The notes below the pieces were generated by a model. That model saw nothing but the letters and a program-made list of their open reading frames with translations. It did no database searches and was not told the origin of the DNA. The position numbers and the translations under genes were made by a program. A stretch of DNA of 64,000 bases from Cyanophyceae cyanobacterium. GTDB lineage: Bacteria; Cyanobacteriota; Cyanobacteriia; Cyanobacteriales; JBHJGN01. Within the stretch, counting starts at the first letter, position 1. Every line of letters begins with the position of its first letter. The DNA lies in contig JBHJGN010000009.1 of NCBI GenBank assembly GCA_050331735.1, forward strand, positions 1 to 64,000, given 5' to 3'. Of the stretch, positions 1-64,000 are shown piece after piece.

Positions 1-25
1 ATATTTTCATCTCTAGCACCAACAT
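1..25 (-). CDS. tnpB: 5' end of probable IS200/IS605-family TnpB (runs off the window start)
   Basis: Minus strand reads AAGGGAGAAGTCT-ATG then MLVLEMKI, resembling cyanobacterial TnpB N-termini, just inside an IS605-type left end. Only 8 codons are visible. Confidence 0.5.
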
Positions 26-140
26 AGACTTCTCCCTTAACAGCATAAGCCTCTGCAAGCTGACTCACGGCGCCTCAAGCCGCCAATCGTATTCATCCAA
101 CGGCTAAAGCGCGTTGGCTTTCTACTTCACAGCTCGGTAA
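1..140 (-). mobile_element. IS200/IS605-family left end with TTAC target tetranucleotide
   Basis: On the minus strand: TTAC (140-137), then AAAG immediately 5' of the hairpin CCAACG-C-GCTTTAGC-CGTTGG (117-97). Same architecture as the IS608 left end. Confidence 0.7.
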
Positions 141-215
141 ATTTTTCCTGTTGCTGAGCAATCGACTCAAGAAGAGCTTCGATTCTATCTAATCTGTCGT
201 TACTGTCGGTCATTA

Positions 216-884
216 TTAGTGGAGTTCACTTCTGCTTACATAATCCATAATATTGGCCCATTCTGCTCCCAACTGCTCGTTTTGGAATAGCACACTCAGC
301 ATGTCATACCAGTAACCGCGTTCTCCATACCACTGGGCTTGCTCTTGTGCTGTCATGCCTCCCAGTTGAGCCTCAATACTGGCTGTCCGTTCCACTCGCT
401 GTACCCAGCCACTGAGGGCCGGATCGCCTGGTTTTAGATATTCCTGGCAAACGATGCCAATGGTCCACTGATAGTTTTTCCCAACGACTAACGGAGGCTT
501 GTCGTTAGGAAACGAAAAACTGACAATTCCATCGCGCTCAATTGGTAAGAAGACTCTTTCATAGTACTCGCCCGTCTCGTCTCGGAACGACAAAACCACC
601 TGCTGAGCAGAAGTTTGTGGTAAATCAAGGAAAATTGCCGGATGTGTAGCCAAGCTGAGGGCATAGTTGCGTTGCGGCATCAGGGCGCGGATGGCTGGTT
701 CATCTGGAGCACAGCTCAGATCGTCACGACTACCGCCCACTTCCGTATCTTTAGGCTGTCCATCTCCTGGAGGCTCAAAGTTTTCCTCAAAGACAATGAC
801 CTCTTGATTTGCAAACGCACCATTGAGGGGAAGCAAAGCGCTACCAAAGCTTAGAAGCAGAATGAGAAGACGGTTTTCGAGCAT
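216..884 (-). CDS. DUF928 domain-containing exported protein
   Basis: Signal peptide, GGSR motif, LxxGKNYQW and WYxxxGYWYD; adjacent to a CHAT locus as is typical for the family. Confidence 0.85.
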   Translation of the reverse strand: MLENRLLILLLSFGSALLPLNGAFANQEVIVFEENFEPPGDGQPKDTEVGGSRDDLSCAPDEPAIRALMPQRNYALSLATHPAIFLDLPQTSAQQVVLSFRDETGEYYERVFLPIERDGIVSFSFPNDKPPLVVGKNYQWTIGIVCQEYLKPGDPALSGWVQRVERTASIEAQLGGMTAQEQAQWYGERGYWYDMLSVLFQNEQLGAEWANIMDYVSRSELH

Positions 885-1241
885 GAGAGCAACGTTAATT
901 TGGTGGCTAGGATATGAAGCAACAATGGGGAAGTCGTCAGTTGGAAGTTGAGCACGAATTGGAGCCGTTTTTCTGCCTCCCTAACTTGAGATATGGTTAT
1001 TAGTGCAGCAGAAGGCGATCGCCTGTGGATTCTCGATCGATGAGCAAGCTGACATCAGCTCCTTAGAGGTTGAGCAGACCATAACAGCCACTCACAAATA
1101 TTTTTCAAGGTTAATTTTATCTTGAGCCGGGACTGATTCAGTTTTACTAAACTAATCCCCCCAGAAAAACCATCAAAAAGCTATTGGTCTAAACGTACTC
1201 ATGAGTGATAATATCTAGGCTCAAGTGTTTATTAAAAACTA

Positions 1242-4200
1242 ATGCCGTTCGCTGATTGCTGGCAAAACAACTGGGCCAAGTATTGGGCGATCGCCTCCGA
1301 GACGCTGCTAGTTGCTAGTTGCATAGGGATAGCCGCACTGCCTGTCCGCGCTCAGCTTGTTCCCGACAAAACTCTAGAAGCAGAATCTCGCGTCACGTCT
1401 CAGGAAACACGCAAGCTGATTGAGGGGGGGACTAGGCGCGGTTCTCAGCTTTTTCATAGCTTTGCCGAGTTTAATGTTAACGAGGGTCAGCGAGTTGATT
1501 TTGCCAATCCTGGTGGCGTTAATCACATTCTTACTCGCGTAACCGGAAATACTCTCTCCACTATCCTTGGAACCCTTGGTGTAAACGGGAATGCTAATTT
1601 ATTTTTGCTGAACCCGAACGGCGTTGTTTTTGGGCCAAATGCTCGTCTGGATGTGGCTGGTTCTTTTGCGGCATCGACAGCCAATCATATTACTGTTGTC
1701 AACTACGAGTTCAGCGCTAACCCCACCACTGAACCACTATTGCAGATGAACGTTACTCCTGGGGTTCAATATGGAGCGGTCAATCCCAGCAGTACAATTC
1801 AAAATCAGGGAAATTTGGCAGTCGGAGGACAGAGTTTGTCTCTGGTTGGAGGCAACGTCAAGCATACAGGAGCGTTGGTGGCTCCCGGTGGTTCTGTCAA
1901 CATTATCGGTGAAACAATTCAGCTTTTAGGAACGGCTGATACTCGCAGTTTAGAGGGCGTTGGTTCGCTGTTTCTAAATTCACCCAGCATGCGGATTGCA
2001 GAAGGTGGAGCGATTTCAGGCGCAGCCGTTAGTCAAGCTTTAGCAACTAATCACGTTGTCCTTGAGGCCAATAATCTCCTTGTTGACGCAGATATCACTG
2101 GCGTTGCCGAAAATCATCTCAGCTTGCAGGTAGGGCGATCGCTTACCGTTGGCAACAACCGCACGATTGCTTTAAATGGTGGGAACTTTACTGCCACCGT
2201 AATCAATGAGAACGCGATCGCTAACCAGGTAGCTCAGTTTTCGATGAATCCAGGTTCACAGATTCTTACCAATGGTGGCGACGTTACCGTTGCAGCACAA
2301 AATGGACAAATCAATACGGCCAACGGCAGGATCGTTACCGTCAATCCAGTCACCCCCGGCGGTAATGGTGGCGACATTAGCCTCTTCAGCACTGGCGATA
2401 TGGCCACTGGGCTGCTTGTCAGCGGTTTTTTAACACTTCCCAATAATGCTTTTGTTGTCTTAGATATTGCCGACGCGGCGAATGGCGGAGATATCACCCT
2501 TGAGAGCCAAGGAGCCATCACTACCGATAATTTTATTTTAGCCCTGGCTCAGCTTGATTCTGGAGATATTATCCTAGATGCCGCTGGTAACCTGACAATT
2601 AACGCTCAAATCAAAACTGGAGGCAATAGTGCCGGTAAACTGACCTTGACCAGCGGCGACACGTTCTTAGCCAGAGGTGACTTTATTGATAATCAGGTTC
2701 TTGGTTCTGGTTTCGCCGCTGACGTGACTTTGGCGGCTCCCTTCATGATCCTTGACGATACGGCGATCGCTACGGTAACTACAGGCAATGCTCAAGGAGG
2801 AGATCTGCTTGTCCATGCAGAAGAAGTTGTTTTGCGCAATGGTCGGCTGGCGACAGTTGCGTTTCAAGGCAGCGGTGATGCTGGCGACCTCACCTTGAAC
2901 ACTCGTCGTCTGAGTATTATAAAAGAACCTGGAACGACCGTCACTCAAGGTGTTGGCGTTGCGACTACCGCTTCCTTCGACAGCAGTGGTAATGGCGGAG
3001 ATCTAGTCATCAACGCCTCTGAATCGATTGAGATTGTTGGCGATCGCCCCAGCCTTTTTACCCCCACTCCTAAACAACTTTTGCAGGCCATTACGGAGCA
3101 GGTCGATACCGGAATTGCCACCTCGGCTGTCGGTAGCGGCAATTCTGGAAACTTGAGCATCAATACAGGTCGCCTCGTCGTTCGGGATGGGGTTGGAGTA
3201 ACGACGCTGCCCTTGGTGGGTCGCGGAGGACAGTTAAGAATCAACGCGAATGAAGTCGAACTGCGCGGATCGGCTAAGTTGAGCACGGCAACATTAGGAC
3301 AAGATGCCGGAAATTTATCGCTCGATGCAGACCGAGTTACCCTAACAAACGGTGCCCTAATTGCGACTAATACCTTTAGTTCTGGCGATGCAGGAGACTT
3401 AACCCTAACAGCCGATCAGCTTGTCATCGGTAATGGTTCTTCGGTTAGCTCGATAACGACAGGTGCTGGAGCGAGCGGCACAATAAATATCAATGCTGCC
3501 AATCTAGAGGTGAGAGGTACTTCAGCAGATGGCAGCTTGCCGAGCAGCATCTCCGCGAACTCCCTGGCTGGTTCTGGCAACGCCGGCAATCTAACTATTA
3601 GTAGCGATCGCCTCCTCCTCCGCCAAGGAGGAGAAATCTCTACCGCGACTGCTGGGGCTGGGGCAGGTGGCAATATCCAAATCGAGGCTCGCCAGATCCA
3701 GATAGAGAACGGCAGAATCAATGCCTCCACCGCTACCTCTCAACCAGGAGGCAACGTTACCCTGCGCGCCTCTGAAGCGATCTCCGTTGTCGGTAGAGGA
3801 TTTGAGACACTCCAGCAGCAGATTATTGTTCCGGCTTTTAACGGTACGCTCAGCTTCGCTAACTTCGATCAGGGCGTGTTTACAGTGACCGCAGGCGCAG
3901 GAGCTGCCGGAGATATCTCGATCGACACCCCTAACTTCACCGTTCGGGATGGGGGGTTAACTGCCACGACAACTCTGGCTTCGGGAGCCGGAGGCGATAT
4001 CAATGTCAATGCTGGTGACACCTTAGAAATCAACAACTCTCTGTTAGCTACGGGGACATTCACCGCCGCTGCTTCTGGTCACATTAACTTAACAGCTCGT
4101 CGCTTACTCGCTGAAGGAGGAGCGCAGGCCATTACAACCACTTTTGGAGAGGGGAGAGCCGGAAACCTCACCGTTAACGTAGCTGAATCGATCGACCTCA

Positions 4201-5135
4201 TCGATCCGTCTCAGCAAGGCTTCGTTTCTGGACTGTTTGCCTCCTCGTTTCAATCTGCCGCTGGCACGGGCGGCGACATCACCGTGACCACGGGAGATTT
4301 CAACATTCTAGATGGAGCAGCGGTATCGGTCAGCGGACAGGGAGCCGGCGATGCTGGCAATATCGAGATTACGGCTCGCGTACTTTTTCTAGATGAGGGA
4401 GAAATTAACGCCAGTAGCGCTTCTGGAGCCGGAGGCAACCTTACCCTTGACGTCGGCGAAGCTCTCATCCTGCGCAACGGGAGCGAAATTTCCACTCGGG
4501 CTGGTACGCTAGGCGGAGGCGGGAATGGCGGCAACATCGATATTGAGGCAGAAGTCGTTGTGGGAGTGCCGAGTGAAAATAGCGACATTACCGCCAATGC
4601 GTTTGCTGGGACAGGAGGAGAGATTAATCTGAGCGCTGAAACCATTCTCGGCTTTCAGGTGTCAGATACTCTCACGCCTCAGAGCGATATTTCGGCCAGT
4701 TCTCGGCTCGGTATTGACGGCACCATCGCTCTTGATACTCCAGATGTCGATCCCAGCGACGGGATTACAGAACTGTCTACTGAACTGACCGATGCTGGCG
4801 ATCAAATGATTGCTGGTTGCCCGAGTAACGAAGAGGCAAACTTCATCGTCACCGGACGCGGCGGCCTGCCTCCCGATCCTAGTCAAGAGTTGCCAGAGCA
4901 GATTTTGCTACCCGCCTGGGATTTAGAGGCGAGTGCTCACCCTCAAAACAGCGTGAGCGATCGCCCGCTCCAAACAACGGGACAAGCTAGCAGCCCTGCT
5001 AGTTCAAGGATTAACAATATTACTGAAGCCCAAGGGTGGACGTTAACCAAAGACGGAAAATTAGTTTTGGTCGCGAGTAATCAGTCAGAAACTTACACTC
5101 AACATCCTCAATGCCATGAAGTGTCGAGTGAATAA
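1242..5135 (+). CDS. Filamentous haemagglutinin N-terminal domain (TpsA-like) exoprotein
   Basis: LFHSF..FNV and NPNG secretion-domain motifs, Gly-rich GxGGxI repeats, C-terminal F.VTGRGGLP and EAQGW. Confidence 0.9.
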   Translation: MPFADCWQNNWAKYWAIASETLLVASCIGIAALPVRAQLVPDKTLEAESRVTSQETRKLIEGGTRRGSQLFHSFAEFNVNEGQRVDFANPGGVNHILTRVTGNTLSTILGTLGVNGNANLFLLNPNGVVFGPNARLDVAGSFAASTANHITVVNYEFSANPTTEPLLQMNVTPGVQYGAVNPSSTIQNQGNLAVGGQSLSLVGGNVKHTGALVAPGGSVNIIGETIQLLGTADTRSLEGVGSLFLNSPSMRIAEGGAISGAAVSQALATNHVVLEANNLLVDADITGVAENHLSLQVGRSLTVGNNRTIALNGGNFTATVINENAIANQVAQFSMNPGSQILTNGGDVTVAAQNGQINTANGRIVTVNPVTPGGNGGDISLFSTGDMATGLLVSGFLTLPNNAFVVLDIADAANGGDITLESQGAITTDNFILALAQLDSGDIILDAAGNLTINAQIKTGGNSAGKLTLTSGDTFLARGDFIDNQVLGSGFAADVTLAAPFMILDDTAIATVTTGNAQGGDLLVHAEEVVLRNGRLATVAFQGSGDAGDLTLNTRRLSIIKEPGTTVTQGVGVATTASFDSSGNGGDLVINASESIEIVGDRPSLFTPTPKQLLQAITEQVDTGIATSAVGSGNSGNLSINTGRLVVRDGVGVTTLPLVGRGGQLRINANEVELRGSAKLSTATLGQDAGNLSLDADRVTLTNGALIATNTFSSGDAGDLTLTADQLVIGNGSSVSSITTGAGASGTININAANLEVRGTSADGSLPSSISANSLAGSGNAGNLTISSDRLLLRQGGEISTATAGAGAGGNIQIEARQIQIENGRINASTATSQPGGNVTLRASEAISVVGRGFETLQQQIIVPAFNGTLSFANFDQGVFTVTAGAGAAGDISIDTPNFTVRDGGLTATTTLASGAGGDINVNAGDTLEINNSLLATGTFTAAASGHINLTARRLLAEGGAQAITTTFGEGRAGNLTVNVAESIDLIDPSQQGFVSGLFASSFQSAAGTGGDITVTTGDFNILDGAAVSVSGQGAGDAGNIEITARVLFLDEGEINASSASGAGGNLTLDVGEALILRNGSEISTRAGTLGGGGNGGNIDIEAEVVVGVPSENSDITANAFAGTGGEINLSAETILGFQVSDTLTPQSDISASSRLGIDGTIALDTPDVDPSDGITELSTELTDAGDQMIAGCPSNEEANFIVTGRGGLPPDPSQELPEQILLPAWDLEASAHPQNSVSDRPLQTTGQASSPASSRINNITEAQGWTLTKDGKLVLVASNQSETYTQHPQCHEVSSE

Positions 5136-7671
5136 GTCCTGCCGCTGGATTATTCTGGCTCTGCTCACTTTCCTGCTGGTTACGGTGTCGCCTATTAGAG
5201 CAGCTCTATCTCCTCATGACGCTTTAGCTCAAGAAAGTGAACAAAATTTCCCTTTCCCCCTTCCCCTTTTCCCCTTTCCCGTCCCAAAAAGCCTCGCTCA
5301 AGCCTCTTTACTCGAACAGGGAAAACGACTCTACGAGCGCGGACACCTCCAGGAGGCCGTGCAGATGTGGATCGGGGCCACGGAGAAACTCGCCGGACGT
5401 GATCGCCTGGCGGCTTATCGCTATCTTGCCATCGCCTATCAAAATTTAGGTCAGTGGGAAGCCGCCCAAGCCGCGCTCGCTCAAGCCCAAGCCCTGCTAC
5501 CCACTGTCGATGACGATTTCCTCACCGCGCAAGTTTTAAGCACCCAGGGAAGCCTCGAGTACCGCCTGGGGCGATCGCAAGCGGCACTGGTAACTTGGCA
5601 GCAGGCAGCGGAACTTTACCGTGCTCTCGATGCCAGAGAACCGTTACTCCGCACTCAGGTCAATCAGGCTCAGGCGCTGCGGAGCTTGGGGTTTTATCGA
5701 CGAGCGAGCACTGTTTTAGAACAAGCCAACCAAGAATTAGAGGAGCTTCCTGATTCTATTCTCAAAGCCAAAGCGCTCCAGAGTTTAGGAGTCACGCGGC
5801 GAGGGATGGGGGAACTCGAACAAGCACAACGAACCTTACAGCACAGTTTAGCGATCGCTCAACGCCTAGAGAGTCTAGTAGTCACAGAAGCTGTTCAGTT
5901 AAGCTTGGCTAATACCCTCAAAGCACTAGGGAATTCTTCCGCCGCGCTCGCTATTTATCAACAGCTTGAGCAATCTGCCGATGTCTTCACTCAAGTAGAA
6001 GCATCGGTTCACCGCCTCAGCTTGCTTGCTCAAACCGATGCTGCCGCTGCCCTGAAGATGTTGCCAACCCTGCGCTCTCGGTTACAGGCTTTGCCTAACG
6101 CTCGTCGGACCGTACAGGCTCGCATCAACCTAGCCGCCAGCCTCGCTAACATGAACGCCCAGGAACAAGCGGCAGAACTCCTCACGGTCGCGATCGCCTC
6201 AGCGAAAGAATTTAACGACTCCCGAGCTGAATCTACCGCCGTTGGGCAATTGGGGCATCTATACGAACAGACTCAGCAGTGGTCGGTAGCCCTCAAGCTA
6301 ACGCAGCAGGCTCTGACCCTCGCTCACCAGAGCCGTTCCTCGGAGCTGGCGGCGCTGTGGCACTGGCAACAGGGCCGGATTTTTACCGAGCAAGGCCAAA
6401 CCGGAGAGGCGATCGCTGCCTATGCTCAAGCCTTTACAGAGATTCAGGTTCTGCGGCAGGATCTGGCAGCCATCAATCCTGACGAACAGTTTTCGTTTCG
6501 CGAGCAGGTTGAACCAATTTATCGACAATACGTTGGGCTGCTCTTGCAAAACGTTGATAGTTTACCAACCAACCAGCAGCAGGAACATCTGCGGCGATCG
6601 CGGGAGGTGATTGAAGCTCTCCAGCTAGCAGAGTTAGAGAACTTTTTCCGGGAAGCGTGCTTAACCGACACTCCCCAAACCATTGATGACCTCGATCCTC
6701 ATGCTGCCGTTATCTATCCGATTCTGCTGGAGGAACGGTTGGAGGTAATTCTCTCTCGCCCCGGACAGCCGCTTCGACACTACGGCATCTCTGTTTCCCC
6801 GACAGAGACAGCCAAGATTTTCCAAGCCCTGAGTCAAGCCCTGCATCCCAGTTTTGCTGCCAAGGACGTTTTACCCCCCGCCCAGCAGCTTTACGACTGG
6901 CTGATTCGTCCGGGAGAAGCCTTCTTGACCAATACAGATACCTTGGTATTTATCCTCGATGGCTTTCTTCGCAACCTCCCGATGGCGGTGCTGCACGATG
7001 GCGAGCGCTACCTGGTCGAAAAGTACAGCATTGCCCTCACTCCGGGGCTTCGGCTCCTCGAATCTGGTGAGTTTGAGCTAGAGCAACTCAATGTGTTGAC
7101 AGGGGGATTAACCGCAGCCCGCCAGGGTTTTGCCTCTCTTCCCAGCGTCGGTGAAGAGATCCAACGAATTACCGATTTAGTTGACGCACAGGTGTTGCTT
7201 AACCAAGACTTTACCCGCGCCAACTTTCACAACCAGATTCAGGGGCAACCGGCTGTGGTGCATTTAGCCACTCACGGTCAGTTTAGCTCGGAGGCGGAGG
7301 AAACCTTTCTCCTGACCTGGCAGGACCGAATATATGTTCAAGACTTAGACCAGGTCTTACAACAAGGCGCCCTGACCCCCGTTGAGCTGCTCGTCCTCAG
7401 CGCCTGCGAGACAGCCGCCGGAGATGAACGAGCAGCCCTAGGCATGGCTGGAGTGGCGGTTCGTTCTGGTGCGAGAAGCACAGTAGCGAGTTTATGGACC
7501 GTTTCCGATCGCTCGACGGCGATTTTCATGTCTCAATTTTACCGTTTGCTGGCCAACCACGCTCCCAAAGCTCAGGCCCTGCGTCAAGCCCAATTGTCGC
7601 TTATGCAAGATCCGCAGTATCGTCATCCCTATTACTGGTCGCCCTTTGTCCTGGTAGGTAACTGGCGCTGA
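5116..7671 (+). CDS. TPR-CHAT domain protein (caspase-like)
   Basis: TPR-like helical repeats; HLATHG and LVLSACETA catalytic dyad motifs; HPYYWSPFVLVGNW C-terminus. Confidence 0.92.
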   Translation: MKCRVNKSCRWIILALLTFLLVTVSPIRAALSPHDALAQESEQNFPFPLPLFPFPVPKSLAQASLLEQGKRLYERGHLQEAVQMWIGATEKLAGRDRLAAYRYLAIAYQNLGQWEAAQAALAQAQALLPTVDDDFLTAQVLSTQGSLEYRLGRSQAALVTWQQAAELYRALDAREPLLRTQVNQAQALRSLGFYRRASTVLEQANQELEELPDSILKAKALQSLGVTRRGMGELEQAQRTLQHSLAIAQRLESLVVTEAVQLSLANTLKALGNSSAALAIYQQLEQSADVFTQVEASVHRLSLLAQTDAAAALKMLPTLRSRLQALPNARRTVQARINLAASLANMNAQEQAAELLTVAIASAKEFNDSRAESTAVGQLGHLYEQTQQWSVALKLTQQALTLAHQSRSSELAALWHWQQGRIFTEQGQTGEAIAAYAQAFTEIQVLRQDLAAINPDEQFSFREQVEPIYRQYVGLLLQNVDSLPTNQQQEHLRRSREVIEALQLAELENFFREACLTDTPQTIDDLDPHAAVIYPILLEERLEVILSRPGQPLRHYGISVSPTETAKIFQALSQALHPSFAAKDVLPPAQQLYDWLIRPGEAFLTNTDTLVFILDGFLRNLPMAVLHDGERYLVEKYSIALTPGLRLLESGEFELEQLNVLTGGLTAARQGFASLPSVGEEIQRITDLVDAQVLLNQDFTRANFHNQIQGQPAVVHLATHGQFSSEAEETFLLTWQDRIYVQDLDQVLQQGALTPVELLVLSACETAAGDERAALGMAGVAVRSGARSTVASLWTVSDRSTAIFMSQFYRLLANHAPKAQALRQAQLSLMQDPQYRHPYYWSPFVLVGNWR
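5250..5280 (+). repeat. Short C/T-rich (CCCCTTT-like) tandem repeat, in frame inside the CHAT gene
   Basis: ccctttcccccttccccttttcccctttccc encodes PFPLPLFPFP; STRR-like. Confidence 0.55.
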
Positions 7672-7699
7672 CATAGAGTCCAAAATTGTTTCCCCGCAG

Positions 7700-8431
7700 C
7701 TACAGACTGACCTGCCAACACTGAAATAATTCACCAGGAAGGCTTTTGACGATCTTCCCTTCAGCTTGGCGAACAACATTGTGCCACTCCTCCAGCGGCG
7801 TTAACAGCACTTCTGCCCCCAGATAAGTCTCCAAAATGGCCCAATCTTCCGCCAGCGGGCTGTCGGGATCGACGACATCAAAAACAAAGCTGCCTCCGGG
7901 CTTTAGTACCCGCCTCACTTCAGCCAGGACTCGCTCCCAGTAGTCGAGAGGATAGTAACAACTCCATCCTGTCGCAATCACCCCGTCAAACTGGCTATCT
8001 TCGTAGGCTAAAAGATGCCCCGCCCCGAGTTTTACGCCCCGAAACAGTTTAGAGTTTAATTGTGGTCCCCGGCTCATAGAGATGTTCCGTGCCGTCGCAC
8101 TGATCTCCTGACCGCAGAAGAAAGCATCCCACTCATACCAAGGATAGATCAGGAAACTCAAGCCACAGCCGATGTCTAACCACGCCTGCTTTTTCTTGGG
8201 AAGCTTCAATTCCCAGAATTTAGAGCTGATGCGGTCTTGAAGTCTTCCTGACTGCCATTCATCGAAAATCGAAATGGCTTCTATTTCTGCCGGCAGAGCC
8301 ACTGGTTCGCGGCGGTATTCGCGCTCAAATCTTTGTGTTGTTTGTTCCAGCGCCGTTTGCCAGTCTCCTCCAAAATCTAATGAGCGAGGATGGGGTGAGT
8401 CAGATTGCCCTCGGTTTGTTTTACGTGCCAA
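7700..8431 (-). CDS. Class I SAM-dependent methyltransferase
   Basis: WLDIGCG motif I and RRVLKPGG motif. Confidence 0.85.
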   Translation of the reverse strand: MARKTNRGQSDSPHPRSLDFGGDWQTALEQTTQRFEREYRREPVALPAEIEAISIFDEWQSGRLQDRISSKFWELKLPKKKQAWLDIGCGLSFLIYPWYEWDAFFCGQEISATARNISMSRGPQLNSKLFRGVKLGAGHLLAYEDSQFDGVIATGWSCYYPLDYWERVLAEVRRVLKPGGSFVFDVVDPDSPLAEDWAILETYLGAEVLLTPLEEWHNVVRQAEGKIVKSLPGELFQCWQVSL

Positions 8432-8593
8432 TGGTGCGTCCTAGATAAGTAGCTGAGTAGAATTAGCTCTATCTTAAAAATACTCTTTGAGCTGGCTAAA
8501 TGCAGCTTCCGGGTGAACGTTTAGTATGCTAGGAACAAAATAGCGAGCTAGATTCTGCCAGAATACGATTGCATTTTCAACGGCACCACTAAG

Positions 8594-9850
8594 ATGGAAG
8601 TAATTCAACAGGCAAACGCTACGGATCCAACCACCTATAAGTTTCGCTTACGGGATCTCCCCTTGGGCGCTCAGATGCTCTTTGTCGCCTTTGGAGCACT
8701 CGTATTGGTTCCTGTGTTAGCTGGGTTAGATCCGAACGTGGCGCTGTTTACGGCTGGACTAGGAACGCTGGCTTTTCAACTCGTGACAGGGGGAAAAGTT
8801 CCGGTGTTTCTAGCCTCATCCTTCGCCTTTATTGCGCCGATTCAGCTAGGCGTGGCGGAATACGGTGTGGCAGAAACCCTCTCTGGACTAGCGGCGGCTG
8901 GGGTATTTTATCTTGTCCTCAGTCTGTTGATTTTTTGGCGCGGTCCTCAACTGATCGCTCGCTTGCTGCCGTCAGTTGTTACCGGTCCGGTGATTATGGT
9001 CATCGGGTTATCGTTAGCGTCTGTTGCCGTTGGCATGGTCTCTGAAGCAGGCGATAACTATAGCCGAGAGGCTGCCCTAGCTGTTGGGGCCGTGTCGTTA
9101 TTGGGAACAATCCTGGCAAGCTTGTTAGGTCGGGGGTGGCTGCGGTTGGTGCCGATTTTTGCGGGCATTATTGTAGGCTATGGGCTGGCCCTTCCGTTAG
9201 GAATGGTCGATTTCTCGCCCGTTGCGTCAGCGCCTTGGCTAGCGCTGCCTCCGTTTGTTGCTCCCCAATTTCACCTGCCCGCTATCTTGTTTATTCTCCC
9301 GGTGGCGATCGCTCCTGCCATCGAGCACATCGGCGATGTGCTAGCGATTGGTTCGGTAACGGGCAAAGAATTTATCAGGGAACCGGGCGTTCATCGTACC
9401 TTGCTCGGAGACGGATTAGCCACCACCCTAGCGGCATTCCTTGGAGGACCACCCAACACGACCTATTCCGAAGTAACGGGAGCAGTGGCGTTTACCAAGG
9501 TATTCAATCCTGGAATTATGACGTGGGCGGCAATTGTTGCCATTCTCCTCTCCTTTGTCGGCAAACTCGGAGCCTTGGTTCGCACCATTCCGCCTCCGGT
9601 GATGGGCGGTATCCTAGTGATTCTCTTTGGCACGATCGTCATTGTGGGCATGAACAGTCTGATGCAGGCAGGAGTCGCTCTGCTCAAGTCCCGCAATCTC
9701 ATTATTGTTTCTGTGATTTTGGTCTTGGGGGTTGGTGGCTTATCCCTAGAGACGGGAGCATTTGCCCTTGAAGGCATTGGCCTATCCAGCATCTTTGGGG
9801 TGCTGCTTAACCTGCTCTTGCCCCATTCAGCCGTTGAAGCGACAGAATAG
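8594..9850 (+). CDS. uraA: Uracil/xanthine permease (NCS2 family)
   Basis: QMLFVAFGA, SSFAFI, EHIGD and GPPNTTYSE signatures; many TM segments. Confidence 0.9.
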   Translation: MEVIQQANATDPTTYKFRLRDLPLGAQMLFVAFGALVLVPVLAGLDPNVALFTAGLGTLAFQLVTGGKVPVFLASSFAFIAPIQLGVAEYGVAETLSGLAAAGVFYLVLSLLIFWRGPQLIARLLPSVVTGPVIMVIGLSLASVAVGMVSEAGDNYSREAALAVGAVSLLGTILASLLGRGWLRLVPIFAGIIVGYGLALPLGMVDFSPVASAPWLALPPFVAPQFHLPAILFILPVAIAPAIEHIGDVLAIGSVTGKEFIREPGVHRTLLGDGLATTLAAFLGGPPNTTYSEVTGAVAFTKVFNPGIMTWAAIVAILLSFVGKLGALVRTIPPPVMGGILVILFGTIVIVGMNSLMQAGVALLKSRNLIIVSVILVLGVGGLSLETGAFALEGIGLSSIFGVLLNLLLPHSAVEATE

Positions 9851-9920
9851 CGAGAATCGTAGCAGGCACCATAGCTCCTTATAATTGTGTAGTGTGTAGC
9901 TTCAAAAAAGCCTAAAACCA

Positions 9921-10286
9921 ATGCCTCAAGTAACCGCTCAGGGAAAAACGTTTACCTGCCATTCTGGCAGTAACTTGCGCCAAGTTTTGCTCGACCACGA
10001 TATCGCGCTTCATAATGGCCCTTCAAAAGTTGTTAACTGTCGAGGCATTGGAACCTGTGGAACGTGTGCTGTTGCTATAGAAGGAGCTGTCTCGGAGCCA
10101 AACTGGCAGGAAAAGACGAGACTGACTCTTCCTCCCCATTCTCCGGCAAGCAATCGCCGCCTCGCTTGCCAGATCAAAGTGCTAGGAGATATCTGCGTGA
10201 CGAAGTACGATGGCTTTTGGGGACAAAGCCACGAGGTCATTTGGTCTCCAGCAGTGGACAAAGACCAATCAACCCTTAACCATTAA
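9921..10286 (+). CDS. 2Fe-2S ferredoxin-like protein
   Basis: CRGIGTCGTC...RLACQ cysteine pattern. Confidence 0.88.
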   Translation: MPQVTAQGKTFTCHSGSNLRQVLLDHDIALHNGPSKVVNCRGIGTCGTCAVAIEGAVSEPNWQEKTRLTLPPHSPASNRRLACQIKVLGDICVTKYDGFWGQSHEVIWSPAVDKDQSTLNH

Positions 10287-10353
10287 CGAAAAACAGGATT
10301 GGAGCAGAACGAGGATGTTGCGAAGCCCCAGGACAGACGCGATCGCCTAAGGA

Positions 10354-11140
10354 TTAACCGCTCATGGGCAAGCTAATCGTAAAGCACGTTTGCTGGGGGA
10401 CTGAGTGCAGAGAAATGGTGCCGCGATGACGATTTTCAACGATGCGTCGGACGGCATCTAATACCACTTAGAAAAAGTAATAGGAGACTTGATGAGTTGG
10501 GGCAAAGGGGAAAGGGAAGCACAGCAGCTCCTTGCCCTTGAACCTCCAATGCTTGGTGAGTTTAAGGAATTATCTGACTACTTTCGGTAAATGGTATAAA
10601 CCCAAACCCGAACTGCCGACAGATTTAGTGGTCAAAAATGGCTCAAAAATCCGGGACTGAATTTCAGGAGGAATCCCGACTCCTGAATCAATGATTTTGA
10701 CGATCAGGCGATCGCCTGCATTCGCAGTGACAATTTCAATGGTGCCTGTTCTGTTCGTGGCATCGATAGCGTTGTCAATCAAATTCGTCCACACTTGATT
10801 CAGTTCGCTGCCGTAAGCCTGAATCTCAGGGATACGAGCGTACGCTTCACTTTTACTCCCGGTTTAAGGCGATGAGATAACAGTTGCAGAGTATCTTCTA
10901 ACCCCTGATGAAGATCCACCAGTTGTTTAGCCCCGCGATCTAACCGGGAATAGGAGCGCATCGATTGTACTAACTGAGATACCCGTTCTGCCCCCCGCAG
11001 GCCTGATTGAATCATCCTCATCACGTCAAAAGACAGCGCCAGCCAGCGCAGCCCCATATCCCTCAATTCTGTCGGATCTTCGCGCCACCGTTCTAGGAGT
11101 TGCTCGAGAATTTTCGTGTCTACGACCGGCGCTTCTGTGG
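10354..11140 (-). pseudogene. Sensor histidine kinase remnant (N-terminally truncated, frameshifted, MITE-interrupted)
   Basis: LVQSMRSYSRLD, ELNQVWTNLIDNAIDA, DSGVGIP, IFEPF and GLGL|DAVRRIVENRHRGTI lie in different frames; a MITE splits the G2-box region. Confidence 0.85.
10462..10596 (+). mobile_element. MITE copy 1 (TAA target duplication)
   Basis: TACCA...TGGTA ends, TAA on both flanks, internal similarity to the other copies. Confidence 0.85.
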
Positions 11141-11308
11141 GAGAGCGTGAAACAGTTCTAGTTTGAGCAGTTCGTCCGAACACAGCACGACAAAACATCA
11201 GTAGCGAGTTGGAGATTCTGTTTAAGAGTTTACCTCGATTACTCAGACAGCGTTTGGGTCGTGCCATCGAGCGCCGGAGAGCTCTGCCACCCAAGCCAAC
11301 TAGCTTCT

Positions 11309-12718
11309 CTATTGATAATAGGTATCGTCGTCAAAAATTTGCTGCTGCTGCCAGTCTTCGCCTAACTGAATGGTGACATCCGATGCCAGCGACCCAGTAC
11401 TTTCTACGAGCACTTCACCAACTCCCAGCGCAACCCGAATCGCTGCGGCACTGGCATCATCGCCTTTCTGAGCCACAATCTTAGTGGTTTGCAGCGGCAC
11501 AGGCCAGTCGCTGCTGATGTACACTTTCTGGTAGCCAAGCTCTTGCAGGTAGTTAACTATGGCCTGTACTGCTTCTGGATCTCCGGTGCTGTCTTGAATC
11601 GCCACCTGCACCTCAGCCGGGTCGGCCTCGCTGGTGTAGGAGTAGCCGATGTCAAAATGCTGGGCCATCATTGCTTGAATGCGTTCTTCATCTGGTAGCC
11701 AATAGCTTGTCTGACTCTGGCCGTTGCTAAAGTCTCCCGGCACCATCAGCATCTGGACGTCGGAACGCTGCATATTGGTAGCAAACCCAGCCAGAGCGAC
11801 TAGTTCTTCCACCGTTAAATTGGTGTCGATATGGGATTGAATAATCGACAGAATCTTGGGGATGCGAACTACAGTGCTCGGTTTGAGAGCCTGTTCGACG
11901 AGCGATCGCATGAGCAGTTGCTGCCGCTGAACTCGACCAATATCGCCGTAGGCATCTTGTCGGAAGCGCAAAAACTGAACGGCTTTCTCGCCATCTAGAT
12001 GCTGAGTTCCTTTCTTCAAATTAATGTAGAGGTGCTGCGAGTCGTCTTGGTATTTCATATCCTTGGGAACGTTGACTATCACTCCTCCCAAGGCATCAAT
12101 CAGCTTCTCAACTCCTTGCACATTAACTCGAACATAGCGGTCGATGGGCACCTCTTCTAAAAGATTGCTCACCGTTTGAGCCGTTAGAGCAGGACCACCA
12201 TAGGAGTTAGTGAAATTAATTTTCGCAACGCCATAGTCCTCAATTTCGGTGCGGGTATCGCGGGGAATCGAGAGAGCGGTGAGCTTTTCTGCCTGCGGAT
12301 CGAAACGAACCAGCAGCATGGTGTCTGCTAATCCTTCAAAGGAATTGACGAGGGCATGATAGCCCAAATCAGCGTCTGGGCTTTCTCTAATGTCCGACGT
12401 TAATACTTTAGTCCCAATCACTAATATATTGACGGGTCGTGCCAGTTCCGGGATTTGAAGATTCGTGCGAGCAACCGCCTCTTTTTGAGAGAAAATCGCT
12501 TCTTCTTCCGGAGTCAGTGTAGATTGCCTTAAAGGAGTTGCTGAAAGCGATAGCGCCAGCCACGCTCCTGCTGTTGCCGACAGAATGGCAACTCCGCTTA
12601 AACCAATTCCCGTCCAGAGCCAATATGCCAATCCTTTCTTCTTGGGTTTCTTAACTTTGGACACGGACTGACCGATGAAGTATTTTTGAGATCCAGACAC
12701 AGACTTCCTCACACACAA
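11309..12718 (-). CDS. LCP (LytR-CpsA-Psr) family protein with LytR_C domain; real start may be GTG 12664
   Basis: N-terminal TM helix; DTMLL, SIPRDT, FLRFR and GDIGRVQRQQ motifs. Confidence 0.9.
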   Translation of the reverse strand: MCVRKSVSGSQKYFIGQSVSKVKKPKKKGLAYWLWTGIGLSGVAILSATAGAWLALSLSATPLRQSTLTPEEEAIFSQKEAVARTNLQIPELARPVNILVIGTKVLTSDIRESPDADLGYHALVNSFEGLADTMLLVRFDPQAEKLTALSIPRDTRTEIEDYGVAKINFTNSYGGPALTAQTVSNLLEEVPIDRYVRVNVQGVEKLIDALGGVIVNVPKDMKYQDDSQHLYINLKKGTQHLDGEKAVQFLRFRQDAYGDIGRVQRQQLLMRSLVEQALKPSTVVRIPKILSIIQSHIDTNLTVEELVALAGFATNMQRSDVQMLMVPGDFSNGQSQTSYWLPDEERIQAMMAQHFDIGYSYTSEADPAEVQVAIQDSTGDPEAVQAIVNYLQELGYQKVYISSDWPVPLQTTKIVAQKGDDASAAAIRVALGVGEVLVESTGSLASDVTIQLGEDWQQQQIFDDDTYYQ

Positions 12719-13165
12719 GTTAACGGTAGTTGCTCAAATCGTAGAAATATAAATTAACTTAGAAGACCGCTGACCGCTTTGCCACTGCTTTAGGATAGAG
12801 ACTAAGGGAAAGTCATCTATTTGCCGAAGTAAAATTTGGACAGAGCGGAGGCTTTAACTATCGTTGATTGACTTTGATATAGCACTCTTTTTGGTTTCCG
12901 GCAAGCGATCTCTAAAATTTATTAGGTTGGTTCTTCAACAGCAGAATCACCATCATTGGCTCGGTTCTTAGTGTTGACAGTTACCTCTTGATTTCAGCTA
13001 GCTCCACTTTAAACTGCCAAGAGTGTAACAGTTCTTGGTAAAAAAACAGAAAATCGTCGAAATTACCGAATTCAGTAATTTCTAGCAGGGCGGGAGCGGC
13101 GCTCTCTTTTTCTGCTGTGTCGCTCACACTAATAATGCCCAATAACCCAGCTAGTTCCACACGCT

Positions 13166-13780
13166 ATGTCAAATTTACCGCCAAGCCATCCCCAAGCTCT
13201 CACGGCAATTATTCTGGCAGGGGGTCGAAGTGCTCGCATGGGCAGAGATAAAGCGCTCATTTCGATTCAAGGAGTGCCGCTGCTCACGAGAACCTGTCTG
13301 CTCGCTCAAAGCTGTGCTGACTTGGTGTACATCCTAACTCGGAAGCCAGAACAATACCGAGCTCTCGTTCCAGAGAGCTGCTGTTTGGTTCCAGACTCAG
13401 GCCGTGGACCGCTGGTCGCTTTTTCCCAAGGATTAGCCTTGGTGGAAACTCCTTGGGTGCTTCTGCTGGCTTGCGATTTGCCCCTCCTCCAAGCGTCCGA
13501 TTTGTGGCAATGGTCTGGCTGCTTGTCACAGGTCTCTCCCCATGTCACTGCCCTCTTGCCTCAACGCTTTGACCGGTGGGAACCTCTATGCGGCTTCTAC
13601 CGTTATCGCTGCTTACCAGGGCTACAGGAATTTCTGCGGGGAGGAGGCCAATCGTTTCAGCGTTGGCTCGATCAGCAGCTAGTACAGGAGCTTCCGGTGC
13701 CTAATCTTCAAGCATTGTTTAACTGCAATACTCCTGCGGACTGGAAACAGGTGACTGAATTACTCAAGCTCCAGGAGTAG
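13166..13780 (+). CDS. mobA: Molybdenum cofactor guanylyltransferase
   Basis: LAGGRSARMGRDKA, GPL, ACDLP and FNCNTP motifs. Confidence 0.9.
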   Translation: MSNLPPSHPQALTAIILAGGRSARMGRDKALISIQGVPLLTRTCLLAQSCADLVYILTRKPEQYRALVPESCCLVPDSGRGPLVAFSQGLALVETPWVLLLACDLPLLQASDLWQWSGCLSQVSPHVTALLPQRFDRWEPLCGFYRYRCLPGLQEFLRGGGQSFQRWLDQQLVQELPVPNLQALFNCNTPADWKQVTELLKLQE

Positions 13781-13790
13781 AGTCAGTAAA

Positions 13791-14675
13791 TCAGTTTAAC
13801 TGCCTGGATTGGGCGATTAACGCCTCGAAGCCAGCCACGATATCTAGTAGTTCGTTGGTGATTGTGGTTTGTCGTTGATGGTTAAATTCTGCTTGCAGGG
13901 CAGTCAAGCGATCGCTAATATTCTTTTCGGCAATCTGCATTGAAGCAAGACGGCTGGCATTTTCGCTGGCTAAAGATTCGGCACAGGCGCGGTAAAGAGC
14001 CACAAAGAAGTACTGACGGAATAAAGCGGAGGCTAAACGGTCTCGATCCATTGTATAGGTTGGCAGACTGCGGGAGGACCACGGTTGCTGCTGTAGCTCT
14101 CGCAAGCGGTCAAGATTGAGAGGAAAGAGCTGCTGCTTTTGCGGAGAGTAGGCAGCGCTAGAGCGAGGATAATTGTGAAAGAGCAGGATGTGGTTAATCG
14201 CGCGCTCTCGTCGCCAGGCTTCGAGAGTAATCACAATTTTCTGGACGATTGGTGTAATTCCGGAAATAGAACTGGGAACGGTAAAACAGACTTCACTCGT
14301 TATTCCGGCGGCTGCTAAACGGTCTCTAATTCTGACCCCCACCGTTAATACTTTGCTACTCCACGGTACTGGTAGAGACAGTGTTTCAATCAACTGAGCG
14401 AGCCGCTCGTTAAACTGTCCGCACAGGCCCTGATCGGACCCAAAAACCACGATCCCGAGGCGGTCAGTTCGAGCAGGCTTTACTCCAATCAAGCTTTCTG
14501 GCGCATTCTTGAGTAAGATTTGTGTGCCCAGTTCTAGGGTTCGATTATACTCGGCTAGAGAAACAACGGCTTTTTCGTACTGGCGAATACTCACCGCCGC
14601 CAAAGCTTTCATTGTTTTGACAACGGATTGCAGATCGTTGGCGCTGTCAATTTTGCGTTTGAGTTCTAGAGTCAT
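13791..14675 (-). CDS. atpG: N-ATPase gamma subunit
   Basis: SVVKTMK, SDQGLCG, SENASR and RQTTITNELLDI motifs; last gene of the operon. Confidence 0.93.
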   Translation of the reverse strand: MTLELKRKIDSANDLQSVVKTMKALAAVSIRQYEKAVVSLAEYNRTLELGTQILLKNAPESLIGVKPARTDRLGIVVFGSDQGLCGQFNERLAQLIETLSLPVPWSSKVLTVGVRIRDRLAAAGITSEVCFTVPSSISGITPIVQKIVITLEAWRRERAINHILLFHNYPRSSAAYSPQKQQLFPLNLDRLRELQQQPWSSRSLPTYTMDRDRLASALFRQYFFVALYRACAESLASENASRLASMQIAEKNISDRLTALQAEFNHQRQTTITNELLDIVAGFEALIAQSRQLN

Positions 14676-14719
14676 CTCGCTTCGCTCCCATTGAACCTTG
14701 AATCAGTAAAGTTAAACAA

Positions 14720-16252
14720 TTATTGTTCCGGTTTAGCAGGTCTGATGGCGAGTTGGGCAATATCTAAGAGAGCTTGGCGATCGCCCTCGCTCAACGGTCC
14801 CCCTTCAATTCGTTGGCAGACATCGGGTAACTGACGCTGCACTGCCTGACGGACCACCCTTTGAGCGGTTGCCATTTGCTCCAACGGAACTTCATCAAAG
14901 CTCCCGGCATTCACCGCTAGCAGCACCGCGAGCTGTTCTGCTACGGGGATAGGCTGATATTGAGGCTGCTTAAGGACTTCCCGGACGCGGCGACCTCGTG
15001 CTAGGGTTTTTTGGGTGGCTTCGTCGAGGCGCGTACCAAAGCGAGAGAAAGCCTCTAGTTCTTCAAACTGAGAGTAGATCAGCCGCAGGTCGCCAGCCAC
15101 AGCTCGGTAGGCTTCAAGCTGCGTTTTACCGCCAACGCGAGAGACGGATCTGCCGATATCAATCGCCGGGAGTATCCCTTTCTGAAACAGGTCGGGGGTG
15201 AGGTAGATTTGACCGTCAGTAATTGACACGAGGTTTGTCGGAATATAGGCAGAAAGGTTTTGAGCTTCGGTTTCCACGATGGGGAGTGCCGTTAACGAGC
15301 CGCCGCCGAGTTCTGGGCGCAGATGGGTAGAGCGCTCGAGCAGACGTGCATGGATGTAGAAAATGTCGCCCGGAAACGCTTCTCGTCCCGGTGGACGGCG
15401 CAGCAGTAAGGAGAGTTCTCGATAGGCGCGAGCATGCTGAATCAGGTCGTCGTAGACAATCAGCACGTCCCGTCCCTGTTCCATGAAATATTCTGCCATC
15501 GTGGTAGCGGCATAGGGAGTAATGTACTGCAAGCCCGGTGGGGCAACTCCTGGGGCAACCACCACCAAGCAATAGTCCATAGCTCCGCGAGTACGCAGGT
15601 CAGCAATCAGTTTGGCCACTGCCGAACTGCGTTGACCAATGGCACAGTAAACGCAGATGACGCCTTGCCCTTTCTGGTTAAGAATCGTATCGAGGGCGAT
15701 CGCTGTTTTCCCCGAAGCGCGATCGCCCAAAATCAGTTCCCGCTGTCCGCGTCCAATGGGGACCAGCGCATCGATTGCGGTAATTCCGGTTTGCAAGGGA
15801 ACCGTCACGGGAGCGCGCTCCATAATCGCTGGGGCTTCTCGCTCTACCGGACGACGCTCGCTAGCAGGAACTGTCCCGCGATTATCTAACGGACGACCCG
15901 TGGCATCTACCACTCGCCCCAACAACCCCTCTCCCACCGGAGTATCGAGAACTTTCCCGGTGCGGTACACTTCACACCCGGCCTTGAGGGAGTCACTATC
16001 GTCGAGGAGAATGATGCCTACTTCGCGATCGAGGTTGAACGCCATGCCCAGGCGATCGCCGGGAAACGTCACCAATTCCTCTGCCTGCACGTTAGGCAGC
16101 CCCACCGCACGAGCGATTCCGCCTCCTAGGTAAGTCACCGTACCGACTTCTTGAGCCTGTAATTCTGGGTGGTAGTTAGCTAAAACTCGCCTAGACGTAG
16201 TAAATGTTGCGTTTAGAAGTGCTTTTAGGGAGTCAGGACTAGAATTCATCAT
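14720..16252 (-). CDS. atpA: N-ATPase alpha subunit
   Basis: [27 protein letters not shown] and SITDGQI motifs. Confidence 0.95.
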
Positions 16253-16337
16253 CAGTCAGTAGGCTACAAGTTTTTTGAAGGAAAGGGTCAGCAGTCAATG
16301 ATTAGTAGGTATTAACAAACCTGATTCCCGCCAACCA

Positions 16338-17114
16338 CTAACGACTCACTAAAGCTTTTCTATCAATACTGTTCTTTAAGGCTCTTTCGGTTTCTGCCTC
16401 CAACTGGTTTAAATATTGCTCTAGGTTCCAGGCAATTTTGTAGCCGCGATCGCGCAGCTCAATCCCACACAGCGGCTCAGCTCCGGTTTCAAACCTGATC
16501 TCAGTCCCAGCAATTTGTCCTTGAACGGTTTTAATAAGCTGGTCGCGTTTTTCTGATGAAATTGGAAAAGTGCTGCAAATTACCACTTCATGAGGCTCTC
16601 TAGAAGACCTTATTAGCTGTAGCTGCTCGTCATTTAGGTGCTGAAGACGTTCAATAAAGGTTGTCACAATCTGCTCTTCAAGACTGACACTCGCTAGGTC
16701 GCCCAAGGCGCGGCGGACTGTTATGGTAATTTGCTGACTCGCTCGCTGCCGAAACTCCTCTAAAAAAGCCTGCTGTTCCCGCTGGAGCGCCTCAATCCAC
16801 TGGGTTCGCAGCGCCTCTACTTCTGCTTGTGCCTGTCTTAGCAGCCTTTGTTTCTCTTGTTCCACCTGCTGTTGGGTGCGAGCAAACCATTCTTCCCGGT
16901 GAGCCTCCAAGTCTTGCTGCTGATGGCGATACCGCTCTGCTTCCTGCTGCGCCTCTTCCCGCATTGCTGCGCCTTCAGAGAGACGTTGAGCAATTCGCTG
17001 CTCCCGCTGCTCCATCGCTTTCACAATCGGACCATATAAGAAATGCTTGAGCAGAGCAACGAGAATGAGAAAATTAACAATTTGGGCGACGACGGTAAAC
17101 CAATCAATCAGCAT
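16338..17114 (-). CDS. atpF: N-ATPase b subunit (long, with delta-like C-terminal part)
   Basis: MLIDWFTVVAQIVNF TM segment, long coiled coil, C-terminal CGIEL...W. Confidence 0.9.
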   Translation of the reverse strand: MLIDWFTVVAQIVNFLILVALLKHFLYGPIVKAMEQREQRIAQRLSEGAAMREEAQQEAERYRHQQQDLEAHREEWFARTQQQVEQEKQRLLRQAQAEVEALRTQWIEALQREQQAFLEEFRQRASQQITITVRRALGDLASVSLEEQIVTTFIERLQHLNDEQLQLIRSSREPHEVVICSTFPISSEKRDQLIKTVQGQIAGTEIRFETGAEPLCGIELRDRGYKIAWNLEQYLNQLEAETERALKNSIDRKALVSR

Positions 17115-17117
17115 AGC

Positions 17118-17396
17118 TTAGCTTCCCGCTTGTGTGACAACGTAGTTCCAAAAAGGATTGGCAAAAATCAGAATTAAAGAAATAACGAAGCAATAAATGG
17201 CCGTAGATTCCACCAGAGCTAACCCGACAAACAGAGTACGGGTGATGGTGTTGGCTTCATCTGGCTGTTGCGCTAGAGAACTCAACGCCTGAGACAAAGC
17301 TCGTCCCTCGCCCAAAGCCGGAGCTACCGCGCCAATCGCCGTCGTCAATCCGGCAGTAAAAATTGAAACGATACCAATGAGAACAATATTATCCAC
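17118..17396 (-). CDS. atpE: N-ATPase c subunit with Na+-binding signature
   Basis: ALGEG (Glu in helix 1), QQP loop, ESTAIY in helix 2. Confidence 0.93.
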   Translation of the reverse strand: MDNIVLIGIVSIFTAGLTTAIGAVAPALGEGRALSQALSSLAQQPDEANTITRTLFVGLALVESTAIYCFVISLILIFANPFWNYVVTQAGS

Positions 17397-18075
17397 GCTC
17401 AGTGTCTCCTTCGCGTACTTGAGTAGCGGCAGCGATATAAACCATTGCCAGAATCGAAAAAATGTAGGCTTGAATCAGTCCCGTCAATAGCCCCATAGCC
17501 TGCATAATAATCGGAAATACCAGCGGTGCGACGGAAAGCAGAATTCCCACAATCATTGTCCCACTCATCACGTTCCCAAACAGACGAACTGCTAGAGCCA
17601 ATGTACGGGAAAATTCACCAATGATATTAAAAGGCAGCATCACGGGCGTTGGCTCTAGGTACTGTTTTAGATAGCTTCGCCATCCTCGCTGACGAATACC
17701 GTACAGGGGAACGGCGAAAAAGACACAGATAGCTAGAGCCGCCGTCGTCGAGAGGGAACCCGTAGGAGGCTGGTAGCCAGGAAGAATGCTGAGGAGATTG
17801 GAGATGGCGATAAAGATAAACAGCGTCCCGACAAAGGGGAGATAAGGCTCAGGGGTTTGCTGACTGACTTCTCGAATTTGCTGGTTAATGCCAAGCACCA
17901 GGACTTCGAGTAGGTTTTGAGGGCGGGAGAGGCGCACAGAAGCCGAGAGCTTGTGGGTCACCAGCCAGGAAAACAGCACCAAAAAAGCCATCACCAGCCA
18001 GGTGAAAATTAGGGTGGCATTCAGGGAAATAGCTCTCCATTCCCATAGCACAATCTGATCGGGAGTTAAATACAT
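17389..18075 (-). CDS. atpB: N-ATPase a subunit
   Basis: SRTLALAVRLFGN and IQAYIF motifs; ATG 18075 follows an AGAGGAG RBS. Confidence 0.93.
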   Translation of the reverse strand: MYLTPDQIVLWEWRAISLNATLIFTWLVMAFLVLFSWLVTHKLSASVRLSRPQNLLEVLVLGINQQIREVSQQTPEPYLPFVGTLFIFIAISNLLSILPGYQPPTGSLSTTAALAICVFFAVPLYGIRQRGWRSYLKQYLEPTPVMLPFNIIGEFSRTLALAVRLFGNVMSGTMIVGILLSVAPLVFPIIMQAMGLLTGLIQAYIFSILAMVYIAAATQVREGDTERG

Positions 18076-18076
18076 T

Positions 18077-18376
18077 TCATCTCCTCTGGATAGCAAGACG
18101 GCACAACAGCCCCCGAACTAACAAAAAGCCGAAGACACAAAAGAGTAACGAGGTAATTTGTTGTTCTGCCCCTTTAATGATGAGATAAAAAACGAGCAGG
18201 CTGACACTTAATCGCAGGCAGAAACTGCCCAGAAGCCAGCGAAACGGATGTTGAGTCGCAAGAAGTCGCTGCACCGTGAACCACAGCCCGCCAAAGTAGA
18301 ATAAACCGATGCTCACTCCAATCGCAAACGCGATTCCTAATAGAGGCAGTTGACGTACATTGAGGATTGCTACCAT
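18077..18376 (-). CDS. atpR: N-ATPase AtpR subunit
   Basis: Small membrane protein with FYFGGLW.TV and SFxLR; sits just before atpB. Confidence 0.8.
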   Translation of the reverse strand: MVAILNVRQLPLLGIAFAIGVSIGLFYFGGLWFTVQRLLATQHPFRWLLGSFCLRLSVSLLVFYLIIKGAEQQITSLLFCVFGFLLVRGLLCRLAIQRR

Positions 18377-18465
18377 GAAATGCGAAGTTGAGCAGTTGAT
18401 TTTAAAAAAGACTACAGTTTTTATCTCTTATTTCTTGAAAAGCACCCGTGTTAGTAGCTCAAATT

Positions 18466-18921
18466 TCACTCTTGCCGAGGTGGAATAGAAAAGTCGGCAA
18501 AGGAACGCACGTCATAAGGAGTAGTTGCTAGAGCCTTAATTAACTTTTGGTCTAGAGTTAACAGAGGGACGCTAACACGCTCTGAAAGATCAACGTAAGC
18601 TCCATCGTAAGCGGTAATGTTATGGGTTAAACCAATACTCGTTGCTTCTGCCATTAGTTCTGCCGTTGAAGTAGTTCTGAGCGGAAAGGCTTTTAAACTT
18701 ACCAAATCTTGTTGAGTTTCGGTTGGTGTATAGAGTTCAGCGCGGACATATTTCCAAAAAATATTGGCAATTTCAATATAAAAAAGATCGGGGATATAAA
18801 TAGCAGTTTGAGGAGTGTACAACGTGTCGAACAGTTGTCTGACTTTTGAAGTTAGCGGATCTTCAATAAATCGTTTGATACCTACGTTGGCATCAATGAC
18901 ACATCTTAAGGCTTTACTCAT
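18466..18921 (-). CDS. vapC: PIN-domain (VapC-like) toxin
   Basis: VIDAN, EIAN, YDGAY and LLTLD acidic PIN motifs; ATGA overlap with the upstream antitoxin. Confidence 0.85.
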   Translation of the reverse strand: MSKALRCVIDANVGIKRFIEDPLTSKVRQLFDTLYTPQTAIYIPDLFYIEIANIFWKYVRAELYTPTETQQDLVSLKAFPLRTTSTAELMAEATSIGLTHNITAYDGAYVDLSERVSVPLLTLDQKLIKALATTPYDVRSFADFSIPPRQE

Positions 18922-19214
18922 CGTTCCCGATCTTCTCGAATCAAATTTGTACTATCGAGGAAACCGTGTTTTTTGGGGTTGAGGCGACGACGTTGATCGA
19001 TTTGAGCCTGCAGTTGGGGGACGGCTTGACGGCGTTCTTCCCAAGCGGGGGCGGTTTCAGGAGAAATCAGGAATTTCAAAGGTGTCTGTTTTTGCAATGC
19101 CTGTTGGAGCAGACTAATGGCTTGGTCATTGATAGTCTGATTCTTTTGTTTGGCAAGCTGTTGAATTTGCTCCATCAGTTCATCGGGTAGATTTTCGAGA
19201 ATGAGTCTAGTCAT
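18918..19214 (-). CDS. Putative FitA/VapB-like antitoxin
   Basis: MTRLILENLPDEL RHH-like N-terminus, DSTNLIREDRER C-terminus; translationally coupled to the PIN gene. Confidence 0.75.
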   Translation of the reverse strand: MTRLILENLPDELMEQIQQLAKQKNQTINDQAISLLQQALQKQTPLKFLISPETAPAWEERRQAVPQLQAQIDQRRRLNPKKHGFLDSTNLIREDRER

Positions 19215-19324
19215 GAGCTTAAGTTTCTTTTGATTGGAAATTCTGGATGCTTTTATTATGGAATTGAGGGAATAAGTTTGACCTGGTAGCAAGCTGGCGA
19301 TCGCGCTCCAGCATCCTAACGCAA

Positions 19325-20545
19325 TTATGGAATAGTCTCTGGAAGCTGATGCCACCGTTGCAGCAGTGGACGCAGCAGCAGCGGCGACAGCAGACAAGTC
19401 GCTGCCGATACCAGCACTAGAGCCGCAAAGACGGAGGGTGGAACGGCCCACCCCAGTTGTTGTCCTCGTTGTAGAATTACCAGGGTAATTTCGGCTCGGG
19501 GAAGCATACTGACGCTCAGTAATACCGCACTCGAATAGCCTGCTGTGACTAACGCAAGGCTGCCAATGCCGATGATTTTCCCCGCAATAGCGATCGCCAG
19601 CAAAATACTGCCCAATCCCCAGGCGGTACCCAGTAACAGAGGGTCAATCTGCAACCCCACGTGAATGAAAAAAAACGGCACCAAAAAATCATAGAGCGTC
19701 CCAAAAGACGCATCCAGCTTCACCGCCTCTGGGTCGCGGCTAAAGGCTAATCCGGCAAAAAACGCTCCTACCGCTACTGAGAACCCTAGAAACCCAGCTA
19801 GTGCCGCAATCACAATTCCGGTTCCAGCGACCATCAACATTGGGTCGGGAGGCGGCTCGATGCGCTCAAAAAAACGGGTCATGGGACGCTCGAGATAGCG
19901 AAAGAATACAAAACACAATGTGCCAAACAGCAGCACCTTGAGCAGGAAAGGACCAACGACCTCTGCCAGCACGGGGAGAAACGCCTGACTTCCCAGGGAA
20001 GGAATAATGGCAAAGAGCAGAGACATTAAAGCGATCGCCGCGATATCGTCCATTTCAGCAATATCTAACAGCAGCTCTCCGTTGGGGGAATGGAGCGCTT
20101 TTTCCTCTTGCCACACGCTCACCGAAATCCCCACGCTAGTGGCAACGAGAGCAATGGCGATCAGCAGGCTCGTAATGAGGTTTAAGTTCAGCAGCCAATA
20201 AGCCGCCCCAAACCCTAGCAACCCACTCCCCAATACGTCTCCGAGAAGAATCACGCTAGCGCGGGGAAGCTGGCGCAGCAGTCCCGCTAAGTTACTTTCT
20301 AACCCCACCCGGAATAGTAGAGCAATAATGCCCAACTCCGCCAAAAAACGGTAAACTTCCAGCACCGGAGAACTCAAGAACCATCCCTCCCCATCAGCGA
20401 GTCGCATCCCGAAGCCGAAGAGAAGATAGCCGACTAATGCCGGAACTCCGACGCGCTCCAAGCCTGCCTTGATGAGGAGGGCGAAGATAATCGTGATCCC
20501 AACGAGCAGCACCAGGAGTAACTCCGCATCCACACTAGTCGCCAT
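19325..20545 (-). CDS. Cation:proton antiporter (CPA2-type)
   Basis: About 12 TM segments; LFRVGLES, ATSVGIS, EMDDI, PFFF and MLPRAE motifs. Confidence 0.88.
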   Translation of the reverse strand: MATSVDAELLLVLLVGITIIFALLIKAGLERVGVPALVGYLLFGFGMRLADGEGWFLSSPVLEVYRFLAELGIIALLFRVGLESNLAGLLRQLPRASVILLGDVLGSGLLGFGAAYWLLNLNLITSLLIAIALVATSVGISVSVWQEEKALHSPNGELLLDIAEMDDIAAIALMSLLFAIIPSLGSQAFLPVLAEVVGPFLLKVLLFGTLCFVFFRYLERPMTRFFERIEPPPDPMLMVAGTGIVIAALAGFLGFSVAVGAFFAGLAFSRDPEAVKLDASFGTLYDFLVPFFFIHVGLQIDPLLLGTAWGLGSILLAIAIAGKIIGIGSLALVTAGYSSAVLLSVSMLPRAEITLVILQRGQQLGWAVPPSVFAALVLVSAATCLLSPLLLRPLLQRWHQLPETIP

Positions 20546-20846
20546 GACTCTCCCGCTCGATCCAGTACCAAGCGTTGAGGCATCCTAAAATAACCCCGAC
20601 AACCAGCAGCATCAGAGTCCAGGAATAGCGACTGGCGATATGGGTATCGATCCATACCCCTAAAGCAATTCCTAATAAAGCTGGAAGCGCCACCGACCAT
20701 CCCACCATGCCAAACATCCCCAAGCCGAACCACAGGCTTTTTGACTCTCGGCGGGCTTCAATTTTCCGGTTGGCTTTTGTTGCTACCTGATACGGAAACG
20801 TCTTCTCCCTGCGGGGTTTGTTGGCATCTGATCGCGGCTTAGCCAT
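20535..20846 (-). CDS. atpQ: N-ATPase AtpQ (AtpZ/AtpI-like) protein
   Basis: GLGMFGMVGWSV, GVWID and GCLNAWYW motifs; follows atpC. Confidence 0.85.
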   Translation of the reverse strand: MAKPRSDANKPRREKTFPYQVATKANRKIEARRESKSLWFGLGMFGMVGWSVALPALLGIALGVWIDTHIASRYSWTLMLLVVGVILGCLNAWYWIERESHGD

Positions 20847-21222
20847 GACCGAGCTCCTGAAAATAGCGCACAATATTAATCTCAAACTTAGCCAGAGCCG
20901 AACGGGTCAGTCGTTCTCGTTCGTCTAGGTCTTGAAACTGCGATATTACCGTTTGCTGAAGCAATTCTAAGCGATCACTTTGCACAGCGCTGCGGGTGGA
21001 AACGAGCACTTCCTGAGCGCATTTGACTAAAATTCCTTCATCGACCGCCAAAAAGGCTTCTTGTCCTGACGCTTCAAAAATCAGAATTCCCGGCACTAAC
21101 GCCGCTACAAAGTCGATGTGATGGGGCAGTAGGCAAAAGTGACCGTTTTCCGCCTCAGCAATCACTTTATCAACTTCCTGCTCGATCAGGACTTCGTTGG
21201 GAAGCATTACTTTGAGTTTCAT
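20839..21222 (-). CDS. atpC: N-ATPase epsilon subunit (alternative start 21252)
   Basis: GHFCLLPHHIDFV and AVDEGILVK motifs. Confidence 0.9.
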   Translation of the reverse strand: MKLKVMLPNEVLIEQEVDKVIAEAENGHFCLLPHHIDFVAALVPGILIFEASGQEAFLAVDEGILVKCAQEVLVSTRSAVQSDRLELLQQTVISQFQDLDERERLTRSALAKFEINIVRYFQELGHG

Positions 21223-21285
21223 GAGTGAGCTGCTAACGTTCTGCAAATTCATTCAAGGCTTTCCTTCCCGTTGCTAAGAAAGCTC

Positions 21286-22668
<1,383 letters not shown>

Positions 22669-22696
22669 TTAGAAGCAAATCTTAGCAAACTGCTGG

Positions 22697-22849
22697 TTAA
22701 AATTCTGAGGAATGTTGGTCATCGTAAGGATCGCCGCTAAACGGCTGTACGCCGGAGTTTGGGTAGTCATTATCGCTAGAGCTGAATAGCCTAATAATAC
22801 CTTCCCAAACAGATTGCATTGCTTGTTCGAGTCTTTTAAAAACAATCAT
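22697..22849 (-). CDS. atpT: Unannotated 50-aa AtpTheta (Norf1)-like small protein
   Basis: AAGGAGG RBS; MIVFKRLEQAMQSVWEGIIRLFSSSDNDYPNSGVQPFSGDPYDDQHSSEF has an amphipathic helix plus F..D.YP..GVQPF.GD, as I recall for AtpTheta. Below the length cutoff of the ORF track. Confidence 0.7.
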   Translation of the reverse strand: MIVFKRLEQAMQSVWEGIIRLFSSSDNDYPNSGVQPFSGDPYDDQHSSEF

Positions 22850-22878
22850 CTTTGTCCCTCCTTACTGTAAATTGATGT

Positions 22879-23202
22879 TTAATTCTTGCCTAGCTTAGGA
22901 ATATTAACGGTCAGTACCCCATTGATAAGTTCTGCCCGTGCTTGCTCAGGTTGAACGGGAACCTTCACGGGAACCTGGCACTGAAGACGACCGTAATGAA
23001 ATTCTGAAGGAACAATCTCTTGCTCGATACTTTCTGCTGGAGGATGAACTCCCGTAATTGTCACGGATTCGGAAGTGACGTGAACGTTTAAATCTTTGCG
23101 CTCTACTCCTGGCACTTCTGCCTTGAGAATGAGGGCTGTGTCAGTCTCGCTAAATTCGATGGCCGGACACCAGGTTGGCTCTTTGTTGATAATTACCGTC
23201 AT
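22879..23202 (-). CDS. Hsp20/alpha-crystallin family protein (short)
   Basis: W.PAIE..ET, AEVPG, SEFHYG and NGVLTVNIPK motifs. Confidence 0.88.
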   Translation of the reverse strand: MTVIINKEPTWCPAIEFSETDTALILKAEVPGVERKDLNVHVTSESVTITGVHPPAESIEQEIVPSEFHYGRLQCQVPVKVPVQPEQARAELINGVLTVNIPKLGKN

Positions 23203-23269
23203 CGGAGTTGCTTACCTCGATCTTGATGGACTCGCTAAGCAGCGATTAACTTCACTTAGCTTTACTTTT

Positions 23270-23302
23270 AGAGTAGGAAAATATTTTGAGGAACTTGTGA
23301 GG
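23270..23302 (-). promoter_or_regulatory. Direct-repeat box A plus -10 (hsp20-atpT-N-ATPase)
   Basis: CCTCACAAGTTCCTCA-N11-TACTCT, with an extra partial repeat (CAAGTT) upstream. Confidence 0.85.
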
Positions 23303-23341
23303 AACTTGCTGGCAGATGAGGAGACGGTTCGTTGTCTAGAG

Positions 23342-24091
23342 TTACTCAGGGGCGCTGGTGGAACGAAAGCGTTTTTGAGCCATCAGTTCCTCTACATACC
23401 GATACCATGCTGCTATTCCCTCCCCGGTTCGTGCCGATACTTCAAACAGAGTTGCTTGGGGCGACATTGTTTGCAGATGAGAAACCGCCAGTTCCCGCTC
23501 GCACCCAACTGCTTCAGCGATATCAATTTTGTTGAGAATGGCTACCTGGGCCGTTTTAAAAGCTGTTGGATATTTGAGCGGTTTGTCTTCTCCCTCGGTG
23601 ACCGAGAGCAGCACTACGCGCCGCTCTTCTCCTAAATCGTAAGCCGCTGGACACACTAAATTACCAACATTTTCGATGATTAATAAATCGAGGTCGTCGA
23701 GGTGAAGTTTGAGCAGGGCTTGGTTCACCATCTCTGCGTCTAAGTGACAAATGTTGCCTGTTGTTACCTGGACCGCAGATGCCCCTAGTTTTTGCAGACG
23801 CTGGGCATCGTTCTCAGTGGCGAGATCGCCAATAATGGCTCCGATCCGCCACTGACTGCCACAGTCGGTTAGCATTCGTTCGATCAGGGCTGTCTTCCCT
23901 GAACCAGGAGAGGATAAGAAATTGAGAACCGTTAAGCGTTTGGTTTGGAACAGCCGGCGATTCTGTTGGGCAATTTTGTCGTTTTTGGCCAGGATGTCTT
24001 GGTGAACGTCAAGGTGATACTGAACGGGGCGAGCTTGTTTCCCCCGCAGAGCGACGCGCTCAGTAAGGCCACAGCCGCAATCTTGGCACAT
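23342..24091 (-). CDS. hypB: Hydrogenase nickel incorporation GTPase HypB
   Basis: CQDCGC, SPGSGKT, CHLDA, ENVGNLVCP and NKID motifs. Confidence 0.95.
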   Translation of the reverse strand: MCQDCGCGLTERVALRGKQARPVQYHLDVHQDILAKNDKIAQQNRRLFQTKRLTVLNFLSSPGSGKTALIERMLTDCGSQWRIGAIIGDLATENDAQRLQKLGASAVQVTTGNICHLDAEMVNQALLKLHLDDLDLLIIENVGNLVCPAAYDLGEERRVVLLSVTEGEDKPLKYPTAFKTAQVAILNKIDIAEAVGCERELAVSHLQTMSPQATLFEVSARTGEGIAAWYRYVEELMAQKRFRSTSAPE

Positions 24092-24092
24092 C

Positions 24093-24434
24093 TCAAGATA
24101 CCTCCAGCGAAGCTAGCTCTAATTCTCTGCCCTGGAGAATTTGAGTGCTAATGTGGTGGCACTGGGGGCAGGCATGACACCAACCAAAAGGGTGAAACGT
24201 CAGGCAGCAGTGAGGACAATAGCAGGTTACCGGAATGATTTCCAGCTCTAGCTTAGCTCCCTGGGCGATAGTTTCTCTGACAACGACATCGAAGGCAAAT
24301 TTCAGGGCTTCCGGGACGACTCCCGATAGTTCCCCCACGTTAATTTTCAGGCTATGAATCTGCGTTGCCCCCTGATTTTTAGCTTCGGTGAGGGCAATAG
24401 CTAAGGCGTTTTTCATGAGGCTGACTTCATGCAT
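24093..24434 (-). CDS. hypA: Hydrogenase maturation nickel chaperone HypA
   Basis: MHE start, two CxxC, GREL. Confidence 0.95.
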   Translation of the reverse strand: MHEVSLMKNALAIALTEAKNQGATQIHSLKINVGELSGVVPEALKFAFDVVVRETIAQGAKLELEIIPVTCYCPHCCLTFHPFGWCHACPQCHHISTQILQGRELELASLEVS

Positions 24435-24439
24435 CGATT

Positions 24440-24937
24440 TTAAGCACTCGGTTTGGTGGCTGCTAAATTTTGGGTCGGCTGCTCCCTGCCTTGGATGAGG
24501 TAGACAATCTGCTTAAGAGCTTGGGCCATGCCTCGTCTCGCTGTGGGAGAGAGGCGATCGCCTAGCTCAAAATTTGTACCAGGGATTAGTACCCACCAGG
24601 CGGTTGGACAGCGATTATACGCGGTACAGGTGAGGGCTAGTAGCGCCCAAGGGTTACTGGCATGACTGCTCATCATTTTTGAGGAGGAAAAAGAGAGACG
24701 AAAAACCTGAAGGTTTTCGCGAGGCAAAGCGGGGTAGGCATCGACAAAAATGACCTGTTGAGCCGCCGCGATCTCGGCTGCCAATTCTGGCGTAAGCTGA
24801 CGGACAGGAAGCGAGCGCACATCGGGTAAACTCCACTCGTCGAGAACCTGCGCTACCCGTACGCCAACGCCATCGTCGCTGCGTAAATTGTTGCCGTAGC
24901 CGATTACCAGAATTGGAGATGGAGGGGGGTTGGTCAC
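24440..24937 (-). CDS. hoxW: Hydrogenase maturation protease
   Basis: VIGYGNNLRSDDGVG, QLTPEL and IFVDA motifs; within the hox cluster. Confidence 0.85.
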   Translation of the reverse strand: MTNPPPSPILVIGYGNNLRSDDGVGVRVAQVLDEWSLPDVRSLPVRQLTPELAAEIAAAQQVIFVDAYPALPRENLQVFRLSFSSSKMMSSHASNPWALLALTCTAYNRCPTAWWVLIPGTNFELGDRLSPTARRGMAQALKQIVYLIQGREQPTQNLAATKPSA

Positions 24938-24941
24938 GTTA

Positions 24942-25069
24942 TCCCAATTAGAAGAAGGAATGAAAGACTTGATGAGTTGGAGAACAGGAAAGCACAGCGA
25001 GTCTTCTCCTTGGAACCTCCAGCTCTTGGTTGGGCTGGAGAACTATCTGACTACTTTCGATCAATGGCG
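24942..25069 (+). mobile_element. MITE copy 2, degenerate (TTA target duplication)
   Basis: TCCCAATTAG...AATGGCG ends, TTA on both flanks, internal similarity to copies 1 and 4. Confidence 0.75.
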
Positions 25070-25135
25070 TTAGCTACTGGTCGGAAGCTCGTTGCCGGGA
25101 TTACTCTTAAGTTTCTTCTCTAGCGTCACCTCCTT

Positions 25136-25168
25136 AAACTACCAAGAAAGTTTGAGGAAGTTGTGAAG
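25136..25168 (-). promoter_or_regulatory. Direct-repeat box B plus -10 (hoxW-hypAB)
   Basis: CTTCACAACTTCCTCA-N11-TAGTTT. Confidence 0.8.
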
Positions 25169-25185
25169 CCGGCGACGCTAGTGTT

Positions 25186-26724
25186 TTAGGAGGAAAAGCG
25201 TCCTCCGTCTCGTACTTGCTCAAGAAAATTGGATTCAGTCCATGCCTCTGCGGTGTTGACAGTCACGACATAGGGCTGTTCTGCTTCTGTAAAAGATTCG
25301 GCGGCTGCCTGTTGAGCGGCTAACAAATCCGCCGTGGCATCGGAAATATCTTGGCGGTGGTGAAGGCGATTTCTGAGAACCTCTACAGGGGCGGTGCAGT
25401 AAAGAATTTGGAGCGGAAAGGATTGCGCTTGAGCGAGAGCGATCGCTTTTTGCCGCCAAACGCAGCGGTCAAACTTAGCATCTAAAATTACCGGATATCC
25501 TGCACCAGCAAGCATGTTTCCTAGTTCGAGCAAGCGAGTATAGGTTCTGTCGTTCATTGGCGGGGTATAGAGTTCACTGCCACCCCGTTGATGCACGGGG
25601 ATTCCCGCTAGATGTTTGCGAACCGCATCTGAACGAATCTGAATAGCTCCCGTACGCCGAGCTAGCCATTGAGCGACAGTGGATTTACCCGAACCAGACA
25701 AACCGGACATCAAGATAATTTTGCCCCGATTCATCTTTGTATAAGACCAGGCCAAACGATAATAGTCAGCAGCGGTTTGAGTCACTTGTTGTGCCTCCTC
25801 TTCGTCTAAGAGAAAAGAATTGACCTTTGCCCTGACGTAGGCTTGACGACAGAGATAGAACGGAAGTACCTGTAGTCCTTCCCAATCTCCCGTTTCTTCG
25901 AGGTAGGAGTTTAAAAACGCATTGCCGAGATTGTGTCCGTGGCGAGCCTCCAAATCCATAACGGTAAAAGCCACATCGTACATCACATCGACAAAGCGAA
26001 AGGCTTCGTTAAATTCAATGCGGTCAAATAGCTGGATTTTGTTCTGCCAAAAGCAAATATTTTTGAGATGCAGGTCGCCGTGACACTCTTTGATCTTGTC
26101 GGTTGCTCGGCGCTTTTGAAATAGCTCCTTCTGAGTCAGAAAAGTATCGGTAAACTGCTTGGTTTCTTGATACTGCTCGTCTGTTTGAACAATGCCGATG
26201 TATTTTTGAGTCTGTTGATAGTTTTCTTCGATTGACTCTCGAATTTTACTCACTTTCCCAAAGCGACGGATATAGTCGTTCGTTTGAGCTTGAGCATGAA
26301 AGTTGGCGACGATTTTGCCTAAATCATTCAGATGAGCTTCCGTCAGCTTTCCCTGCTCAAACATATTGAGGAATAAGTTTTCTTGGGGAAACTGGCGCAT
26401 TTTAAGAACGTACTCTACTGCTTCTCCCGTTCCTCCTAAAACAAACTGCTCTCCCTGTTTGGCAATGGGTAAAACCTCTAAATAAAGAGCGGCTGCCACC
26501 TTCTGGTTTATCTGGAGCTCCTGCTCGCAGAAATGCTTTCGCTGAGCCAGTGTGGAATAGTTCAGAAAACCAAAGTCAACAGGCTTCTTAAGCTTATAGG
26601 CGTAGGCTCCTGTCAAGAAAACGATGGAGGCGTGGGTTTGAATGACCTCAATCTTCTCAACGGAATGGGGGTAAAAATGAGGACGGTGCATCTGCTCAAC
26701 TAAAGCAGAGAGATGTTCAGCCAT
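25186..26724 (-). CDS. Aminoglycoside-phosphotransferase-like / AAA_33 kinase fusion (Rv2004c-like)
   Basis: QTHAS, YKLKKPV, ECHGDLHL.NI, D.IEFN; second domain has GLSGSGKST and RSDAVRK. Confidence 0.85.
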   Translation of the reverse strand: MAEHLSALVEQMHRPHFYPHSVEKIEVIQTHASIVFLTGAYAYKLKKPVDFGFLNYSTLAQRKHFCEQELQINQKVAAALYLEVLPIAKQGEQFVLGGTGEAVEYVLKMRQFPQENLFLNMFEQGKLTEAHLNDLGKIVANFHAQAQTNDYIRRFGKVSKIRESIEENYQQTQKYIGIVQTDEQYQETKQFTDTFLTQKELFQKRRATDKIKECHGDLHLKNICFWQNKIQLFDRIEFNEAFRFVDVMYDVAFTVMDLEARHGHNLGNAFLNSYLEETGDWEGLQVLPFYLCRQAYVRAKVNSFLLDEEEAQQVTQTAADYYRLAWSYTKMNRGKIILMSGLSGSGKSTVAQWLARRTGAIQIRSDAVRKHLAGIPVHQRGGSELYTPPMNDRTYTRLLELGNMLAGAGYPVILDAKFDRCVWRQKAIALAQAQSFPLQILYCTAPVEVLRNRLHHRQDISDATADLLAAQQAAAESFTEAEQPYVVTVNTAEAWTESNFLEQVRDGGRFSS

Positions 26725-26742
26725 AGTTCTTCGGGGTAATCG

Positions 26743-28194
26743 TTAATCTCGCCAGACTTCATGAACTACTTCTCCCGCTGCATCGACGAGCTGAATATGC
26801 AGCGGCATTTGACCGGCGGCGTGAGTTGAACAACTCAGGCACGGATCGAAAGCGCGAATGCCTGCTTCAACTCGGTTCAGCATCCCTTCAGGAATTTGGG
26901 GACCGCGCACGAAGTGTCGAGCAATCTGGGCGACAGTGCGATTCATGGCTAAATTGTTTTGACCGGTGGCAATAATTAAATTTACCTTCTGCATCAAGCC
27001 GTTGTCATCGACCTGATAGTGATGAAAGAGAGTTCCTCTGGGAGCTTCGCTCACGCCGACTCCTTCTCGTTGATTAATGCCCGCATCAGCCCGTAAGCGT
27101 CTAGACAGTAACTCTGGATCGTCTAGCATTAGTTCAACCCGCTCAATGGCTCCCAATATTTCGATCAAACGAGCATAGTGATAGAAAAAGGAAGCATTAA
27201 TCGTGCCGTTCCCGCGGTCTCTGAACTCTCTAAGTTCCCGATCTGCTAGCGGCATCCCAATCCGGCTACAGATATTAAGGCGAGCCAGCGGACCCACCCG
27301 ATAGATGCCGCTATCGAGTTGACAGCGATCGCCGGCTGAGGCATAGCCGAGGGGTCGGTAGTAGGGAAACTTGAGATAGGACCAGGGTTCAACCGCCTCC
27401 GCAATATAGTCCTGGTAACGAGTAGGATCTAGGCGATCGGCAATAATGTTGCCACCGCTATCGACAAACCGAATTGTCCCGTCGTAGTGTTCCCACTCGC
27501 CATCCTTGCCGACCAATCCCATAAATAGGCTGGGAAAATTCCCCAAGGTTTGCGTTTCTTTTTCGTAGTTTCTCAGTAAGCCCTTAAAACGCTCCAAAGC
27601 TTTCAGTGTCGTCTGTTTCACTTCGGGTGTCCAGCTTAACAGGTGAGTGCGTCCTCCTTCGGTCAGCGGTTCCCGGACTCCCCCCGGTACTGCCCAAGCG
27701 GGATGAATCTTGCGACCTCCTAGCTGTTCAATGACTTCCTGTCCGAACTGCCGCAGGCGAATGCCGCTGCGAGCTAGTTCTGGCTCGGCAGCCATCAAGC
27801 CAAATACGTTACGGGAGGCCGGGTCGCTATCCATGCCCAGCAGCAAATCTGGAGCGCTGAGATGGAAAAAGCTGAGGGCATGGGACTGGATAATTTGCCC
27901 TAAATTCATCAGGCGGCGCAGTTTTTGAGCAGCCGGGGGAATGGTAACAGAAAGAAGGCGATCGCCGGCTTTTGCCGAGGCGAGGAGATGACTTACCGGA
28001 CAAATCCCGCAGATGCGGGCCGTGATTCCCGGCATTTCCCACAGAGGACGACCCTCGCAGAACTTTTCAAATCCCCGAAATTCTGTCACGTGGAAGCGGG
28101 CGTCTTCTACCTGTCCGCTATCGTCGAGGTAGATGGTAATCTTGGCATGACCTTCAATCCGCGTCACCGGATCGATAATAATTTTCTGAGCCAT
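26743..28194 (-). CDS. hoxH: Bidirectional NiFe hydrogenase large subunit
   Basis: TRIEGH, RICGIC and DPCLSCSTH plus a C-terminal extension; ATG 28194 follows GAAGGA. Confidence 0.95.
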
Positions 28195-28340
28195 ACAGCT
28201 TAGTCCTTCGTTGTTGGTAGCGATAAGAACACGCTCGATTAGTCGAGACGGTTTTCCCCTCACGACTGACTCTTAGTTCAACCCAATGTCGTCGCTGTGG
28301 CTGTTGAGATAGATTTGAGCGTGAATAGCCCAGAGGAACC

Positions 28341-28600
28341 CTATACAGGTAGGTCAGCATACCAGGGGTCATCGCGCTCCATCGCTTTTGCCTCTGGATA
28401 CTCTTGACAGTATTCCTCAAAGCTCGTTTTTCCTAAGTTTTCTGCTCTGCGGTCACGATTCCGTAGCTATCGTTCTCGTTCAGGCGCTCGACGATCAGAG
28501 AACTTAAGCCCAACTCCCGCATCAGTTTCACCGCTTCAGCAACGGAGGCAAAGCTGCGAATGGCGATCGCTTTTTTTGACATGATATCTGCTGCTTTCAT
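28341..28600 (-). pseudogene. CBS-CP12 gene remnant (internal deletion/frameshift)
   Basis: First CBS half MKAADIM...YGIVT ends at a stop (28433). Another frame gives the CP12-like tail RAENLGKTSFEEYCQEYPEAK..., stop at 28341. Confidence 0.7.
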
Positions 28601-28625
28601 CGTGATTTCTCCAACGTTGTTATTT

Positions 28626-29120
28626 CTATCCACTACACCAAGCGTCATACACATCAGTCGGCAGTACTTCTAATGGGCTCTCTTCCCGCTCCAATTCTTC
28701 TAACTGCTTGAGCAGAGAATGGGCATTTTTAAACTGGAGTTGTGCTCTAAAATTGTCCAGAGCGAGAAGATCGGTAACGGAAATGATGCCGAGGAGCTTA
28801 TCTCTAACAACTGGTGCTCGGCAAATACCAGCCCTAGTAAACAAACCAGCGATATACTCCACTGCCAGACCGGGATTGACGACAATGCAGGGCTTAGTCA
28901 TCACTGCGCCGACCTTCACTTGCTGAGGATTCGCTCCAATGGCCACGACTTTTTGAATAATGTCCGTTTCGCTAACAATGCCATAAGCATCAGCTTCATT
29001 GATACGATTAACAATTAAAGCCCGTACTCCTGAACGCTTCATCAACTGAGAAGCTTCGGCAACGGTGGCCGCTCCATCGATTGTTACAACTTCTCTAGTC
29101 ATAATGTCTGATGCTTTCAT
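28626..29120 (-). CDS. CBS-pair protein (CBS-CP12 family-like, reduced tail)
   Basis: MKASDIMT, YGIVSETDI, MTKPCIVVNP and LLGIISVTD; acidic tail ending YDAWCSG. Confidence 0.85.
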   Translation of the reverse strand: MKASDIMTREVVTIDGAATVAEASQLMKRSGVRALIVNRINEADAYGIVSETDIIQKVVAIGANPQQVKVGAVMTKPCIVVNPGLAVEYIAGLFTRAGICRAPVVRDKLLGIISVTDLLALDNFRAQLQFKNAHSLLKQLEELEREESPLEVLPTDVYDAWCSG

Positions 29121-29244
29121 GTCTTTCTCCTTCGCTTCTTCAGTAGCGATGAGACTGGTACTGGAGGGAGCGCATTTTTGAATAGTTGCTCCGGTTCAGC
29201 CAGGAATTTAACTATCTATCAGAAGCAGATCGACTACTATGCTT

Positions 29245-29277
29245 AGAGTAAACAAACAACTTGAGGAACTTGTGAGG
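29245..29277 (-). promoter_or_regulatory. Direct-repeat box C plus -10 (CBS-hoxH unit)
   Basis: CCTCACAAGTTCCTCA-N11-TACTCT. Confidence 0.85.
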
Positions 29278-29422
29278 TGGTCCGGGCTTAGTGAGGGAAA
29301 AGATGCGCCTAATAAAAATGCTCTGCTCGAGTTCCGTCGTGTCTACATTCGCGCCTAGCACCGCTTCAGGAAGAGCTGCGGAAACTAGAGCTCCTTGGCT
29401 TGGCCCTACATTTCGCAGGTTA

Positions 29423-29571
29423 TACCAATTAGAAAGAGTCATGAGAGACTTGAGCCGTTGGGGAAAAGGGGAAAGGGTCAGGGGGAAAGGTAAACACAGC
29501 CAGCCTTTCCCTTTTAAGAGCCAACTCTTTGTTAGTGAGGAGAACTATCTCACTCCTTTCGGTCAATGGTA
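29423..29571 (+). mobile_element. MITE copy 3 (149 bp, TTA target duplication)
   Basis: TACCAATT...AATGGTA with TTA flanks; near-identical to copy 5 in inverted orientation. Confidence 0.88.
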
Positions 29572-29639
29572 TTAGTTCAATTGTTAAAACGTCGTAATCA
29601 TATTTCATGTCGCCATCTCTCGGTCGGTTGTTAGCGCTT

Positions 29640-30335
29640 CTAGGTAACAGCCATCACTCTTCCACAGCGCTCATTCGCGGGAACTGCTTCCATCATCTTT
29701 TTCGGATCGGGTAGGTTGAGGTTGTTCATAAACTCGATAAACTCAGCGCGGTTTCGTCCGACAAAGCGAGGATTCCATTGCTTCTCTTCTCTAATTGTCG
29801 AAACTGTCTGACCTCGGTAGTCGTGTGCGGGATAGACGAGAGTATTGTCTGGCAAAGTAAATAAGCGCTGATGCACCGAATCATAGAGCGTTCCGGCATC
29901 ACCACTTTGAAAATCTGTCCGTCCACACCCCCGAATGAATAGGGCATCTCCGGTTAACACTCGTCCATTTACTCGGTAAGCCATGTGACTGTCGGTATGT
30001 CCTGGAGTGGCGATCGCCCCAATCTCAATCTCTCCCAGTTGCAGAGTTTCTCCGTCTTGAATGTAGCGATCAGCGCAGCTTGCCTGGGCTCCTGCTGGCA
30101 CAATCCCCAAACAGCCCGTTTGTTGGCGGAGTTGTGCCGTTCCCGTAACGTGATCGGCATGGATATGAGTTTCTAGACAGTAACGCAGGGTTAAGCTCAG
30201 TTCTTGAAGTAGCTTTAAGTCTCTTTCTACTTGTTCGAGAACTGGATCGACAAGCATTGCTTCCTGCTGTTTTAGGTCAGCAAGCAAATAAGTATAGGTA
30301 CTCGATTCGCGGTCGAAGAGTTGACGAAAAAGCAT
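29640..30335 (-). CDS. ETHE1-like persulfide dioxygenase (MBL fold)
   Basis: MLFRQLFD, THIHADH, TPGHT, GCGRTDFQ and PAHDY motifs. Confidence 0.88.
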   Translation of the reverse strand: MLFRQLFDRESSTYTYLLADLKQQEAMLVDPVLEQVERDLKLLQELSLTLRYCLETHIHADHVTGTAQLRQQTGCLGIVPAGAQASCADRYIQDGETLQLGEIEIGAIATPGHTDSHMAYRVNGRVLTGDALFIRGCGRTDFQSGDAGTLYDSVHQRLFTLPDNTLVYPAHDYRGQTVSTIREEKQWNPRFVGRNRAEFIEFMNNLNLPDPKKMMEAVPANERCGRVMAVT

Positions 30336-30381
30336 GACGTATCCTCCAATTGCTAAATGATTTCGAGCTAGCCTTACTTTC

Positions 30382-30414
30382 AAGGTAAAAAAAGTGTTTG
30401 AGGAACTTGTGAAG
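30382..30414 (-). promoter_or_regulatory. Direct-repeat box D plus -10 (dioxygenase)
   Basis: CTTCACAAGTTCCTCA-N11-TACCTT. Confidence 0.85.
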
Positions 30415-30430
30415 GCTAGCTCAATCGTTC

Positions 30431-30460
30431 TATATTATTGGATAGCTACATAGTAATATA
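30431..30460. promoter_or_regulatory. Candidate ArsR operator (inverted repeat)
   Basis: TATATTA-N16-TAATATA between the divergent dioxygenase and arsR genes. Confidence 0.35.
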
Positions 30461-30471
30461 ATAATTAAAAA

Positions 30472-30816
30472 GTGACAGAAATTTCCTCCGCAGTCCTATC
30501 TCAGGTTGCTGAATACTTCAAAGTCTTATCTGAAGTCAGTCGGCTTCAAATCCTCTGTAGCCTTAAGCCAGGAGATAAAAATGTGACAGAAATTATCGAG
30601 ACGACCGGACTCGGACAAGCAAACGTTTCCAGGCACTTAAAGACCTTAACCCAGATGGGGATTGTGTCGCGCCACCCCCAAGGGGTCAATGTTTTCTACC
30701 GAATCGCCGATCCGACAATTTTTGAGCTGTGTAATTTGGTCTGTGAGCGACTCGCAATGCAATGCCAACACGACGCTGAGCAGCTCAAACAGCTTGATGT
30801 GCTTAAACGTTTATAA
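30472..30816 (+). CDS. ArsR/SmtB family transcriptional regulator
   Basis: FKVLSE.SRLQIL and QANVSRHL HTH; ELCNLVC cysteines. Confidence 0.9.
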   Translation: MTEISSAVLSQVAEYFKVLSEVSRLQILCSLKPGDKNVTEIIETTGLGQANVSRHLKTLTQMGIVSRHPQGVNVFYRIADPTIFELCNLVCERLAMQCQHDAEQLKQLDVLKRL

Positions 30817-30902
30817 AGCTACGCGAGAGCAGGCGGTTCTTCTAGTCGTGGTCGAGGGAACGGTCTAATGATCGACTAGTTGAACTGCCATCCCAAAAGC
30901 AA

Positions 30903-31262
30903 CTATTCTTTTTTTTCAATCACCAGGGTTAGATGCGCCACGAGCGCCCCAATCGCCCCCAGAGCGGCTATCAGGGGAAACATCACTGCACCGACCGCAC
31001 CACCAACGACTCCAATAGTCAACGGAATTTCAAGGAGGATGTGCCCTTCTTCATTTTTAAGAATAATGCGACGGACATTTCCTCGGTGAATCAGCTCTTT
31101 TACCTTGGCAACGAGGGCATCGCCACTGACTTTAAATTCCTCGACGCTCACTTGAGAGGGACGCTCGACTTCAGATTCTACAGTTGATTCAATGTCTTCC
31201 GCTTTTGTCACTTCTGTTTGATGATCGGGTTTCAATGATTCATTCATCGGTTGATTCTCCAT
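30903..31262 (-). CDS. DUF4342 domain protein
   Basis: EEFKVSG..LVAKVKELIH.GNVRRIILK and EIPLT.G motifs. Confidence 0.8.
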   Translation of the reverse strand: MENQPMNESLKPDHQTEVTKAEDIESTVESEVERPSQVSVEEFKVSGDALVAKVKELIHRGNVRRIILKNEEGHILLEIPLTIGVVGGAVGAVMFPLIAALGAIGALVAHLTLVIEKKE

Positions 31263-31306
31263 GAGTTAATTCAAGATCCAAAAAAGAAAAGCTCTGTTAA
31301 TTCTCG

Positions 31307-31846
31307 TTAGCCAAATTTGATTTGCTGTCCCGTCAAATCAGGAATTTTAGCCGCCAGCAAAGGCTCTAGGACTGCCCTAATCTTTTGGGCAGAAGGGGGG
31401 CAACCGGGCAGATAAATGTCAACAGGAACGAGCGCATGGACCGGCTGAACTCGCTGGAGGAGAGAAGGGACAATGCCGGGTGCTGAGGGAATTTGACCTT
31501 GACAATCAGCGTCAATATAACAACGTTGCAGAACGGACTCGCTACTGCCGAGGGGATTACGGAGAGCCGTCACATTGCCCGTCACGGCACAGTCACCGAA
31601 CGAAACTAAAGTTTCAGAGCGATCGCGGACTTGATAAATGAGCGCGAGGTGGTCTTCATTGGCCACGGCTCCCTCGACTAACACCATATCCACTCCTTCT
31701 GGATAGTCTTTGATGTCGGCGAAGGGGCTGTAAACTAAATCAACTTGGGCTGCTAAGTCAAAGAGCCACTCATCCAAGTCAAGAAAAGACATATGACAGC
31801 CAGAGCAGCCCCCAAGCCAAACGGTTGCCAATTTAATTCGGGCCAT
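31307..31846 (-). CDS. hoxY: Bidirectional hydrogenase small subunit
   Basis: WLGGCSGCHMS, GDCAVTG and PGCPP motifs. Confidence 0.95.
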   Translation of the reverse strand: MARIKLATVWLGGCSGCHMSFLDLDEWLFDLAAQVDLVYSPFADIKDYPEGVDMVLVEGAVANEDHLALIYQVRDRSETLVSFGDCAVTGNVTALRNPLGSSESVLQRCYIDADCQGQIPSAPGIVPSLLQRVQPVHALVPVDIYLPGCPPSAQKIRAVLEPLLAAKIPDLTGQQIKFG

Positions 31847-31960
31847 CGTTACGTCTCCTTACGAGTCAACAGGCTAATTGAAACCCAGGCGGCAATTTGG
31901 GCAAACGAGTTGGCGCCAGGGATGCCACCTCTAAAAACACGTCTTTCTGCGATCGCCCCT

Positions 31961-32677
31961 TCAAAACACCCACTGCTGTTTTTGCCTTGCTGTCGCAATA
32001 AATTCTAGCTTGTCGCGGTCATGCTTCATTTCAGCTACCGTAGAACCGCGATGAAAAATTGCTCCTGTGGGGCAAGCGTTGACGCATTTACCACAGGAAG
32101 TACAGCTAGAGGCAGTTCCCCAAGGCTGATTTAAGTCAGTAATGACGTGAGACTGCCAGCCTCGCCCTGCCATATCCCAGGTATGAGCGCCTTCAATCTC
32201 GTCACAGACGCGGACGCAGCGCGTACACAAAACGCAGCGGTTATGGTCAATACCAAAGCGAGCGTGGGAAATATCGACAGGACGGCTAGGAAACTGATAG
32301 TTTAACCGAACGTGATCCATTCCCATCTCTATCGCTAAGTCTTGCAGCTCGCAGTTACCGTTCGACACGCACACTGAGCAGATATGATTACCTTCAGCAA
32401 AGAGCATCTCGACAATGAGACGACGGTATTGTTGCAGTTGTGGCGTATGGGTTTGTACTTCCATGCCTTCTGCCACTTGAGTAACGCAAGCTGGTTGCAG
32501 CTTGGGGCTGCCATCAATTTCGACTAGGCACAGCCGACAGGCTCCGACGGTAGACACGCCTTTGAGATAGCACAAAGTCGGAATGTGAATATCTGCATCC
32601 TGCGCCGCTTCTAAAATGGTCTGCTCTTCGCGGGCGCTGATTAGGCGATCGCCAATGGTTAACGTTTTTACCGCCAT
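31961..32677 (-). CDS. hoxU: Hydrogenase diaphorase Fe-S subunit
   Basis: IPTLC, GACRLC, HICSVC..CELQ and two 4Fe-4S motifs. Confidence 0.95.
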
Positions 32678-32737
32678 TGCAACTCCACTATTTTTCTCCA
32701 ATTACAGGCAACTAGTGTGTTGACTGTTTCTACTGTC

Positions 32738-32770
32738 AAAGTAGAAAAAAAGAATGAGGAACTTGTGAGG
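32738..32770 (-). promoter_or_regulatory. Direct-repeat box E plus -10 (hoxUY)
   Basis: CCTCACAAGTTCCTCA-N11-TACTTT. Confidence 0.85.
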
Positions 32771-32912
32771 ATAACTGCTCCTATAATCTATCTATATTGA
32801 CTGACGGCAATGATGATTAGAGATGACCTTTGCCTCATCAATCTGGGTTTCGACGGCTAATATGGAACGTTGGTTCGACAAAGCAATTTTTTGAATTAAT
32901 TTTAGTTATTAC

Positions 32913-33461
32913 TTAATATAACAAAAGCTTATCAATAGCAATCTCGACATGAGGAAAGGCTTGAGGCGTTACTGTTCCAGAATGATATTTAACCATTTGT
33001 AAGTATTTGTCTTTGCTGGGCTGAGTGTGAATAATTAACTGCTTATTTTTTAAGTCGATTACCCAATATTCAGAGATTCTATTGCGAGCATAGGTTATAA
33101 CCTTCTCTTCCAGGTCTTTTTTGAGTGTTCGTTGGGACACTTCTATCAACCAATAAATATCTTCTGCATAGGGATGATGAGTCCGATAAATAGTTAAGGG
33201 CAATCTAACAATAGCAATATCTGGTTCGGGTTCGGAATTGTTTAAAGTGATGGGATGCGATTCTCTGACATGAGCTAATCCAGATAGCTTGTTTCGCAGA
33301 TAAATAACGATACTCTCGTTAGTAAAGCTGTGCTCGACCCCCTCTGGACTCATCTCAACGATATCTCCTTCCAACAACTCCACCTTTTGCCCTTCTAGCA
33401 CTCCAGAGTCCACCAGTTCGTGCCATTTATCTATCGACCATTTGTAAGTTGCCCAGACCAT
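32913..33461 (-). CDS. Uma2 (DUF820) family endonuclease-like protein
   Basis: VELLEG.IVEMSP, SEPEPD, LIEVS and EYWVIDL motifs. Confidence 0.88.
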   Translation of the reverse strand: MVWATYKWSIDKWHELVDSGVLEGQKVELLEGDIVEMSPEGVEHSFTNESIVIYLRNKLSGLAHVRESHPITLNNSEPEPDIAIVRLPLTIYRTHHPYAEDIYWLIEVSQRTLKKDLEEKVITYARNRISEYWVIDLKNKQLIIHTQPSKDKYLQMVKYHSGTVTPQAFPHVEIAIDKLLLY

Positions 33462-33531
33462 GTCCTAAGCTCATCAGTGACTACAAGCTGATTTTACTCT
33501 ATTGCTATCAGACTATCGTCAAAGCGAATTT

Positions 33532-33564
33532 CCTCGTGAGTTCCTCAAATTACTTGCCTATGTA
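33532..33564 (+). promoter_or_regulatory. Direct-repeat box F, degenerate
   Basis: CCTCGTGAGTTCCTCA-N11-TATGTA; precedes broken ORFs. Confidence 0.6.
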
Positions 33565-33885
33565 CATACTTAAGCGAGGTAAATAAGATGTTCAATAAAT
33601 AATTCTCTCTTGAGAAAATTTTTGTCCGAATCTAAAAGAACTTTGTGAGTACAGCGACTACGAGAAGCATTATGCCCGCTTCGGTAGCGTGTTCCGATAG
33701 GCTTTGGGGCAACAGAATGTCGGCTGTATCGAGAGAATATTGCTCGTCAACCGGTACTGCTGATTGTGGTTGTGGCTAGCCATCACCGCTGCATTGTTAA
33801 CCTTTTTGGCTGGGGCAGAACTATTTAGAGCAAAATTGCTCTATGAACAGCTTTTGTTAGTTTAGGTTAAGAAAAGGAGAAGCAG

Positions 33886-34367
33886 ATGCTCAACAAAATC
33901 TGGTTGAGAATTCTGGCTCTACTGGCGATTACAGTTCTAATGGCGATCGTTGTGCGAGGGAGAAACGCTCGAGTCGCTAGTCAAATCTGGCGATCGCTCG
34001 CCACTCCACCCCCGACCGAGAAATTTACCCCAGAAATGGTTGCCGACTTACCCGAACCTGTCGGGCGTTCGATGACAACACCATCACAGCTAGCTTCGAG
34101 ATTGACGAAGAAACCATTACGCTTACCTTAGCGATCGATCGCAATGGCAGGTTGCTCCAGGTGATGATGCCGCGCTGGGGAGAGGACAAGCTAGAGAAGG
34201 AAAAGTTTGCTTATCTCCCCTACGGTGCAACGGTGTACAAAGAAGCTACGTTCGAGGGCTATACAATTCCCTCGCAGCTCGGTGTAGGCTGGTGGTTTGG
34301 CACAGAGCGGTATGAGGAAACTTTCTGCGCTACGGTTGACCAAGCAGATTACCTTGAGCAGGAATAA
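33886..34367 (+). pseudogene. DUF6544/DUF6920-like gene, split with an internal deletion
   Basis: N-terminal TM plus FTPEMVADLPEPV in one ORF; RWG...F.GYTIPS....GWWFG C-terminal part in a second ORF. Confidence 0.6.
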
Positions 34368-34513
34368 ACTCTGATGAGATGTTTATCCAAGTCTTTTAGC
34401 AAGATCGTTCCTGAACTCTTGTCAAGAAAAACACTTATTGAACTTAGAATAAAAAGCAGATTAAGTTGGTAGTGTAAAGCGTTACAGGCAGATTTTCTTA
34501 AGCCTTTAGAAAA

Positions 34514-34942
34514 ATGCTAAAAAATAATATAGATATAGAGTATGATTCCTGGCTACTAGAACAAGCAGAACTACTACGGCAACGGGACTTTGAGCATCTA
34601 GATATAGAGAATTTGGTCGAGGAGCTAGAAGCATTGGTAAGAGGTGAAAAGTCTTCCGTAGAGCAGTTTGCCTATTTAATCATGCTTCACCTTTTACTCA
34701 TTGAATACTGGCACGAGCAGTCTGAATGGAATCGTAATCATTGGGAAGCGGAAATAACGGGATTTCGCCTACAGCTTAATAACAAATTAACAACTAATTT
34801 ACGTCGTTACCTTTTAGAACGTCTTGATTTTCTATATAGCAAAGCCTATCAAGCTGCGGTTAAAAAAACTAAGAGCAGCATCAAGGGCGATCGCTTTCCT
34901 AAAGAGCGAAAATATAGTTTAGAAGAGATACTTGACGATTGA
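34514..34942 (+). CDS. DUF29 family protein
   Basis: W..EQAELLR..DFEHLDIENLVEELE, HLL, W..EI..FR and FP...YS.EEILD motifs. Confidence 0.88.
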   Translation: MLKNNIDIEYDSWLLEQAELLRQRDFEHLDIENLVEELEALVRGEKSSVEQFAYLIMLHLLLIEYWHEQSEWNRNHWEAEITGFRLQLNNKLTTNLRRYLLERLDFLYSKAYQAAVKKTKSSIKGDRFPKERKYSLEEILDD

Positions 34943-35081
34943 TAAGCAGGGTGAGCGAGAAGACGCGATCGCCTCCTTAAATTCGTAATTTCTCCTAATT
35001 TCAAGTCTCCAAGAAGAAATAGAATAGGCAGGCGAACATACAGATCGTAATTGTTAGGTGAAGGATTTGGCTCGCACGTAA

Positions 35082-35230
35082 TACCATTTACCGAAAGTAG
35101 TCAGATAGTTCCTTAAACTAACTAAGCATTGGAGGTTCAAGGGCAAAGAGCTGCTGTGCTTCCCTTTCCCCTTGACCCCTTCCCCTTTCCCCCAACTCAT
35201 CAAGTCTCCGATTACTTTTTCTAATTGGTA
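35082..35230 (-). mobile_element. MITE copy 4 (149 bp, TAA target duplication)
   Basis: TACCATTT...AATTGGTA with TAA flanks; closest to copy 1. Confidence 0.88.
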
Positions 35231-35467
35231 TAACATCTCGATACATCACGCTTGGGTTGTCTAGCTTGAGCCTCTTTTGCACGGTTTTCCATCGCTACAG
35301 ATCAGAACCAGTTGTCCGTTGACGGCTGAGCGTTCGAGTCGTTCATGGGCGTGTGCTGCTTCAGTTAGAGGGAGGCGATCGCTCTGATCTTAAATTGAGT
35401 ACGACGGGGAGAAAATTCAACCCTGAAGAGAAAGACAATCCACAGGATAATCATTTTTTCTGGGTCA

Positions 35468-37072
35468 CTAATCGCCATCGCTTTTTTTCTCCCTATTCCT
35501 AATCAATGCCAAATACTCCTCCCGGAAATATCGCAACGTACTCAAAACGGGGTTGGGGGCAGACTGTCCTAGTCCACACAAGCTGGTATGTTTCACCATA
35601 TCGCACAAGGTTTCTAGTAATTCTAAGTCTGCCAGCGAAGCTTTGCCCTCTCGAATCTTTGTCAGGAGTTGATAAAGCTGTACCGTCCCCGCACGACAGG
35701 GAATGCACTTGCCGCAGGATTCATCCATGCAAAATTCCATGAAAAAGCGGGCGACATCTACCATATTTGTGCTTTCATCCATCACAACCATGCCGCCAGA
35801 CCCCATAATCGAGCCGAGATGGGTCAACGATTCGTAGTCTACTGGGGTATCCAAAGCCGTCGCTGGAAGGCACCCGCCTGAAGGTCCACCCGTTTGCACC
35901 GCTTTAGCAGTGCCGCCATCAGGAACGCCTCCCCCCATGTCTTCTACAATTTCTCGCAACGGGATTCCCATCGGCACCTCAATTAACCCCGCATGGCGGA
36001 CTTTGCCTGCTAAAGAAAACACCTTGGTCCCTTTGCTGGTTTCGGTTCCGATATTGGCAAACCAGTCGGCTCCTTGGCGAATAATTGTCGGGACGTTGGC
36101 GAACGTTTCGACATTGTTAATTAGGGTTGGATAGCCCCACAAGCCTGATTCCGCTGGATAAGGAGGACGAGGACGAGGTAGCCCCCGCTTGCCCTCGATT
36201 GAGGCCATTAGTGCCGTTTCTTCGCCACAGACGAACGCTCCTGCCCCAATGCGCAGGTCGATGCGCAAGTCGAAGGGAGACTCAAAAATTTGGCTGCCCA
36301 ATATCCCGTAGCGCCGTGCTTGCCGGATAGCAGTTTGCAGATGGCTAATCGCGAGGGGATACTCGCCGCGCACGTAGATAAACCCTTGATGAGCGCCCAC
36401 GGCGTAAGCCGCGATCGCCATTCCTTCTAAAACACGGTGCGGGTCGCTTTCCAGTACGCTGCGGTCCATAAATGCCCCAGGGTCACCCTCATCGGCATTG
36501 CAGATCGCATATTTTTGCGGACTCTGGGCTTTGGCAACCGTTGCCCACTTTAAACCCGTTGGGTATCCGGCTCCTCCCCGTCCCCGCAGACCACTACGGG
36601 TAATTTCCTCGACAACTTCGCTCGGATTCATGTCTCGCAGGACGTGATAGAGTGCCTGGTAGCCATCTGCGGCAATGTAGTCGTCGATCTGTTCTGGATC
36701 GATCTGGCCGCTGTTTTCAAGAACAATTTTAAGCTGGCGGGTAAAGAACGGACGATCTAGATTGCCTGGCGACATGGAAACGCTCTGGCCTTGGATACTA
36801 GCAACGATCGCGGAGGCATCTTCTGGAGTCACCTGTTCGTATACCGTTCCCGTATCGATCTGTACTAAGGGACCGCGACTGCACAATCCCATACAGCCAA
36901 CGCCTCGAACCTGTACCTTCCCGCCTAACCCCGCTTCTGTCACCGCCTCTTCCAAACGCTCTTTGACGGTGACGGCATCAGCCGAGAAACAGCCTCCCAC
37001 TGTACAGCACCGGATACAGGTTTGCGGTCTCGGGCGATGTTGAGCGAGCGCTCGTAATTCTTCAAGATCCAT
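35468..37072 (-). CDS. hoxF: Hydrogenase diaphorase NADH/FMN subunit
   Basis: [28 protein letters not shown] and [10 protein letters not shown] motifs. Confidence 0.95.
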
Positions 37073-37577
37073 TTTCTAAGCACTCCTTCAGGCGACTAAT
37101 CACAATCTCAGGGGTCTGATGCCCTTCTACTTGTCCGTCAAACACAACTGCGGGGGCAATGCCACACGCTCCCAAGCAGCGGGCGGTCACGAGGGAAAGC
37201 TGACCGTCAGGGGTGGTTTCGCCCGCCTGAATGTGATTGACCTGCTCTAAGGTGGTGAGTAATTTGGCGGCTCCTTTAACGTAACAAGCAGTCCCCAGAC
37301 AGACAACGCAGGTATGGGCTCCTTTTTGTTTCAGGGAAAAGAAGTGATAGAAAGTTGCGACCCCATAAACTCGACTGGGAGGCAGTTTTAAACTCCGAGC
37401 CAGGTAGAGCAGTAAATCTTCTTCTAAATAGCCAAACAGTTCCTGAGCCTGATGCAGCACCTCAATGAGGGCCTCCTGGGCGTACTGATGGCGTTTCATG
37501 GTGGCTTCGAGCATCCGAAAGCGCTTGTCGCCGCTGGGGTGATACACAGTAACTGAACTTTGGGGACGATCGCTCAT
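37062..37577 (-). CDS. hoxE: Hydrogenase diaphorase 2Fe-2S subunit
   Basis: [16 protein letters not shown] and CLGACG motifs. Confidence 0.95.
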
Positions 37578-38086
37578 GGGTTTGTGGTCCTATTTGATGT
37601 CGGCAGCTCGGATGAATCTCTGTTTTGACTCTCCTTCGTATCGATCGGGGGATGAACAATCAGAACCGAACAGTGAGCATTATGCTTGACGTAGTTACTA
37701 ACGCTCTCTAGAAAGGAACCCCTCACGTCAGCGCGATCGCGACTGCCGACAACGATGAGGTCGGCGTACCAAGTCTGGGCTAGAGCACAGATGCCGTAGC
37801 CCGGATCGCCAAAGGTTTGGGCCACTTCGGTCTGTACGTGGGCAGCCGTCGCTCTTTGGGCCAGCGATCGCAGTTGCTTGATGCTATGAGTTTGGAAGTT
37901 GTGCCATTGCTGTGGATAAGCTTTGAGTGGATAACGGTTAAGAGTCGGATAGTGCTTGTCTTGAGATGACAACACGTGAAGCAGCATCAGTCGGGCATGG
38001 CTTAATTTAGCTAGCTCTAACACTGGCTCAAAAATCACCTCACTGTCGGTGAAGTTGGCGATGGCGACCAGAATTTTCGTAAACAT
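37574..38086 (-). CDS. Universal stress protein
   Basis: KILVA, ADLIVVG and SVSNYVKHNAHCSVLIV; ATGA overlap with hoxE. Confidence 0.88.
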   Translation of the reverse strand: MFTKILVAIANFTDSEVIFEPVLELAKLSHARLMLLHVLSSQDKHYPTLNRYPLKAYPQQWHNFQTHSIKQLRSLAQRATAAHVQTEVAQTFGDPGYGICALAQTWYADLIVVGSRDRADVRGSFLESVSNYVKHNAHCSVLIVHPPIDTKESQNRDSSELPTSNRTTNP

Positions 38087-38149
38087 CTTGTCTGCCTCCA
38101 GCTAGCAAAGATTCTCATCGGTTTCCAACAAATCGTTGTCTTTACTAGT

Positions 38150-38182
38150 GTTATAGAGACATAAATTGAGGAACTTGTGAGG
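38150..38182 (-). promoter_or_regulatory. Direct-repeat box G plus -10 (usp-hoxEF)
   Basis: CCTCACAAGTTCCTCA-N11-TATAAC. Confidence 0.85.
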
Positions 38183-38209
38183 GCTTCCCAAAAACAGAAA
38201 AATTTAGTT

Positions 38210-38242
38210 CCTCACAAGATCCCCAACTTTTGTTTTTAGGCT
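38210..38242 (+). promoter_or_regulatory. Direct-repeat box H plus -10 (divergent small genes)
   Basis: CCTCACAAGATCCCCA-N11-TAGGCT. Confidence 0.78.
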
Positions 38243-38317
38243 GAGAACATAGTCCAGATTCTAAGTTTAGGTGTGTCTCTGTCATTGACACTCCCTAAAA
38301 GACTAGCAAGGAGAAAT

Positions 38318-38515
38318 ATGTCTACCAAGAGTTGTCCCTGCTGCCAGGGAACTTTACTTCGTCATATTCGGTGCAACAAGATTTACTGGTACTGCTCAAG
38401 CTGTCGCCAGAACATGCCCGATTGGCCTTCACTCACCCGTGAGGCATCTTCTCACAGACGAGAACAACGGGGCTTAGAGCTAATGCCAGAAGTGGTAGAA
38501 GCTTGGGCAAATTAA
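38318..38515 (+). CDS. Small zinc-ribbon-like cyanobacterial protein
   Basis: AAGGAG RBS; CPCC...LLRHIR....YWYC..CRQ.MP. Confidence 0.75.
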   Translation: MSTKSCPCCQGTLLRHIRCNKIYWYCSSCRQNMPDWPSLTREASSHRREQRGLELMPEVVEAWAN

Positions 38516-38616
38516 CAACTAAAGTTGCTGTGAAGGGTCTGCGAGTAGTTTGATCCGGTTGACGTTAGAGGCTGGGCTGAACGCTTGTGTTTGTATCACT
38601 ATACATAGGAAGCTTT

Positions 38617-38859
38617 ATGAACAACCTCACCAATTTTTTCAAGACTCTCCCTGTGGTGGGAAGAAATATGCCCTGGTGGGTCAAAATTCAAACAACTGCT
38701 CCTCAATGTACCTACTACTTTGGTCCTTTTGCTAGCGCTCGCGAAGCCAAAAACTATCGCCACGGCTACGTTGAGGATCTCGCTCAGGAAAAGGCTCAGG
38801 GAATTGCTGTCGCCATTGAGCGGTGTCAGCCCAAGCTGTTAACAATTTATGATGAATAG
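38617..38859 (+). CDS. DUF1816 family protein
   Basis: WWVKIQT..P.CTYYFGPF, GY.EDL..E and P..LTI motifs. Confidence 0.82.
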   Translation: MNNLTNFFKTLPVVGRNMPWWVKIQTTAPQCTYYFGPFASAREAKNYRHGYVEDLAQEKAQGIAVAIERCQPKLLTIYDE

Positions 38860-38940
38860 TCGAAGCGGCAAGGTGTTCACCCTAACCGAAGCGGCGCCAA
38901 AAGCAGTTCGTGTCTTCATGAACTAGTTGTGAGCTGACTT

Positions 38941-39474
38941 CTAGTCAGTCGCTTCTTGATTAGCAACGGCGCGGGTCGCCTCGCCGTCTGGCGAAGAGAT
39001 TCCTTGCACAACTAAGACGGAACAGGGAGCGTGGTGAACAACGGTATTACTAACGCTCCCTAACAGCATTTCGGTTAATCCCTGACGACCTCGACGACCG
39101 AGGACGATCAAATTGGCGTTCCAACTGCGGGCAGTATCAATAATTCCCTGACTGGGCTGGCCGAGAACGCAGTCATATTCTGCAACGACACCGCGAGCCG
39201 TTGCCTGTTGGGAATAATTTCTCAGCCAATCCCGGACTGTCTCCCTTTCCTCCTCAAGCCGCTGCTGGACGATCTGAGGGAAAGATTCGTAGGTTTCTCC
39301 TAGGGCGACACCTACATAGGGATAACTATGACCATACTGTTTTTCGTGTTCCCATTCCAGCACGTGAATCAGCATCAGCCGGCTGCCCATCGTTTGGGCT
39401 GTTTCTAAGGCTTGCTCAAAAATAGCGGGGGATAGAGATGAACGATCTAGCGCGACCAGTATCTTTTGCCACAT
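38941..39474 (-). CDS. Universal stress protein
   Basis: KILVALD and GRRGRQGL.E.LLGSVSN..VHHAPCSV motifs. Confidence 0.92.
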   Translation of the reverse strand: MWQKILVALDRSSLSPAIFEQALETAQTMGSRLMLIHVLEWEHEKQYGHSYPYVGVALGETYESFPQIVQQRLEEERETVRDWLRNYSQQATARGVVAEYDCVLGQPSQGIIDTARSWNANLIVLGRRGRQGLTEMLLGSVSNTVVHHAPCSVLVVQGISSPDGEATRAVANQEATD

Positions 39475-39483
39475 GGTTTTCTC

Positions 39484-39882
39484 CTATGTTTGTGATGGGT
39501 GAGGACTCGGCTGATAATCAGAAGCCAGCCGTTTTGGGAAATGGCTCGCTGCACTCGTCGTTAGCTGAGTGACGCTAGCAAGACTAACGGCGGGGCGGTA
39601 GTAAGAAACTCCGCGCCACTTGAGCTCAATTCTTGATTGCGGGTGGTAAGACTTGGGGACGAGAGCGCCCCTCGGCTGATATTCTTTATGCCAGCAGCGC
39701 TCTAGCTTTTCCGCGTACGCTTGTTTCCAATTCCAGCAGCGTTCGAGATAAGCAATTTTGTAGGAGCGCCAGAGCTGGCAAGGATTGTAAATTGGTTTAG
39801 TTTTGGAGTAAGCAATCCGCCATAGATGAGGCTGGAGTGGAACGAGGAATTTTACTTTTCCTGGAGGAGGAAGTAATTTCAT
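39484..39882 (-). CDS. Hypothetical basic protein with a DUF4278-like LKWRGVSY motif
   Basis: GAGG RBS; repeated AY.E(K)LERCW segment; LKWRGVSY. Confidence 0.55.
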   Translation of the reverse strand: MKLLPPPGKVKFLVPLQPHLWRIAYSKTKPIYNPCQLWRSYKIAYLERCWNWKQAYAEKLERCWHKEYQPRGALVPKSYHPQSRIELKWRGVSYYRPAVSLASVTQLTTSAASHFPKRLASDYQPSPHPSQT

Positions 39883-40068
39883 GGCTGCAAAACCTCTGAT
39901 GCTGCAATAAACTTGGTTATTTCAAGCTATGAGCGAAAAGCAGCTTCACTAATCGTTACAAATGACGAGAGAACAGTTTTAGGTCAAAGTATACGAGTCT
40001 TGAACGCTTTTGCGTCTCTCGTCGGAGAAAGAGTTTGCGCTGTTTGTTAAGAAGCCACCGTTTCACGG

Positions 40069-40593
40069 TCAAGATTCAGTCGGAGTTAACGCTGACTCCG
40101 GCTGCAAATCAGTCTCAGACAGGAGCGGTGGGTGAACGACCATCACCGAGCAAGGAGCGTGGTGAACGACATAGTTGCTGACACTGCCTAAAAGGAGCTC
40201 CTTCAGTCCGCTGAGTCCCCTTCTGCCAATAACGATCAGGTCCGCCTCCCAGTTAAGCGCCAATTCACAAATCTGGCGGCTAGGGTTGCCGTAAAGCTGC
40301 GTTGTTTCTGCGCTAACCCCGTTAGCGATGGCTCGCTCGCTAAAGGAGCGCAGCAGCTCTACCCCCTCTTGCTCAAATGCCTGCCACTGCTTCTGATAAA
40401 GCTCCTCAACTGCATCATTCAGGATGGGTTCGTAGTATCCAGCAACAATTCGAGTGGGGCTGTTTTTTTCTTGATTAGAGAGAACGTGCAATAGCATCAC
40501 GGTAGCTCCAGTGGCTTTGGCGATAGACAAAGCTTGTTCAAAGACAACAGTTCGGGTTGATGAGCGATCAATGGCGACTAAAATCTTTTTCAT
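40069..40593 (-). CDS. Universal stress protein
   Basis: KKILVAID and GRRGLSGLKELLLGSVSNYVVHHAPCSV motifs. Confidence 0.92.
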   Translation of the reverse strand: MKKILVAIDRSSTRTVVFEQALSIAKATGATVMLLHVLSNQEKNSPTRIVAGYYEPILNDAVEELYQKQWQAFEQEGVELLRSFSERAIANGVSAETTQLYGNPSRQICELALNWEADLIVIGRRGLSGLKELLLGSVSNYVVHHAPCSVMVVHPPLLSETDLQPESALTPTES

Positions 40594-40631
40594 GATCTAA
40601 ACCTCTATGAAGCTTTTCTGGCTATATCTTT

Positions 40632-40664
40632 GTTGTAAGTTAATAAATTGAGGAAGTTGTGAAG
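40632..40664 (-). promoter_or_regulatory. Direct-repeat box I plus -10 (usp unit)
   Basis: CTTCACAACTTCCTCA-N11-TACAAC. Confidence 0.8.
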
Positions 40665-40693
40665 AACGCACTTAACGACTAGCAAAACTCGAC

Positions 40694-41377
40694 TCAGGCA
40701 GATTGGAGATGAGAAATAAACCAGTCTCTTGCCAGTTGTGCGGCTCTCTGGGCTACGCCTAGTTCTGTGAATGAATGCGTTGCCTCCCGGACAATTTCGA
40801 GGTGCTTTTCAGTTTGTAGCAAGGCGATCGCATCTTGATTCATGCCGACTCCCAGAAAATCTTGCTCGCCAACAATGAGCAAGGTGGGAGCTTGAACGTT
40901 TGCCAACACCGGACCCACTAGATCTAAATACCCACTGCAAGAAACAAGCGCGGCTACCGCATCTGGACGTTTTGCCGCTGCTGCTAGGGCAGCACAGGCT
41001 CCAGCGCTAGAGGCAAAGTAGCCTACCTTGATGGGGGCACTCCAAAACTGCTTTAACCAGTCTGTTGCCACCAGCAGCCGCTCAGAGAGTAAAGCAGTGC
41101 TGTGGCGCAGACAGTACCGGGTACGCCGGTCGGTGTCTTCTTCTTCCGGGGTCAGAAAATTGACTAACAGACTTGCCAACCCCGCCTGTTGCAAAACTTG
41201 AGCAATGTAGTGATAAAGAGGGCTGTCGTGGCAGCAGCCGCTAGCGGGGACGAACACAACGGCTCCCTTCGCGTTCGTGGGAATCTGAAGCGTTCCACGA
41301 AGGAAAAGCGAACCGCTGGGAATTGACACGAGATTTCGATGATATTGGATAACTGTCTTCATCTGTCTGTGCTCCAT
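40694..41377 (-). CDS. Dienelactone-hydrolase-like alpha/beta hydrolase
   Basis: LTPEEE, GYF.SS.GA, VQAPTLLIVG and ATH.F.E...A.DWF motifs. Confidence 0.75.
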   Translation of the reverse strand: MEHRQMKTVIQYHRNLVSIPSGSLFLRGTLQIPTNAKGAVVFVPASGCCHDSPLYHYIAQVLQQAGLASLLVNFLTPEEEDTDRRTRYCLRHSTALLSERLLVATDWLKQFWSAPIKVGYFASSAGACAALAAAAKRPDAVAALVSCSGYLDLVGPVLANVQAPTLLIVGEQDFLGVGMNQDAIALLQTEKHLEIVREATHSFTELGVAQRAAQLARDWFISHLQSA

Positions 41378-41441
41378 TCAGGTGCGAAAATGCCCGCCCC
41401 CGGAGAGAGCGGGTTGTCAAATAAGAATCAAATTAAATAGA

Positions 41442-41816
41442 TTAACTCATGGCTGCGGGCGAGCGGTCGTAGGTCGCTGCAAAACCAGAGGGGAACTCGC
41501 CTTGAATGCGGTTGCAGTAGCAGGATACATCTGCCTGTAAACCAACCTCGCTAGCTAATCGACTCAGCATCGTTAGCTCGCGGCGCTTGATAGCACGATG
41601 GTGCTTCATCATCAGACGGCGCGATCGCTCTTGGATTGAGGAAACGGCTGGAGGACGACTAGCCCTGCTCGTTTCCCCCGCATCTAGCTGAGGGGCGGCT
41701 TGACCTGTGCCAGAAAAAGCGAGGTCTACACCTCGATGCTTCCCCGTAGCTTTGATATCGCCTTGAGCAAGTTTCGGCGAATTGTCTTTATAACTAACGC
41801 TGCGATATTTGATCAT
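41442..41816 (-). CDS. gifB: IF17-like glutamine synthetase inactivating factor
   Basis: N-terminal YR.V.Y/HRGV (DUF4278-type) repeats plus IF7-like C-terminus R.LMM.HH..IK.R...MLSRLA.EVG...RIQG...TYDRS.AAMS; preceded by a glnA-type riboswitch. Confidence 0.75.
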   Translation of the reverse strand: MIKYRSVSYKDNSPKLAQGDIKATGKHRGVDLAFSGTGQAAPQLDAGETSRASRPPAVSSIQERSRRLMMKHHRAIKRRELTMLSRLASEVGLQADVSCYCNRIQGEFPSGFAATYDRSPAAMS

Positions 41817-41850
41817 ATTCCTCGCCTCCTTGATGTTTGTCATTAAGTAA

Positions 41851-41923
41851 GGCGCGTTCTTTTGGGAGGAGGTCTCCCTACTTCCGTTTCCTGGCAATAT
41901 TTGACTGGCAAAGAAATGAACGG
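41851..41923 (-). ncRNA. Glutamine (glnA-motif) riboswitch, variant
   Basis: CGUUC-AUUUC...GGAAAC-GGAAGUA-GGGAG(ACCUC)CUCCC-AAAA-GAACG-CGCC. P1/P2/P3 and GGAAGUA match; the usual GAAG reads AAAA. Confidence 0.8.
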
Positions 41924-41943
41924 TTTTTTCTCTCTCTACTTTT

Positions 41944-41976
41944 AGAGTAGACAAACAAGTTGAGGAACTTGTGAGG
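41944..41976 (-). promoter_or_regulatory. Direct-repeat box J plus -10 (riboswitch-gifB)
   Basis: CCTCACAAGTTCCTCA-N11-TACTCT; the riboswitch begins about 20 nt downstream of the -10. Confidence 0.88.
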
Positions 41977-42002
41977 AGGTCACTGCTGTTGAGAGGAATT
42001 TC

Positions 42003-42380
42003 CTATAGGGTCCAGGCGAGAATTTCCGCCATCTGCTTGGCAAGGGTCAGCGAATCAAACGGTTTAGTAATCACCCCCGTAGCGCCAGCTTCAAGAAAGA
42101 ATTGTCGGTCTGCGGTTTGGGCTTTGGCGGTTAAAAAAATCACTGGAATTTGCCGTACCTTTGAGTTATCCCGGAGCTTTTGGAGAGTTGCTACACCGTC
42201 AAGGTCGGGCATCATCACGTCTAGGAGAATAGCATCGGGCTGCTCGGCTTCAGCAACAGCAATGCCTTCTTGCCCCGAATTAGCGCTTAGCACTTCCCAG
42301 CCCGCCTGCATGGTTAAACCAAGTCGCGCAACGGCCTGAATGTCCTCTTCGTCGTCAATCAACAGGATACGTTTCGTCAT
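42003..42380 (-). CDS. Single-domain response regulator (receiver only)
   Basis: LLIDDE, LLDVMMP.LDG, FLTA and KPF motifs; no output domain. Confidence 0.92.
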   Translation of the reverse strand: MTKRILLIDDEEDIQAVARLGLTMQAGWEVLSANSGQEGIAVAEAEQPDAILLDVMMPDLDGVATLQKLRDNSKVRQIPVIFLTAKAQTADRQFFLEAGATGVITKPFDSLTLAKQMAEILAWTL

Positions 42381-42760
42381 GCCAATATCTTTAGAGGTTC
42401 TAACAGAACACGATAGGTGCTTTCTCCTTCATACCACGTCTATACGAGCCACTACATGAATTGACACCTAAAGAAATTCGTTCTTGACCTGACTTTGACG
42501 TAGAATGAGTGTAGTGAAGTCAGCCCGTTCTGGATGGAATTTAGGTAGCGAAGAGGCAAGAAGTAACGCTGGCTGAGAGGATGATTACCTGACAGTAAGA
42601 ATTTTAGGAAGTATCTCCGTGTAGAAGGATATTTCCTGACTGCTCCGGCCACAAAATTCAGCAAACAGTCCTGTTACTGCCGAGCCGCTTGAACCGAGTG
42701 AACGATTAGCGTCTACTGATTTGACTGACCTAAACTGCTGAATTCTCGGGAGAGTAAACC

Positions 42761-43285
42761 GTGGGAACTGAAGATAGGTGGGAAAACATCCAAGTCTCAG
42801 AAGTGCTTGAAGGAATTTCGGCTGTTCTCGTAGCACCGCTTGTCCTTCCCCTCTCAGCCGGAATGAATCAGCCGTTAGCGAAATCGATGCTCAAAGAGGC
42901 GATCGCCTTTTCCCAACGCTGCCAAGAAGCCGTGGCAGAGGCCAGAGAGCGCTTTGAAGATGTCGTCGCTGAGGCGCAAGCGGAACTAGATGAAGAGGCG
43001 CAAGCTTTCCCGCCACGCCGTGTCCCCCAGGAAACGTCAGAGGTAGCGGGCGAAATTCTCAAGGCTGCGTCTGAGCTTAACGCGCAAGTGGGTCGGCTCA
43101 CCCAGGGTCAGCTCGATTTGCGATTACTGGTGCCGCTGGGGTTAGGAACCCTTGCCCTTCGGCAGTTATTGGTGAGAGGACTGCAACTAGACGAGCTGCC
43201 CTGGTATGTTTTAGCCTGGTACGCTTTTGATAGCTTTACTAAACTCAACAATGAGTCCCGGCAGCCCTGGGAAAGTGAACTTTGA
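42761..43285 (+). CDS. DUF5132-like membrane-associated protein
   Basis: APLVLP...PLAKS..K...AEARE.FEDVVAEAQAE plus C-terminal DLRLLVPLGL...PWYVLAWYAFDSF. Confidence 0.65.
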   Translation: MGTEDRWENIQVSEVLEGISAVLVAPLVLPLSAGMNQPLAKSMLKEAIAFSQRCQEAVAEARERFEDVVAEAQAELDEEAQAFPPRRVPQETSEVAGEILKAASELNAQVGRLTQGQLDLRLLVPLGLGTLALRQLLVRGLQLDELPWYVLAWYAFDSFTKLNNESRQPWESEL

Positions 43286-43323
43286 CTGGATCGATAATTA
43301 TTGGGTGAACTAATCCTAAAACC

Positions 43324-46245
43324 GTGGTAGAGGCAATTCATACGGCTGTTAACGGAAGAGCCAGATACAAAGTCAAAGAACTTTACCGCTCTAAATCTCT
43401 TGAACACTATCTGGAGCGAGCTCTAGGGAATCAAGAGGGAATTATTAACGTGTCTGCTAGTTCGCTAACGGGCAACATTCTCGTGAGTTTCAACCCAGAC
43501 CGCAGTGCTGCTGAGATTGCCGCCCTGATTCAAGAAAGTGTTTCAGCCTTTGGTCAGCAGGGGAAACAGAAATCTCCTCGAAGGATTGCCGCCACCGTTG
43601 CTGACGCTGAGGAACAGAAAACAGCAGACTGGCATTTGCTGGAACTAGACACTGTTCTAGAAATTCTCCAAACCTCTCAAAAGCAGGGATTATCGAGCCA
43701 GGACGCCGCCGAAAACCTGGCGAAATATGGCACTAATGCTTTAGCGGCATCGCCGTCTCGCTCGGACCTCAGCCTATTGCTCGAACAGCTAGTCACCTGG
43801 CCCGTTGCTCTCCTGGGAGCGGCGGCGGCGGTTTCTTTGGTCACAGGAGGAGTGGCCGATGCCCTGTTGATTGCCGGAGTCGTGGGCATTAATGCGGTGA
43901 TTGGCTATACCACAGAAACTCAGTCTGAAAAAATTATCCGTTCGCTGCAAAGCGAGGGACCGCGAACGGCTGTAGTGATTAGGGACGGCGATCGCCTGGA
44001 AGTAAGTACCGAAGCGGTAACGGTGGGAGACCTGTTGGTGCTGCAACCGAACAGCTACGTCGCCGCCGATGGCAGGCTTGTTGAGGCGGAAAACTTGAGC
44101 GTTGACGAATCTGCCCTCACCGGGGAAAGTATTCCCGTCACTAAAAAAACGGTTTCCCTTTCCGGTGCAGAGCTGTCGCTAGCAGACCGCAGCAATATGA
44201 TTTATCAGGGAACGTTCATTACGGTTGGTCAAGGGCTGGCGGTGGTGGTGGCAACGGGTCAGTTGACCGAACTCGGAAAAATTCAGAGCCTGGTCAGCGC
44301 CGCCGAATCTATAGACACCCCCTTACAAAAGCAGCTAGACCAAGTGGGTTCTCAACTCGTCCTGCTCTGCGGCGGAGTTTGCGCCTTAGTCTTCGGCGTG
44401 GGGCTGCTGCGGGGCTATCGTTTGCTTCCGATGCTCAAGTCTGCTATTTCCCTGGCGGTGGCTTCAGTACCCGAGGGTTTACCGACCATTGCGACCACAA
44501 CGCTCGCCCTTGGTATCCAGGATATGAGGCAGCGCAACATCCTTATTCGCGGCATTAACGTCGTCGAGGCGCTGGGGTCAATTCAAACCATCTGCCTGGA
44601 TAAAACTGGCACAATTACCGAGAATAAAATGATCGTTGAAGAAGTTCGTTTAGGGAGCGGCACTCTCAAGCGAGCGGACGGGCAGTTGCGGAGGACAGCT
44701 ATTAACCCCGACCAGGACAAAGAACTCCTCAAGCTTATTGAGATCGCAGTCCTCTGTAACGACGCCAACATAACCACCAAAGACGGTAAGAATGAGGTCG
44801 AGGGGTCGGCAACGGAGAACGCCCTGATTGAGCTAGCGCTCGTCGCTGGCGTGGATGTTGTTGCCCTTCGAGGAAAATATCCTCGCCTCAAAACCTATTC
44901 CCGTACCGACAGCCGCAACCGGATGACCACGATTCATCAAAGGTCGCGTCAGCTATTAGTTGCCGTTAAGGGCAGCCCGGAAGAAGTGTTAGCACTGTGT
45001 ACCTCCCAGCTCAAAGCCGGGACGGTCGTTTCCCTCGCAGAGGAAGAGAGACAAACCATCGAGCTGGCAAACGAGCGTCTGGCTGGTCAAGCGCTGAGGG
45101 TGCTTGGAGTGGCCTATACCACAATTCAACATCTAGAAGCAGAGCCGGAAGAGCTGACGTGGGTAGGACTAACGGGAATGGCAGACCCGATTCGGGAAGG
45201 AGTGTCAGAGTTGATGGCCGGGTTTCACCAGGCAGGCATTAAGACAGTCATGATCACAGGCGATCAGAGTCCTACCGCCTATGCGATCGCCAAAACGCTG
45301 CATCTTAGCCGTCACCACAAGCTAGAAATTCTCGATGCCTCGGCTCTGGCTCATCTCGACCCGGAGAAGCTCCAGGCACTCTGCAACAGAGTAGACGTAT
45401 TTGCTCGCATTAGCCCTGCCGATAAGCTACAAATTGTGCGCGCTCTCCAGGCTACGGGCAAGATTGTAGCGATGACTGGAGATGGGATTAATGACACTCC
45501 AGCTCTGAAAGCCGCCAATGTCGGGATTGCGATGGGGTCCGGCAACGCTGATATCGTACGGGAGGTCGCCGATGTCATTATTAAAGACGACCGGCTGCAA
45601 ACGCTCATCGATGCCGTCAGTCGCGGGCGCACGATTTACAACAACATCAGAAAGTCAGTTCATTTCCTGCTGTCTACTAACCTCAGCGAGATTGTAGTAA
45701 TGACGATCGCCACGGCTCTTGGTCTGGGGGAACCTCTCAACGCCATGCAGCTTCTCTGGCTCAATTTAGTAACCGATATTTTTCCAGGGCTGGCACTCTC
45801 CCTAGAACCTCCAGAACCAGACATCCTCGCTCAAGCTCCCCGCGATCCAGACGAGCCCATCATCAAGTTTTCTGACTTTGAGCGCATTGTCTTTGAATCA
45901 GGCATCATTTCTCTGGGGGCTCTCAGTGCTTACGGCTATGGTCTGTTTAAATACGGTCCAGGCTCTCAAGCTAGCACGATCGCGTTTATGAGTTTAACGG
46001 GAGCTCAAATCCTGCACGCGATGAGCTGCCGTTCGGAGCACAGCTTGTGGGCGCGTGACCCGCTACCGGCTAACCCCTACCTAGACGGAGCGATCGTTGG
46101 TTCTTTAGCGCTCCAGCTTCTGCCCCTCGCCGTTCCGGGGTTAGGCAAAATTCTGCACCTTGCTCCCCTCGCTCCTGGGGACTGGTTCATCATTGCTCTT
46201 CATGCGGTGCTGCCGCTGGCAATTAACGAGAGTGCCAAAGAATAA
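43324..46245 (+). CDS. P-type cation-transporting ATPase (type II-like) with N-terminal HMA2-like domain
   Basis: TGES, PEGLP, DKTGT, KGSPE and TGDGINDTPAL motifs; N-terminal GRARYKV...TGNILV. Confidence 0.92.
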   Translation: MVEAIHTAVNGRARYKVKELYRSKSLEHYLERALGNQEGIINVSASSLTGNILVSFNPDRSAAEIAALIQESVSAFGQQGKQKSPRRIAATVADAEEQKTADWHLLELDTVLEILQTSQKQGLSSQDAAENLAKYGTNALAASPSRSDLSLLLEQLVTWPVALLGAAAAVSLVTGGVADALLIAGVVGINAVIGYTTETQSEKIIRSLQSEGPRTAVVIRDGDRLEVSTEAVTVGDLLVLQPNSYVAADGRLVEAENLSVDESALTGESIPVTKKTVSLSGAELSLADRSNMIYQGTFITVGQGLAVVVATGQLTELGKIQSLVSAAESIDTPLQKQLDQVGSQLVLLCGGVCALVFGVGLLRGYRLLPMLKSAISLAVASVPEGLPTIATTTLALGIQDMRQRNILIRGINVVEALGSIQTICLDKTGTITENKMIVEEVRLGSGTLKRADGQLRRTAINPDQDKELLKLIEIAVLCNDANITTKDGKNEVEGSATENALIELALVAGVDVVALRGKYPRLKTYSRTDSRNRMTTIHQRSRQLLVAVKGSPEEVLALCTSQLKAGTVVSLAEEERQTIELANERLAGQALRVLGVAYTTIQHLEAEPEELTWVGLTGMADPIREGVSELMAGFHQAGIKTVMITGDQSPTAYAIAKTLHLSRHHKLEILDASALAHLDPEKLQALCNRVDVFARISPADKLQIVRALQATGKIVAMTGDGINDTPALKAANVGIAMGSGNADIVREVADVIIKDDRLQTLIDAVSRGRTIYNNIRKSVHFLLSTNLSEIVVMTIATALGLGEPLNAMQLLWLNLVTDIFPGLALSLEPPEPDILAQAPRDPDEPIIKFSDFERIVFESGIISLGALSAYGYGLFKYGPGSQASTIAFMSLTGAQILHAMSCRSEHSLWARDPLPANPYLDGAIVGSLALQLLPLAVPGLGKILHLAPLAPGDWFIIALHAVLPLAINESAKE

Positions 46246-46252
46246 CGACTGA

Positions 46253-46401
46253 TACCATTGACCGAAAGGAGTGAGATAGTTCTCCTAACTAACAAAGAGT
46301 TGGCTCTTAAAAGGGAAAGGCTGGCTGTGTTTACCTTTCCCCCTGACCCTTTTCCCTTTTCCCCAACGGCTCAAGTCTCTCATGACTCTTTCTAATTGGT
46401 A
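46253..46401 (-). mobile_element. MITE copy 5 (149 bp; flanks TGA/TTA)
   Basis: Reverse complement of copy 3 with about one mismatch by eye. Confidence 0.88.
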
Positions 46402-46468
46402 TTACTACTAACCGCAACCAGCTTTCTCCTTGCGATTTCTGATCGATTACGCCATCCCGAGCGACGCC

Positions 46469-47662
46469 ATGAAAAAAAACTTTATGTTCACCTCAGAGTC
46501 AGTGACTCAGGGACATCCCGATAAGCTATGCGATCGCATAAGCGACGCCATTGTAGACCGTCTCCTGCAACAAGATCCCTACGCCAGGGTGATCGCAGAA
46601 TGTGCGGTCTCCACAGGCATCCTGTTTCTCTCTATCCGATTTGAACCAAATGCCAATGTTGACTTTACCAACACCGCGAGACGAGTGATTGATGAGGTCG
46701 GATATGACCAGTCTTCGTTCAACAGCAAGACCTGTAGTATCCTAACCAGCCTGGAGGAATTGCCGCCAGACGAACAGCATAAATTTGATGCAAACCAGCT
46801 TGCTGACGACGAAATTGAGCAAATACCGGTCAAGAACCAAGTAACAATCTTCGGCTTTGCCTGTAATCAAACGGCTGCTTACCTGCCGCTGCCTATTTGG
46901 CTAGCGCACAAACTTGCCAGACGGCTGGATACGGTGAGGCGGGAGCAGCTTGCCTATCTTGCCCCTGACGGGCAAACTCAAGTAGGCGTTGAGTATCAAG
47001 ACCGCCAACCCACCAGAATCCACAGTCTCACAGTCGTTGCCAGTCAACAAGAATCCGCGTCTCCTCATCTAAAAACGCTCCGAGACGATATTTACAACGC
47101 CGTTATCCTCCCGGCCTTTGCTGATGAAGTTAATTTAGACGAGCAGACCAATGTGTTTATCAACCCTGACGGTCCCGTGATTCCTGGCGGTCCGGCGCTT
47201 CACTCTGGACTAACGGGCAGAAAGAACGGCATCGATACCTACGGAGAATATGCTAAACATAGCGGGGCGGCTCTCAGTGGAAAAGATCCGCTGCGCATTG
47301 ACAGGGTTGGGGCTTATGCGGCTCGTTATGCAGCGAAAAATGTTGTAGCGGCAGGATTAGCCGATGAATGCGAAGTTCAGTTGAGCTATACCCTCGGACT
47401 GGCAAGACCCGTCAGCGTTGAGGTGGAAACCTTTGGCACCGGCAAAATTCCTGAAGCAGACATTATTCAACAGCTCCAGCAGCACTTTGATTTTCGTTTA
47501 GCTGGCATTGTAAAGCAGTTCAATCTTCGGTTTCTCCCCTCCCTGAACAAAGGTTCCTTCTACCAGCAGCTTGCTACCTACGGTCACGTTGGCCGCATCG
47601 AACTTCAGCTTCCTTGGGAGAAAACGGATAAAGCTGATGTGTTACGCTTAGCCCGCCATTGA
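46469..47662 (+). CDS. metK: Divergent S-adenosylmethionine synthetase paralog
   Basis: FTSESV..GHPDK, DG.TQV, GLTGRK, SGKD..R.DR and YGH.GR present; both PROSITE-type signatures are altered. Confidence 0.8.
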   Translation: MKKNFMFTSESVTQGHPDKLCDRISDAIVDRLLQQDPYARVIAECAVSTGILFLSIRFEPNANVDFTNTARRVIDEVGYDQSSFNSKTCSILTSLEELPPDEQHKFDANQLADDEIEQIPVKNQVTIFGFACNQTAAYLPLPIWLAHKLARRLDTVRREQLAYLAPDGQTQVGVEYQDRQPTRIHSLTVVASQQESASPHLKTLRDDIYNAVILPAFADEVNLDEQTNVFINPDGPVIPGGPALHSGLTGRKNGIDTYGEYAKHSGAALSGKDPLRIDRVGAYAARYAAKNVVAAGLADECEVQLSYTLGLARPVSVEVETFGTGKIPEADIIQQLQQHFDFRLAGIVKQFNLRFLPSLNKGSFYQQLATYGHVGRIELQLPWEKTDKADVLRLARH

Positions 47663-47887
47663 GAGGATTCTGTATCCCCTCCCTGCAACATCGTTTCTCT
47701 CGTTACGAGGAAGAGGGCCGACTCTGCTGGAACTCGGTTTCAGATGGAAAGCAACACTCGCATTCCGCGAGTTTTAGACTCCCTTCAAACTCCCACGATA
47801 ACTGCTGTCGTACCCCAAGCGCGTTCTTAAACCACAAGGAACTCACTCGCTGCGCTCTAGAGGATGTCGCTTGTAGAGGAGCTACGT

Positions 47888-47920
47888 CCTCACAAGTTTC
47901 TCAAATTGTTTCTTTACTGT
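47888..47920 (+). promoter_or_regulatory. Direct-repeat box K plus -10 (small genes-ldh-ppsA)
   Basis: CCTCACAAGTTTCTCA-N11-TACTGT. Confidence 0.85.
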
Positions 47921-47991
47921 AAAAAGTGAGGGAGGAGTTAAGCCAACAGGCGCTCCTGGCTCTCCTTAAATCAGCTTATCGGAGGAACTAG

Positions 47992-48234
47992 ATGAATACT
48001 CAAGAAGAAGCCAGAGAATTAGCAGCACGGCAGCGCCGTCACGACGAACATCTCAGACAAACGGAGCTGATGCGCTCCACTGACGAGATTAAAACAGCCA
48101 GTGGGAAGGCGTTAGAGGAGGAAGCAAGAAAAACCATGAGGCAGCACCGTAGCCGGGAAGACCAAATCCAAGAAAAGGTTCTCCGAAGGTCAGCGGCTGA
48201 AGTTGGCTTACCCGACCAGACGGATAACCCATGA
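47992..48234 (+). CDS. Small protein with two IF7 (GifA)-like helical repeats
   Basis: GGAGG RBS; MNTQEEAR...LMRS..EI and EEEAR...VLRRSAAEVGL resemble IF7 MSTQQQAR...MLSRAAAEIG as recalled. Confidence 0.65.
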   Translation: MNTQEEARELAARQRRHDEHLRQTELMRSTDEIKTASGKALEEEARKTMRQHRSREDQIQEKVLRRSAAEVGLPDQTDNP

Positions 48235-48290
48235 GCGTATCTCATTTGAGTGCCGCCGCATCAATCAAGCTTTTTTACAGGAGGTGAAGC

Positions 48291-48584
48291 ATGATGACAG
48301 TCTTTTGGCAACCTCTTAAGCAGAAGAGACGTCAGCCGGATAAGGAGCCATCGCGGGTCTCGCGGCTGGAGAAAATTAAGCGTTTGATTAGCAGTCTAAA
48401 GCTAAACTGGCTTGATCGTCTGGCCAGACGCATAGGAGCAGAATCAGAGCCACAGGTTTGGGAGAAACACGACCGACACGGGCACACCTTCTTCAAAGTG
48501 TACGACCCGCAAAGCGATCGCTACCTATATTTGAGTTCGGAAGATGAAGTCCGAGTTTGGCTCGAAGAACGCTACTCTCATTGA
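48291..48584 (+). CDS. Hypothetical protein of a type common in cyanobacteria
   Basis: AGGAGG RBS; EPQVW...DR.G.....YDP......SSE.EVR.WLEERY. Confidence 0.75.
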
Positions 48585-48616
48585 AACGGGCAGTTGTTTC
48601 ACAACGGAGCCGGTAT

Positions 48617-49612
48617 ATGTTTGATTCGTTGTTTACCCCTCAACTCGCCTCCCTCCCAAAAACCGATACCATTCGCCGTCGCAAAGGAGTTGTTATTGGG
48701 GCTGGGCAAGTGGGAATGGCCTGTGCCTACTCACTGCTCATCCAAAATATCCTCGACGAAATGGTGCTGGTAGATGTCAATCGTGCCAAGCTCGAAGGGG
48801 AGGTGATGGACTTAGTGCATGGGTTGTCTTTCGTGGAGCCAACCATCGTGAGAGCAGGAACGGTAGCCGACGGGCAGGGAGCCGATTTAGTCATGATTAC
48901 CGCTGGCGCTAAACAAAGACCCGGAGAAAGTCGATTAGACCTGGTGCAGCGTAACACCGAGCTGTTTAAAGAACTCATTCCCGAAGTGGTGCGATACTGC
49001 CCTGACGCGATTCTCCTCGTCGTTAGCAATCCGGTGGATGTCCTCACCTACGTTTCTCTGCATCTTTCCGGTCTTCCTCCTGCACGAGTGATTGGTTCAG
49101 GAACGGTCCTTGATACCGGACGGTTTCGCTATCTGCTAGCTGACAAACTTCAGCTCGATCCCCGCAGCCTGCACGCCTATATTATTGGCGAACATGGCGA
49201 TAGCGAGGTGACGGTTTGGAGTAAAGTCAATGTGGCGGGGACTTACCTTTGTGACGGCGGTTGGTCCGATAGCCCGACAGCAAACAACGAGCAACTGACC
49301 GCTATTTCGGCCCAGGTCAAAAACGCCGCCTATGAAATTATTCAGCGTAAAGGAGCCACTAGCTACGCCATTGGCTTAGCGATCGCTCAAATTGCCAGAG
49401 CCATCCTAAGAGACCAAAACCGAGTCCTGACCGTGAGTACCCTCATCAATGGTGCCTACGGTCTCCACGATGTTTGTCTAAGTTTACCAGCGGTGGTCAA
49501 TCGCCAAGGAGTTACCCGAGTGCTCAACCTCTCCCTATCTGAATTAGAAAAAGAACAGCTTCGACAGTCTGGAACCGGTCTGCGCCAGGTGATTGAGCAA
49601 TTGAATCTCTAG
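48617..49612 (+). CDS. ldh: L-lactate dehydrogenase
   Basis: [35 protein letters not shown] and KGATSY motifs. Confidence 0.92.
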
Positions 49613-49698
49613 GTAGCTGGGAGCTTGTTCGTGGTTAAGGGTTGATGGTTGCCAATGACCGTGAGCAATCAGCCCTTAAACACAAAGTCATCTACTAA

Positions 49699-49855
49699 CA
49701 CCATTGATCAAAAGTAGTCAGAGAGTTCCCCAAACTATCGACGAGTCGGAAGATAACGGGGAAAAACTGGTGCCCCTTTCCCCTTCCCCTTGACCCGTTC
49801 CGACACCGAACTATTGTCCCCAACCAACCAATCTCATTACTTTTTCTAATTGGTA
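49699..49855 (-). mobile_element. MITE copy 6, divergent (TAA target duplication)
   Basis: CACCATTG...AATTGGTA with TAA flanks and an internal CCCTTT tract. Confidence 0.75.
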
Positions 49856-49885
49856 TAACAACACTCACTCAATCAAGGAGCAATC

Positions 49886-52381
49886 ATGAGTCAAGTCATT
49901 GAGCTGCATTCCCTAACTGCTAAAGAGCAAGCTCTAGTTCTGTGGTTCGAGCAGGTTGGCATTGAAGATATTTCTCTGGTCGGAGGCAAAAACGCTTCTT
50001 TAGGCGAAATGATTCAACAGCTTGCCCCGAGAGGCATCAACGTCCCTACCGGATTTGCCACGACCGCTTGGGCCTATCGCACCTTTATCCAGAAAGCTGG
50101 CTTAGAAACGAAGCTGCGTCAACTGCTCAGCGATCTCGATATCGAAGATGTTGCTAATCTGCGATCGCGCGGTCGGCAAGCCAGAGCCTTAATTCTCAAC
50201 ACGCCCTTTCCTGAAGAATTAGCATCAGCAGTTACGCAAGCCTACGTTCAGCTTTGTCAGCGGTACGACACCGAGATTGGGCACAGCAATGAACTCGATT
50301 CCCAACTGTACGAGTCTCGCTGCAACATCGATGTAGCCGTGCGCTCCTCAGCCACCGCCGAAGATCTGCCCGATGCTAGCTTCGCCGGTCAGCAAGAAAC
50401 CTACCTCAATGTTCACGGACTGCAAGCTGTCCTGGAATCCTGCCATCGCTGCTTCGCCTCTCTGTTTACCGACCGCGCAATTTCCTACCGCACCCTCAAC
50501 GGCTTCGACCATTTTGACGTAGCGTTATCGGTAGGCGTTCAAAAGATGGTCCGCTCCGACCTTGCCGTTTCTGGAGTGATGTTTTCCATTGATACCGAAA
50601 CCGGATTTCGCAACGCAGCTCTCATTACCGCGGCCTACGGACTGGGGGAAAACGTCGTTCAAGGAGCCGTCAACCCCGATGAATACTTTGTGTTTAAGCC
50701 GACCTTAACGCAGGGATATCAACCCATTCTGCAAAAACGCCTCGGTAGCAAAGAAATCAAGATGATCTACGACCTCGGCGGCAGTAAGCTGACAAAAAAC
50801 GTGCCGGTGCCGCTCGCTGAACGCCATCAATACGCCCTCAGCGATGAGGAAATTCTCACTCTGGGGCGATGGTCTAGCCTGATTGAGGAGCATTATTCCC
50901 GAGTGCGGGGTCAGTATACGCCGATGGATATCGAATGGGCTAAAGACGGCATCACGGGAGAGCTCTTTATCGTCCAGGCTCGTCCGGAAACGGTACAGTC
51001 TCAAAAGTCTCACAATACGCTCCAAACCTTCAAGCTGCAAGGCACAGGTCCGGTGCTAGTCGAAGGACGGGCGGTGGGTGACAGCGTTGGTCAAGGCCTC
51101 GCCCGCGTCATCCTCGACGTCCGCAAGCTCGAAGAGTTTCAGCCCGGGGAGGTGTTAGTGGCGAACAAAACTGACCCAGACTGGGAACCAATTATGAAAC
51201 AGGCCCAGGCGATTGTCACCAATCAAGGCGGACGCACCTGCCACGCCGCCATCATTGCCCGCGAGATGGGAATTCCAGCCATTGTCGGCTGTGGAACTGC
51301 AACGGCAGATATTCAGTCGGGTCAAGCCGTCACGGTTTCCTGCGCCCAAGGCGAACAGGGTAAAGTGTACGAGGGGTTGATTCCATTTGCCGTCGAAGAA
51401 ACGCCGGTCAATAATCTACCCCGCCCGCGTACGCAAATTCTCATGAACGTGGGTAACCCTGAAGAAGCCTTTGGTCTATCGGCCATTCCCTGTGATGGTG
51501 TCGGTTTGGCGCGGCTGGAGTTTATTATTGCCAATCACATTAAAGTTCATCCTCTGGCCTTGATTCAGTTTGATGCTATCAAAGATGCCGGAGTCAAATC
51601 TCAAATTGCTCAGTTGACTTCTCTATATACCAACAAGCCTCAGTTCTTTGTCGATAGGCTAGCTCAGGGAATGGCAACCCTCGCAGCGGCGTTTTATCCC
51701 AAGCCCGTTATCGTCCGCCTGTCGGACTTCAAGAGTAACGAGTATGCCAACCTACTGGGAGGAAAACAGTTTGAACCAGCCGAAGAAAACCCGATGCTGG
51801 GCTGGCGAGGAGCCTCTCGCTACTATGACTCTGGATACAAAGCCGCGTTTGGTCTAGAGTGTCAAGCCCTGAAGCAGGTCAGAGACGGGATGGGTCTGGT
51901 CAACGTTATTCCGATGATTCCGTTTTGTCGCACCCCGGCAGAGGGGCAGAAAGTGCTAGGAGAGATGGCACAGCATGGCTTGGTTAGAGGAAAAAATGGC
52001 TTGCAAGTCTACATGATGTGCGAGATTCCCAGCAACGTGATTCTCATGGATGACTATAGCCAAATATTCGATGGGTTTTCGATCGGCTCCAACGACCTCA
52101 CGCAACTGACGTTGGGCTTGGATCGCGATTCAGCGTTGGTAGCCAGTCTTTTTGACGAGCGCAACAAGGCCGTTTTGGAAATGGTGCGGATGGCAGTCGG
52201 TAAAGCCAAGCAGAACGGACGCAAAATTGGGATCTGCGGACAAGCCCCGAGCGATTATCCAGAGTTTGCCGAGTTTTTGGTCGAGCAGGGCATCGATTCG
52301 ATGAGCCTTAACTCGGATACCGTTCTTAAAACCCGCTTACAGGTTGCCGCAGTGGAAGAAGCGATCGCTCAACAGAGCTAA
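49886..52381 (+). CDS. ppsA: Phosphoenolpyruvate synthase
   Basis: VGGKNASLGEM, RSSATAED, GGRTCHAAI and IGSNDLTQ motifs. Confidence 0.96.
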   Translation: MSQVIELHSLTAKEQALVLWFEQVGIEDISLVGGKNASLGEMIQQLAPRGINVPTGFATTAWAYRTFIQKAGLETKLRQLLSDLDIEDVANLRSRGRQARALILNTPFPEELASAVTQAYVQLCQRYDTEIGHSNELDSQLYESRCNIDVAVRSSATAEDLPDASFAGQQETYLNVHGLQAVLESCHRCFASLFTDRAISYRTLNGFDHFDVALSVGVQKMVRSDLAVSGVMFSIDTETGFRNAALITAAYGLGENVVQGAVNPDEYFVFKPTLTQGYQPILQKRLGSKEIKMIYDLGGSKLTKNVPVPLAERHQYALSDEEILTLGRWSSLIEEHYSRVRGQYTPMDIEWAKDGITGELFIVQARPETVQSQKSHNTLQTFKLQGTGPVLVEGRAVGDSVGQGLARVILDVRKLEEFQPGEVLVANKTDPDWEPIMKQAQAIVTNQGGRTCHAAIIAREMGIPAIVGCGTATADIQSGQAVTVSCAQGEQGKVYEGLIPFAVEETPVNNLPRPRTQILMNVGNPEEAFGLSAIPCDGVGLARLEFIIANHIKVHPLALIQFDAIKDAGVKSQIAQLTSLYTNKPQFFVDRLAQGMATLAAAFYPKPVIVRLSDFKSNEYANLLGGKQFEPAEENPMLGWRGASRYYDSGYKAAFGLECQALKQVRDGMGLVNVIPMIPFCRTPAEGQKVLGEMAQHGLVRGKNGLQVYMMCEIPSNVILMDDYSQIFDGFSIGSNDLTQLTLGLDRDSALVASLFDERNKAVLEMVRMAVGKAKQNGRKIGICGQAPSDYPEFAEFLVEQGIDSMSLNSDTVLKTRLQVAAVEEAIAQQS

Positions 52382-52624
52382 TTTATTTGCTCTTCAGCAG
52401 GCTTGGTCATCTTGCACAAAATCGGACCAATCAGGGGTGACCTCCCCAAAAGCTGCTGTTTATTATCCGCTCAGTGGCTAATCTCCCCGAAAGAGGCCCG
52501 TTGTCTCTGTGGTAGATCGCTAGATCCTGTTGAGGAGCCTTAAGCAAAGTTATATTAGGTCTACTACTATAGAGTGTCGTTTGTAAACGTGATGAGCCGA
52601 ATTGTGAAGCGGTGCTGGAATAAT

Positions 52625-54334
52625 ATGAGTGCAAGGACGAGGCTAGCTTTCCCGGCCTTCGTTATCTTGTTACTGAGTGCTTGTCGGCTTTCCATCGGTC
52701 CAACGAGCCCAGTTGATTCCTCTAACCAGCAGGGATTGAACGTCAAATTTTTAGTTGGCAGCAACTTAGCAGAGTTTTGCCAGCAGGCAGCCACCCGCCT
52801 CAACAACACTAATCCCACACTGGAGGACGGACAAGCGTTTTCTATGAGTTGCGAAGCCAAAGGCAGCGGGGATGTTGTCAGTACCGTGCTTGCTTTGGCC
52901 AGTCAGTATCAAGCAGGAACGATTGCCGCGGAAGCCCCCGAGTTTCCCACCCTACTTTCTGTAGATGGCGAGATCTATCAAAGTCAGCTAATCTACCAGA
53001 TGAATAGAGTCTTTGCAGGACAAAACTACATTCCTGCCATCACAGACTCTCCTCTCATTGCCTATAGCCCGATGGTGTTTATGACTAGAACGGATCTGGC
53101 TTCAGGTCTCAACCAAGTTGACGACCTTTACACCGCGCTAGTCGAATATAGTGACCATCGCCAGCTCGATTCGAGTGCTCCCGCCTTCCCCATTACCTAC
53201 GTTCACACGGCTCCAACCCGTTCTAATTCTGGCTTGCAAACCCTCGTTGCTCAGTTTGCCTCAGTCGCTAACAAACGTCCCGAAGAGTTAACCATCGCAG
53301 ACGTTCAGCAATATCAAGATCAGGTCCGGCAAATCCAAAGCAAAATTACTCGCTACGGGACGTCAACGGGGTCTTTAGCAAAATCGATGGTTGCGAATGG
53401 TCCCTTTTGGGCCTCTGTTGGCTCAGTGTATGAATCGTCAGTGGTGGCTGCTAATGCTCAAGGCGACGGTCAAACGACTTACCAAGCCGTTTATCCCGAT
53501 GCAACCTTCAGCTCCAACATTCGCGCCATCCTGCCTGATGCTCCCTGGGTCAGCGCTGACGAAAAAGCGGCAGCTCAACGAGTGATTGAGTATCTGCGTC
53601 AGCCAGAGATTCAGCAAATTGCGGTAGATCTGGGTCTGCGTCCCGGTGTTCCAGGAGTTTCTGTAGACCAGTTTTCTGCTCAACTTGGGGTAGAGCCTAG
53701 CCCTAGCTACGATTCCTATCGTCCGCCCCAGCCCGAAGTTGTAGAGGCGATGCTGCAAAGCTGGCAAACCTATGCCAAAAAGCCGTCTCAGGTGGCGGTA
53801 GTTATTGATACTTCAGGCTCGATGCAGGGACAGAAACTAGCCGCTGTTCAGAATACTCTCCTCAATTACGTTGAAAACCTGGGACCAAAAGAGGACATTG
53901 CTCTCATTAGCTTTAGCTCTGCGATCAACGAGCCTGTAATCGTATCTGGAACTGAGCAAGGGCGCGATCGCGGAGTCCAGTTTATTAGCAACCTCCAGGC
54001 TGGTGGAGACACCAGGCTATACGACAGTGCGCTCTATGCGCGGAACTGGCTCTCGCAAAACTTAGACTCCAGTGCCATCAACGCTGTGCTGATTTTGACC
54101 GATGGCGAAGATTCTGGCTCACGAATCTCCCTTCCTCAACTCGCTCAAGAACTAGAGCAAAGTGGTTTCTCGTCCGACCAGCGGATTGCTTTCTTTACGG
54201 TGGGATACGGTCGAGAAGGAGAGTTTAATCCTACGGTTCTCCAAGAAATTGCCGACCTCAATGGTGGGTATTATCGCCAAGGCAATCCCGAAACAATTTC
54301 GACATTGATGGCCGATTTGCAGGTAGAGTTCTAA
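52625..54334 (+). CDS. Lipoprotein: solute-binding domain fused to vWA (start uncertain, 52574-52625)
   Basis: LLSAC lipobox, P.RSNSG, YES; C-terminal DTSGS MIDAS, T.LYD and LTDG. Confidence 0.85.
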   Translation: MSARTRLAFPAFVILLLSACRLSIGPTSPVDSSNQQGLNVKFLVGSNLAEFCQQAATRLNNTNPTLEDGQAFSMSCEAKGSGDVVSTVLALASQYQAGTIAAEAPEFPTLLSVDGEIYQSQLIYQMNRVFAGQNYIPAITDSPLIAYSPMVFMTRTDLASGLNQVDDLYTALVEYSDHRQLDSSAPAFPITYVHTAPTRSNSGLQTLVAQFASVANKRPEELTIADVQQYQDQVRQIQSKITRYGTSTGSLAKSMVANGPFWASVGSVYESSVVAANAQGDGQTTYQAVYPDATFSSNIRAILPDAPWVSADEKAAAQRVIEYLRQPEIQQIAVDLGLRPGVPGVSVDQFSAQLGVEPSPSYDSYRPPQPEVVEAMLQSWQTYAKKPSQVAVVIDTSGSMQGQKLAAVQNTLLNYVENLGPKEDIALISFSSAINEPVIVSGTEQGRDRGVQFISNLQAGGDTRLYDSALYARNWLSQNLDSSAINAVLILTDGEDSGSRISLPQLAQELEQSGFSSDQRIAFFTVGYGREGEFNPTVLQEIADLNGGYYRQGNPETISTLMADLQVEF

Positions 54335-55051
54335 ATGATCGCTAATCCGCTTCGTTATCCGATAGCTGTGCTGGCAGGGGGAATCGTGCTCTTTGTAGGG
54401 GTACGACTGCTTCAACTGCCGAGTGCGGCGATGCTGCCAGCTTCAGCCGCGATCGCCTGCCTGGGTTCAGCTTTTCTGAAGTCTCGAGAACCAGAAAGAA
54501 TCAACCTCGGCAACCCCGCCCTAGAACAAGAGCTTCAGTCGGTACAGCAGCAGGCTCACCGGCTGGCTCAACAAGCCGAAAGCCTCCGCGCTGAGGCGGA
54601 AAAATTGCTCACTTCTTCCACCCAGATAGACCTCCTAGTAGCGGTACAGTACGCCTGCGATCGCGCCATCGAGCTGCCGCAAAAGCTGGCTCGGCTCGTG
54701 CGTCGCCTCCACGGGGCTGATTCGCTGCTGTCTCCTCAAGACTTACAGCAGCAGCTTCAGGAAGTTCAGGAAAAACAGCGCCACAGTTCCGGCGTCGCTC
54801 GTCAACAGCTCGACCGCTTGGCAGAGAGTCTCAGACGCAATCTCACTCTCGCCCGCCAGGGGCAGGATGCTCGGCAGGCACAAGTAATCTCCCTTTCTAC
54901 TCTCATCACCGATTCTGCCGGAGTCCTACAGCAGCTCCAAAATCGCCTGCGGACCTCGGATTTACAAGACTCCGAACAGATTCAGGAGCTGCGCTCCCTC
55001 AGTGAAGAACTCAGCGGTTTTCAAGAAAATGTCGATGTTCTTGTCCGATAA
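54335..55051 (+). CDS. Membrane-anchored coiled-coil protein
   Basis: Two N-terminal TM segments, then a Q/L-rich coiled coil; abuts the upstream stop codon. Confidence 0.75.
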   Translation: MIANPLRYPIAVLAGGIVLFVGVRLLQLPSAAMLPASAAIACLGSAFLKSREPERINLGNPALEQELQSVQQQAHRLAQQAESLRAEAEKLLTSSTQIDLLVAVQYACDRAIELPQKLARLVRRLHGADSLLSPQDLQQQLQEVQEKQRHSSGVARQQLDRLAESLRRNLTLARQGQDARQAQVISLSTLITDSAGVLQQLQNRLRTSDLQDSEQIQELRSLSEELSGFQENVDVLVR

Positions 55052-55077
55052 TAGACACAAAAGCGACTGCTAGATTC

Positions 55078-56145
55078 ATGAATCGCCCCCTTGCCTCTGT
55101 TGGTATCATTCTTGCCTCGCTGGGCTTGACCTACGCCCCGCTGCCGGGAGTCCAGCGGACAGTGATCGTCGTCAGCGGAACGGAACTTCAGGAGCCTTTA
55201 GAAAAACTAGAACCCAGATTTGAGCAAGAAAACCCGAATATCGACCTGAAGCTAGAGTTTCAGGGATCTCAGGATATTGTTAACAACTATGTAGAGCGGC
55301 GCAACGATTTTACGCCGACGGTGCTGATCCCAGCCAATGGAGTGCTGCTTGAGGAGTTGAGCGATCGCTTGACGGCCCAAGGAGAAACCCCGTTTACCGA
55401 TGCTCCCCAGTCCATTGCCAAAACCATGTTAGTTGGCATTGCTTGGCCTGAACGCGGTCAGGTATTGTTCCCCACCGGGTTTGAGTGGGACAACATAGAA
55501 GAAGCGATGGAACAGCGCAACTGGGAAACGATTGGTGGAGAGCCTTGGGGCAGTTTTGATTTTATCACGACCGACCCTACTCGTTCTAATAGCGGCCAAC
55601 TGACGCTGAGTCTATGGACTCTGGCAGAGATGGGAGATTTAGACTTGAATTCTCCGGCTGTTGCCGAACTGTATGCTCTGATCAAAAGTTCGGTCTATCA
55701 GCCCCCTCGTTCCACCGACATTCTCTTGCAGGAATTTATTACTCGCGGTCCCAACGATGCCGATGTTGCCACCGTTTACGAAAGTATTGCTCTCTACCGC
55801 TGGTCCCAGGCTCAAACAACTCAGGGCCAAGCCTACCAAATTTACTATCTCGATCCCACTATCGAAACCGTCGCCACGGCGGCAATTATGCGTCGTGATG
55901 TCGATTCCCAGACCACTGAAGCGGCTCGTCAGTTTTTAGAGTTTCTCACCGCGCCTCAGCAACAGGAAGTGTTTGCCGAGTACGGCTTTCGACCGACGGC
56001 TAATGTTGATTTACAGTCGGTTCCCAATAGTCCCTGGTCCCAAGGTATTCCCGGTGCTCAAGTCGCTCCTGCCGTCGAGATAGTGCCGCCTCCAGACACC
56101 GCCGCTATTCGAGAAATCCAGCGGGTCTGGAATCGAGTTAATTAA
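55078..56145 (+). CDS. Solute-binding protein, paralogous to the N-terminal part of the vWA lipoprotein
   Basis: Shares GS.D.V, PTRSNSG, ST..L and VYES; C-terminal YGFRP. Confidence 0.82.
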   Translation: MNRPLASVGIILASLGLTYAPLPGVQRTVIVVSGTELQEPLEKLEPRFEQENPNIDLKLEFQGSQDIVNNYVERRNDFTPTVLIPANGVLLEELSDRLTAQGETPFTDAPQSIAKTMLVGIAWPERGQVLFPTGFEWDNIEEAMEQRNWETIGGEPWGSFDFITTDPTRSNSGQLTLSLWTLAEMGDLDLNSPAVAELYALIKSSVYQPPRSTDILLQEFITRGPNDADVATVYESIALYRWSQAQTTQGQAYQIYYLDPTIETVATAAIMRRDVDSQTTEAARQFLEFLTAPQQQEVFAEYGFRPTANVDLQSVPNSPWSQGIPGAQVAPAVEIVPPPDTAAIREIQRVWNRVN

Positions 56146-56313
56146 AAATTCAAGAAGAGTGGCCCCTTTCCAGTCCAAAACCCGACTCGTCTTTTTTGGA
56201 CTCTAAAATTTTGACTATCTTAATACAGCGTCCGGCAATTTTTGGAGATGGGTGGAGCAGAACCTCTTAATCCGGTAAAATGACTCTTGGTTTTTCTAGC
56301 CGGAAAGAGCTTC

Positions 56314-56871
56314 ATGATATCTAGTAACGACTTTCGCAGCGGTGTAACAATTGAACTGGATGGGTCTGTGTGGCGAGTGGTGGAATTTCTTCACGTTAAA
56401 CCCGGTAAAGGCTCGGCGTTCGTGCGGACGAAGCTAAAAAATGTTCAGTCTGGAAACGTAGTGGAGCGGACCTTCCGCGCTGGAGAAACGGTGCCCCAGG
56501 CAACCCTGGAAAAGCGCACAATGCAGCACACCTACAAAGAGGGCGAACAGTTCGTTTTCATGGATATGGAAACGTTTGAAGAAAGCCGCTTGAACGAAGA
56601 GCAAATTGGCGATCGCGTCAAGTATCTGATGGAAGGGATGGAGGCCAACGTCATCTTTTGGAACGGGCAGGTGCTGGAAGTTGAGCTACCCACCTCGGTG
56701 GTGTTAGAAGTGATTGAAACCGACCCAGGCGTGAAAGGAGATACGGCGACAGGAGGAACGAAACCAGCGACGGTTTCTACCGGAGCGCAGGTGATGGTGC
56801 CGCTGTTCATTTCCATCGGGGAAAGAATTAAAATCGACACGCGCACCGACTCCTATTTAGGTAGAGAGTAG
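56314..56871 (+). CDS. efp: Elongation factor P
   Basis: [17 protein letters not shown] and VPLFI motifs. Confidence 0.97.
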
Positions 56872-56941
56872 CATGACCTTGCTGAAACTGGCGATCGCAT
56901 AACTATCGGCGACTAAACATTTAAGAGGATGTATTGTTCTT

Positions 56942-57400
56942 GTGTCAATAGATTTAAATCAACTCCGGGAATTTGTAATTGCGATCGCTCATACCAACAT
57001 TACTGAATTAACTCTTAAAAGCGAAGACTTCGAGCTAGCCGTAAAGAAGGAGATCGCGACGACAGCAGACAAAATTAATGGCGATACCCCGGTCCTCCCC
57101 TCACCTCCTCAAGACTTAGTTGTTCCGCCCAGTCCTCCTGCTGAAGCTTCTAAAAGCAAATGGGTCGCCATTACTTCTCCGATGGTCGGAACCTTCTATC
57201 GCGCTCCGGCTCCAGGAGAAGCCCCCTTCGTGGAAAACAATGACCACATTCGTGTTGGTCAAACCGTTTGCATCATCGAAGCCATGAAGCTCATGAACGA
57301 AATTGAGTCAGAAGTTTCAGGGCAGGTCGTGGAGGTAAGCGTCGAAAATGGCGATCCGGTTGAGTACGGTCAGACGCTGATGTGGATCGAGCCAGACTAG
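56942..57400 (+). CDS. accB: Acetyl-CoA carboxylase biotin carboxyl carrier protein
   Basis: SPMVGTFY and EAMKLMNEI; efp-accB order. Confidence 0.97.
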   Translation: MSIDLNQLREFVIAIAHTNITELTLKSEDFELAVKKEIATTADKINGDTPVLPSPPQDLVVPPSPPAEASKSKWVAITSPMVGTFYRAPAPGEAPFVENNDHIRVGQTVCIIEAMKLMNEIESEVSGQVVEVSVENGDPVEYGQTLMWIEPD

Positions 57401-57569
57401 CTTTAAAAAGCTGTTAGCTCTTAGCTTTTAGCTAACGGTTAGTCGCTGTTCATTCCCAACGTTCCCTTGACGACTAGACGAAAATATCGCCCGGTTACTG
57501 TGGTGGCCTTCAACAGTTTGGCACTAAGTCGTTTGTTGACTAGACGATATCAACTTTCTGAGAACCTAG

Positions 57570-58184
57570 CTAAAAAGCAAAATTTTCTGCAAAGCTTTGA
57601 CGAGTCATTGGCTGATCCACGATCAGTCCTTCGCCTCCCAAAACTTCTAAGGGTTCTCCTCCCACGCTGATCCACACCGAACTACTCGGCTCTAAACTCG
57701 TCGCCGTGTAAATAACTTGGCCCAAACGACCCATCATCGAAGCGCTACCGCCGCCAGAGGTAAACTGCTGAGACAGATCCACATGAACTCCATCTGGCTT
57801 CATCTCAACGTTGAGGAGCCGAGTTCCTTCAGGAATCGTCGTGGAGTAAGCTTGCTCACTTGGCCCTGCTAACAGAGATTCAAACGCTTTTTCCATCACT
57901 TCAACGGGCGGGGCAGATTCCGGCACCGTTACGGTCACGTCACTGGGCAGTAGCTCTAGCTCACCAATCTGATTGAGCCAGTAAACCTGAACGCTAGTTT
58001 CCTGGAGAACTGGAGTTGACGGCTGCTCTATCGGTTGCGGGGTAGGCTGAGAGGTTGTTTGAGGAGGAGCGGTTGATTGCAGCGAATGAATTGCCCACCA
58101 AGCCATTGCTCCGCCGGCGGTGATCGCCGCCACCCCAATGCCAACAATTAACCCCAGTGGAGAACGCTTTTTATCTACTGACAT
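57570..58184 (-). CDS. GerMN domain protein
   Basis: TTIP.GT.LL and VDLS..F..GGGSASM..RL.QVIYTAT motifs. Confidence 0.85.
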   Translation of the reverse strand: MSVDKKRSPLGLIVGIGVAAITAGGAMAWWAIHSLQSTAPPQTTSQPTPQPIEQPSTPVLQETSVQVYWLNQIGELELLPSDVTVTVPESAPPVEVMEKAFESLLAGPSEQAYSTTIPEGTRLLNVEMKPDGVHVDLSQQFTSGGGSASMMGRLGQVIYTATSLEPSSSVWISVGGEPLEVLGGEGLIVDQPMTRQSFAENFAF

Positions 58185-58327
58185 AACAATCCCTCATAAA
58201 TCTTGATAGAGATTTCAATCGCCGGTTTCCAGCAAAGAGAGAGACACAGCGCTGCTAGTAGCTGAATCGCGGCTAGAAATCATGCGGATCCCTTTTACTG
58301 TATCTTCATTTGTAGATGTAACGTTAG

Positions 58328-59104
58328 TTACGTCTTTTCCACGCGAATGAATGCCGCCATCTTTAATCGCTCTGCCTGTATGTCTAATTGTAAAAGCCGA
58401 GCCACAATTCCGGCCTCTTCTAATCGGCGCAGATCGAAAAAGCGCTGACTGATCCCCTGGGCGATGCCCTGCAGTAGTCTCTGAGACAGAGGACGACCAT
58501 CAATTGTTCCCTTTGGCTCAACCAACAGTAGCGTATGGCCATCGCTCACCTCCAGCCCTGATTCTAGGCTTACTCTCAACGACTCATCAGTGCCAGCCTG
58601 CTTTAGCTCTGCCTGAATCCGCAGCCGCGTACTGTCTAGCTCTAGGCGAGGATCAACGAGCTCGTACTCCCTGGCTTGAGTCGCTCCTGGCAACTGGCTC
58701 AACAACTGCTGAAGTTGAGATTGAACCAGGGGAGACTGTAGGGCCTGGTTCAGATCGGTTTCTGTCAGCACTAGCCTTACGCCCCCCTGGAGCTGGGCAA
58801 CGGAGTCTTGAATATTGCCGCTGCTTTGGAGCTGTTCCCAGTCAATCGCCATCGGGTCGGTTTCTAGCTCCAACGCTTCAATTCTCAAATCTTCAATCGG
58901 CTCCAGACCGCGGCTGGCAATGCGGAGCCGCTCGATCTTTCCCTGCAAAATTTGGTAGCTGGGAGCGTTGTCAATTCTCACTTCTAGCTGTTCAACGGCA
59001 GCAATCTGAGAGCGAATTCTGTTTTCAAGGACGCTATCTAAAATTAAGCCAGCCGGGGAAATAGCAGCCAGCAGGCTAGCGAGAATAATTGTGACCCATT
59101 CCAT
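58328..59104 (-). CDS. DUF2993 (LmeA-like) protein
   Basis: L.VRIDNAP.YQILQG..ERLRIA, LELETD and LTE.DLNQAL motifs. Confidence 0.75.
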   Translation of the reverse strand: MEWVTIILASLLAAISPAGLILDSVLENRIRSQIAAVEQLEVRIDNAPSYQILQGKIERLRIASRGLEPIEDLRIEALELETDPMAIDWEQLQSSGNIQDSVAQLQGGVRLVLTETDLNQALQSPLVQSQLQQLLSQLPGATQAREYELVDPRLELDSTRLRIQAELKQAGTDESLRVSLESGLEVSDGHTLLLVEPKGTIDGRPLSQRLLQGIAQGISQRFFDLRRLEEAGIVARLLQLDIQAERLKMAAFIRVEKT

Positions 59105-60599
59105 CTGCCATGTCCTTATCTAGCGGTAGCTGCTGTTCTAGTGCTGGTAGCTTGAGCAACACTCCTGCCACAAACCAATAGTAAACCGCCACCGGATCGA
59201 CAGCTAGCGGATAGTAGTAGGGATTGTAGCTAATGAACAACACAAATAGCCAGAGGCACAAACCCAAGCGTCGCAGAGACGAACTGTGGATGGAGCGGTA
59301 GGCGTTGAAGGTCAAAATCGTGAGTATCGTCACCAGCACGAGAAAGGCGATCGTTCCGACAATCCCGACTTCGTAGAGAAGCCGCGCGTGAAACGTCTCA
59401 ATCAGTCTGATCTCTCCAAGGCGACGGGCAGCGCTGGTGGCTCGTCCTAACCCATTTCCCAGCAGGGTTAAACTGTTGCGCATCACTTCACTCATTTGCC
59501 CCACCATAAACTCCGGCGGTGGCGAGTACTGCCAGCGCTCCACCAAGCTGACGAGCTGCTGCTGCACTAGCTGCATTCGACTGACTAAGACCAGGAGAAA
59601 AGCAACGCTTCCTAGCGCCATCGGCAGCCGTCGTTTGGGCTGGGTCGCCACGAGCAACCCCAGTAAGATAATCGGCACCACCAACAGAGCAATTCGTTGA
59701 CCAGAAATAACGGCTGCGAGAGCAATCAATCCCATCGCGGCGATGCTCAGGATTTGCCACAGACGCGAGCGCTCGCCGACAACAGCAGCGAAGGCAAAAA
59801 AGCTATTCGCAATCAAAAACCAGCCCCACTGCCAGGGAGAAACAAACGTTCCTGGCAGACGGAGAAGATTCGCTGTGGGGTTATAGAGCAACGAGCCGCC
59901 AACAAAACAGCGAGCCTGTAAACTCGCGCGAAAGGTCGCAGGCTCGGGCAAGCTACTGCTGCCCGCGCATACCCCGTTGACCAAAAATAAATACTGCACC
60001 ACACACAGACTACAGCAGATGAGCATCAAGACGACCTGGAGACGCATAAACACAAAGAGCTGAGTGCGATCGCGAATCAAATAGTTGGCACAGAGAATCA
60101 GCGGAATGTACCCAACGAAAATTTTTAAACCAATGATTCCCATCAACAGAGGACTGCCAGAATCGGCTGTCAACTGCTGCGGGAGATTCACCAACAAAAG
60201 CGTACCCAAACTCACTCCTAGCAGGCAGAAAAACCCCACCAGCAATGATTTCGGAGGAAGGGTCAGACGCGAGAACGCTAACCCGACTAGCGCCGGGAAA
60301 TAAAACGCATCTTTAGCCAAATGAAAAAGACCGTAGGCCGAGGAGTAGACTACTTTACCACCAACAGCTTGGTAAATTGACCCGATAGAATAGGTGATCG
60401 TGCCGCCAAACGGCAGGTAAATTAGAAATAGCCACAGCCCGAGACGAGGATATCTCAAGGCCAGCGCCATTGCTATCACGAGGAAGCTGCCGACGACCCC
60501 CACCTGGAAACTTTTCATAAAAACGAGGACAGAACTGGCGCAGACGGCCACGAAGACTGCCGCAACCCAGTAGAGAGCCTGTTTATCGAAATCGCTCAT
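59076..60599 (-). CDS. HpsL-like polysaccharide biosynthesis membrane protein (O-antigen ligase/Wzy-like)
   Basis: Multi-TM; FLIYLPFGGT, RLPGTFVSPWQW and YYPLAVDPVAVYYW motifs. Confidence 0.7.
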   Translation of the reverse strand: MSDFDKQALYWVAAVFVAVCASSVLVFMKSFQVGVVGSFLVIAMALALRYPRLGLWLFLIYLPFGGTITYSIGSIYQAVGGKVVYSSAYGLFHLAKDAFYFPALVGLAFSRLTLPPKSLLVGFFCLLGVSLGTLLLVNLPQQLTADSGSPLLMGIIGLKIFVGYIPLILCANYLIRDRTQLFVFMRLQVVLMLICCSLCVVQYLFLVNGVCAGSSSLPEPATFRASLQARCFVGGSLLYNPTANLLRLPGTFVSPWQWGWFLIANSFFAFAAVVGERSRLWQILSIAAMGLIALAAVISGQRIALLVVPIILLGLLVATQPKRRLPMALGSVAFLLVLVSRMQLVQQQLVSLVERWQYSPPPEFMVGQMSEVMRNSLTLLGNGLGRATSAARRLGEIRLIETFHARLLYEVGIVGTIAFLVLVTILTILTFNAYRSIHSSSLRRLGLCLWLFVLFISYNPYYYPLAVDPVAVYYWFVAGVLLKLPALEQQLPLDKDMADGMGHNYSR

Positions 60600-60724
60600 A
60601 GTTTTCTAGCCTTAGAGAAGCTTAGATTAGTCAATCCAGCTAATTTTTGCAAACCTGGAATCTAATTTAACTGATGTTTTAGAGTGATAAAATAAGCACG
60701 CTCCGGTCTAAAAAGGAAAATCCC

Positions 60725-62536
60725 ATGCGTTTGTCTCAAATGCTGTTTGTGACGCTGCGCGAAGAGCCAGCAGAAGCAGAAATTATCAGCCATAAACTCC
60801 TGTTACGCGCTGGCTTCATTCGCCGTATCGGTAGCGGAATTTATGCTTATTTACCGCTGATGTGGCGTGTGTTGCAAAAAATATCTCAGATCGTGCGCGA
60901 AGAAATGAACGCAACCGGAGCAGAGGAATGCCTGCTGCCGCAGCTACAGCCTGCGGAGTTGTGGAAAGAGTCCGGGCGCTGGGATACCTACACCAAGGCC
61001 GAAGGCATTATGTTTTCCCTCACGGATCGTCAGGAGCGAGAACTGGGATTAGGACCAACCCACGAAGAGGTGATTACCACGATCGCGAAAGAGATGATTC
61101 GCTCCTATCGCCAGCTTCCTCTCAATCTCTATCAGATTCAGACGAAGTTCCGCGATGAGATTCGCCCTCGATTCGGGCTGATGCGCGGACGGGAATTTAT
61201 TATGAAAGATGCTTACTCTTTCAACGCCAATGAAGAGAGCCTACAGCAGACTTACCAGGCGATGGCTCAGGCCTATCGCAATATTCTCAAGCGCTGTGGA
61301 TTAGCCTTTCGAGTGGTAGAAGCAGATTCGGGAGCCATTGGCGGCTCTGCCTCCCAAGAATTTATGGTGCTTGCCGACGCTGGGGAAGATGAAGTTCTCT
61401 ACACCGCAGATGGGAAATATGCCGCCAACGTTGAAAAAGCAGTGTCTCTGCCTGCTGACGCGCAACCTTCTCCCTTTACCCGCGATGAAAAGCGGGAAAC
61501 TCCCCAAACGGAGACCATTGCTAAACTCGCTCAGTTCCTCGACTGTTCTCCGACAGCGATTGTCAAAAACGTATTGTACGAGGCGGTATACGATTCTGGC
61601 ACGTCGGTGCTGGTGCTAGTCAGCATTCGGGGCGATCAGGATGTCAACGAAGTGAAGCTCCAAAATGAACTGACTCAATTAGCCTCCCAGTACAGTGGCC
61701 AAACTTTATTGGCGTTGACCGTCCCCGATGAAACGGCTCAAAATCGCTGGGCGGCTCACCCCTTACCGTTAGGCTATATCGCTCCCGATCTTAGCGATGA
61801 CTACATTCGTCCCGCTTCCCAGGTGGCTCCTCGTTTCCTCCGTCTCGCCGATAAAACCGCTGTCGAGCTGAAAAACTTTATCACCGGAGCCAACGAACGA
61901 GGATATCACGTGCTCGGAGCCAACTGGGGCGACCAGTTTCCATGGCCGGAACGAGTGGTGGATGTCCGGGAAGCACACGCTGGCGATCGCGCCCTGCACG
62001 ATCCCAGTCAAACGCTCGAGAGCGCTAGAGGCATCGAAATTGGTCATATCTTTCAGCTCGGAACCAAGTATTCCCAAGCCCTAGGAGCTTCCTATACGAG
62101 CGAACAGGGCGAGGAATTGCCCTTACACATGGGGTGCTACGGCGTGGGAGTTTCCCGCCTTGCTCAGGCCTCTGTCGAGCAGTCCTACGACCAGGACGGC
62201 ATTATTTGGCCCGTGGCGATCGCCCCCTATCCGGTTATCATTATCGTTCCTAACGTCACCGACCCTAAGCAAACTGAAGTGGCAGAGACGCTCTATCGTG
62301 ACTTGACTGAGGCCGGAATCGATACCCTTTTAGACGACCGCGATGAACGAGCCGGGGTGAAATTTAAAGATGCCGATTTAGTCGGGATTCCTTATCGCTT
62401 AGTCTGCGGACGTTCCCTCAAAGAAGGCCAGCTAGAGCTGGTTGAACGAGCCACGAAACAGTCTCAGTTGATTTCTGTTGACCGAGCGAAAGCCACCATC
62501 GAGAAACTGCTTTCAGAGGCCATCGCCAACGCATAA
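60725..62536 (+). CDS. proS: Proline--tRNA ligase
   Basis: [31 protein letters not shown] and MGCYG motifs. Confidence 0.97.
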
Positions 62537-62687
62537 GCAATCTTTTTAGGACAATCTTCTTCCTATCTCCGAATCTGCTTCATCGTAGCGAGAGCAAACA
62601 AGCAACCAGAGATCGCTCAACGCTTCGATCTGGGTACTGTAACTGTAATCAACTAGCCTACACCAGTTGAAAGACCGTTTTTGAGTA

Positions 62688-63242
62688 GTGAGCAGCATGT
62701 CAAGGCATTCCGCAGAAATTCAGCAGACAACTCCCAACAGCAAAGCCCAGGTTTACTCCAACGTGATGGAGCTCCTCGTAGATGAAGAAATTGCTAAACA
62801 GCGCCCCAACTACTCTAGAAGCTTAGCTCAGTATTTCAACCCAGTTGAAGTAGCTACCTACGCTCTTAACCGACTCCCCCCCCTGTACGCCTCTAGCAAA
62901 GAGGGGCTAGAGCGACAGAAACGGCGAGGTCGGCAAAAGTTTGGTGGCGACATCCGTAATGCCGTTCGTCAAGGATTTGCCGCTATCCAACGAGATCCCC
63001 TCAGACGCTCAACGCCTCTAACTCCAGAAAAACCTGAACCAGGTTGTGACCCACCCGAAGCCACTGCTATGTTAGAACTGGCAGAGCGGCTTTCTTCCCA
63101 AGATTATTTTTGGTCTATCAAAGTGAGTATGCTACAGCAATTAATAGAACAAGCGGCAACGAGAAAAATTACTCAGTCTGAAATAGAATCTGTCTTACGG
63201 TCGATGAATGATGTTTGGAATGATGAGCGCTACAGACGATAA
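62688..63242 (+). CDS. ComFB family protein
   Basis: NVMELLV.EEI and YALNRLPPLYA motifs. Confidence 0.8.
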   Translation: MSSMSRHSAEIQQTTPNSKAQVYSNVMELLVDEEIAKQRPNYSRSLAQYFNPVEVATYALNRLPPLYASSKEGLERQKRRGRQKFGGDIRNAVRQGFAAIQRDPLRRSTPLTPEKPEPGCDPPEATAMLELAERLSSQDYFWSIKVSMLQQLIEQAATRKITQSEIESVLRSMNDVWNDERYRR

Positions 63243-63287
63243 CCCCGGCGATCACGCCTGTCTTTGCTGAAACGACCGCCAGTCTAG

Positions 63288-63857
63288 CTATTCGTGTGGC
63301 CAAGCTAATCTCTGTCCTAACTGCGTGAGATCGAGAACGTGACCGCCCGTGACTAGATAAACGCAGTCAGCGCTCGCGCCGATGTTGCGGCTGAGGTTGC
63401 CGAGGCGATCGCGAAACTGTCTTCCGGCTGAGTAAGCAGGCACAACCCCCCACCCGGTTTCCTCGGCAACCAAAATGACAGTAGCTTGAGTTTGGGCTAA
63501 ACTAATGAGCAGTCGCGCCACTGTCTCTTCCCACGCTTCTGCATCCCACGAGAGCAAATTTGCGACCCACGAACCTAAAGAATCAACTAGGAGACAGCTT
63601 GAGGCAGAAGCGTACTCAATTTCTTCTGCCAGTGCCACCGGAACCGAGTGAGTTGTCCAATGGGAGGGCCGTCTCCGCTGATGTTTGTCGATCCGTTCGC
63701 ACCATTCCCGATCGTTCTCGTCGAGCAAAGCTGTTGCTACATAAACAACAGCCCGACCAGATTGAGTCGCTAAGGTTTCTGCCCATTCACTCTTGCCCGA
63801 GCGAGCGGCTCCCGTCACTAAAATGATCTGACTTGAGGGAGTGTTTTTTGAATTCAT
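63288..63857 (-). CDS. cobU: Adenosylcobinamide kinase / phosphate guanylyltransferase
   Basis: TGAARSGKS, YVATA, RI..H..RR and EETGWGVVP...R.FRD motifs. Confidence 0.93.
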   Translation of the reverse strand: MNSKNTPSSQIILVTGAARSGKSEWAETLATQSGRAVVYVATALLDENDREWCERIDKHQRRRPSHWTTHSVPVALAEEIEYASASSCLLVDSLGSWVANLLSWDAEAWEETVARLLISLAQTQATVILVAEETGWGVVPAYSAGRQFRDRLGNLSRNIGASADCVYLVTGGHVLDLTQLGQRLAWPHE

Positions 63858-64000
63858 GAAATACTAGAGTTAAAATGTTGCTCGTCAGAGTTCTTAAAGC
63901 GAGAATTTAACTAAGCTTAGTATCGAAGGGCTCAACCCCGATCCGCAAAGGTCGAGTAACATAGCCAGTCAAGAAAAAGTCATCAGAATCTACTAGGAAC

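Follow-up and report, generated by a model that had tools for sequence, protein, structure and literature searches.

An AtpTheta gene between hsp20 and an N-ATPase operon, behind a conserved sequence motif, in a cyanobacterial genome

Introduction

AtpTheta (AtpT, formerly Norf1) of Synechocystis sp. PCC 6803 is a small soluble cyanobacterial protein that, at a weak membrane gradient, inhibits ATP hydrolysis by the F-type ATP synthase (10.1101/2021.07.30.454416, Song et al.; PMC9241938; PMC5126843). Its inhibitory parts are an N-terminal amphipathic helix and a central acidic cluster, and the contacts reported for it are with the a and c subunits, not with the F1 catalytic interface. These sources describe it from a single model strain, in which its gene stands alone, has its own terminator, and is induced in the dark and in other low-energy states. 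AtpTheta resembles IF1 of mitochondria and zeta of alpha-proteobacteria, both small blockers of F-type ATPase hydrolysis at low gradient, but it is unrelated to either in sequence; IF1 has been reported to lack prokaryotic homologues (10.1101/2021.07.30.454416).

N-ATPase operons have the order atpDC-QR-BEFAG, in which the beta and epsilon genes come first, atpQ and atpR are present, and delta is absent (10.64898/2026.10.01.756066). The same source describes a debate over the role of the cyanobacterial N-ATPase, either as a salt pump or as a standby synthase at low potential, and its account of the operons lists no small inhibitor gene. Here, we describe a locus at which an atpT gene occupies the last position before such an operon; hsp20, atpT, and the N-ATPase genes form a tight array there, behind a conserved motif. 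The original prediction held that a linkage between AtpTheta and an N-ATPase had not been described, and our literature search agrees: no paper connecting the two was found, and the published list of homologues from 318 genomes may include some of the genomes used here. The window analyzed is a 64,000-nucleotide stretch of a contig from a Cyanophyceae cyanobacterium, whose genome is designated G000; other G labels denote genomes and L labels denote loci used for comparison.

Results and Discussion

Identification of atpT

The gene at 22697..22849 (minus strand) encodes a 50-aa AtpTheta homologue (P0001), assigned by BLASTP, profile comparison, and structural modeling. A Shine-Dalgarno sequence, AAGGAGG, can be read directly at 22857-22863 (minus strand), 7 nt 5' of the ATG. 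The 50-codon ORF fills the hsp20-atpD gap, leaving 29 nt to the hsp20 stop codon (22879) and 28 nt to the atpD ATG (22668). Translation and sequence reading bear out this anatomy as it was first proposed, including the segment LFSSSDNDYPNSGVQPFSGDPY, which is present in P0001. The ORF is recovered by a listing with a minimum length of 30 aa, and its product was already recorded in the protein collection, from a contig of 68,441 nt.

A likeness to AtpTheta was part of the original prediction. For direct comparison, the reference gene was recovered through the published norf1 probe primer (PMC5126843, Table 1), which matches exactly at G182:C1:298939-298962(-), within the published CDS at 298826-298972(-), and translation of this CDS gives a protein of 48 aa (P0121). 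BLASTP of P0001 against P0121 yielded 17 identities over 40 positions (43%), ungapped and beginning at residue 1 (pairwise E value of 1e-11), while hhalign comparison of the family profile (A1) with P0121 returned a probability of 99.2% and an E value of 9.9e-20, so the proposed likeness is real. Song et al. admit to the family proteins with a BLAST E value of ≤1e-5 against the Synechocystis 6803 protein, and P0001 lies within this limit; its length also falls inside the 39- to 70-aa range of most AtpTheta homologues.

The two proteins (48 aa for the reference and 50 aa for P0001) are both acidic, with pI values of 4.05 and 4.23, respectively, and both consist of an N-terminal amphipathic helix followed by coil. 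They have in common a YP..GVQPF.G core as well as E16, F22, and P30, conserved positions named in 10.1101/2021.07.30.454416. Across 46 family sequences, F22, P30, G33, V34, P36, F37, and G39 are invariant. P0001 differs from the family at two of the five published conserved positions, with S13 in place of an aromatic residue and N27 in place of an acidic one. W15 is near S13, and N27 is flanked by D26 and D28; D27 is found in at least 90% of the 46 sequences, and N27 recurs in homologues L013 and L017. The AtpTheta paper calls positions 13 and 27 "widely conserved" rather than invariant, and a histidine at position 27 abolishes inhibition (10.1101/2021.07.30.454416).

The amphipathic character of the N-terminal helix, also part of the original prediction, is backed by two calculations. 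Residues 2-22 have a hydrophobic moment of 0.589, compared with 0.251 ± 0.124 for shuffled sequences (0.55% of 2,000 shuffles reach 0.589) and 0.610 for reference AtpTheta. An AlphaFold2 model (mean pLDDT, 72.9) places a helix at residues 2-22 and coil thereafter. With a mean hydrophobicity of 0.16, this helix is the sole hydrophobic stretch of P0001, which fits the expectation that AtpTheta proteins have no transmembrane helix.

Comparison of P0001 with the Pfam and NCBIfam models matched no family. Because reference AtpTheta itself has no Pfam family above cutoff, this silence is no argument against membership. A PDB search with the AtpTheta family gave no relative at an E value of ≤1, and a single-sequence search of an index of 5.8 billion proteins returned the query alone, reflecting a limit of the word index. 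The shortness of the ORF (50 codons) and the lack of a Pfam or NCBIfam match are what one would expect of a chance ORF or noncoding spacer, a reading to which we give next to no probability: homologues occur across hundreds of cyanobacteria, with the invariant residues listed above; the ORF is matched at an E value of ≤0.001 in 56 of 61 related genomes; it aligns with the reference; and it follows a strong ribosome-binding site. The wide homology and the reference match refute it. Judged by its sequence, the ORF is this genome's canonical atpT, encoding AtpTheta.

The N-ATPase operon and its hsp20 neighbor

All genes of the array lie on the minus strand. Immediately after atpT come the N-ATPase genes atpD (beta; 21286..22668; TIGR03305 at 801 bits, cutoff of 752) and atpC (epsilon; 20839..21252; TIGR03166 at 132.9 bits, cutoff of 100.1), followed by atpQ (20535..20885), which encodes an ATPase_gene1-type small membrane protein (TIGR02230 at 132.8 bits; Pfam PF09527). 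Farther along are atpR (18077..18376; Pfam AtpR PF12966, E value of 4.9e-20, with a further match to TIGR03165) and, at 13791..18096, atpB (a), atpE (c), atpF (b), atpA (alpha), and atpG (gamma), with TIGR03306, TIGR03322, TIGR03321, TIGR03324, and TIGR03323 all over cutoff. In total, seven N-ATPase subunit models exceed their curated cutoffs. As in the operons described in 10.64898/2026.10.01.756066, beta and epsilon head the operon, atpQ and atpR are present, and ORF reading combined with Pfam found no delta-like ORF in 13791-22668. Further likenesses are found in the b subunit, which is long (258 aa), and in the c subunit, which has both glutamates as well as the serine and tyrosine of the Na+ motif. 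All 13 N-type c sequences compared have E30, E63, S64, and Y68, a predicted Na+-binding motif by that source's definition.

The locus differs from the operons described there in two respects. First, between atpQ and atpR it carries a gene for a CPA2-type cation/H+ antiporter (19325..20545; Pfam Na_H_Exchanger, E value of 3e-44; TIGR00932 below cutoff), an insertion within the operon whose first 11 nt are shared with the end of atpQ, and an RHH antitoxin-like and PIN toxin-like pair (18466..19190), placed between the antiporter and atpR, for which PIN scored 25.4 bits (cutoff of 23.6) and RHH_5 scored 24.6 bits, below its cutoff of 26. Second, atpD is preceded by atpT and by an hsp20 gene that encodes an alpha-crystallin domain (ACD) only.

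The hsp20 gene (22879..23202) encodes a protein of 107 aa that matches Pfam HSP20 (PF00011) at an E value of 5.9e-11 over residues 19-104. Since the reading frame is closed upstream, the N-terminal arm expected in small heat shock proteins is ruled out, and this Hsp20 is therefore an alpha-crystallin domain alone. Among 80 atpT loci collected from genome contigs (the L series), 14 have an hsp20 homologue with 51-58% identity upstream of atpT and in the same orientation, and two more loci, L049 and L036, have weaker or partial hsp20 matches in that position.

A shared putative promoter motif

Upstream of hsp20, 83 nt 5' of its ATG, we found a 17-nt putative promoter motif, CCTCACAAGTTCCTCAA, composed of two direct repeats of ∼10 bp (23286..23302, minus strand); it is new in this analysis. 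A putative −10-like element, TACTCTAAAAGT, follows 10 nt later (23264..23275, minus strand), and when 15 motif sites of G000 are aligned, a TACTnTAAAAGT-like sequence appears at a fixed distance from the motif. Allowing up to 2 mismatches, the window holds 10 motif sites where 0.06 would be expected, and the whole genome holds 41, versus 5 for a reversed control. The motif core, CCTCACAA, precedes ACD-only hsp20 in all 16 loci examined.

In G000, with downstream genes identified by Pfam and ORF reading, the same motif precedes hox (bidirectional hydrogenase), hyp, ldh, usp, CBS, lon-like, and ftsH-like units. Its occurrence before both hydrogenase and fermentation genes points to a nighttime low-energy program. 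In the literature on hox, ldh, and dark-anoxia regulons of cyanobacteria, as far as the sources consulted extend, we found no motif resembling it; the regulators named there for Synechocystis hox, ldh, and dark anoxia are SigE, cyAbrB1/2, and LexA (PMC11368403). The ORFs tested in the motif-rich island of the window gave no candidate for a DNA-binding regulator, with a P-type ATPase, a SAM synthetase, a PEP-utilizing enzyme, a DUF29 protein, and a receiver-only response regulator each considered and rejected.

Across genomes, 27 of 91 atpT loci have the motif no more than 1.3 kb upstream of the gene, and at N-ATPase-linked loci without hsp20 it stands directly upstream of atpT. Two of the loci come from named isolates: in Waterburya agarophytonicola KI4 (L040), the motif is followed by hsp20, one further ORF, and atpT, and in Gloeocapsopsis crepidinum LEGE 06123 (L042), it stands 279 nt 5' of atpT. 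Motif matches number 25 in G340 and 16 in G159, with 0 in the control of each. In G159, atpT and N-atpD are on different contigs, each with its own exact motif: one at C81:415, before atpT at 544, and one at C230:73691, before the N-atpD that ends at 73653. Thus, in G000, G340, and G159, atpT and the N-ATPase both lie behind the same motif. No match was found in G029, where atpT and N-atpD are adjacent, or in G182, the reference AtpTheta genome.

Adjacency of atpT and N-atpD across genomes

The original prediction called for a survey of N-ATPase synteny, which shows that the arrangement is rare. An unbiased sample of 401 genomes, 65 of which contain an N-type atpD, provided 66 N-atpD loci besides that of the window; 60 of these have at least 1.7 kb of upstream sequence, making 61 assessable loci with the window included. 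Directly upstream of N-atpD, atpT was found in 3 of the 61; among the 60 other loci, 2 have it on the same strand (G029 and G340) and 1 has it in divergent orientation. In the L series, adjacency occurs in 11 of the 80 loci, from 11 assemblies. In the N-AtpD tree, a single clade of 25 rows (SH-aLRT, 100) takes in all 11 linked ones, together with unlinked close relatives from G010, G087, G159, G223, G316, and G399. The left flanks of linked loci vary, consisting of hsp20, mgtE, or the motif alone.

One explanation for so uneven a distribution is that the two genes are uncoupled neighbors: an atpT of the free-standing type came to lie beside a horizontally moving N-ATPase operon or traveled with it, and atpD has start signals of its own. 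The rarity of adjacency in the order-wide sample and its patchiness among close relatives agree with this, as does G340, where N-atpD is followed by an opposite-strand ORF of 198 aa and no atpC occurs within 3.1 kb, which shows that such loci are prone to rearrangement. In addition, because all linked rows share one clade, the two genes could have come together once, in an ancestor, with inheritance or transfer accounting for the recurrence. We nevertheless regard it as quite improbable, since the same motif stands before atpT and N-atpD even when the two are unlinked (G159), the 28-nt gap in the window has neither room nor signal for a terminator, and we estimate the chance of finding atpT just upstream of N-atpD at ∼3e-4 per locus, taking 1 to 2 copies among ∼5,000 genes.

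Whether the array is transcribed as a unit bears on a further part of the original prediction, that of a dedicated N-ATPase regulator cotranscribed with the operon. The cotranscription half of this claim is plausible, given the 29- and 28-nt gaps, the motif upstream, and a crude scan that found no minus-strand terminator-like site in 21200-24500 (at the reference locus, L160, where a terminator-like stem-loop has been reported, the scan gave a weak hairpin alone). In this the gene differs from its free-standing Synechocystis counterpart. Among sequencing runs, one DNA run (X1), which may be the source of the assembly, contained the locus, and no RNA run did. At 5 of the 11 linked assemblies, on the other hand, a terminator hairpin (dG of −12 to −15, with a T-run) lies ∼40 nt after atpT; in these assemblies the two genes probably belong to separate units.

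The word "dedicated" fares less well. A regulator of this kind, or a dual one, would be an in-operon AtpTheta that binds the N-ATPase instead of or besides FoF1, for example, keeping an ATP-driven Na+ pump from draining ATP or biasing the enzyme toward synthesis at low potential. The short distance to N-atpD and the strong ribosome-binding site speak for such a role, as do the recurrence of the adjacency, with differing left flanks, across 11 assemblies that share one N-ATPase subclade, the fact that P0001 is most similar (56%) to the hsp20- and N-ATPase-linked copy L015, and the existence of N-ATPase homologues of both published AtpTheta partners, a and c. However, a regulator confined to the N-ATPase would leave FoF1 without its own. 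The profile search of G000 gave two real matches, the atpT ORF (E value of 9.7e-26) and C11:162943-163044 (E value of 8e-12), the latter being part of a 97-aa fusion of a Nif11 domain (PF07862, E value of 9.4e-12) to AtpTheta. The atpT of the window is not a second, dedicated copy; the genome has no other canonical short atpT, and in G029 (89% complete) the N-ATPase-linked gene is the sole copy detected. Moreover, nearly every relative searched has a member of the family, N-ATPases are absent from most genomes that carry AtpTheta, atpT is not found near most N-ATPase operons, and terminators part the two genes in the five assemblies noted above. Linked copies also form no resolved clade apart from hsp20-only copies in a 50-column tree with weak support. 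A complex prediction with N-ATPase a, three c subunits, and P0001 supplied as alignments scored 0.00 and 0.00, which is no answer and carries no weight either way. On balance, we consider a dedicated or dual regulator unlikely.

Proposed role of the array

The remaining suggestion of the original prediction, that AtpTheta may brake FoF1 at times when the N-ATPase operates, agrees better with the genomic evidence than a dedicated N-ATPase regulator does. The explanation we favor, and hold to be fairly probable, is that the ORF is the genome's AtpTheta, coexpressed with the Na+ N-ATPase in a dark or anoxic regulon and with FoF1 as its predicted target. Under this explanation, a single transcript would run from hsp20 through atpT into at least the first genes of the N-ATPase, and it would be switched on together with fermentation and hydrogenase genes in darkness or anoxia, when respiration is unable to hold the proton gradient. 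AtpTheta would then prevent the main H+ FoF1 from consuming ATP gained by fermentation, while the Na+-type N-ATPase and the in-operon cation/H+ antiporter would take over energizing the cell membrane or clearing it of Na+.

A broader and more tentative version can be imagined for the mat-dwelling cyanobacteria of this group. A conserved dark/anoxic program run from one motif might switch membrane energization from the proton FoF1 to the sodium N-ATPase; AtpTheta, from the same transcript or regulon, would lock FoF1 and possibly tune the N-ATPase, the ACD-only Hsp20 would be its dedicated partner, and hydrogenase, lactate dehydrogenase, and PFOR-linked genes would supply ATP. If true, such a program would define what the cyanobacterial N-ATPase does physiologically and would place AtpTheta in a second context. 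The shared motif makes a concrete, testable prediction, namely, that the N-ATPase is made together with a brake on the main ATP synthase, and it offers a defined DNA bait for finding its regulator.

Distribution of the AtpTheta family

A profile built from 11 homologues retrieved 1,839 proteins at an E value of ≤0.001. Wherever these matches carry names, the family is confined to cyanobacteria. Many AtpTheta homologues are mislabeled in public records, for example, as "isochorismate synthase."

Identification of AtpTheta in the window

The window ORF is the AtpTheta of its genome (G000; Cyanophyceae cyanobacterium, GCA_050331735.1). This 50-codon ORF, atpT, occupies 22697-22849 on the minus strand and encodes P0001, MIVFKRLEQAMQSVWEGIIRLFSSSDNDYPNSGVQPFSGDPYDDQHSSEF; the Shine-Dalgarno sequence AAGGAGG (22857-22863, minus strand) is placed 7 nt 5' of its ATG. 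On the same strand, hsp20 (22879-23202, minus strand; 107 aa) stops 29 nt before the ORF, and the ATG of atpD, at 22668 (minus strand), lies 28 nt past its end. Reading of the sequence confirmed the arrangement that had originally been predicted, in which a 50-codon ORF with this ribosome-binding site fills the hsp20-atpD gap 28 nt before atpD.

Neither P0001 nor the reference AtpTheta (Norf1) of Synechocystis sp. PCC 6803, P0121, is matched by a Pfam or NCBIfam model. An open frame of ∼50 to 60 codons matching P0001 at an E value of ≤0.001 was found in 56 of 61 related genomes, and 11 of these matches were aligned to build a family profile, A1, with the consensus MxxxxWxxxxxxYxWEGVxRIFSPxDDDYPxTGVQPFEGEP. 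The reference sequence was recovered with a published probe primer for norf1 (PMC5126843, Table 1), which gave a single exact match across the five genomes searched (reference genome G182, C1:298939-298962, minus strand). This match falls within the norf1 coding sequence published as 298826-298972 on the reverse strand (PMC5126843, PMC9241938), the translation of which is the 48-aa P0121.

In a BLASTP alignment, P0001 and P0121 share 17 of 40 residues, ungapped and from residue 1, with an E value of 1e-11, and hhalign matched the A1 profile to P0121 with a probability of 99.2%. The resemblance to AtpTheta proposed in the original prediction is borne out by this direct alignment and by the profile match. 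In an alignment of 46 sequences, the reference among them, no variation is seen at F22, P30, G33, V34, P36, F37, or G39; P0001 carries E16, F22, and P30 and departs at two conserved positions, S13 and N27, the latter adjoined by D26 and D28. An AlphaFold2 model of P0001 (mean pLDDT, 72.9) places a helix at residues 2 to 22, followed by coil. The hydrophobic moment of this segment in P0001 is 0.589, a value reached by 0.55% of 2000 shuffles, versus 0.610 in the reference. The alignment, the profile, the conserved residues, the helix model, and the hydrophobic moment establish P0001 as a member of AtpTheta that deviates at two conserved positions.

Several AtpTheta homologues of 44 to 51 aa (P0031, P0034, P0051, P0079, P0085, P0088, P0100, P0101, and P0109) are named “isochorismate synthase” or “nicotinate phosphoribosyltransferase” in public records; these names look like mislabels spread via annotation transfer.

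Copy number and family distribution

The window ORF is not a second, dedicated copy of atpT: a genome-wide profile search of G000 gave two real matches, namely the window ORF and C11:162943-163044. The latter belongs to a 97-aa protein (L159 2264-2554, plus strand) in which an N-terminal Nif11 domain (PF07862; E value, 9.4e-12) is fused to the AtpTheta core; because the other match is such a fusion, the window ORF is the only canonical short AtpTheta of G000. Six further proteins of 94 to 97 aa share the Nif11-AtpTheta architecture, and one source names one such protein [quoted passage not shown]

In G029, a related genome with the same adjacency, the linked atpT was the only copy detected (genome 89% complete), while G340 and G227 each hold one further copy. 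AtpTheta is far more widespread than the N-ATPase (the alternate, Na+-type F1Fo), the N-type atpD exceeding the cutoff in only 65 of the 401 genomes of the order sample, and the family as a whole therefore cannot be N-ATPase specific.

The N-ATPase operon downstream of atpT

By model scores, atpT is followed by an operon for an N-type ATPase, in which the subunits beta, epsilon, a, c, b, alpha, and gamma all exceed the curated cutoffs of alternate-F1Fo models and both atpQ and atpR are present. Family-model scans found no delta gene in this operon. Both glutamates of the Na+ motif, as defined in a 2026 preprint on N-ATPases (10.64898/2026.10.01.756066), are retained in the c subunit together with its S and Y, and these residues are invariant across 13 N-type c subunits. 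Inserted between atpQ and atpR (18466-20545, minus strand) are a gene for a CPA2 cation/H+ antiporter, whose first 11 nt overlap the end of atpQ, and an RHH/PIN toxin-antitoxin-like pair. In the nearest N-ATPase relative, G010 (L235), the ∼900 nt at the same place gave no match to these genes.

Frequency and history of the atpT-N-atpD adjacency

Adjacency was surveyed in the 401-genome order sample by profile search of the upstream regions (≤2.5 kb) of the 66 other N-type atpD loci, 6 of which have <800 nt of sequence before a contig end. Only G029 and G340 have atpT directly upstream of N-atpD in the same orientation, and G227 has it divergently oriented; the remaining upstream regions of this survey gave no further case. 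In a second sample, comprising the best 80 family loci of a species-level genome collection and thus biased toward P0001-like sequences rather than random, N-atpD lies directly downstream of atpT in 11 loci: L015 (the G340 locus), L030, L033 and L034 (one assembly), L038, L050 (the G029 locus), L054, L055, L057, L060, and L084. Related genomes in these counts are not independent; several linked loci come from metagenome bins, and atpD is fragmented in L033 and L054.

An hsp20 homologue lies upstream on the same strand in 15 of these 80 loci (14 at 51 to 58% identity and L049 at 37%), with a partial match farther upstream in L036. The full window-type array, hsp20-atpT-N-atpD, recurs in L015/G340, L055, and L057. 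The left flank varies among linked loci, being hsp20 in the window and Xenococcaceae-type loci and mgtE in G029; in G023, a close relative, mgtE-atpT occurs with no N-ATPase.

A tree of 77 N-AtpD sequences places all 11 linked rows in a single 25-member clade (SH-aLRT, 100) that also contains 14 unlinked rows, among them G278, for which upstream sequence is missing. Nearest to the window N-AtpD are G029 and the unlinked G010 (84% identity). Poorly resolved at 50 columns, the AtpTheta tree puts almost every hsp20- or N-linked copy into a 27-member group (SH-aLRT, 94) and leaves the placement of P0001 unresolved; its top identity is 56%, to L015. These data do not distinguish a single ancestral juxtaposition with transfers and losses from a few independent events.

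Some neighboring features were also recorded. Homologues of hsp20 of 107 to 112 aa precede atpT in many Xenococcaceae-type loci, with an hsp20-atpT gap of ∼700 nt in some; in L005 the gap contains an ORF of 199 aa that carries a Germane domain (PF10646). In G340 (L227, contig C145, 6615-11102), hsp20-atpT-N-atpD is followed by a 198-aa opposite-strand ORF and then by AT-rich sequence until the contig stops; atpC is absent from the 3.1 kb after N-atpD. No atpC match was found in the 2 to 2.5 kb after atpD of L015, L030, L055, and L057; in L034, ∼900 nt, including an atpD 3'-end fragment, precede atpC.

Transcript structure

No terminator-like site was found on the minus strand of the window between 24500 and 21200, and the 28-nt gap is too small for one. 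A conserved hairpin with a T-run is present ∼40 nt past atpT in linked loci L015/L104, L034, L038, L054, and L057; it was not found after atpT in the window, L007, L030, L055, L060, or L084. The same hairpin occurs 3' of atpT in hsp20-atpT loci without the N-ATPase, and such a hairpin was seen in 53 of 79 unlinked loci. Cotranscription of hsp20-atpT-N-atpD is thus likely in the window but, by the same signals, does not hold for the adjacency in general. The only sequencing run found to contain this DNA is a DNA run (X1), which may be its source. In Xenococcaceae-type loci, with or without N-atpD, the intrinsic terminator reads AAGCTAGTAGAAA...TTTCTACTAGCTT plus a T-run, ∼40 nt past atpT (L015, L016, L022-L025, L028, L029, L034, L038, L040, L054, L057, and L058).

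A putative promoter motif shared with hydrogenase and fermentation genes

Upstream of hsp20, an element kept in 16 of 16 aligned loci reads TCCTCACAA(A/G)TTC(T/C)TCAAA, with TCTAAAA at a constant distance after it. The window copy, CCTCACAAGTTCCTCAA (23286-23302, minus strand), has TACTCTAAAAGT 10 nt after it; across window sites, this 17-nt direct repeat is followed by TACTnTAAAAGT at 10 to 11 nt. Allowing ≤2 mismatches, the window holds 10 sites versus 0.06 expected (≤1 in 100 shuffles), and G000 holds 41 versus 5 for a reversed control.

On the minus strand, sites precede hsp20-atpT-N-ATPase (23286-23302), a 165-aa ORF and then hypA-hypB (25152-25168), CBS-CBS-hoxH (29261-29277), a metallo-beta-lactamase-fold gene (30398-30414), hoxU-hoxY-DUF4342 (32754-32770), usp-hoxE-hoxF (38166-38182), usp-x-usp (40648-40664), and a 170-aa ORF and then a dienelactone-hydrolase-like gene (41960-41976). 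On the plus strand, they precede DUF1816 (38210-38226) and a 97-aa ORF and then lactate/malate dehydrogenase (47888-47904). The 165-aa ORF has no Pfam match; by eye, it looks like a hydrogenase maturation protease. On other contigs, exact sites precede a second ACD-only (alpha-crystallin domain) hsp20 paralogue, a Lon-like gene, a receiver-only response regulator, a dihydroorotate-dehydrogenase-like gene preceded by the end of a PFOR-like gene, and an ORF preceding an FtsH-like gene, these names being read from ORFs with a Pfam check for the receiver domain only. Its gene content suggests that the set is a regulon for fermentation, hydrogenase, and stress proteins, with darkness or anoxia as the putative trigger.

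Of 91 atpT loci, 27 have the motif ≤1.3 kb upstream of the gene. In N-linked loci without hsp20 (L030, L034, L038, L060, and L084), it is 90 to 141 nt before atpT; in L015, L054, L055, and L057, it is farther upstream, at or before the hsp20 position. Matches number 25 in G340 and 16 in G159 (control, 0 in each) and are scarce in G029 (1) and G010 (3 versus 2 for the control). In G159, atpT (C81:544-684) and N-atpD (C230:72307-73653) are on different contigs, and an exact motif lies just upstream of each (C81:415-431 and C230:73691-73707, respectively); in G223, a one-mismatch site lies 194 nt before N-atpD. Because the motif precedes atpT and N-atpD even when they are unlinked, its placement suggests that the two are coregulated at the regulon level in this group, adjacent or not.

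Most probably, AtpTheta would be made together with an ACD-only Hsp20 and the Na+-type N-ATPase, and the same program would also switch on hydrogenase and fermentative enzymes. In Synechocystis, hox and nifJ are reported to be induced at the onset of dark, microoxic conditions under SigE and cyAbrB2 (PMC11368403), and atpT is reported to be controlled by cyAbrB1 and cyAbrB2 (PMC9241938). These reports offer a parallel and not the same motif, to which the reference G182 has 0 matches.

The original prediction knew of no description of an AtpTheta-N-ATPase linkage, and a full-text literature search, with the supplementary homologue table outside its reach, agrees: it found no such link, and the sole paper naming both leaves them unconnected. 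The main text of the AtpTheta preprint (10.1101/2021.07.30.454416) contains 0 occurrences of “N-ATPase” and 0 of “synten,” and the 2026 preprint handles AtpTheta separately from N-ATPases (10.64898/2026.10.01.756066). The former reports that AtpTheta blocks ATP hydrolysis by FoF1 at a weak gradient and that it contacts subunits a and c most strongly; the latter independently proposes a role for phototroph N-ATPases when the membrane potential is low, e.g., in the dark. The published function of AtpTheta fits the setting of this putative program.

The window hsp20 (22879-23202) consists of the alpha-crystallin domain alone; its close ACD-only paralogue on contig C39 (L258 1096-1419, minus strand) carries the same motif. 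A Uma2-family putative endonuclease gene (PF05685; 32913-33461, minus strand) lies between the hoxEF and hoxUY units, and the same island encodes a P-type cation ATPase with N- and C-terminal cation-ATPase domains (43324-46245), the lactate/malate dehydrogenase (48557-49612), and a PEP-utilizing enzyme (PPDK_N; 49886-52381), all on the plus strand.

Follow-up and report, generated by a model that had tools for sequence, protein, structure and literature searches.

A conserved tandem-repeat promoter box ahead of hydrogenase, fermentation and stress genes in cyanobacteria, with an RcaC-like protein as candidate regulator

A tandem direct repeat, TTCCTCA-N4-TTCCTCA, lies at a fixed distance from a -10 box ahead of hydrogenase, fermentation and stress genes in a cyanobacterial genome. 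The motif and its geometry are conserved throughout this genome and across the phylum, similar genes follow it elsewhere, and the box is linked to, and co-occurs with, one clade of response regulators. We consider it probable (roughly 60%) that the box serves as operator for a conserved cyanobacterial regulon, most likely bound by an RcaC-like regulator, through which genes for life in the dark or in anoxia would be co-induced; binding, activation, the wiring of a phosphorelay and the signal are what we infer from sequence comparison.

The switch for the cyanobacterial bidirectional hydrogenase and fermentation has been the object of two decades of study. As regulators of hox and fermentation genes, the accessible part of a 2026 review names only LexA, cyAbrB proteins, SigE and, in S. 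elongatus, RpaA (PMC13421787). A sharply defined operator, base-conserved across many families and placed before hox, hyp, PFOR, PFK and LDH genes, opens this question to direct experiments; a candidate regulator and, among relatives, a putative oxygen-sensing domain emerge from the same evidence. Moreover, the box promoter could probably serve as a portable, anoxia-inducible module for hydrogen and fermentation engineering, and small proteins of obscure role (USPs, Hsp20-like proteins, DUFs) would be placed in a low-oxygen programme. No description of the box or its regulator was found in the literature searched, and it is within that scope only that the regulon can be called undescribed, as the original prediction had done.

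The box and its promoter geometry

Within the window (the whole 64,000-nucleotide stretch of DNA analysed), all eleven copies listed in the original prediction were recovered at their positions and on their strands, compared to a mean of 0.65 in shuffled sequences, of which 0/100 reached 11. Five copies are exact and six carry 1–3 mismatches; together they span 23287 to 47903, and the flanks outside this interval hold no copy at ≤3 mismatches, as had also been claimed. The copies sit between family-supported ORFs, each pointing at an ORF on the same strand, which agrees with their description as intergenic and facing the downstream gene, except that short ORFs without support (29212-29442, 47659-47922 and 23096-23635) overlap a few of them. 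Every TA-starting hexamer predicted was present exactly 11 nt after its 16-mer. The elements, together with a receiver gene considered below, are as follows:

23270..23302, minus strand: box 23287-23302 with -10 TACTCT 23270-23275; predicted promoter of the hsp20-like gene 22879-23202
25136..25168, minus strand: box with -10 TAGTTT; predicted promoter of hoxW 24440-24937, hypA 24093-24434 and hypB 23342-24091
29245..29277, minus strand: box with -10 TACTCT; predicted promoter of CBS-domain genes 28626-29120 and 28433-28654, hoxH 26743-28263 and a gene for a 512-aa AAA_33 protein
30382..30414, minus strand: box with -10 TACCTT; predicted promoter of an MBL-fold / glyoxalase-II-like gene, 29640 to about 30325
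32738..32770, minus strand: box with -10 TACTTT; predicted promoter of hoxU 31961-32701, hoxY 31307-31846 and a DUF4342 gene 30903-31262
33532..33564, plus strand: variant box CCTCGTGAGTTCCTCA with TATGTA, 3 mismatches, PWM score 21.3; before small ORFs 33886-34131
38150..38182, minus strand: box with -10 TATAAC; predicted promoter of USP 37574-38086, hoxE 37062-37577 and hoxF 35468-37072
38210..38242, plus strand: divergent box with -10 TAGGCT; faces the DUF1816 gene 38587-38859
40632..40664, minus strand: box with -10 TACAAC; predicted promoter of USP 40069-40593, a 132-aa ORF and USP 38941-39474
41944..41976, minus strand: box with -10 TACTCT; predicted promoter of a glutamine riboswitch 41851-41924, then an IF7A-like gene at about 41442-41639
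47888..47920, plus strand: box with -10 TACTGT; predicted promoter of a small IF7-like ORF 47992-48234 and the L-lactate dehydrogenase gene 48557-49612
42003..42380, minus strand: stand-alone CheY-like receiver, 125 aa; paralogue of the REC-only gene that follows fused RcaC-like regulators elsewhere

Membership of the weak 33532..33564 copy in the regulon is doubtful.

T occupies both bases 5' of the 16-mer in most window copies and in 64–78% of 122 sites from other genomes, and this preference indicates that the true unit is TTCCTCA-N4-TTCCTCA. In these 122 sites the conserved span runs from -1 to +33, with sharp edges and unrelated flanks; since T at -1 and 0 and AATT at +17 to +20 are conserved in addition, the box is made up of two 11-bp units (22 bases), which can be written as TTCCTCAMAWK repeated twice, roughly at -45 to -24 ahead of a TAnnnT -10 box. 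The spacer CAAG is strongly conserved, which is atypical of OmpR-type sites and counts against the explanation favoured here.

In a genome scan with a PWM restricted to the 16-mer, 31 sites scored above 20, and 25 of them carried TAnnnT exactly 11 nt after the 16-mer, as opposed to 1.2% per position genome-wide and 4/38 among weaker matches, so the spacing is not due to chance. A -35-like hexamer (at least 4/6 matches to TTGACA, 16–18 nt from the hexamer) was found at none of the 34 genome sites, which supports the idea, put forward originally, that the repeats replace the -35 element in a pho-box-like layout. In the pho box, direct repeats of 7 conserved and 4 less conserved bases lie about 10 nt before the -10 box.

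The scan for which the original prediction had called showed that the box is not local to this 25-kb stretch. About 31–34 strong sites on 8 contigs stand well apart from background: the score exceeded 20 at 34 of 11.1 million genome positions, and the next best was 16.7. Allowing ≤1 mismatch, 59 of the 400 other genomes scanned in the phylum contained the 16-mer, and most of these belong to one family; the reversed motif never gave more than one match per genome in the same scan. Among titled loci of a collection scan, 77/80 were labelled cyanobacterial, and the box occurred in 0/29 genomes of family f26 and 0/20 of family f7. The regulon extends over the whole genome and is shared by many cyanobacterial families.

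The presence of numerous near-identical copies in a few regions could also suggest a dispersed repeat with no regulatory role, such as a miniature mobile element or a recombination site. We regard this as very improbable, since conservation ends sharply at the two edges with unrelated flanks, the copies face genes and are fixed relative to the -10 box, they precede orthologous genes across families, and neither inverted ends nor target duplications were seen. Alternatively, the 16-mer could be read by an alternative sigma factor as its -35-side element, and not be an activator site. Conservation does extend over the whole 35-bp element in the manner of a promoter consensus, taking in the CAAG spacer and the bases that directly follow the box, with ACAAGT at the canonical 17-nt distance from the hexamer. 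However, the -10 box is an ordinary TAnnnT, of the kind that group 1 and 2 sigma factors use, sigma region 4 has no need of the exact tandem repeat that forms the upstream part, and no sigma factor genes adjoining boxes were found in annotated loci; a sigma element therefore seems improbable.

Gene content of the putative regulon

In this genome, the box-associated genes comprise hoxEFUYHW, hypA-F, PFOR, pfk, ldh, acnB, Lon and ftsH, as well as 4–5 hsp20 and about 5 USP genes. Among 95 ORFs downstream of boxes elsewhere, USPs (9), Hsp20 (7), PFOR (5), radical SAM (4) and PFK (3) recur, followed by Fer4_12 (2), protoglobin (2), hoxE, hypA, D1 and glgP. Boxes precede orthologous genes across families, and the USP-hoxE promoter retains its box in many other genera. 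No phycobilisome genes were found among the box-driven genes of this genome or the 95 ORFs elsewhere. Given this content (USP, Hsp20, PFOR, PFK, radical-SAM, protoglobin, hox, hyp), the set looks like a regulon for fermentation, hydrogen and low-oxygen stress and points to dark or anoxic metabolism, the theme originally proposed.

The gene list of the original prediction needs adjusting. Hox, LDH and USP genes are box-associated, whereas the N-ATPase operon (atpD 21286-22668 onward) merely lies downstream of the hsp20-like gene 22879-23202 on the same strand, with no terminator found between the two, and ppsA (49886-52381), which comes after the L-lactate dehydrogenase gene, has a sigma-70-like candidate promoter of its own and may be transcribed separately. 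Likewise, a box does precede a gene for a glutamine synthetase-inactivating factor, called gifB in that prediction, but the protein scores as IF7A; the aptamer of the glutamine riboswitch begins 20 nt past the -10 box of this element, an arrangement in keeping with promoter function there.

An RcaC-like candidate regulator and its possible input

The box is likely bound by an RcaC-like response regulator (REC-wHTH-HPt-REC), given that genes of this type lie beside boxes in many genera, have a common recognition helix and track the box across genomes. Of the 19 Trans_reg_C proteins of this genome, only the two RcaC-like ones lie in a box cluster; the candidate is a 606-aa protein (contig C39:66747-68567) with the REC-wHTH-HPt-REC architecture according to Pfam, matching the expectation of an OmpR/PhoB-type regulator encoded elsewhere. 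In Nostocales-like genomes, a fusion joins the RcaC-like regulator to a FixL-like PAS histidine kinase, so that a single polypeptide comprises sensor, HPt, four receivers and DNA-binding domain. Pfam found the RcaC architecture in 13 such fused relatives, with REC-only partners alongside, and at 8/13 loci a box-driven USP(-hoxE) operon lies divergently next to the fused regulator. The window's receiver 42003-42380 is 53–56% identical to nine of these REC-only partners (other genome matches, ≤39%) and is likely a phosphorelay component.

A box lies ≤1.5 kb upstream of 15/55 RcaC-like genes, and 12 of these 15 fall in one clade (SH-aLRT 97); on the RcaC-like tree the box-linked label requires 7 changes, compared to 13.3 in shuffles, none of which (0/500) was as low. 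The helix AVRTHIKGLR is common to the box-linked clade and the C39 protein and is missing from the other 18 wHTH proteins of the genome, while a sister clade with the helix AVRTQIKGLR carries a variant box, CCTCACAAAATCCTCA, before its own gene (two cases). The clade-type wHTH (E ≤ 1e-44) was present in 33 genomes, with the box in 33/33, and in 0/341 box-free genomes (tables compared by eye), a co-occurrence dominated by one family (f6) in which the genomes are not independent; within f6, 9/9 box-free genomes also lack this wHTH. Four box-rich genomes, G104 (7 sites), G208 (3), G378 (3) and G038 (4), have only diverged RcaC-like proteins and no clade-type wHTH, the helix of the G104 protein being AVRAHIKGLR. 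The C39 candidate itself falls in a sister clade on a long branch, and the identity of its wHTH to the fused type (67%) is only on a par with that of a classical regulator on contig C38 (66%). Moreover, adjacency and co-occurrence would be equally expected if RcaC-like genes were merely members of the regulon.

Sensors linked to boxes include PAS, GAF and CBS kinases. In the fused proteins, the PAS adjoining the kinase core matches FixL heme domains (E 2.5e-21; FixL takes the first seven places among 16 PDB matches, with DosP next), and a PAS of this kind with the aligned (proximal) His is present in 21/23 long proteins. This fusion suggests that the input in Nostocales-like genomes is probably oxygen. 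For the genome studied here, in which no FixL-like PAS was found (best match 34% identity), the link to oxygen is borrowed from relatives.

Mechanistically, an OmpR/PhoB-class winged-helix response regulator would sit on the repeats as a head-to-tail dimer and recruit RNA polymerase by class II activation, as PhoB does at the pho box. The C39 product would receive its input through a multi-step phosphorelay made up of hybrid kinases encoded on the same contig and CheY-like receivers, among them possibly that of the window (42003-42380). Darkness or anoxia would then co-induce hydrogenase structural and maturation genes, PFOR, PFK, LDH and the glutamine synthetase-inactivating factor, along with a protective set of USPs, small Hsp20s, Lon and FtsH. 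Tentatively, and at somewhat less than even odds, we suggest an unnamed cyanobacterial anoxia master switch: a giant FixL-like haem-PAS kinase/HPt/four-receiver/OmpR-type protein, split into several genes in this genome, which would read oxygen or redox and act through one nearly invariant 22-bp operator on about 30 promoters for hydrogenase and its maturation, fermentation, glutamine synthetase shutdown and a dormancy-like protective set.

It is also conceivable, though rather unlikely, that a classical two-domain OmpR-family regulator binds the box (RpaA or one of 17 others, such as the RppA-like C38:14969-15634 or C71:27035-27724) and that the RcaC-like genes are its targets. The REC-wHTH part of the fused regulator is indeed 63% and 57% identical to the C38 and C71 regulators, respectively, as opposed to 50–52% to the genome's RcaC-like proteins. 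However, the C38, C71 and C69 proteins have recognition helices that depart from the clade signature, and no box-bearing stretch holds any of the 17 classical regulators. RpaA, the circadian output regulator, is described in the accessible part of one review as an OmpR-class activator of dusk/dark metabolism in S. elongatus, including hox and glycogen genes (PMC13421787), and its A/T-rich direct repeat (core T(T/C)CTTTA, 11-bp period) resembles TTCCTCA. The top FIMO matches to RpaA, however, are of the TTTCTTTA type and lack both the two conserved C's and the CAAG spacer (PMC10805033 supplement); AAGTTCCTCA was absent from the 9,845 RpaA-matrix FIMO rows for Anabaena promoters, and a derived RpaA-like consensus string matched 0/34 genome sites. 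Furthermore, RpaA is 92% identical between S. elongatus and Anabaena (PMC10805033), yet the box was not found in the f26 and f7 genomes or in the picocyanobacterial and other RpaA-holding families scanned. An OrrA-type regulator (REC + DUF3685), after the osmotic/dehydration master regulator of Anabaena, appears improbable as well. An OrrA-like gene (C32:29373-31070) does lie downstream of box C32:32725-32740 on the same strand, after a 144-aa ORF and a Fur-family gene, and OrrA controls hundreds of stress genes, with no binding motif given in the part of PMC9804601 consulted. Nevertheless, the OrrA-dependent mth, avaK, dps, hli, kat, sps and sus listed there were not among the box-driven genes found, and a tandem repeat of 11-bp period is the hallmark of winged-helix proteins bound as tandem dimers.

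Comparison with known motifs and systems

The RcaC-like regulator favoured here invites comparison with RcaC itself, whose L-box, TTGCACA-N4-TTGCACA, was reportedly described by Li et al. in 2008 for chromatic acclimation in Fremyella diplosiphon. The candidate shares the REC-wHTH-HPt-REC architecture and RcaF-like single receivers, and the L-box sequence has the same 7-N4-7 layout and 5/7 half-site bases in common with the box. However, the L-box string was found at 0/34 genome sites (a single half-site near 1/34), the RcaC system targets phycobilisome genes and not hox, fermentation and stress genes, and its input is the green/red cyanobacteriochrome RcaE, whereas the box-linked sensor, where fused, is a FixL-like PAS kinase. 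With E. coli PhoB and its pho box, and with SphR, the box has in common the 7+4 repeats at 11-bp period that replace the -35 element and a predicted winged-helix activator; it differs in half-site sequence, in a regulon unrelated to phosphate and in a candidate regulator that is a phosphorelay protein of at least four domains, PhoB having two.

As originally held, the box does not correspond to the cyanobacterial motifs compared: consensus strings for HLR1 and NtcA matched 0/34 and 1/34 genome sites. Those for ChlR and RppA, taken from the accessible part of PMC13421787, matched 0/34 each, as did the H box of Hrr1 (from the part of PMC13079394 available). According to the latter source, in the same part, Hrr1 of Nostoc flagelliforme is an OmpR-type protein that binds paired 11-nt direct repeats, AGGAATTTACM, targets sigB1, cpeR1 and wspA, and has homologues mostly from Nostoc (PMC13079394). 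The complement of this H box shares the TTCCT core and 11-bp period; the remainder of the repeat differs. None of the RpaA, RpaB, NtcA, L-box, ChlR, RppA and Hrr1 motifs matches the box.

The closest functional analogues are FixL-FixJ and mycobacterial DosS/T-DosR, in which a haem-PAS-like kinase domain is linked to a regulon, as here. The DosR regulon resembles the box regulon in its USPs, alpha-crystallin-type Hsp20, nitroreductase, PFK and anaerobic radical-SAM enzymes. In contrast, those systems use a FixJ/NarL-type domain and a palindrome, while an OmpR-type domain and a direct repeat are found here, and the fused regulator carries sensor, HPt, four receivers and DNA-binding domain on one polypeptide. 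If the tentative proposal of an anoxia master switch were true, cyanobacteria would have in this protein their own equivalent of FixLJ or DosR, and with it the direct activator of hox that has long been sought.

Box promoters in the window and its genome

With up to three mismatches allowed, the 16-mer CCTCACAAGTTCCTCA, the core of a TTCCTCA-N4-TTCCTCA direct repeat (hereafter the box), occurs 11 times in the window, between positions 23287 and 47903, compared with a mean of 0.65 copies in shuffled windows, none of which reached 11 in 100 trials. The observation is confirmed. Coordinates and strands of all 11 copies were exactly as originally predicted, the -10-like hexamer listed for each was found 11 nt past every copy, and the claim of an intergenic, gene-directed position held as well, all copies lying between family-supported ORFs and being aimed at an ORF on the same strand. 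One of them, at 33532, is a weak variant.

The genome-wide matrix scan that the original prediction had proposed set the box clearly off from background. Using a matrix trained on the 29 genome copies with at most two mismatches, 34 of 11.1 million positions in this genome (5.57 Mb, 99 contigs, 49.5% G+C) scored above 20 (31 of them above 25), and the next best scored 16.7. These 34 sites fall on contigs C5 (2), C9, whose positions 1-64000 are the window (11), C15 (4), C32 (3), C39 (6), C64 (6), C77 (1) and C49 (1). To avoid circularity, we rescored with the columns of the 16-mer alone; a TAnnnT hexamer stood exactly 11 nt downstream in 25 of the 31 sites scoring above 20, and TAnnnC in three more, against a TAnnnT background of 1.2% of genome positions and 4 of 38 weaker matches. 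A -35-like hexamer (at least four of six positions of TTGACA, 16–18 nt from the -10) was found at 0 of the 34 genome sites.

Box-preceded genes in the window
hsp20-like gene, then the N-ATPase operon (AtpR, alternate beta and epsilon subunits)
hoxW-hypA-hypB
CBS genes, then hoxH
MBL-fold hydrolase
hoxU-hoxY
USP-hoxE-hoxF
USP, 132-aa ORF, USP
41851-41924 (-), glutamine riboswitch (Rfam RF01739, 38.6 bits against a gathering score of 35), then an IF7A-like GS-inactivating factor
small IF7-like ORF, then ldh

Box-preceded genes on other contigs
acnB
ftsH
three more hsp20 genes
Lon-pentapeptide-USP
hypF-hypC
PFOR (nifJ)
DHODH-like gene with pfk-hypD-hypE
haem peroxidase and two RoxA-like cytochromes
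IF-1 paralogue
TrkA-domain protein
YkuD transpeptidase
DevBCA-like exporter
CheY-like receiver
Fur-family gene, then OrrA-like gene (C32)

Two units are candidate members only: the N-ATPase genes, with no terminator found between hsp20 and atpD, and ppsA, for which a separate sigma-70-like candidate promoter was found. The riboswitch in the leader of the IF7A-like gene begins 20 nt past the -10 of the box promoter, so that GS inactivation would be gated by the box regulator and glutamine alike. On contig C32, the box (C32:32725-32740, -) lies upstream of a 144-aa ORF, the Fur-family gene and the OrrA-like REC+DUF3685 gene (C32:29373-32740; L003:3374-6741 in the extracted locus), which suggests a link between the present regulon and an osmotic/dehydration regulator.

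The N-ATPase operon is broken at 18466-20545 (-), between atpC (20839-21252) and atpR (18077-18376), by a gene for a CPA2-type cation/proton antiporter (19325-20545) and a toxin-antitoxin-like PIN/ribbon-helix-helix pair (18466-19451). A Uma2-family endonuclease-like gene (32913-33461, -) and a DUF29 gene (34514-34942, +) separate hoxU-hoxY from hoxE-hoxF; a Uma2 gene also lies behind a regulator locus in another genome (L164:6998-7564). Directly after hoxH, in the same box-driven unit, 25186-26724 (-) encodes a 512-aa protein with a C-terminal AAA_33/zeta-toxin-like P-loop kinase domain.

Distribution across cyanobacteria

The original prediction had also proposed a scan of related cyanobacteria, and here the 16-mer of the box (at most one mismatch) was present in 60 of 401 sampled genomes of the phylum, that is, in 59 of 400 without the window's own. 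Most of these hold several copies, while the reversed control never exceeded one per genome. By family, box-bearing genomes made up 36/45 in f6, 7/25 in f3, 0/29 in f26 and 0/20 in f7. Scanning all species for the 16-mer followed by N11 and TAnnnT returned at least 121 stretches; among the matches listed, 77 of 80 titled loci were labelled cyanobacterial, the remaining three being two 'uncultured bacterium' records and one Fimbriimonadaceae MAG. The cyanobacterial loci listed include Nostoc, Calothrix, Anabaena, Fischerella, Rivularia, Leptolyngbya, Phormidesmis, Stenomitos, Chamaesiphon, Pleurocapsa, Xenococcus, Acaryochloris, a Thermosynechococcaceae MAG and a Gloeobacterales MAG.

For the genes downstream in other genomes, we took, at 95 boxes from the listed and earlier loci, the ORF that comes first downstream, defined as the longest one starting within 400 nt, a crude calling by which some of the 95 will be wrong. 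Pfam assigned USP (9), Hsp20 (7), PFOR N-terminus (5), BLH or PTP phosphatase-like (5), radical SAM (4), PFK (3), Fer4_12, which is NrdG-like (2), and protoglobin (2), with one each of hoxE-like, HypA, D1, Hsp70, glycogen phosphorylase and nitroreductase, and gave no family for 39 of the 95. Judged by these families, the functions that recur are fermentation and hydrogen metabolism, radical enzymes that work without oxygen, and the protection of proteins.

An RcaC-like candidate activator and its possible signal

The window's genome encodes 19 proteins with an OmpR-type winged helix, 17 classical two-domain regulators and two of the RcaC architecture (REC-wHTH-HPt-REC). Only the two RcaC-like proteins belong to a box cluster, on contig C39.

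Genes of the box cluster at C39:64-92 kb
779-aa hybrid kinase
C39:66747-68567, 606-aa RcaC-like regulator (REC-wHTH-HPt-REC), then a convergent box-driven 130-aa gene
1778-aa CBS-PAS-GAF kinase
box-driven CheY-like gene
C39:77423-79726, 767-aa RcaC-like regulator (REC-wHTH-HPt-REC plus a GGDEF domain)
1129-aa GAF-PAS hybrid kinase with a second CheY-like gene
box-driven Lon, peroxidase and hsp20 units

Searching the phylum with the 606-aa protein recovered RcaC-like paralogues nearly everywhere, box-free genomes included, so that the bare presence or absence of a full-length RcaC-like protein is uninformative. Many matches were the N-terminus of proteins of 875-1770 aa adjoining boxes, and in 12 of 13 box loci Pfam resolved these large regulators as REC-wHTH-HPt-REC-PAS(-PAS/GAF)-HisKA-HATPase-REC-REC. 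Next to the regulator, 10 of the 13 loci carry a REC-only ORF of 126-155 aa, as Pfam confirmed for 9 of them. Eight of the 13 have a box-driven USP gene that is transcribed divergently from the regulator and is followed in 6 of these 8 by an ORF of about 170 aa (hoxE-like by Pfam in 5), and this USP(-hoxE) promoter is the same as that at 38150-38182 of the window. One further locus has a box ahead of the regulator gene itself. The REC-only partners are 59-63% identical to C39:83481-83876 and 53-56% to window 42003-42380, other matches in the genome reaching at most 39%; the kinase half of a fused regulator best matches C39:81961-83466 (55% over 516 residues), the next match being to the 1778-aa kinase at its end (46%). 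What Nostocales-like genomes carry as one fused protein would thus correspond here to separate C39 genes, together with a receiver inside the window, as parts of a predicted phosphorelay.

We built a quick IQ-TREE phylogeny (SH-aLRT support only) of 55 RcaC-like N-termini, taken from the top matches of 20 box-free and 16 box-bearing genomes and from 13 loci chosen for adjacency. In this sample, which the choice of rows biases, 12 of the 15 genes that have a box no more than 1.5 kb upstream fell into one 25-row clade (support 97). The box label required 7 changes, compared with 13.3 when shuffled, a count as low as 7 arising in 0 of 500 shuffles. The 606-aa protein clusters with two proteins of 616-617 aa (support 98) that share its synteny, with a box-driven convergent gene just past the stop; this trio stands beside the 25-row clade in a joint 29-row group (support 92). 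The recognition helix of that group, the 606-aa protein included, reads (E/D)(E/A)AVRTHIKG(L/V)R; it differs in all 18 remaining winged-helix proteins that the genome encodes, the nearest being TVRTHITNLR. In a neighbouring clade with the helix AVRTQIKGLR (Q for H), 2 of 4 members examined have a variant box, CCTCACAAAATCCTCA, before their own gene (L185:2761-2776 and L191:2229-2244) at the usual spacing to the -10; recognition helix and box may therefore co-vary.

For co-occurrence, a 105-aa winged helix taken from one fused regulator was searched against the same 400 genomes, and the tables were matched by eye. A clade-type helix (E <=1e-44, at least 75% identity) was found in 33 genomes, of which 33 bear the box and 32 have at least two copies, and in 0 of 341 box-free genomes, including 0 of 9 from f6, an association that kinship among the genomes overstates. 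Box-rich genomes without it (copies in brackets) were G104 (7), G038 (4), G208 (3), G378 (3), G101 (9), G288 (6) and the window's own (17). G101, G288 and the window's genome have the sister type, G038 has a clade member below threshold, and G104 encodes a diverged 698-aa RcaC-like protein with the helix AVRAHIKGLR.

Alternatively, the box could be bound by a classical two-domain OmpR-family regulator, the RcaC-like genes then being mere targets. Mere regulon membership would be expected to give adjacency too, and the REC-wHTH part of the fused regulator is 63% identical to the classical regulator C38:14969-15634, above its identities to the RcaC-like proteins, which keeps this explanation alive. 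Linkage, co-occurrence and helix conservation make the RcaC-like clade the candidate activator.

In the fused regulators, the PAS domain beside the kinase core is similar to the haem domains of FixL (E 2.5e-21), and among its PDB matches the best 7 of 16 are FixL, followed by DosP. By BLAST and alignment, a FixL-like PAS is present in 21 of 23 long RcaC-like proteins (65-88% identity, with the proximal-ligand His of FixL aligned), and the two lacking it fall outside the clade. A LOV reading of this kinase PAS was rejected, since the LOV signature is absent from it. From this domain in relatives and the gene content, our best guess for the signal in genomes with the fused regulator is low oxygen. 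The window's genome has no FixL-like PAS (best 34% identity), and in the kinases linked to its boxes the domains are CBS, GAF and other PAS types; the input here may therefore be energy or redox state.

Known motifs and the anatomy of the site

As the original prediction had it, the motif does not fit HLR1, the L-box or NtcA. None of the 34 sites matched the consensus of HLR1, the L-box, ChlR, RppA, the Hrr1 H box or an RpaA-like string (0/34 each, with ChlR and RppA as given in PMC13421787 and the H box as given in PMC13079394), and one matched NtcA (1/34). The regulators receive no name from any curated NCBIfam model; RppA is the only model whose cut-off is reached by the N-termini of the two C39 proteins, and the RppA motif as published has no match in the box. 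Supplement 2 of PMC10805033 lists the RpaA matrix matches for Anabaena; those at its top are repeats of the A/T-rich TTTCTTTA type, and AAGTTCCTCA appears in none of its 9,845 RpaA-matrix rows. For OrrA, the accessible text of PMC9804601 gives no motif, and the OrrA targets it reports differ from the box genes. The region upstream of kaiBC, examined as an internal RpaA reference, was uninformative, showing no clear RpaA-like repeat and no box, nor was a box found near the kai genes; upstream of kaiA (C56:37228-37247), the direct repeat GTTACAATTCATTACATT resembles HLR1 and may be an RpaB site. Literature queries with the motif strings, their complement and TTCCTCA returned only unrelated primers, and neither the motif nor a regulon of such content was found in the literature searched, which covered few subscription journals.

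We aligned 122 non-redundant sites from other genomes, for which the search had fixed the 16-mer and TAnnnT and left the rest free. Conservation was absent upstream of -2 and past about +45. T is favoured at -1 (64%) and at 0 (78%), so that the upstream TTCCTCA is complete, and AATT follows the box at +17 to +20 (65, 69, 85 and 96%). With these flanks, the site consists of two 11-bp units, TTCCTCACAAG and TTCCTCAAATT, the second ending 7 nt ahead of the -10. In many genomes the -10 hexamer is followed by a mild but consistent A-rich stretch (+34 to +47) with a GTAGAG-like end, which may hold the transcription start and the first transcribed bases, or be an additional contact.

The pattern is genuine and extends further than originally seen: judged from sequence, the box marks a phylum-wide class of sharply delimited, activator-type promoters of genes for hydrogen metabolism, fermentation and low-oxygen stress. 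It gives a direct handle on the old question of what switches on the bidirectional hydrogenase and fermentation in cyanobacteria. The geometry of the site predicts a tandem winged-helix activator in place of the -35. Two 11-bp units before a -10 are also the layout of the pho box, which the present site shares.

What the first reader, a model, noticed from the sequence alone, without database searches (positions are those of the whole stretch)
41442..41976. gifB-like gene with a mutated glutamine riboswitch, under the island promoter rather than an obvious NtcA site
Seen: box J, then a glnA-motif RNA (41923-41851) with intact P1, P3 and GGAAGUA but AAAA in place of GAAG, then an IF17-like ORF starting at 41816. 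I see no GTA-N8-TAC site around the promoter. Established: Synechocystis gifB is NtcA-repressed and controlled by a glutamine riboswitch, and the GAAG segment belongs to the conserved core. Inference: a gifB copy rewired from nitrogen control to energy/oxygen control, shutting down ATP-consuming glutamine synthetase, with a riboswitch that has decayed or changed specificity. The riboswitch position also independently supports the predicted TSS.
Basis: partly seen in the sequence, partly recalled or inferred. Interest (0 to 1): 0.72.

Follow-up and report, generated by a model that had tools for sequence, protein, structure and literature searches.

The report
Glutamine-synthetase inhibitor gene rewired to night programme
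A cyanobacterium's only IF17-type inhibitor of glutamine synthetase has lost the usual nitrogen-regulator site and sits behind a promoter shared with hydrogenase and fermentation genes, and its glutamine-sensing RNA leader carries a change seen in no other copy examined.

Summary
Rfam places a glutamine-I riboswitch at 41851-41924 (-) at 38.6 bits (cut-off 35). Its junction reads AAAA (41863-41860) where every other copy I examined reads GAAG or CAAG. The 124-aa ORF (41816-41442) passes NCBI's IF7A model and keeps the three arginines. It is the only IF17-type gene found in this genome, not an extra copy.

The rewiring reading is well supported. In 13 of 13 IF17 loci examined from other genomes, a perfect NtcA box lies 24-32 nt before the aptamer. 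Here there is none. Instead an exact copy of TCACAAGTTCCTCAA-N10-TAnnnT is present. That promoter class drives hox, hyp, usp, hsp20 and ldh in this window, and Usp, PFOR and PpsA genes in other families.

"Decayed or changed specificity" is not shown. All published glutamine-contact nucleotides, the G-C linchpin, the three helices and the anti-Shine-Dalgarno helix are present. The two changes both fall in the loop-E strand.

My best reading is an AND gate: the low-energy (night/anoxia) promoter together with a still glutamine-dependent, probably weakened, leader. This is a new variant of a known circuit, seen so far in one genome.

The parts
41960..41974 (-). Promoter core TCACAAGTTCCTCAA ('box J'), occupying about -38 to -24 relative to the predicted start
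   Evidence: 0 mismatches. 24 sites with at most 1 mismatch in the genome against 0 for the reversed control. Consensus of 25 genome sites is CYTCACAAGTTCCTCAAa-N9-TAcnnT.
41944..41949 (-). -10 element TACTCT, 10 nt after the core. Predicted transcription start near 41937 (inferred, not measured).
   Evidence: Read from the sequence. The same 10-nt spacing to TAnnnT is present at 9 of the 11 window sites.
41851..41924 (-). Glutamine-I (glnA-type) riboswitch aptamer: P1 41922-41918 / 41859-41855, CGGAAGUA 41886-41879, P3 41878-41864
   Evidence: Rfam RF01739, 38.6 bits, cut-off 35. The consensus fold lies within 0.3 kcal/mol of the MFE.
41860..41863 (-). J3/1 (3' strand of the loop-E motif) reads AAAA instead of GAAG
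   Evidence: Unique among the 85 pattern matches, the 102 distinct metagenome sequences and the 10 next-lowest Rfam hits. A strict metagenome scan for A at the 4th position gave 0.
41849..41854 (-). Anti-Shine-Dalgarno CGCCUU. It begins with the C that is equivalent to linchpin C60 and pairs with GAGGCG at 41828-41823.
   Evidence: The helix is present in the RNAfold MFE of the 120-nt leader. The same helix forms in the MFE of 8 of the 9 other leaders folded; the L003 leader sequesters its SD in a different helix.
41442..41816 (-). gifB-like ORF, 124 aa (stop included). N-terminal DUF4278-like part with one YRG repeat missing; C-terminal IF7-homologous part with R66, R79 and R86.
41387..41413 (-). 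Terminator-like hairpin (41413-41393) followed by CAUUUU
   Evidence: strand folding: -15.3 kcal/mol, z -2.95, 0 of 200 shuffles fold as well. The consensus terminator scan did not list it, because the T run is short.

Best explanation
The locus is a one-gene unit of promoter, riboswitch leader, ORF and terminator. It encodes this genome's only IF17-type glutamine-synthetase (GS) inactivating factor.

Transcription no longer comes from the NtcA-repressed TTGACA/-10 promoter typical of gifB. It comes from a promoter of the TCACAAGTTCCTCAA-N10-TAnnnT class. That class has no -35 hexamer, so it probably needs an activator or a special sigma factor. In this organism it heads hydrogenase (hox/hyp), universal-stress, Hsp20 and lactate-dehydrogenase operons (PEP synthase lies further down the ldh operon), and a neighbouring N-ATPase/AtpTheta operon. 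The mRNA should therefore be made in the dark, anoxic, low-energy state instead of on nitrogen excess.

Translation is still gated by a glutamine-I riboswitch. Without glutamine, CGCCUU just after P1 pairs with the Shine-Dalgarno region. Glutamine binding should pull the first C into the long-range G-C pair and free the ribosome site, as proposed for Synechocystis gifB.

The two G-to-A changes lie in the 3' strand of the loop-E motif, not in the binding pocket. They most likely weaken or retune the fold and do not abolish it or change the ligand.

Net logic: GS, an ATP consumer, is switched off only when energy is low AND glutamine is plentiful.

Shown: all sequence features, their uniqueness, the regulon membership of the box, and the protein's family.
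Inferred: the conditions that fire the promoter, glutamine binding by the variant, and GS inhibition by the protein.
For: Promoter swap:
- 13 of 13 IF17 loci examined (13 genomes, 10 genera, 7 families) have a GAAG riboswitch and a perfect GTA-N8-TAC box 24-32 nt before P1. Twelve of the 13 also have TTGACA upstream. None has the box core.
- The window locus has no NtcA site and an exact box.
- The box plus riboswitch in one pattern matched 1 of 401 same-order genomes, and that one is this genome.

Meaning of the box:
- In the window it precedes Hsp20, a hypA/hypB operon, a CBS-domain gene with hoxH behind it, a metallo-beta-lactamase-fold gene, hoxU, Usp-hoxE/F, a second Usp and the ldh operon.
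- The exact 14-mer occurs in 38 of 151 same-order genomes.
- In four of those genomes, 17 first ORFs behind it include 3 Usp, 3 PFOR, 3 PpsA-type and 1 protoglobin.

Riboswitch intact apart from J3/1:
- Above Rfam's cut-off.
- The pair contacting glutamine (C1:G59), G22, C58 and the G23-C60 pair named in PMC6698751 and PMC6212724 are all present at the aligned positions.
- P2 is kept through changes on both strands. The consensus fold is 0.3 kcal/mol from the MFE; the 10 others range from 0 to 3.5.
- The anti-SD/SD helix is present.

Protein:
- IF7A model at 87.3 bits, cut-off 70.
- R66, R79 and R86 are invariant in 9 of 9 and 10 of 10 aligned sequences. The review PMC6316151 says three conserved arginines are essential in IF7.
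- Two closer homologues (76% and 70% identity in the alignment) share its derived C-terminal residues, which argues for a maintained subfamily.

Target and regulator are present: GSI glnA, NtcA and nifH.
Against: - There are no expression data. No RNA run was listed for this DNA.
- The factor that reads the box is unknown. No paper with the motif was found, so 'dark/anoxic' is inferred from the company the promoter keeps.
- The 4th J3/1 position is G in every other copy examined. This includes 102 distinct metagenome sequences, and a whole-collection scan for A at that position gave 0. Selection therefore seems to reject A there, so the aptamer may well be crippled.
- The hit is the lowest of the 150 listed among 151 genomes. 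Its score is 38.6 bits against 50.2-60 for the 13 orthologous leaders.
- The protein is divergent. It lacks a 21-aa stretch with the second YRG repeat, its first YRG reads YRS, and positions conserved in other IF17s differ (W to C, K to E, R to A).
- Read-through from the response-regulator gene, which ends 28 nt upstream of the box, is not excluded.
- Only one genome shows the arrangement. The DNA around the two closest protein relatives could not be seen.
Confidence: 0.55

Rival explanations
1. The aptamer is dead. The two loop-E changes stop the ligand-bound fold from forming. The leader is then a fixed structure whose anti-SD helix keeps translation low whatever the glutamine level, so the promoter alone decides expression, or the gene is drifting towards loss.
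For: The 4th J3/1 base is G in all other copies seen, and 0 hits for A came from a whole metagenome collection. The Rfam score is the lowest of the 150 listed hits. The protein carries a deletion and a degenerate first YRG motif. In Synechocystis, an aptamer mutation that broke base-pairing abolished IF17 accumulation (PMC6212724, sections 17 and 20).
Against: The changes are confined to one 4-nt strand. P1, P2 (with changes on both strands), P3, the pocket nucleotides, the linchpin C and the anti-SD helix are all kept, which is not the pattern of free decay. The ORF is intact with the three arginines, and its subfamily is conserved in two other organisms. From my own knowledge of loop-E geometry (not tested here), both changes would turn sheared A-G pairs into near-isosteric A-A pairs.
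Confidence: 0.3
2. The variant aptamer has acquired a different ligand or signal, such as another amino acid or a nucleotide tied to energy state.
For: The J3/1 sequence is unique and the transcriptional context is new.
Against: Every nucleotide reported to hydrogen-bond glutamine is unchanged. The changes sit in the loop-E turn, away from the pocket. The variant is a singleton, so there is no family of such variants.
Confidence: 0.04
3. Transcription is still nitrogen-controlled. The box match is incidental or is a repressor site, and NtcA or another nitrogen regulator acts through a non-canonical site or through read-through from the upstream response-regulator gene.
For: The genome has NtcA. 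The response-regulator gene ends 28 nt before the box on the same strand. Imperfect NtcA sites are known elsewhere, for example at glnN (PMC6316151 passage).
Against: There is no GT-N10-AC at all in 41800-42120. The 15-nt core is exact and correctly spaced from a TAnnnT, and it is one of only 11 exact copies in 5.57 Mb. The 13 orthologous promoters are strongly conserved (12 of 13 read TTGACA ... GTAAnAnnnnnTAC) and none of that remains here.
Confidence: 0.08

Closest known systems
gifB (sll1515, IF17) control region of Synechocystis sp. PCC 6803: NtcA-repressed promoter plus type 1 glutamine riboswitch (Klaehn et al. 2018, PMC6212724; review PMC6316151)
   Same: An IF17-type protein with an IF7-homologous C-terminus and three arginines. 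A glnA-type aptamer in the 5' UTR. The sequence right after P1 is able to pair with the ribosome-binding site, giving a translational ON switch.
   Different: There is no NtcA box; a promoter element shared with hox, usp and fermentation genes is there instead. J3/1 reads AAAA instead of GAAG. The N-terminal moiety is shorter, with one YRG repeat missing.
IF17 loci of other genomes of the same order (13 loci)
   Same: Same gene family and leader architecture. The anti-SD motif is of the CGCCUC/GAGGCG type.
   Different: All 13 have a perfect NtcA box (GTAA-N7-TAC) and a GAAG junction, and 12 of the 13 have TTGACA upstream. Their Rfam scores are 50.2-60 bits, against 38.6 here.
gifA (IF7/IF7A) of Anabaena sp. 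PCC 7120 and the gifA of this genome (G000:C1:56485-56679)
   Same: Homologous GS-binding segment: 46% identity over residues 59-124.
   Different: gifA has no DUF4278 N-terminus and no riboswitch. This genome's gifA keeps a perfect GTA-N8-TAC box, ending 77 nt before its ATG.
Dark/ppGpp induction of gifA and gifB through lowered 2-oxoglutarate and NtcA in Synechococcus elongatus PCC 7942 (PMC10749895, passages)
   Same: The physiological outcome is the same: more GS inhibitor when cells are in the dark or short of energy.
   Different: In S. elongatus the route runs through NtcA. Here the gene appears to be wired directly into the low-energy regulon, without an NtcA site.
hox / nifJ / atpT regulation in model strains (CyAbrB1/2, SigE, RpaA, LexA; review PMC13421787, passages)
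   Same: The same kinds of genes (hydrogenase, PFOR, AtpTheta) are co-induced under microoxic or dark conditions.
   Different: The passages I read describe no defined -35-region element like TCACAAGTTCCTCAA. The 9-mer is absent from the RpaA-motif match lists for Anabaena in the supplements of PMC10805033.

Membership tests
Glutamine-I riboswitch (glnA RNA, Rfam RF01739) | Covariance-model score at or above the curated gathering score | tested here: met
   38.6 bits against 35, full model 1-53. It is the lowest of the 150 hits listed from 151 genomes.
Glutamine-I riboswitch (glnA RNA, Rfam RF01739) | Three-way junction P1/P2/P3 | tested here: met
   P1 5 bp, P2 6 bp, P3 5 bp. The consensus-constrained fold is -15.0 kcal/mol against an MFE of -15.3.
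Glutamine-I riboswitch (glnA RNA, Rfam RF01739) | Pocket nucleotides (C1:G59, G2:C58, G22) and the long-range G23-C60 pair | tested here: met
   All are present at the aligned positions. Their roles are taken from PMC6698751 and PMC6212724 section 20. The mapping is by alignment and is my inference.
Glutamine-I riboswitch (glnA RNA, Rfam RF01739) | Loop-E motif: AAGUA on one strand opposite GAAG on the other | tested here: not met
   The 5' strand is intact, but the 3' strand reads AAAA. G at the 4th position is invariant in all other copies examined.
Glutamine-I riboswitch (glnA RNA, Rfam RF01739) | Selective binding of L-glutamine and ligand-dependent translation | not testable with these tools
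   Needs in-line probing or ITC and a reporter assay.
IF17 / GifB glutamine-synthetase inactivating factor | C-terminal segment homologous to IF7 | tested here: met
   NCBIfam NF052599 at 87.3 bits, cut-off 70, residues 60-124.
IF17 / GifB glutamine-synthetase inactivating factor | Three conserved arginines needed for GS binding | tested here: met
   R66, R79 and R86 are invariant in alignments A1 and A4. Their requirement is stated in review PMC6316151.
IF17 / GifB glutamine-synthetase inactivating factor | N-terminal DUF4278 moiety | tested here: inconclusive
   Pfam gives 16.8 bits, below the 25.3 cut-off. The N-terminus aligns with MKLxYRG...GKYRG of orthologues, but the second YRG repeat is deleted.
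IF17 / GifB glutamine-synthetase inactivating factor | NtcA-repressed promoter | tested here: not met
   No site here, against 13 of 13 orthologous loci with one.
IF17 / GifB glutamine-synthetase inactivating factor | Inactivates GS type I by direct binding | not testable with these tools
   Needs a biochemical assay.
TCACAAGTTCCTCAA promoter class (unnamed; hox/usp/fermentation regulon) | 15-nt core, then 10 nt, then TAnnnT, upstream of a gene on the same strand | tested here: met
   0 mismatches, TACTCT after 10 nt, aptamer 19 nt further on.

The most novel reading that the evidence does not exclude
In this nitrogen-fixing, hydrogenase-bearing cyanobacterium, feedback inhibition of glutamine synthetase has been taken out of the NtcA/2-oxoglutarate circuit and placed in the night/anoxia programme. 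The riboswitch is left as the only nitrogen sensor, and the AAAA loop-E is an adaptive retuning of its glutamine threshold, not damage. That would make it the first natural affinity-tuned glutamine riboswitch. It would also give a direct transcriptional link between energy state and GS inactivation, read by a conserved but unassigned promoter element of cyanobacterial fermentation genes.
Probability: 0.3. Interest if true: 0.75.

Novelty: new variant of a known kind. Interest (0 to 1): 0.58.

Why it matters
[quoted passage not shown] It has been described as strictly nitrogen-driven, through NtcA plus a glutamine riboswitch.

A gifB that keeps the riboswitch but swaps the NtcA operator for a promoter shared with hydrogenase, PFOR/PpsA-type and stress genes would show that the same inhibitor can be recruited to save ATP, or to cap glutamine, during dark anoxic metabolism. 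This matters most in an organism that also has nitrogenase.

The AAAA junction is a ready-made natural mutant for testing what the loop-E motif contributes to glutamine affinity and switching.

The promoter element itself occurs in 38 of 151 related genomes and I found it in no paper. It is a handle for finding the unknown regulator of cyanobacterial fermentation genes.

Tried and rejected
- Sequencing runs: no RNA holder was listed for 41300-42400, so TSS and expression could not be checked.
- Complex prediction of this genome's GSI (473 aa, 22-row alignment) with residues 58-124 of the ORF (10-row alignment): no verdict, scores 0.01 and 0.07 against a mark of 0.32. The partner's own fold was uncertain. 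This is not evidence either way.
- PDB by sequence: 0 matches at E up to 1.
- Genome-contig scan for A at the 4th J3/1 position: the pattern was too loose. Six candidates, three of them cyanobacterial, gave 0 Rfam matches. The scan says little.
- My permissive regex over those loci produced only chance matches.
- Palindrome idea: CAAGTTCCTCAACTTG at 41957-41970 looked like a CRP/FNR-type site. The second half is not conserved among the other boxes, so the conserved unit is the asymmetric 15-mer.
- ECF-sigma idea: GGAACTT lies on the opposite strand, but every box is oriented so that the gene lies downstream on the AAGTTCC strand. Rejected.
This is weak evidence against.
- Motif in print: a full-text search for six sub-strings of the box found 98 papers, and the 15 listed were unrelated primers.
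- Papers not held: Ren et al. 2015, Ames and Breaker 2011 and Markson et al. 2013. The pair-by-pair loop-E geometry and any published J3/1 mutants are therefore recalled or inferred, not read.
- No DNA-binding regulator was seen among the window's ORFs. The neighbouring response regulator is receiver-only.
- The closest protein relatives, P0002 and P0003, have no genome among 401 same-order genomes searched; the best match there is 49%. Their leaders could not be inspected.
Full report
WHAT IS THERE

On the - strand, reading downstream, the locus contains these features:
- a 15-nt element TCACAAGTTCCTCAA (41974-41960);
- ten bases, then TACTCT (41949-41944);
- a purine-rich stretch, with the likely transcription start near 41937;
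- a 74-nt glutamine-I riboswitch aptamer (41924-41851);
- CGCCUU (41854-41849), which can pair with GAGGCG (41828-41823) in the Shine-Dalgarno region;
- an ATG at 41816 opening a 124-codon frame that ends at 41442;
- a GC-rich hairpin followed by CAUUUU (41413-41387).

The hairpin folds at -15.3 kcal/mol with z -2.95. The consensus terminator scan did not list it because its T run is short.

THE RIBOSWITCH IS REAL BUT ALTERED

Rfam's Glutamine model (RF01739) is the only family to reach its gathering score in the 64 kb window. It scores 38.6 bits against a cut-off of 35, over the full model.

The alignment shows P1, P2, P3 and CGGAAGUA intact, and AAAA where the consensus has GAAG. The same genome holds four more copies, at 61.8, 56.1, 49.2 and 48.4 bits, and all four read GAAG.

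I tested how unusual AAAA is in four ways.

1. The pattern ACGGAAGTAGG-N6-36-GAACGC leaves the four junction bases free. I ran it over 401 genomes of the phylum. It gave 85 matches in 46 genomes, and 0-1 per genome for the reversed control. By my reading of the listing, 81 are GAAG, 3 are CAAG and 1 is AAAA, the last being this window.

2. A strict pattern requiring A at the 4th junction base found nothing in the whole metagenome collection. These hold 102 distinct sequences, all GAAG.

3. An Rfam-model search of 151 same-order genomes found matches in 92. This window's hit is the lowest of the 150 rows listed; three further rows were not listed.

4. The ten next-lowest hits (39.6-46.6 bits) read GAAG in 8 cases and CAAG in 2. 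One of them has a different loop-E change, GGAAUUA.

So the first junction base tolerates C, while the fourth was G in every other copy I saw. An earlier looser scan of genome contigs was uninformative.

WHAT THE CHANGE IS LIKELY TO DO

Huang et al. 2019 (PMC6698751, passages) state how glutamine is held in the glutamine-I structure. It is hydrogen-bonded to the G59:C1 pair, to the 2'-OH of G22 and to N4 of C58 in the G22>G2:C58 triple. [quoted passage not shown]

Klaehn et al. 2018 (PMC6212724, section 20) stress the long-range G23-C60 pair. They propose that C60 and the following bases otherwise pair with the ribosome-binding site.

By alignment, all of these nucleotides are present here: C 41922, G 41921, GG 41885-41884, C 41856, G 41855 and C 41854. 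This mapping is my inference.

The RNA-Puzzles paper (PMC5393176, passage) gives the loop-E strands as 23-GAAGUAA-29 and 50-UGAAGC-55. The two changed bases therefore correspond to G51 and G54.

From my own knowledge of bulged-G/loop-E geometry, these are the two sheared A-G pairs that flank the motif, and A-A is a near-isosteric replacement. I did not read this in a paper or test it here. I could not read Ren et al. 2015 or Ames and Breaker 2011.

Thermodynamic folding supports an intact scaffold. The consensus P1/P2/P3 fold lies 0.3 kcal/mol above the MFE, against 0-3.5 for ten canonical aptamers. The anti-SD/SD helix forms in the MFE of the full leader, as it does in 8 of the 9 canonical leaders folded alongside it; the ninth (L003) sequesters its SD in a different helix.

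P2 differs from the usual UCUCU/AGAGA on both strands (UUUCU/GGAAA), so pairing is preserved. One caveat: in the whole-leader MFE, UUUCU pairs with the conserved GGAAG instead. This competing fold is not available to canonical sequences.

A changed ligand is therefore unlikely. A weaker or higher-threshold aptamer, or a dead one, are the two live options.

THE GENE

The C-terminal 65 residues pass NCBI's IF7A equivalog model at 87.3 bits, cut-off 70. The N-terminus resembles DUF4278 only weakly.

I aligned it with six IF17 proteins from other genomes, this genome's gifA and a 49-aa IF7-like ORF. R66, R79 and R86 are invariant. The review PMC6316151 (passages) reports that three conserved arginines are each essential for IF7 to bind GS, and that the IF17 N-terminal moiety confers stability.

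The protein is divergent, at 36-43% identity to the six. It lacks the segment carrying the second YRG repeat. At positions conserved in the others it has C for W, E for K and A for R.

A search of 5.8 billion proteins found only two closer relatives, P0002 and P0003, of 145 and 147 aa. They are 76% and 70% identical in the alignment and share those derived C-terminal residues, but they keep most of the deleted segment. That points to a maintained subfamily, with the window's member trimmed further. Their DNA context could not be seen, and no genome among 401 of the order holds them.

Searching the genome with this protein returns only this gene, the 65-aa gifA on C1 and a weak DUF4278 hit. This is therefore the only IF17-type gene found with this query, not a spare copy. 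GSI glnA, NtcA and nifH are all present.

THE PROMOTER SWAP

I examined the leaders of 13 IF17 loci from 13 other genomes, covering 10 genera and 7 families. Six came and seven.

Rows not examined:
- L301 and L304, which repeat L011 and L009;
- the hits in G576, G504 and G502, which were given no locus;
- partial hits such as those in G040 and G069.

All 13 have an Rfam glutamine riboswitch (50.2-60 bits) with GAAG. All 13 have a perfect GTA-N8-TAC box ending 24-32 nt before P1. Twelve of the 13 also have TTGACA upstream. None has the box core. This matches the NtcA operator over the core promoter described for Synechocystis gifB (PMC6316151).

The window locus has none of this. The nearest exact NtcA-type sites are 5 kb and 10 kb away. 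There is no GT-N10-AC in 41800-42120. In its place is an exact copy of the 15-nt box.

A combined pattern of box, 26-56 nt, CGTTCA, 10-40 nt and ACGGAAGTA matched only this genome among 401 of the order.

WHAT THE BOX IS

The repeat finder and a mismatch scan show 11 copies (at most 3 mismatches) between 23.2 and 47.9 kb of the window. Nine of the 11 are followed after 10 nt by TAnnnT, and all are oriented towards a gene.

By Pfam the genes behind the boxes are:
- Hsp20;
- a 165-aa ORF without a Pfam family, followed by hypA and hypB;
- a CBS-domain protein, with hoxH further downstream;
- a metallo-beta-lactamase-fold protein;
- hoxU, then hoxY;
- Usp-hoxE-hoxF;
- a second Usp;
- this gifB-like gene;
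- two small ORFs followed by lactate dehydrogenase and PEP synthase.

Genome-wide there are 24 sites with at most 1 mismatch, against 0 for the reversed control. With at most 2 mismatches and a correctly spaced TAnnnT there are 25 sites, whose consensus is CYTCACAAGTTCCTCAAa-N9-TAcnnT. The sites include two more that precede Hsp20-like ORFs (by sequence likeness only).

The exact 14-mer occurs in 38 of 151 genomes of the order, including 7 of 7 in one family and 5 of 6 in another. In four such genomes I fetched 19 sites. Seventeen had an ORF of at least 50 aa behind them: 3 Usp, 3 pyruvate:ferredoxin oxidoreductase, 3 PEP-synthase type, 1 protoglobin, 1 pentapeptide protein and 6 without a Pfam family.

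This is therefore a conserved cyanobacterial promoter class for fermentation, hydrogenase and stress genes. My counts agree with that.

I found no paper containing the motif. The review passages I read name CyAbrB1/2, SigE, RpaA and LexA for hox, nifJ and atpT, without such a site. The 9-mer is also absent from the RpaA-motif match lists for Anabaena. The factor that reads the box is unknown, and the window encodes no obvious DNA-binding regulator.

HOW IT MOST LIKELY WORKS

Transcription comes from the low-energy promoter, and translation is gated by glutamine. Together these form an AND gate that makes the GS inhibitor when ATP is scarce and glutamine is not.

In S. elongatus, darkness and ppGpp also raise gifA and gifB, but through 2-oxoglutarate and NtcA (PMC10749895, passages). 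Here that step seems to be bypassed.

This genome has nitrogenase. NtcA-independent transcription could therefore let glutamine alone cap GS activity while nitrogen is being fixed in the dark. That is speculation.

My confidence is about 0.85 that the promoter has been exchanged. It is about 0.75 that the protein is a GS inhibitor. It is about 0.5 that the aptamer still responds to glutamine, 0.3 that it is dead and 0.04 that it has a new ligand. For the whole model it is about 0.55.

LIMITS

- Only one genome shows the arrangement.
- There are no transcript data.
- The complex prediction gave no verdict.
- The structural papers that would settle the roles of G51 and G54 were not available.

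Noticed in passing
window 23286-47904, and G000 contigs C5, C15, C32, C39, C64: A conserved promoter class, CYTCACAAGTTCCTCAA-N10-TAnnnT. There are 24 sites with at most 1 mismatch in this genome, and the exact 14-mer occurs in 38 of 151 same-order genomes. It sits in front of hox/hyp, Usp, Hsp20, PFOR, PpsA-type and ldh genes. I found no paper with the motif, and its regulator is unknown.
   Followed up: partly
window 39484-39882 (-): A 132-aa ORF with no Pfam hit. It is 37% identical (E 4e-9) to the riboswitch-controlled DUF4278 protein on contig C19. It lies inside the island downstream of a Usp gene and has no riboswitch of its own.
   Followed up: partly
G000:C81:27111-27167 (locus L001): The genome's best-scoring glutamine riboswitch (61.8 bits) precedes a 49-aa ORF. 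The ORF looks like a truncated IF7: it has the three arginines but scores 33.6 bits on the IF7A model, below the cut-off, and lacks the C-terminal third.
   Followed up: partly
G000:C15:49772-49846 (locus L002) and L329: A glutamine riboswitch in front of a 74-aa small protein that looks membrane-spanning from its sequence. A CRP-family gene lies just upstream. A similar small protein sits behind a CAAG-variant riboswitch in another genome.
   Followed up: no
window 38273-38515 (+) and G000:C64 near 27077 (+): Two paralogous small Cys-rich ORFs (CPCCQ..LLRHIR) each sit directly behind a copy of the box.
   Followed up: no
locus L334 (G461:C101): A riboswitch above the Rfam cut-off (43.6 bits) in which the loop-E bulged G is U (GGAAUUA) and P1 has a compensated change. 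This is another natural loop-E variant.
   Followed up: no
window 41720-41735 (-): A terminator-like hairpin plus T run inside the gifB-like ORF, about 80 nt after the start. The count of such sites in the region is at the level expected by chance.
   Followed up: no
window 42003-42380 (-): A receiver-only (CheY-like) response regulator ends 28 nt before the box of the gifB-like gene, on the same strand. Read-through or a functional link was not examined.
   Followed up: no
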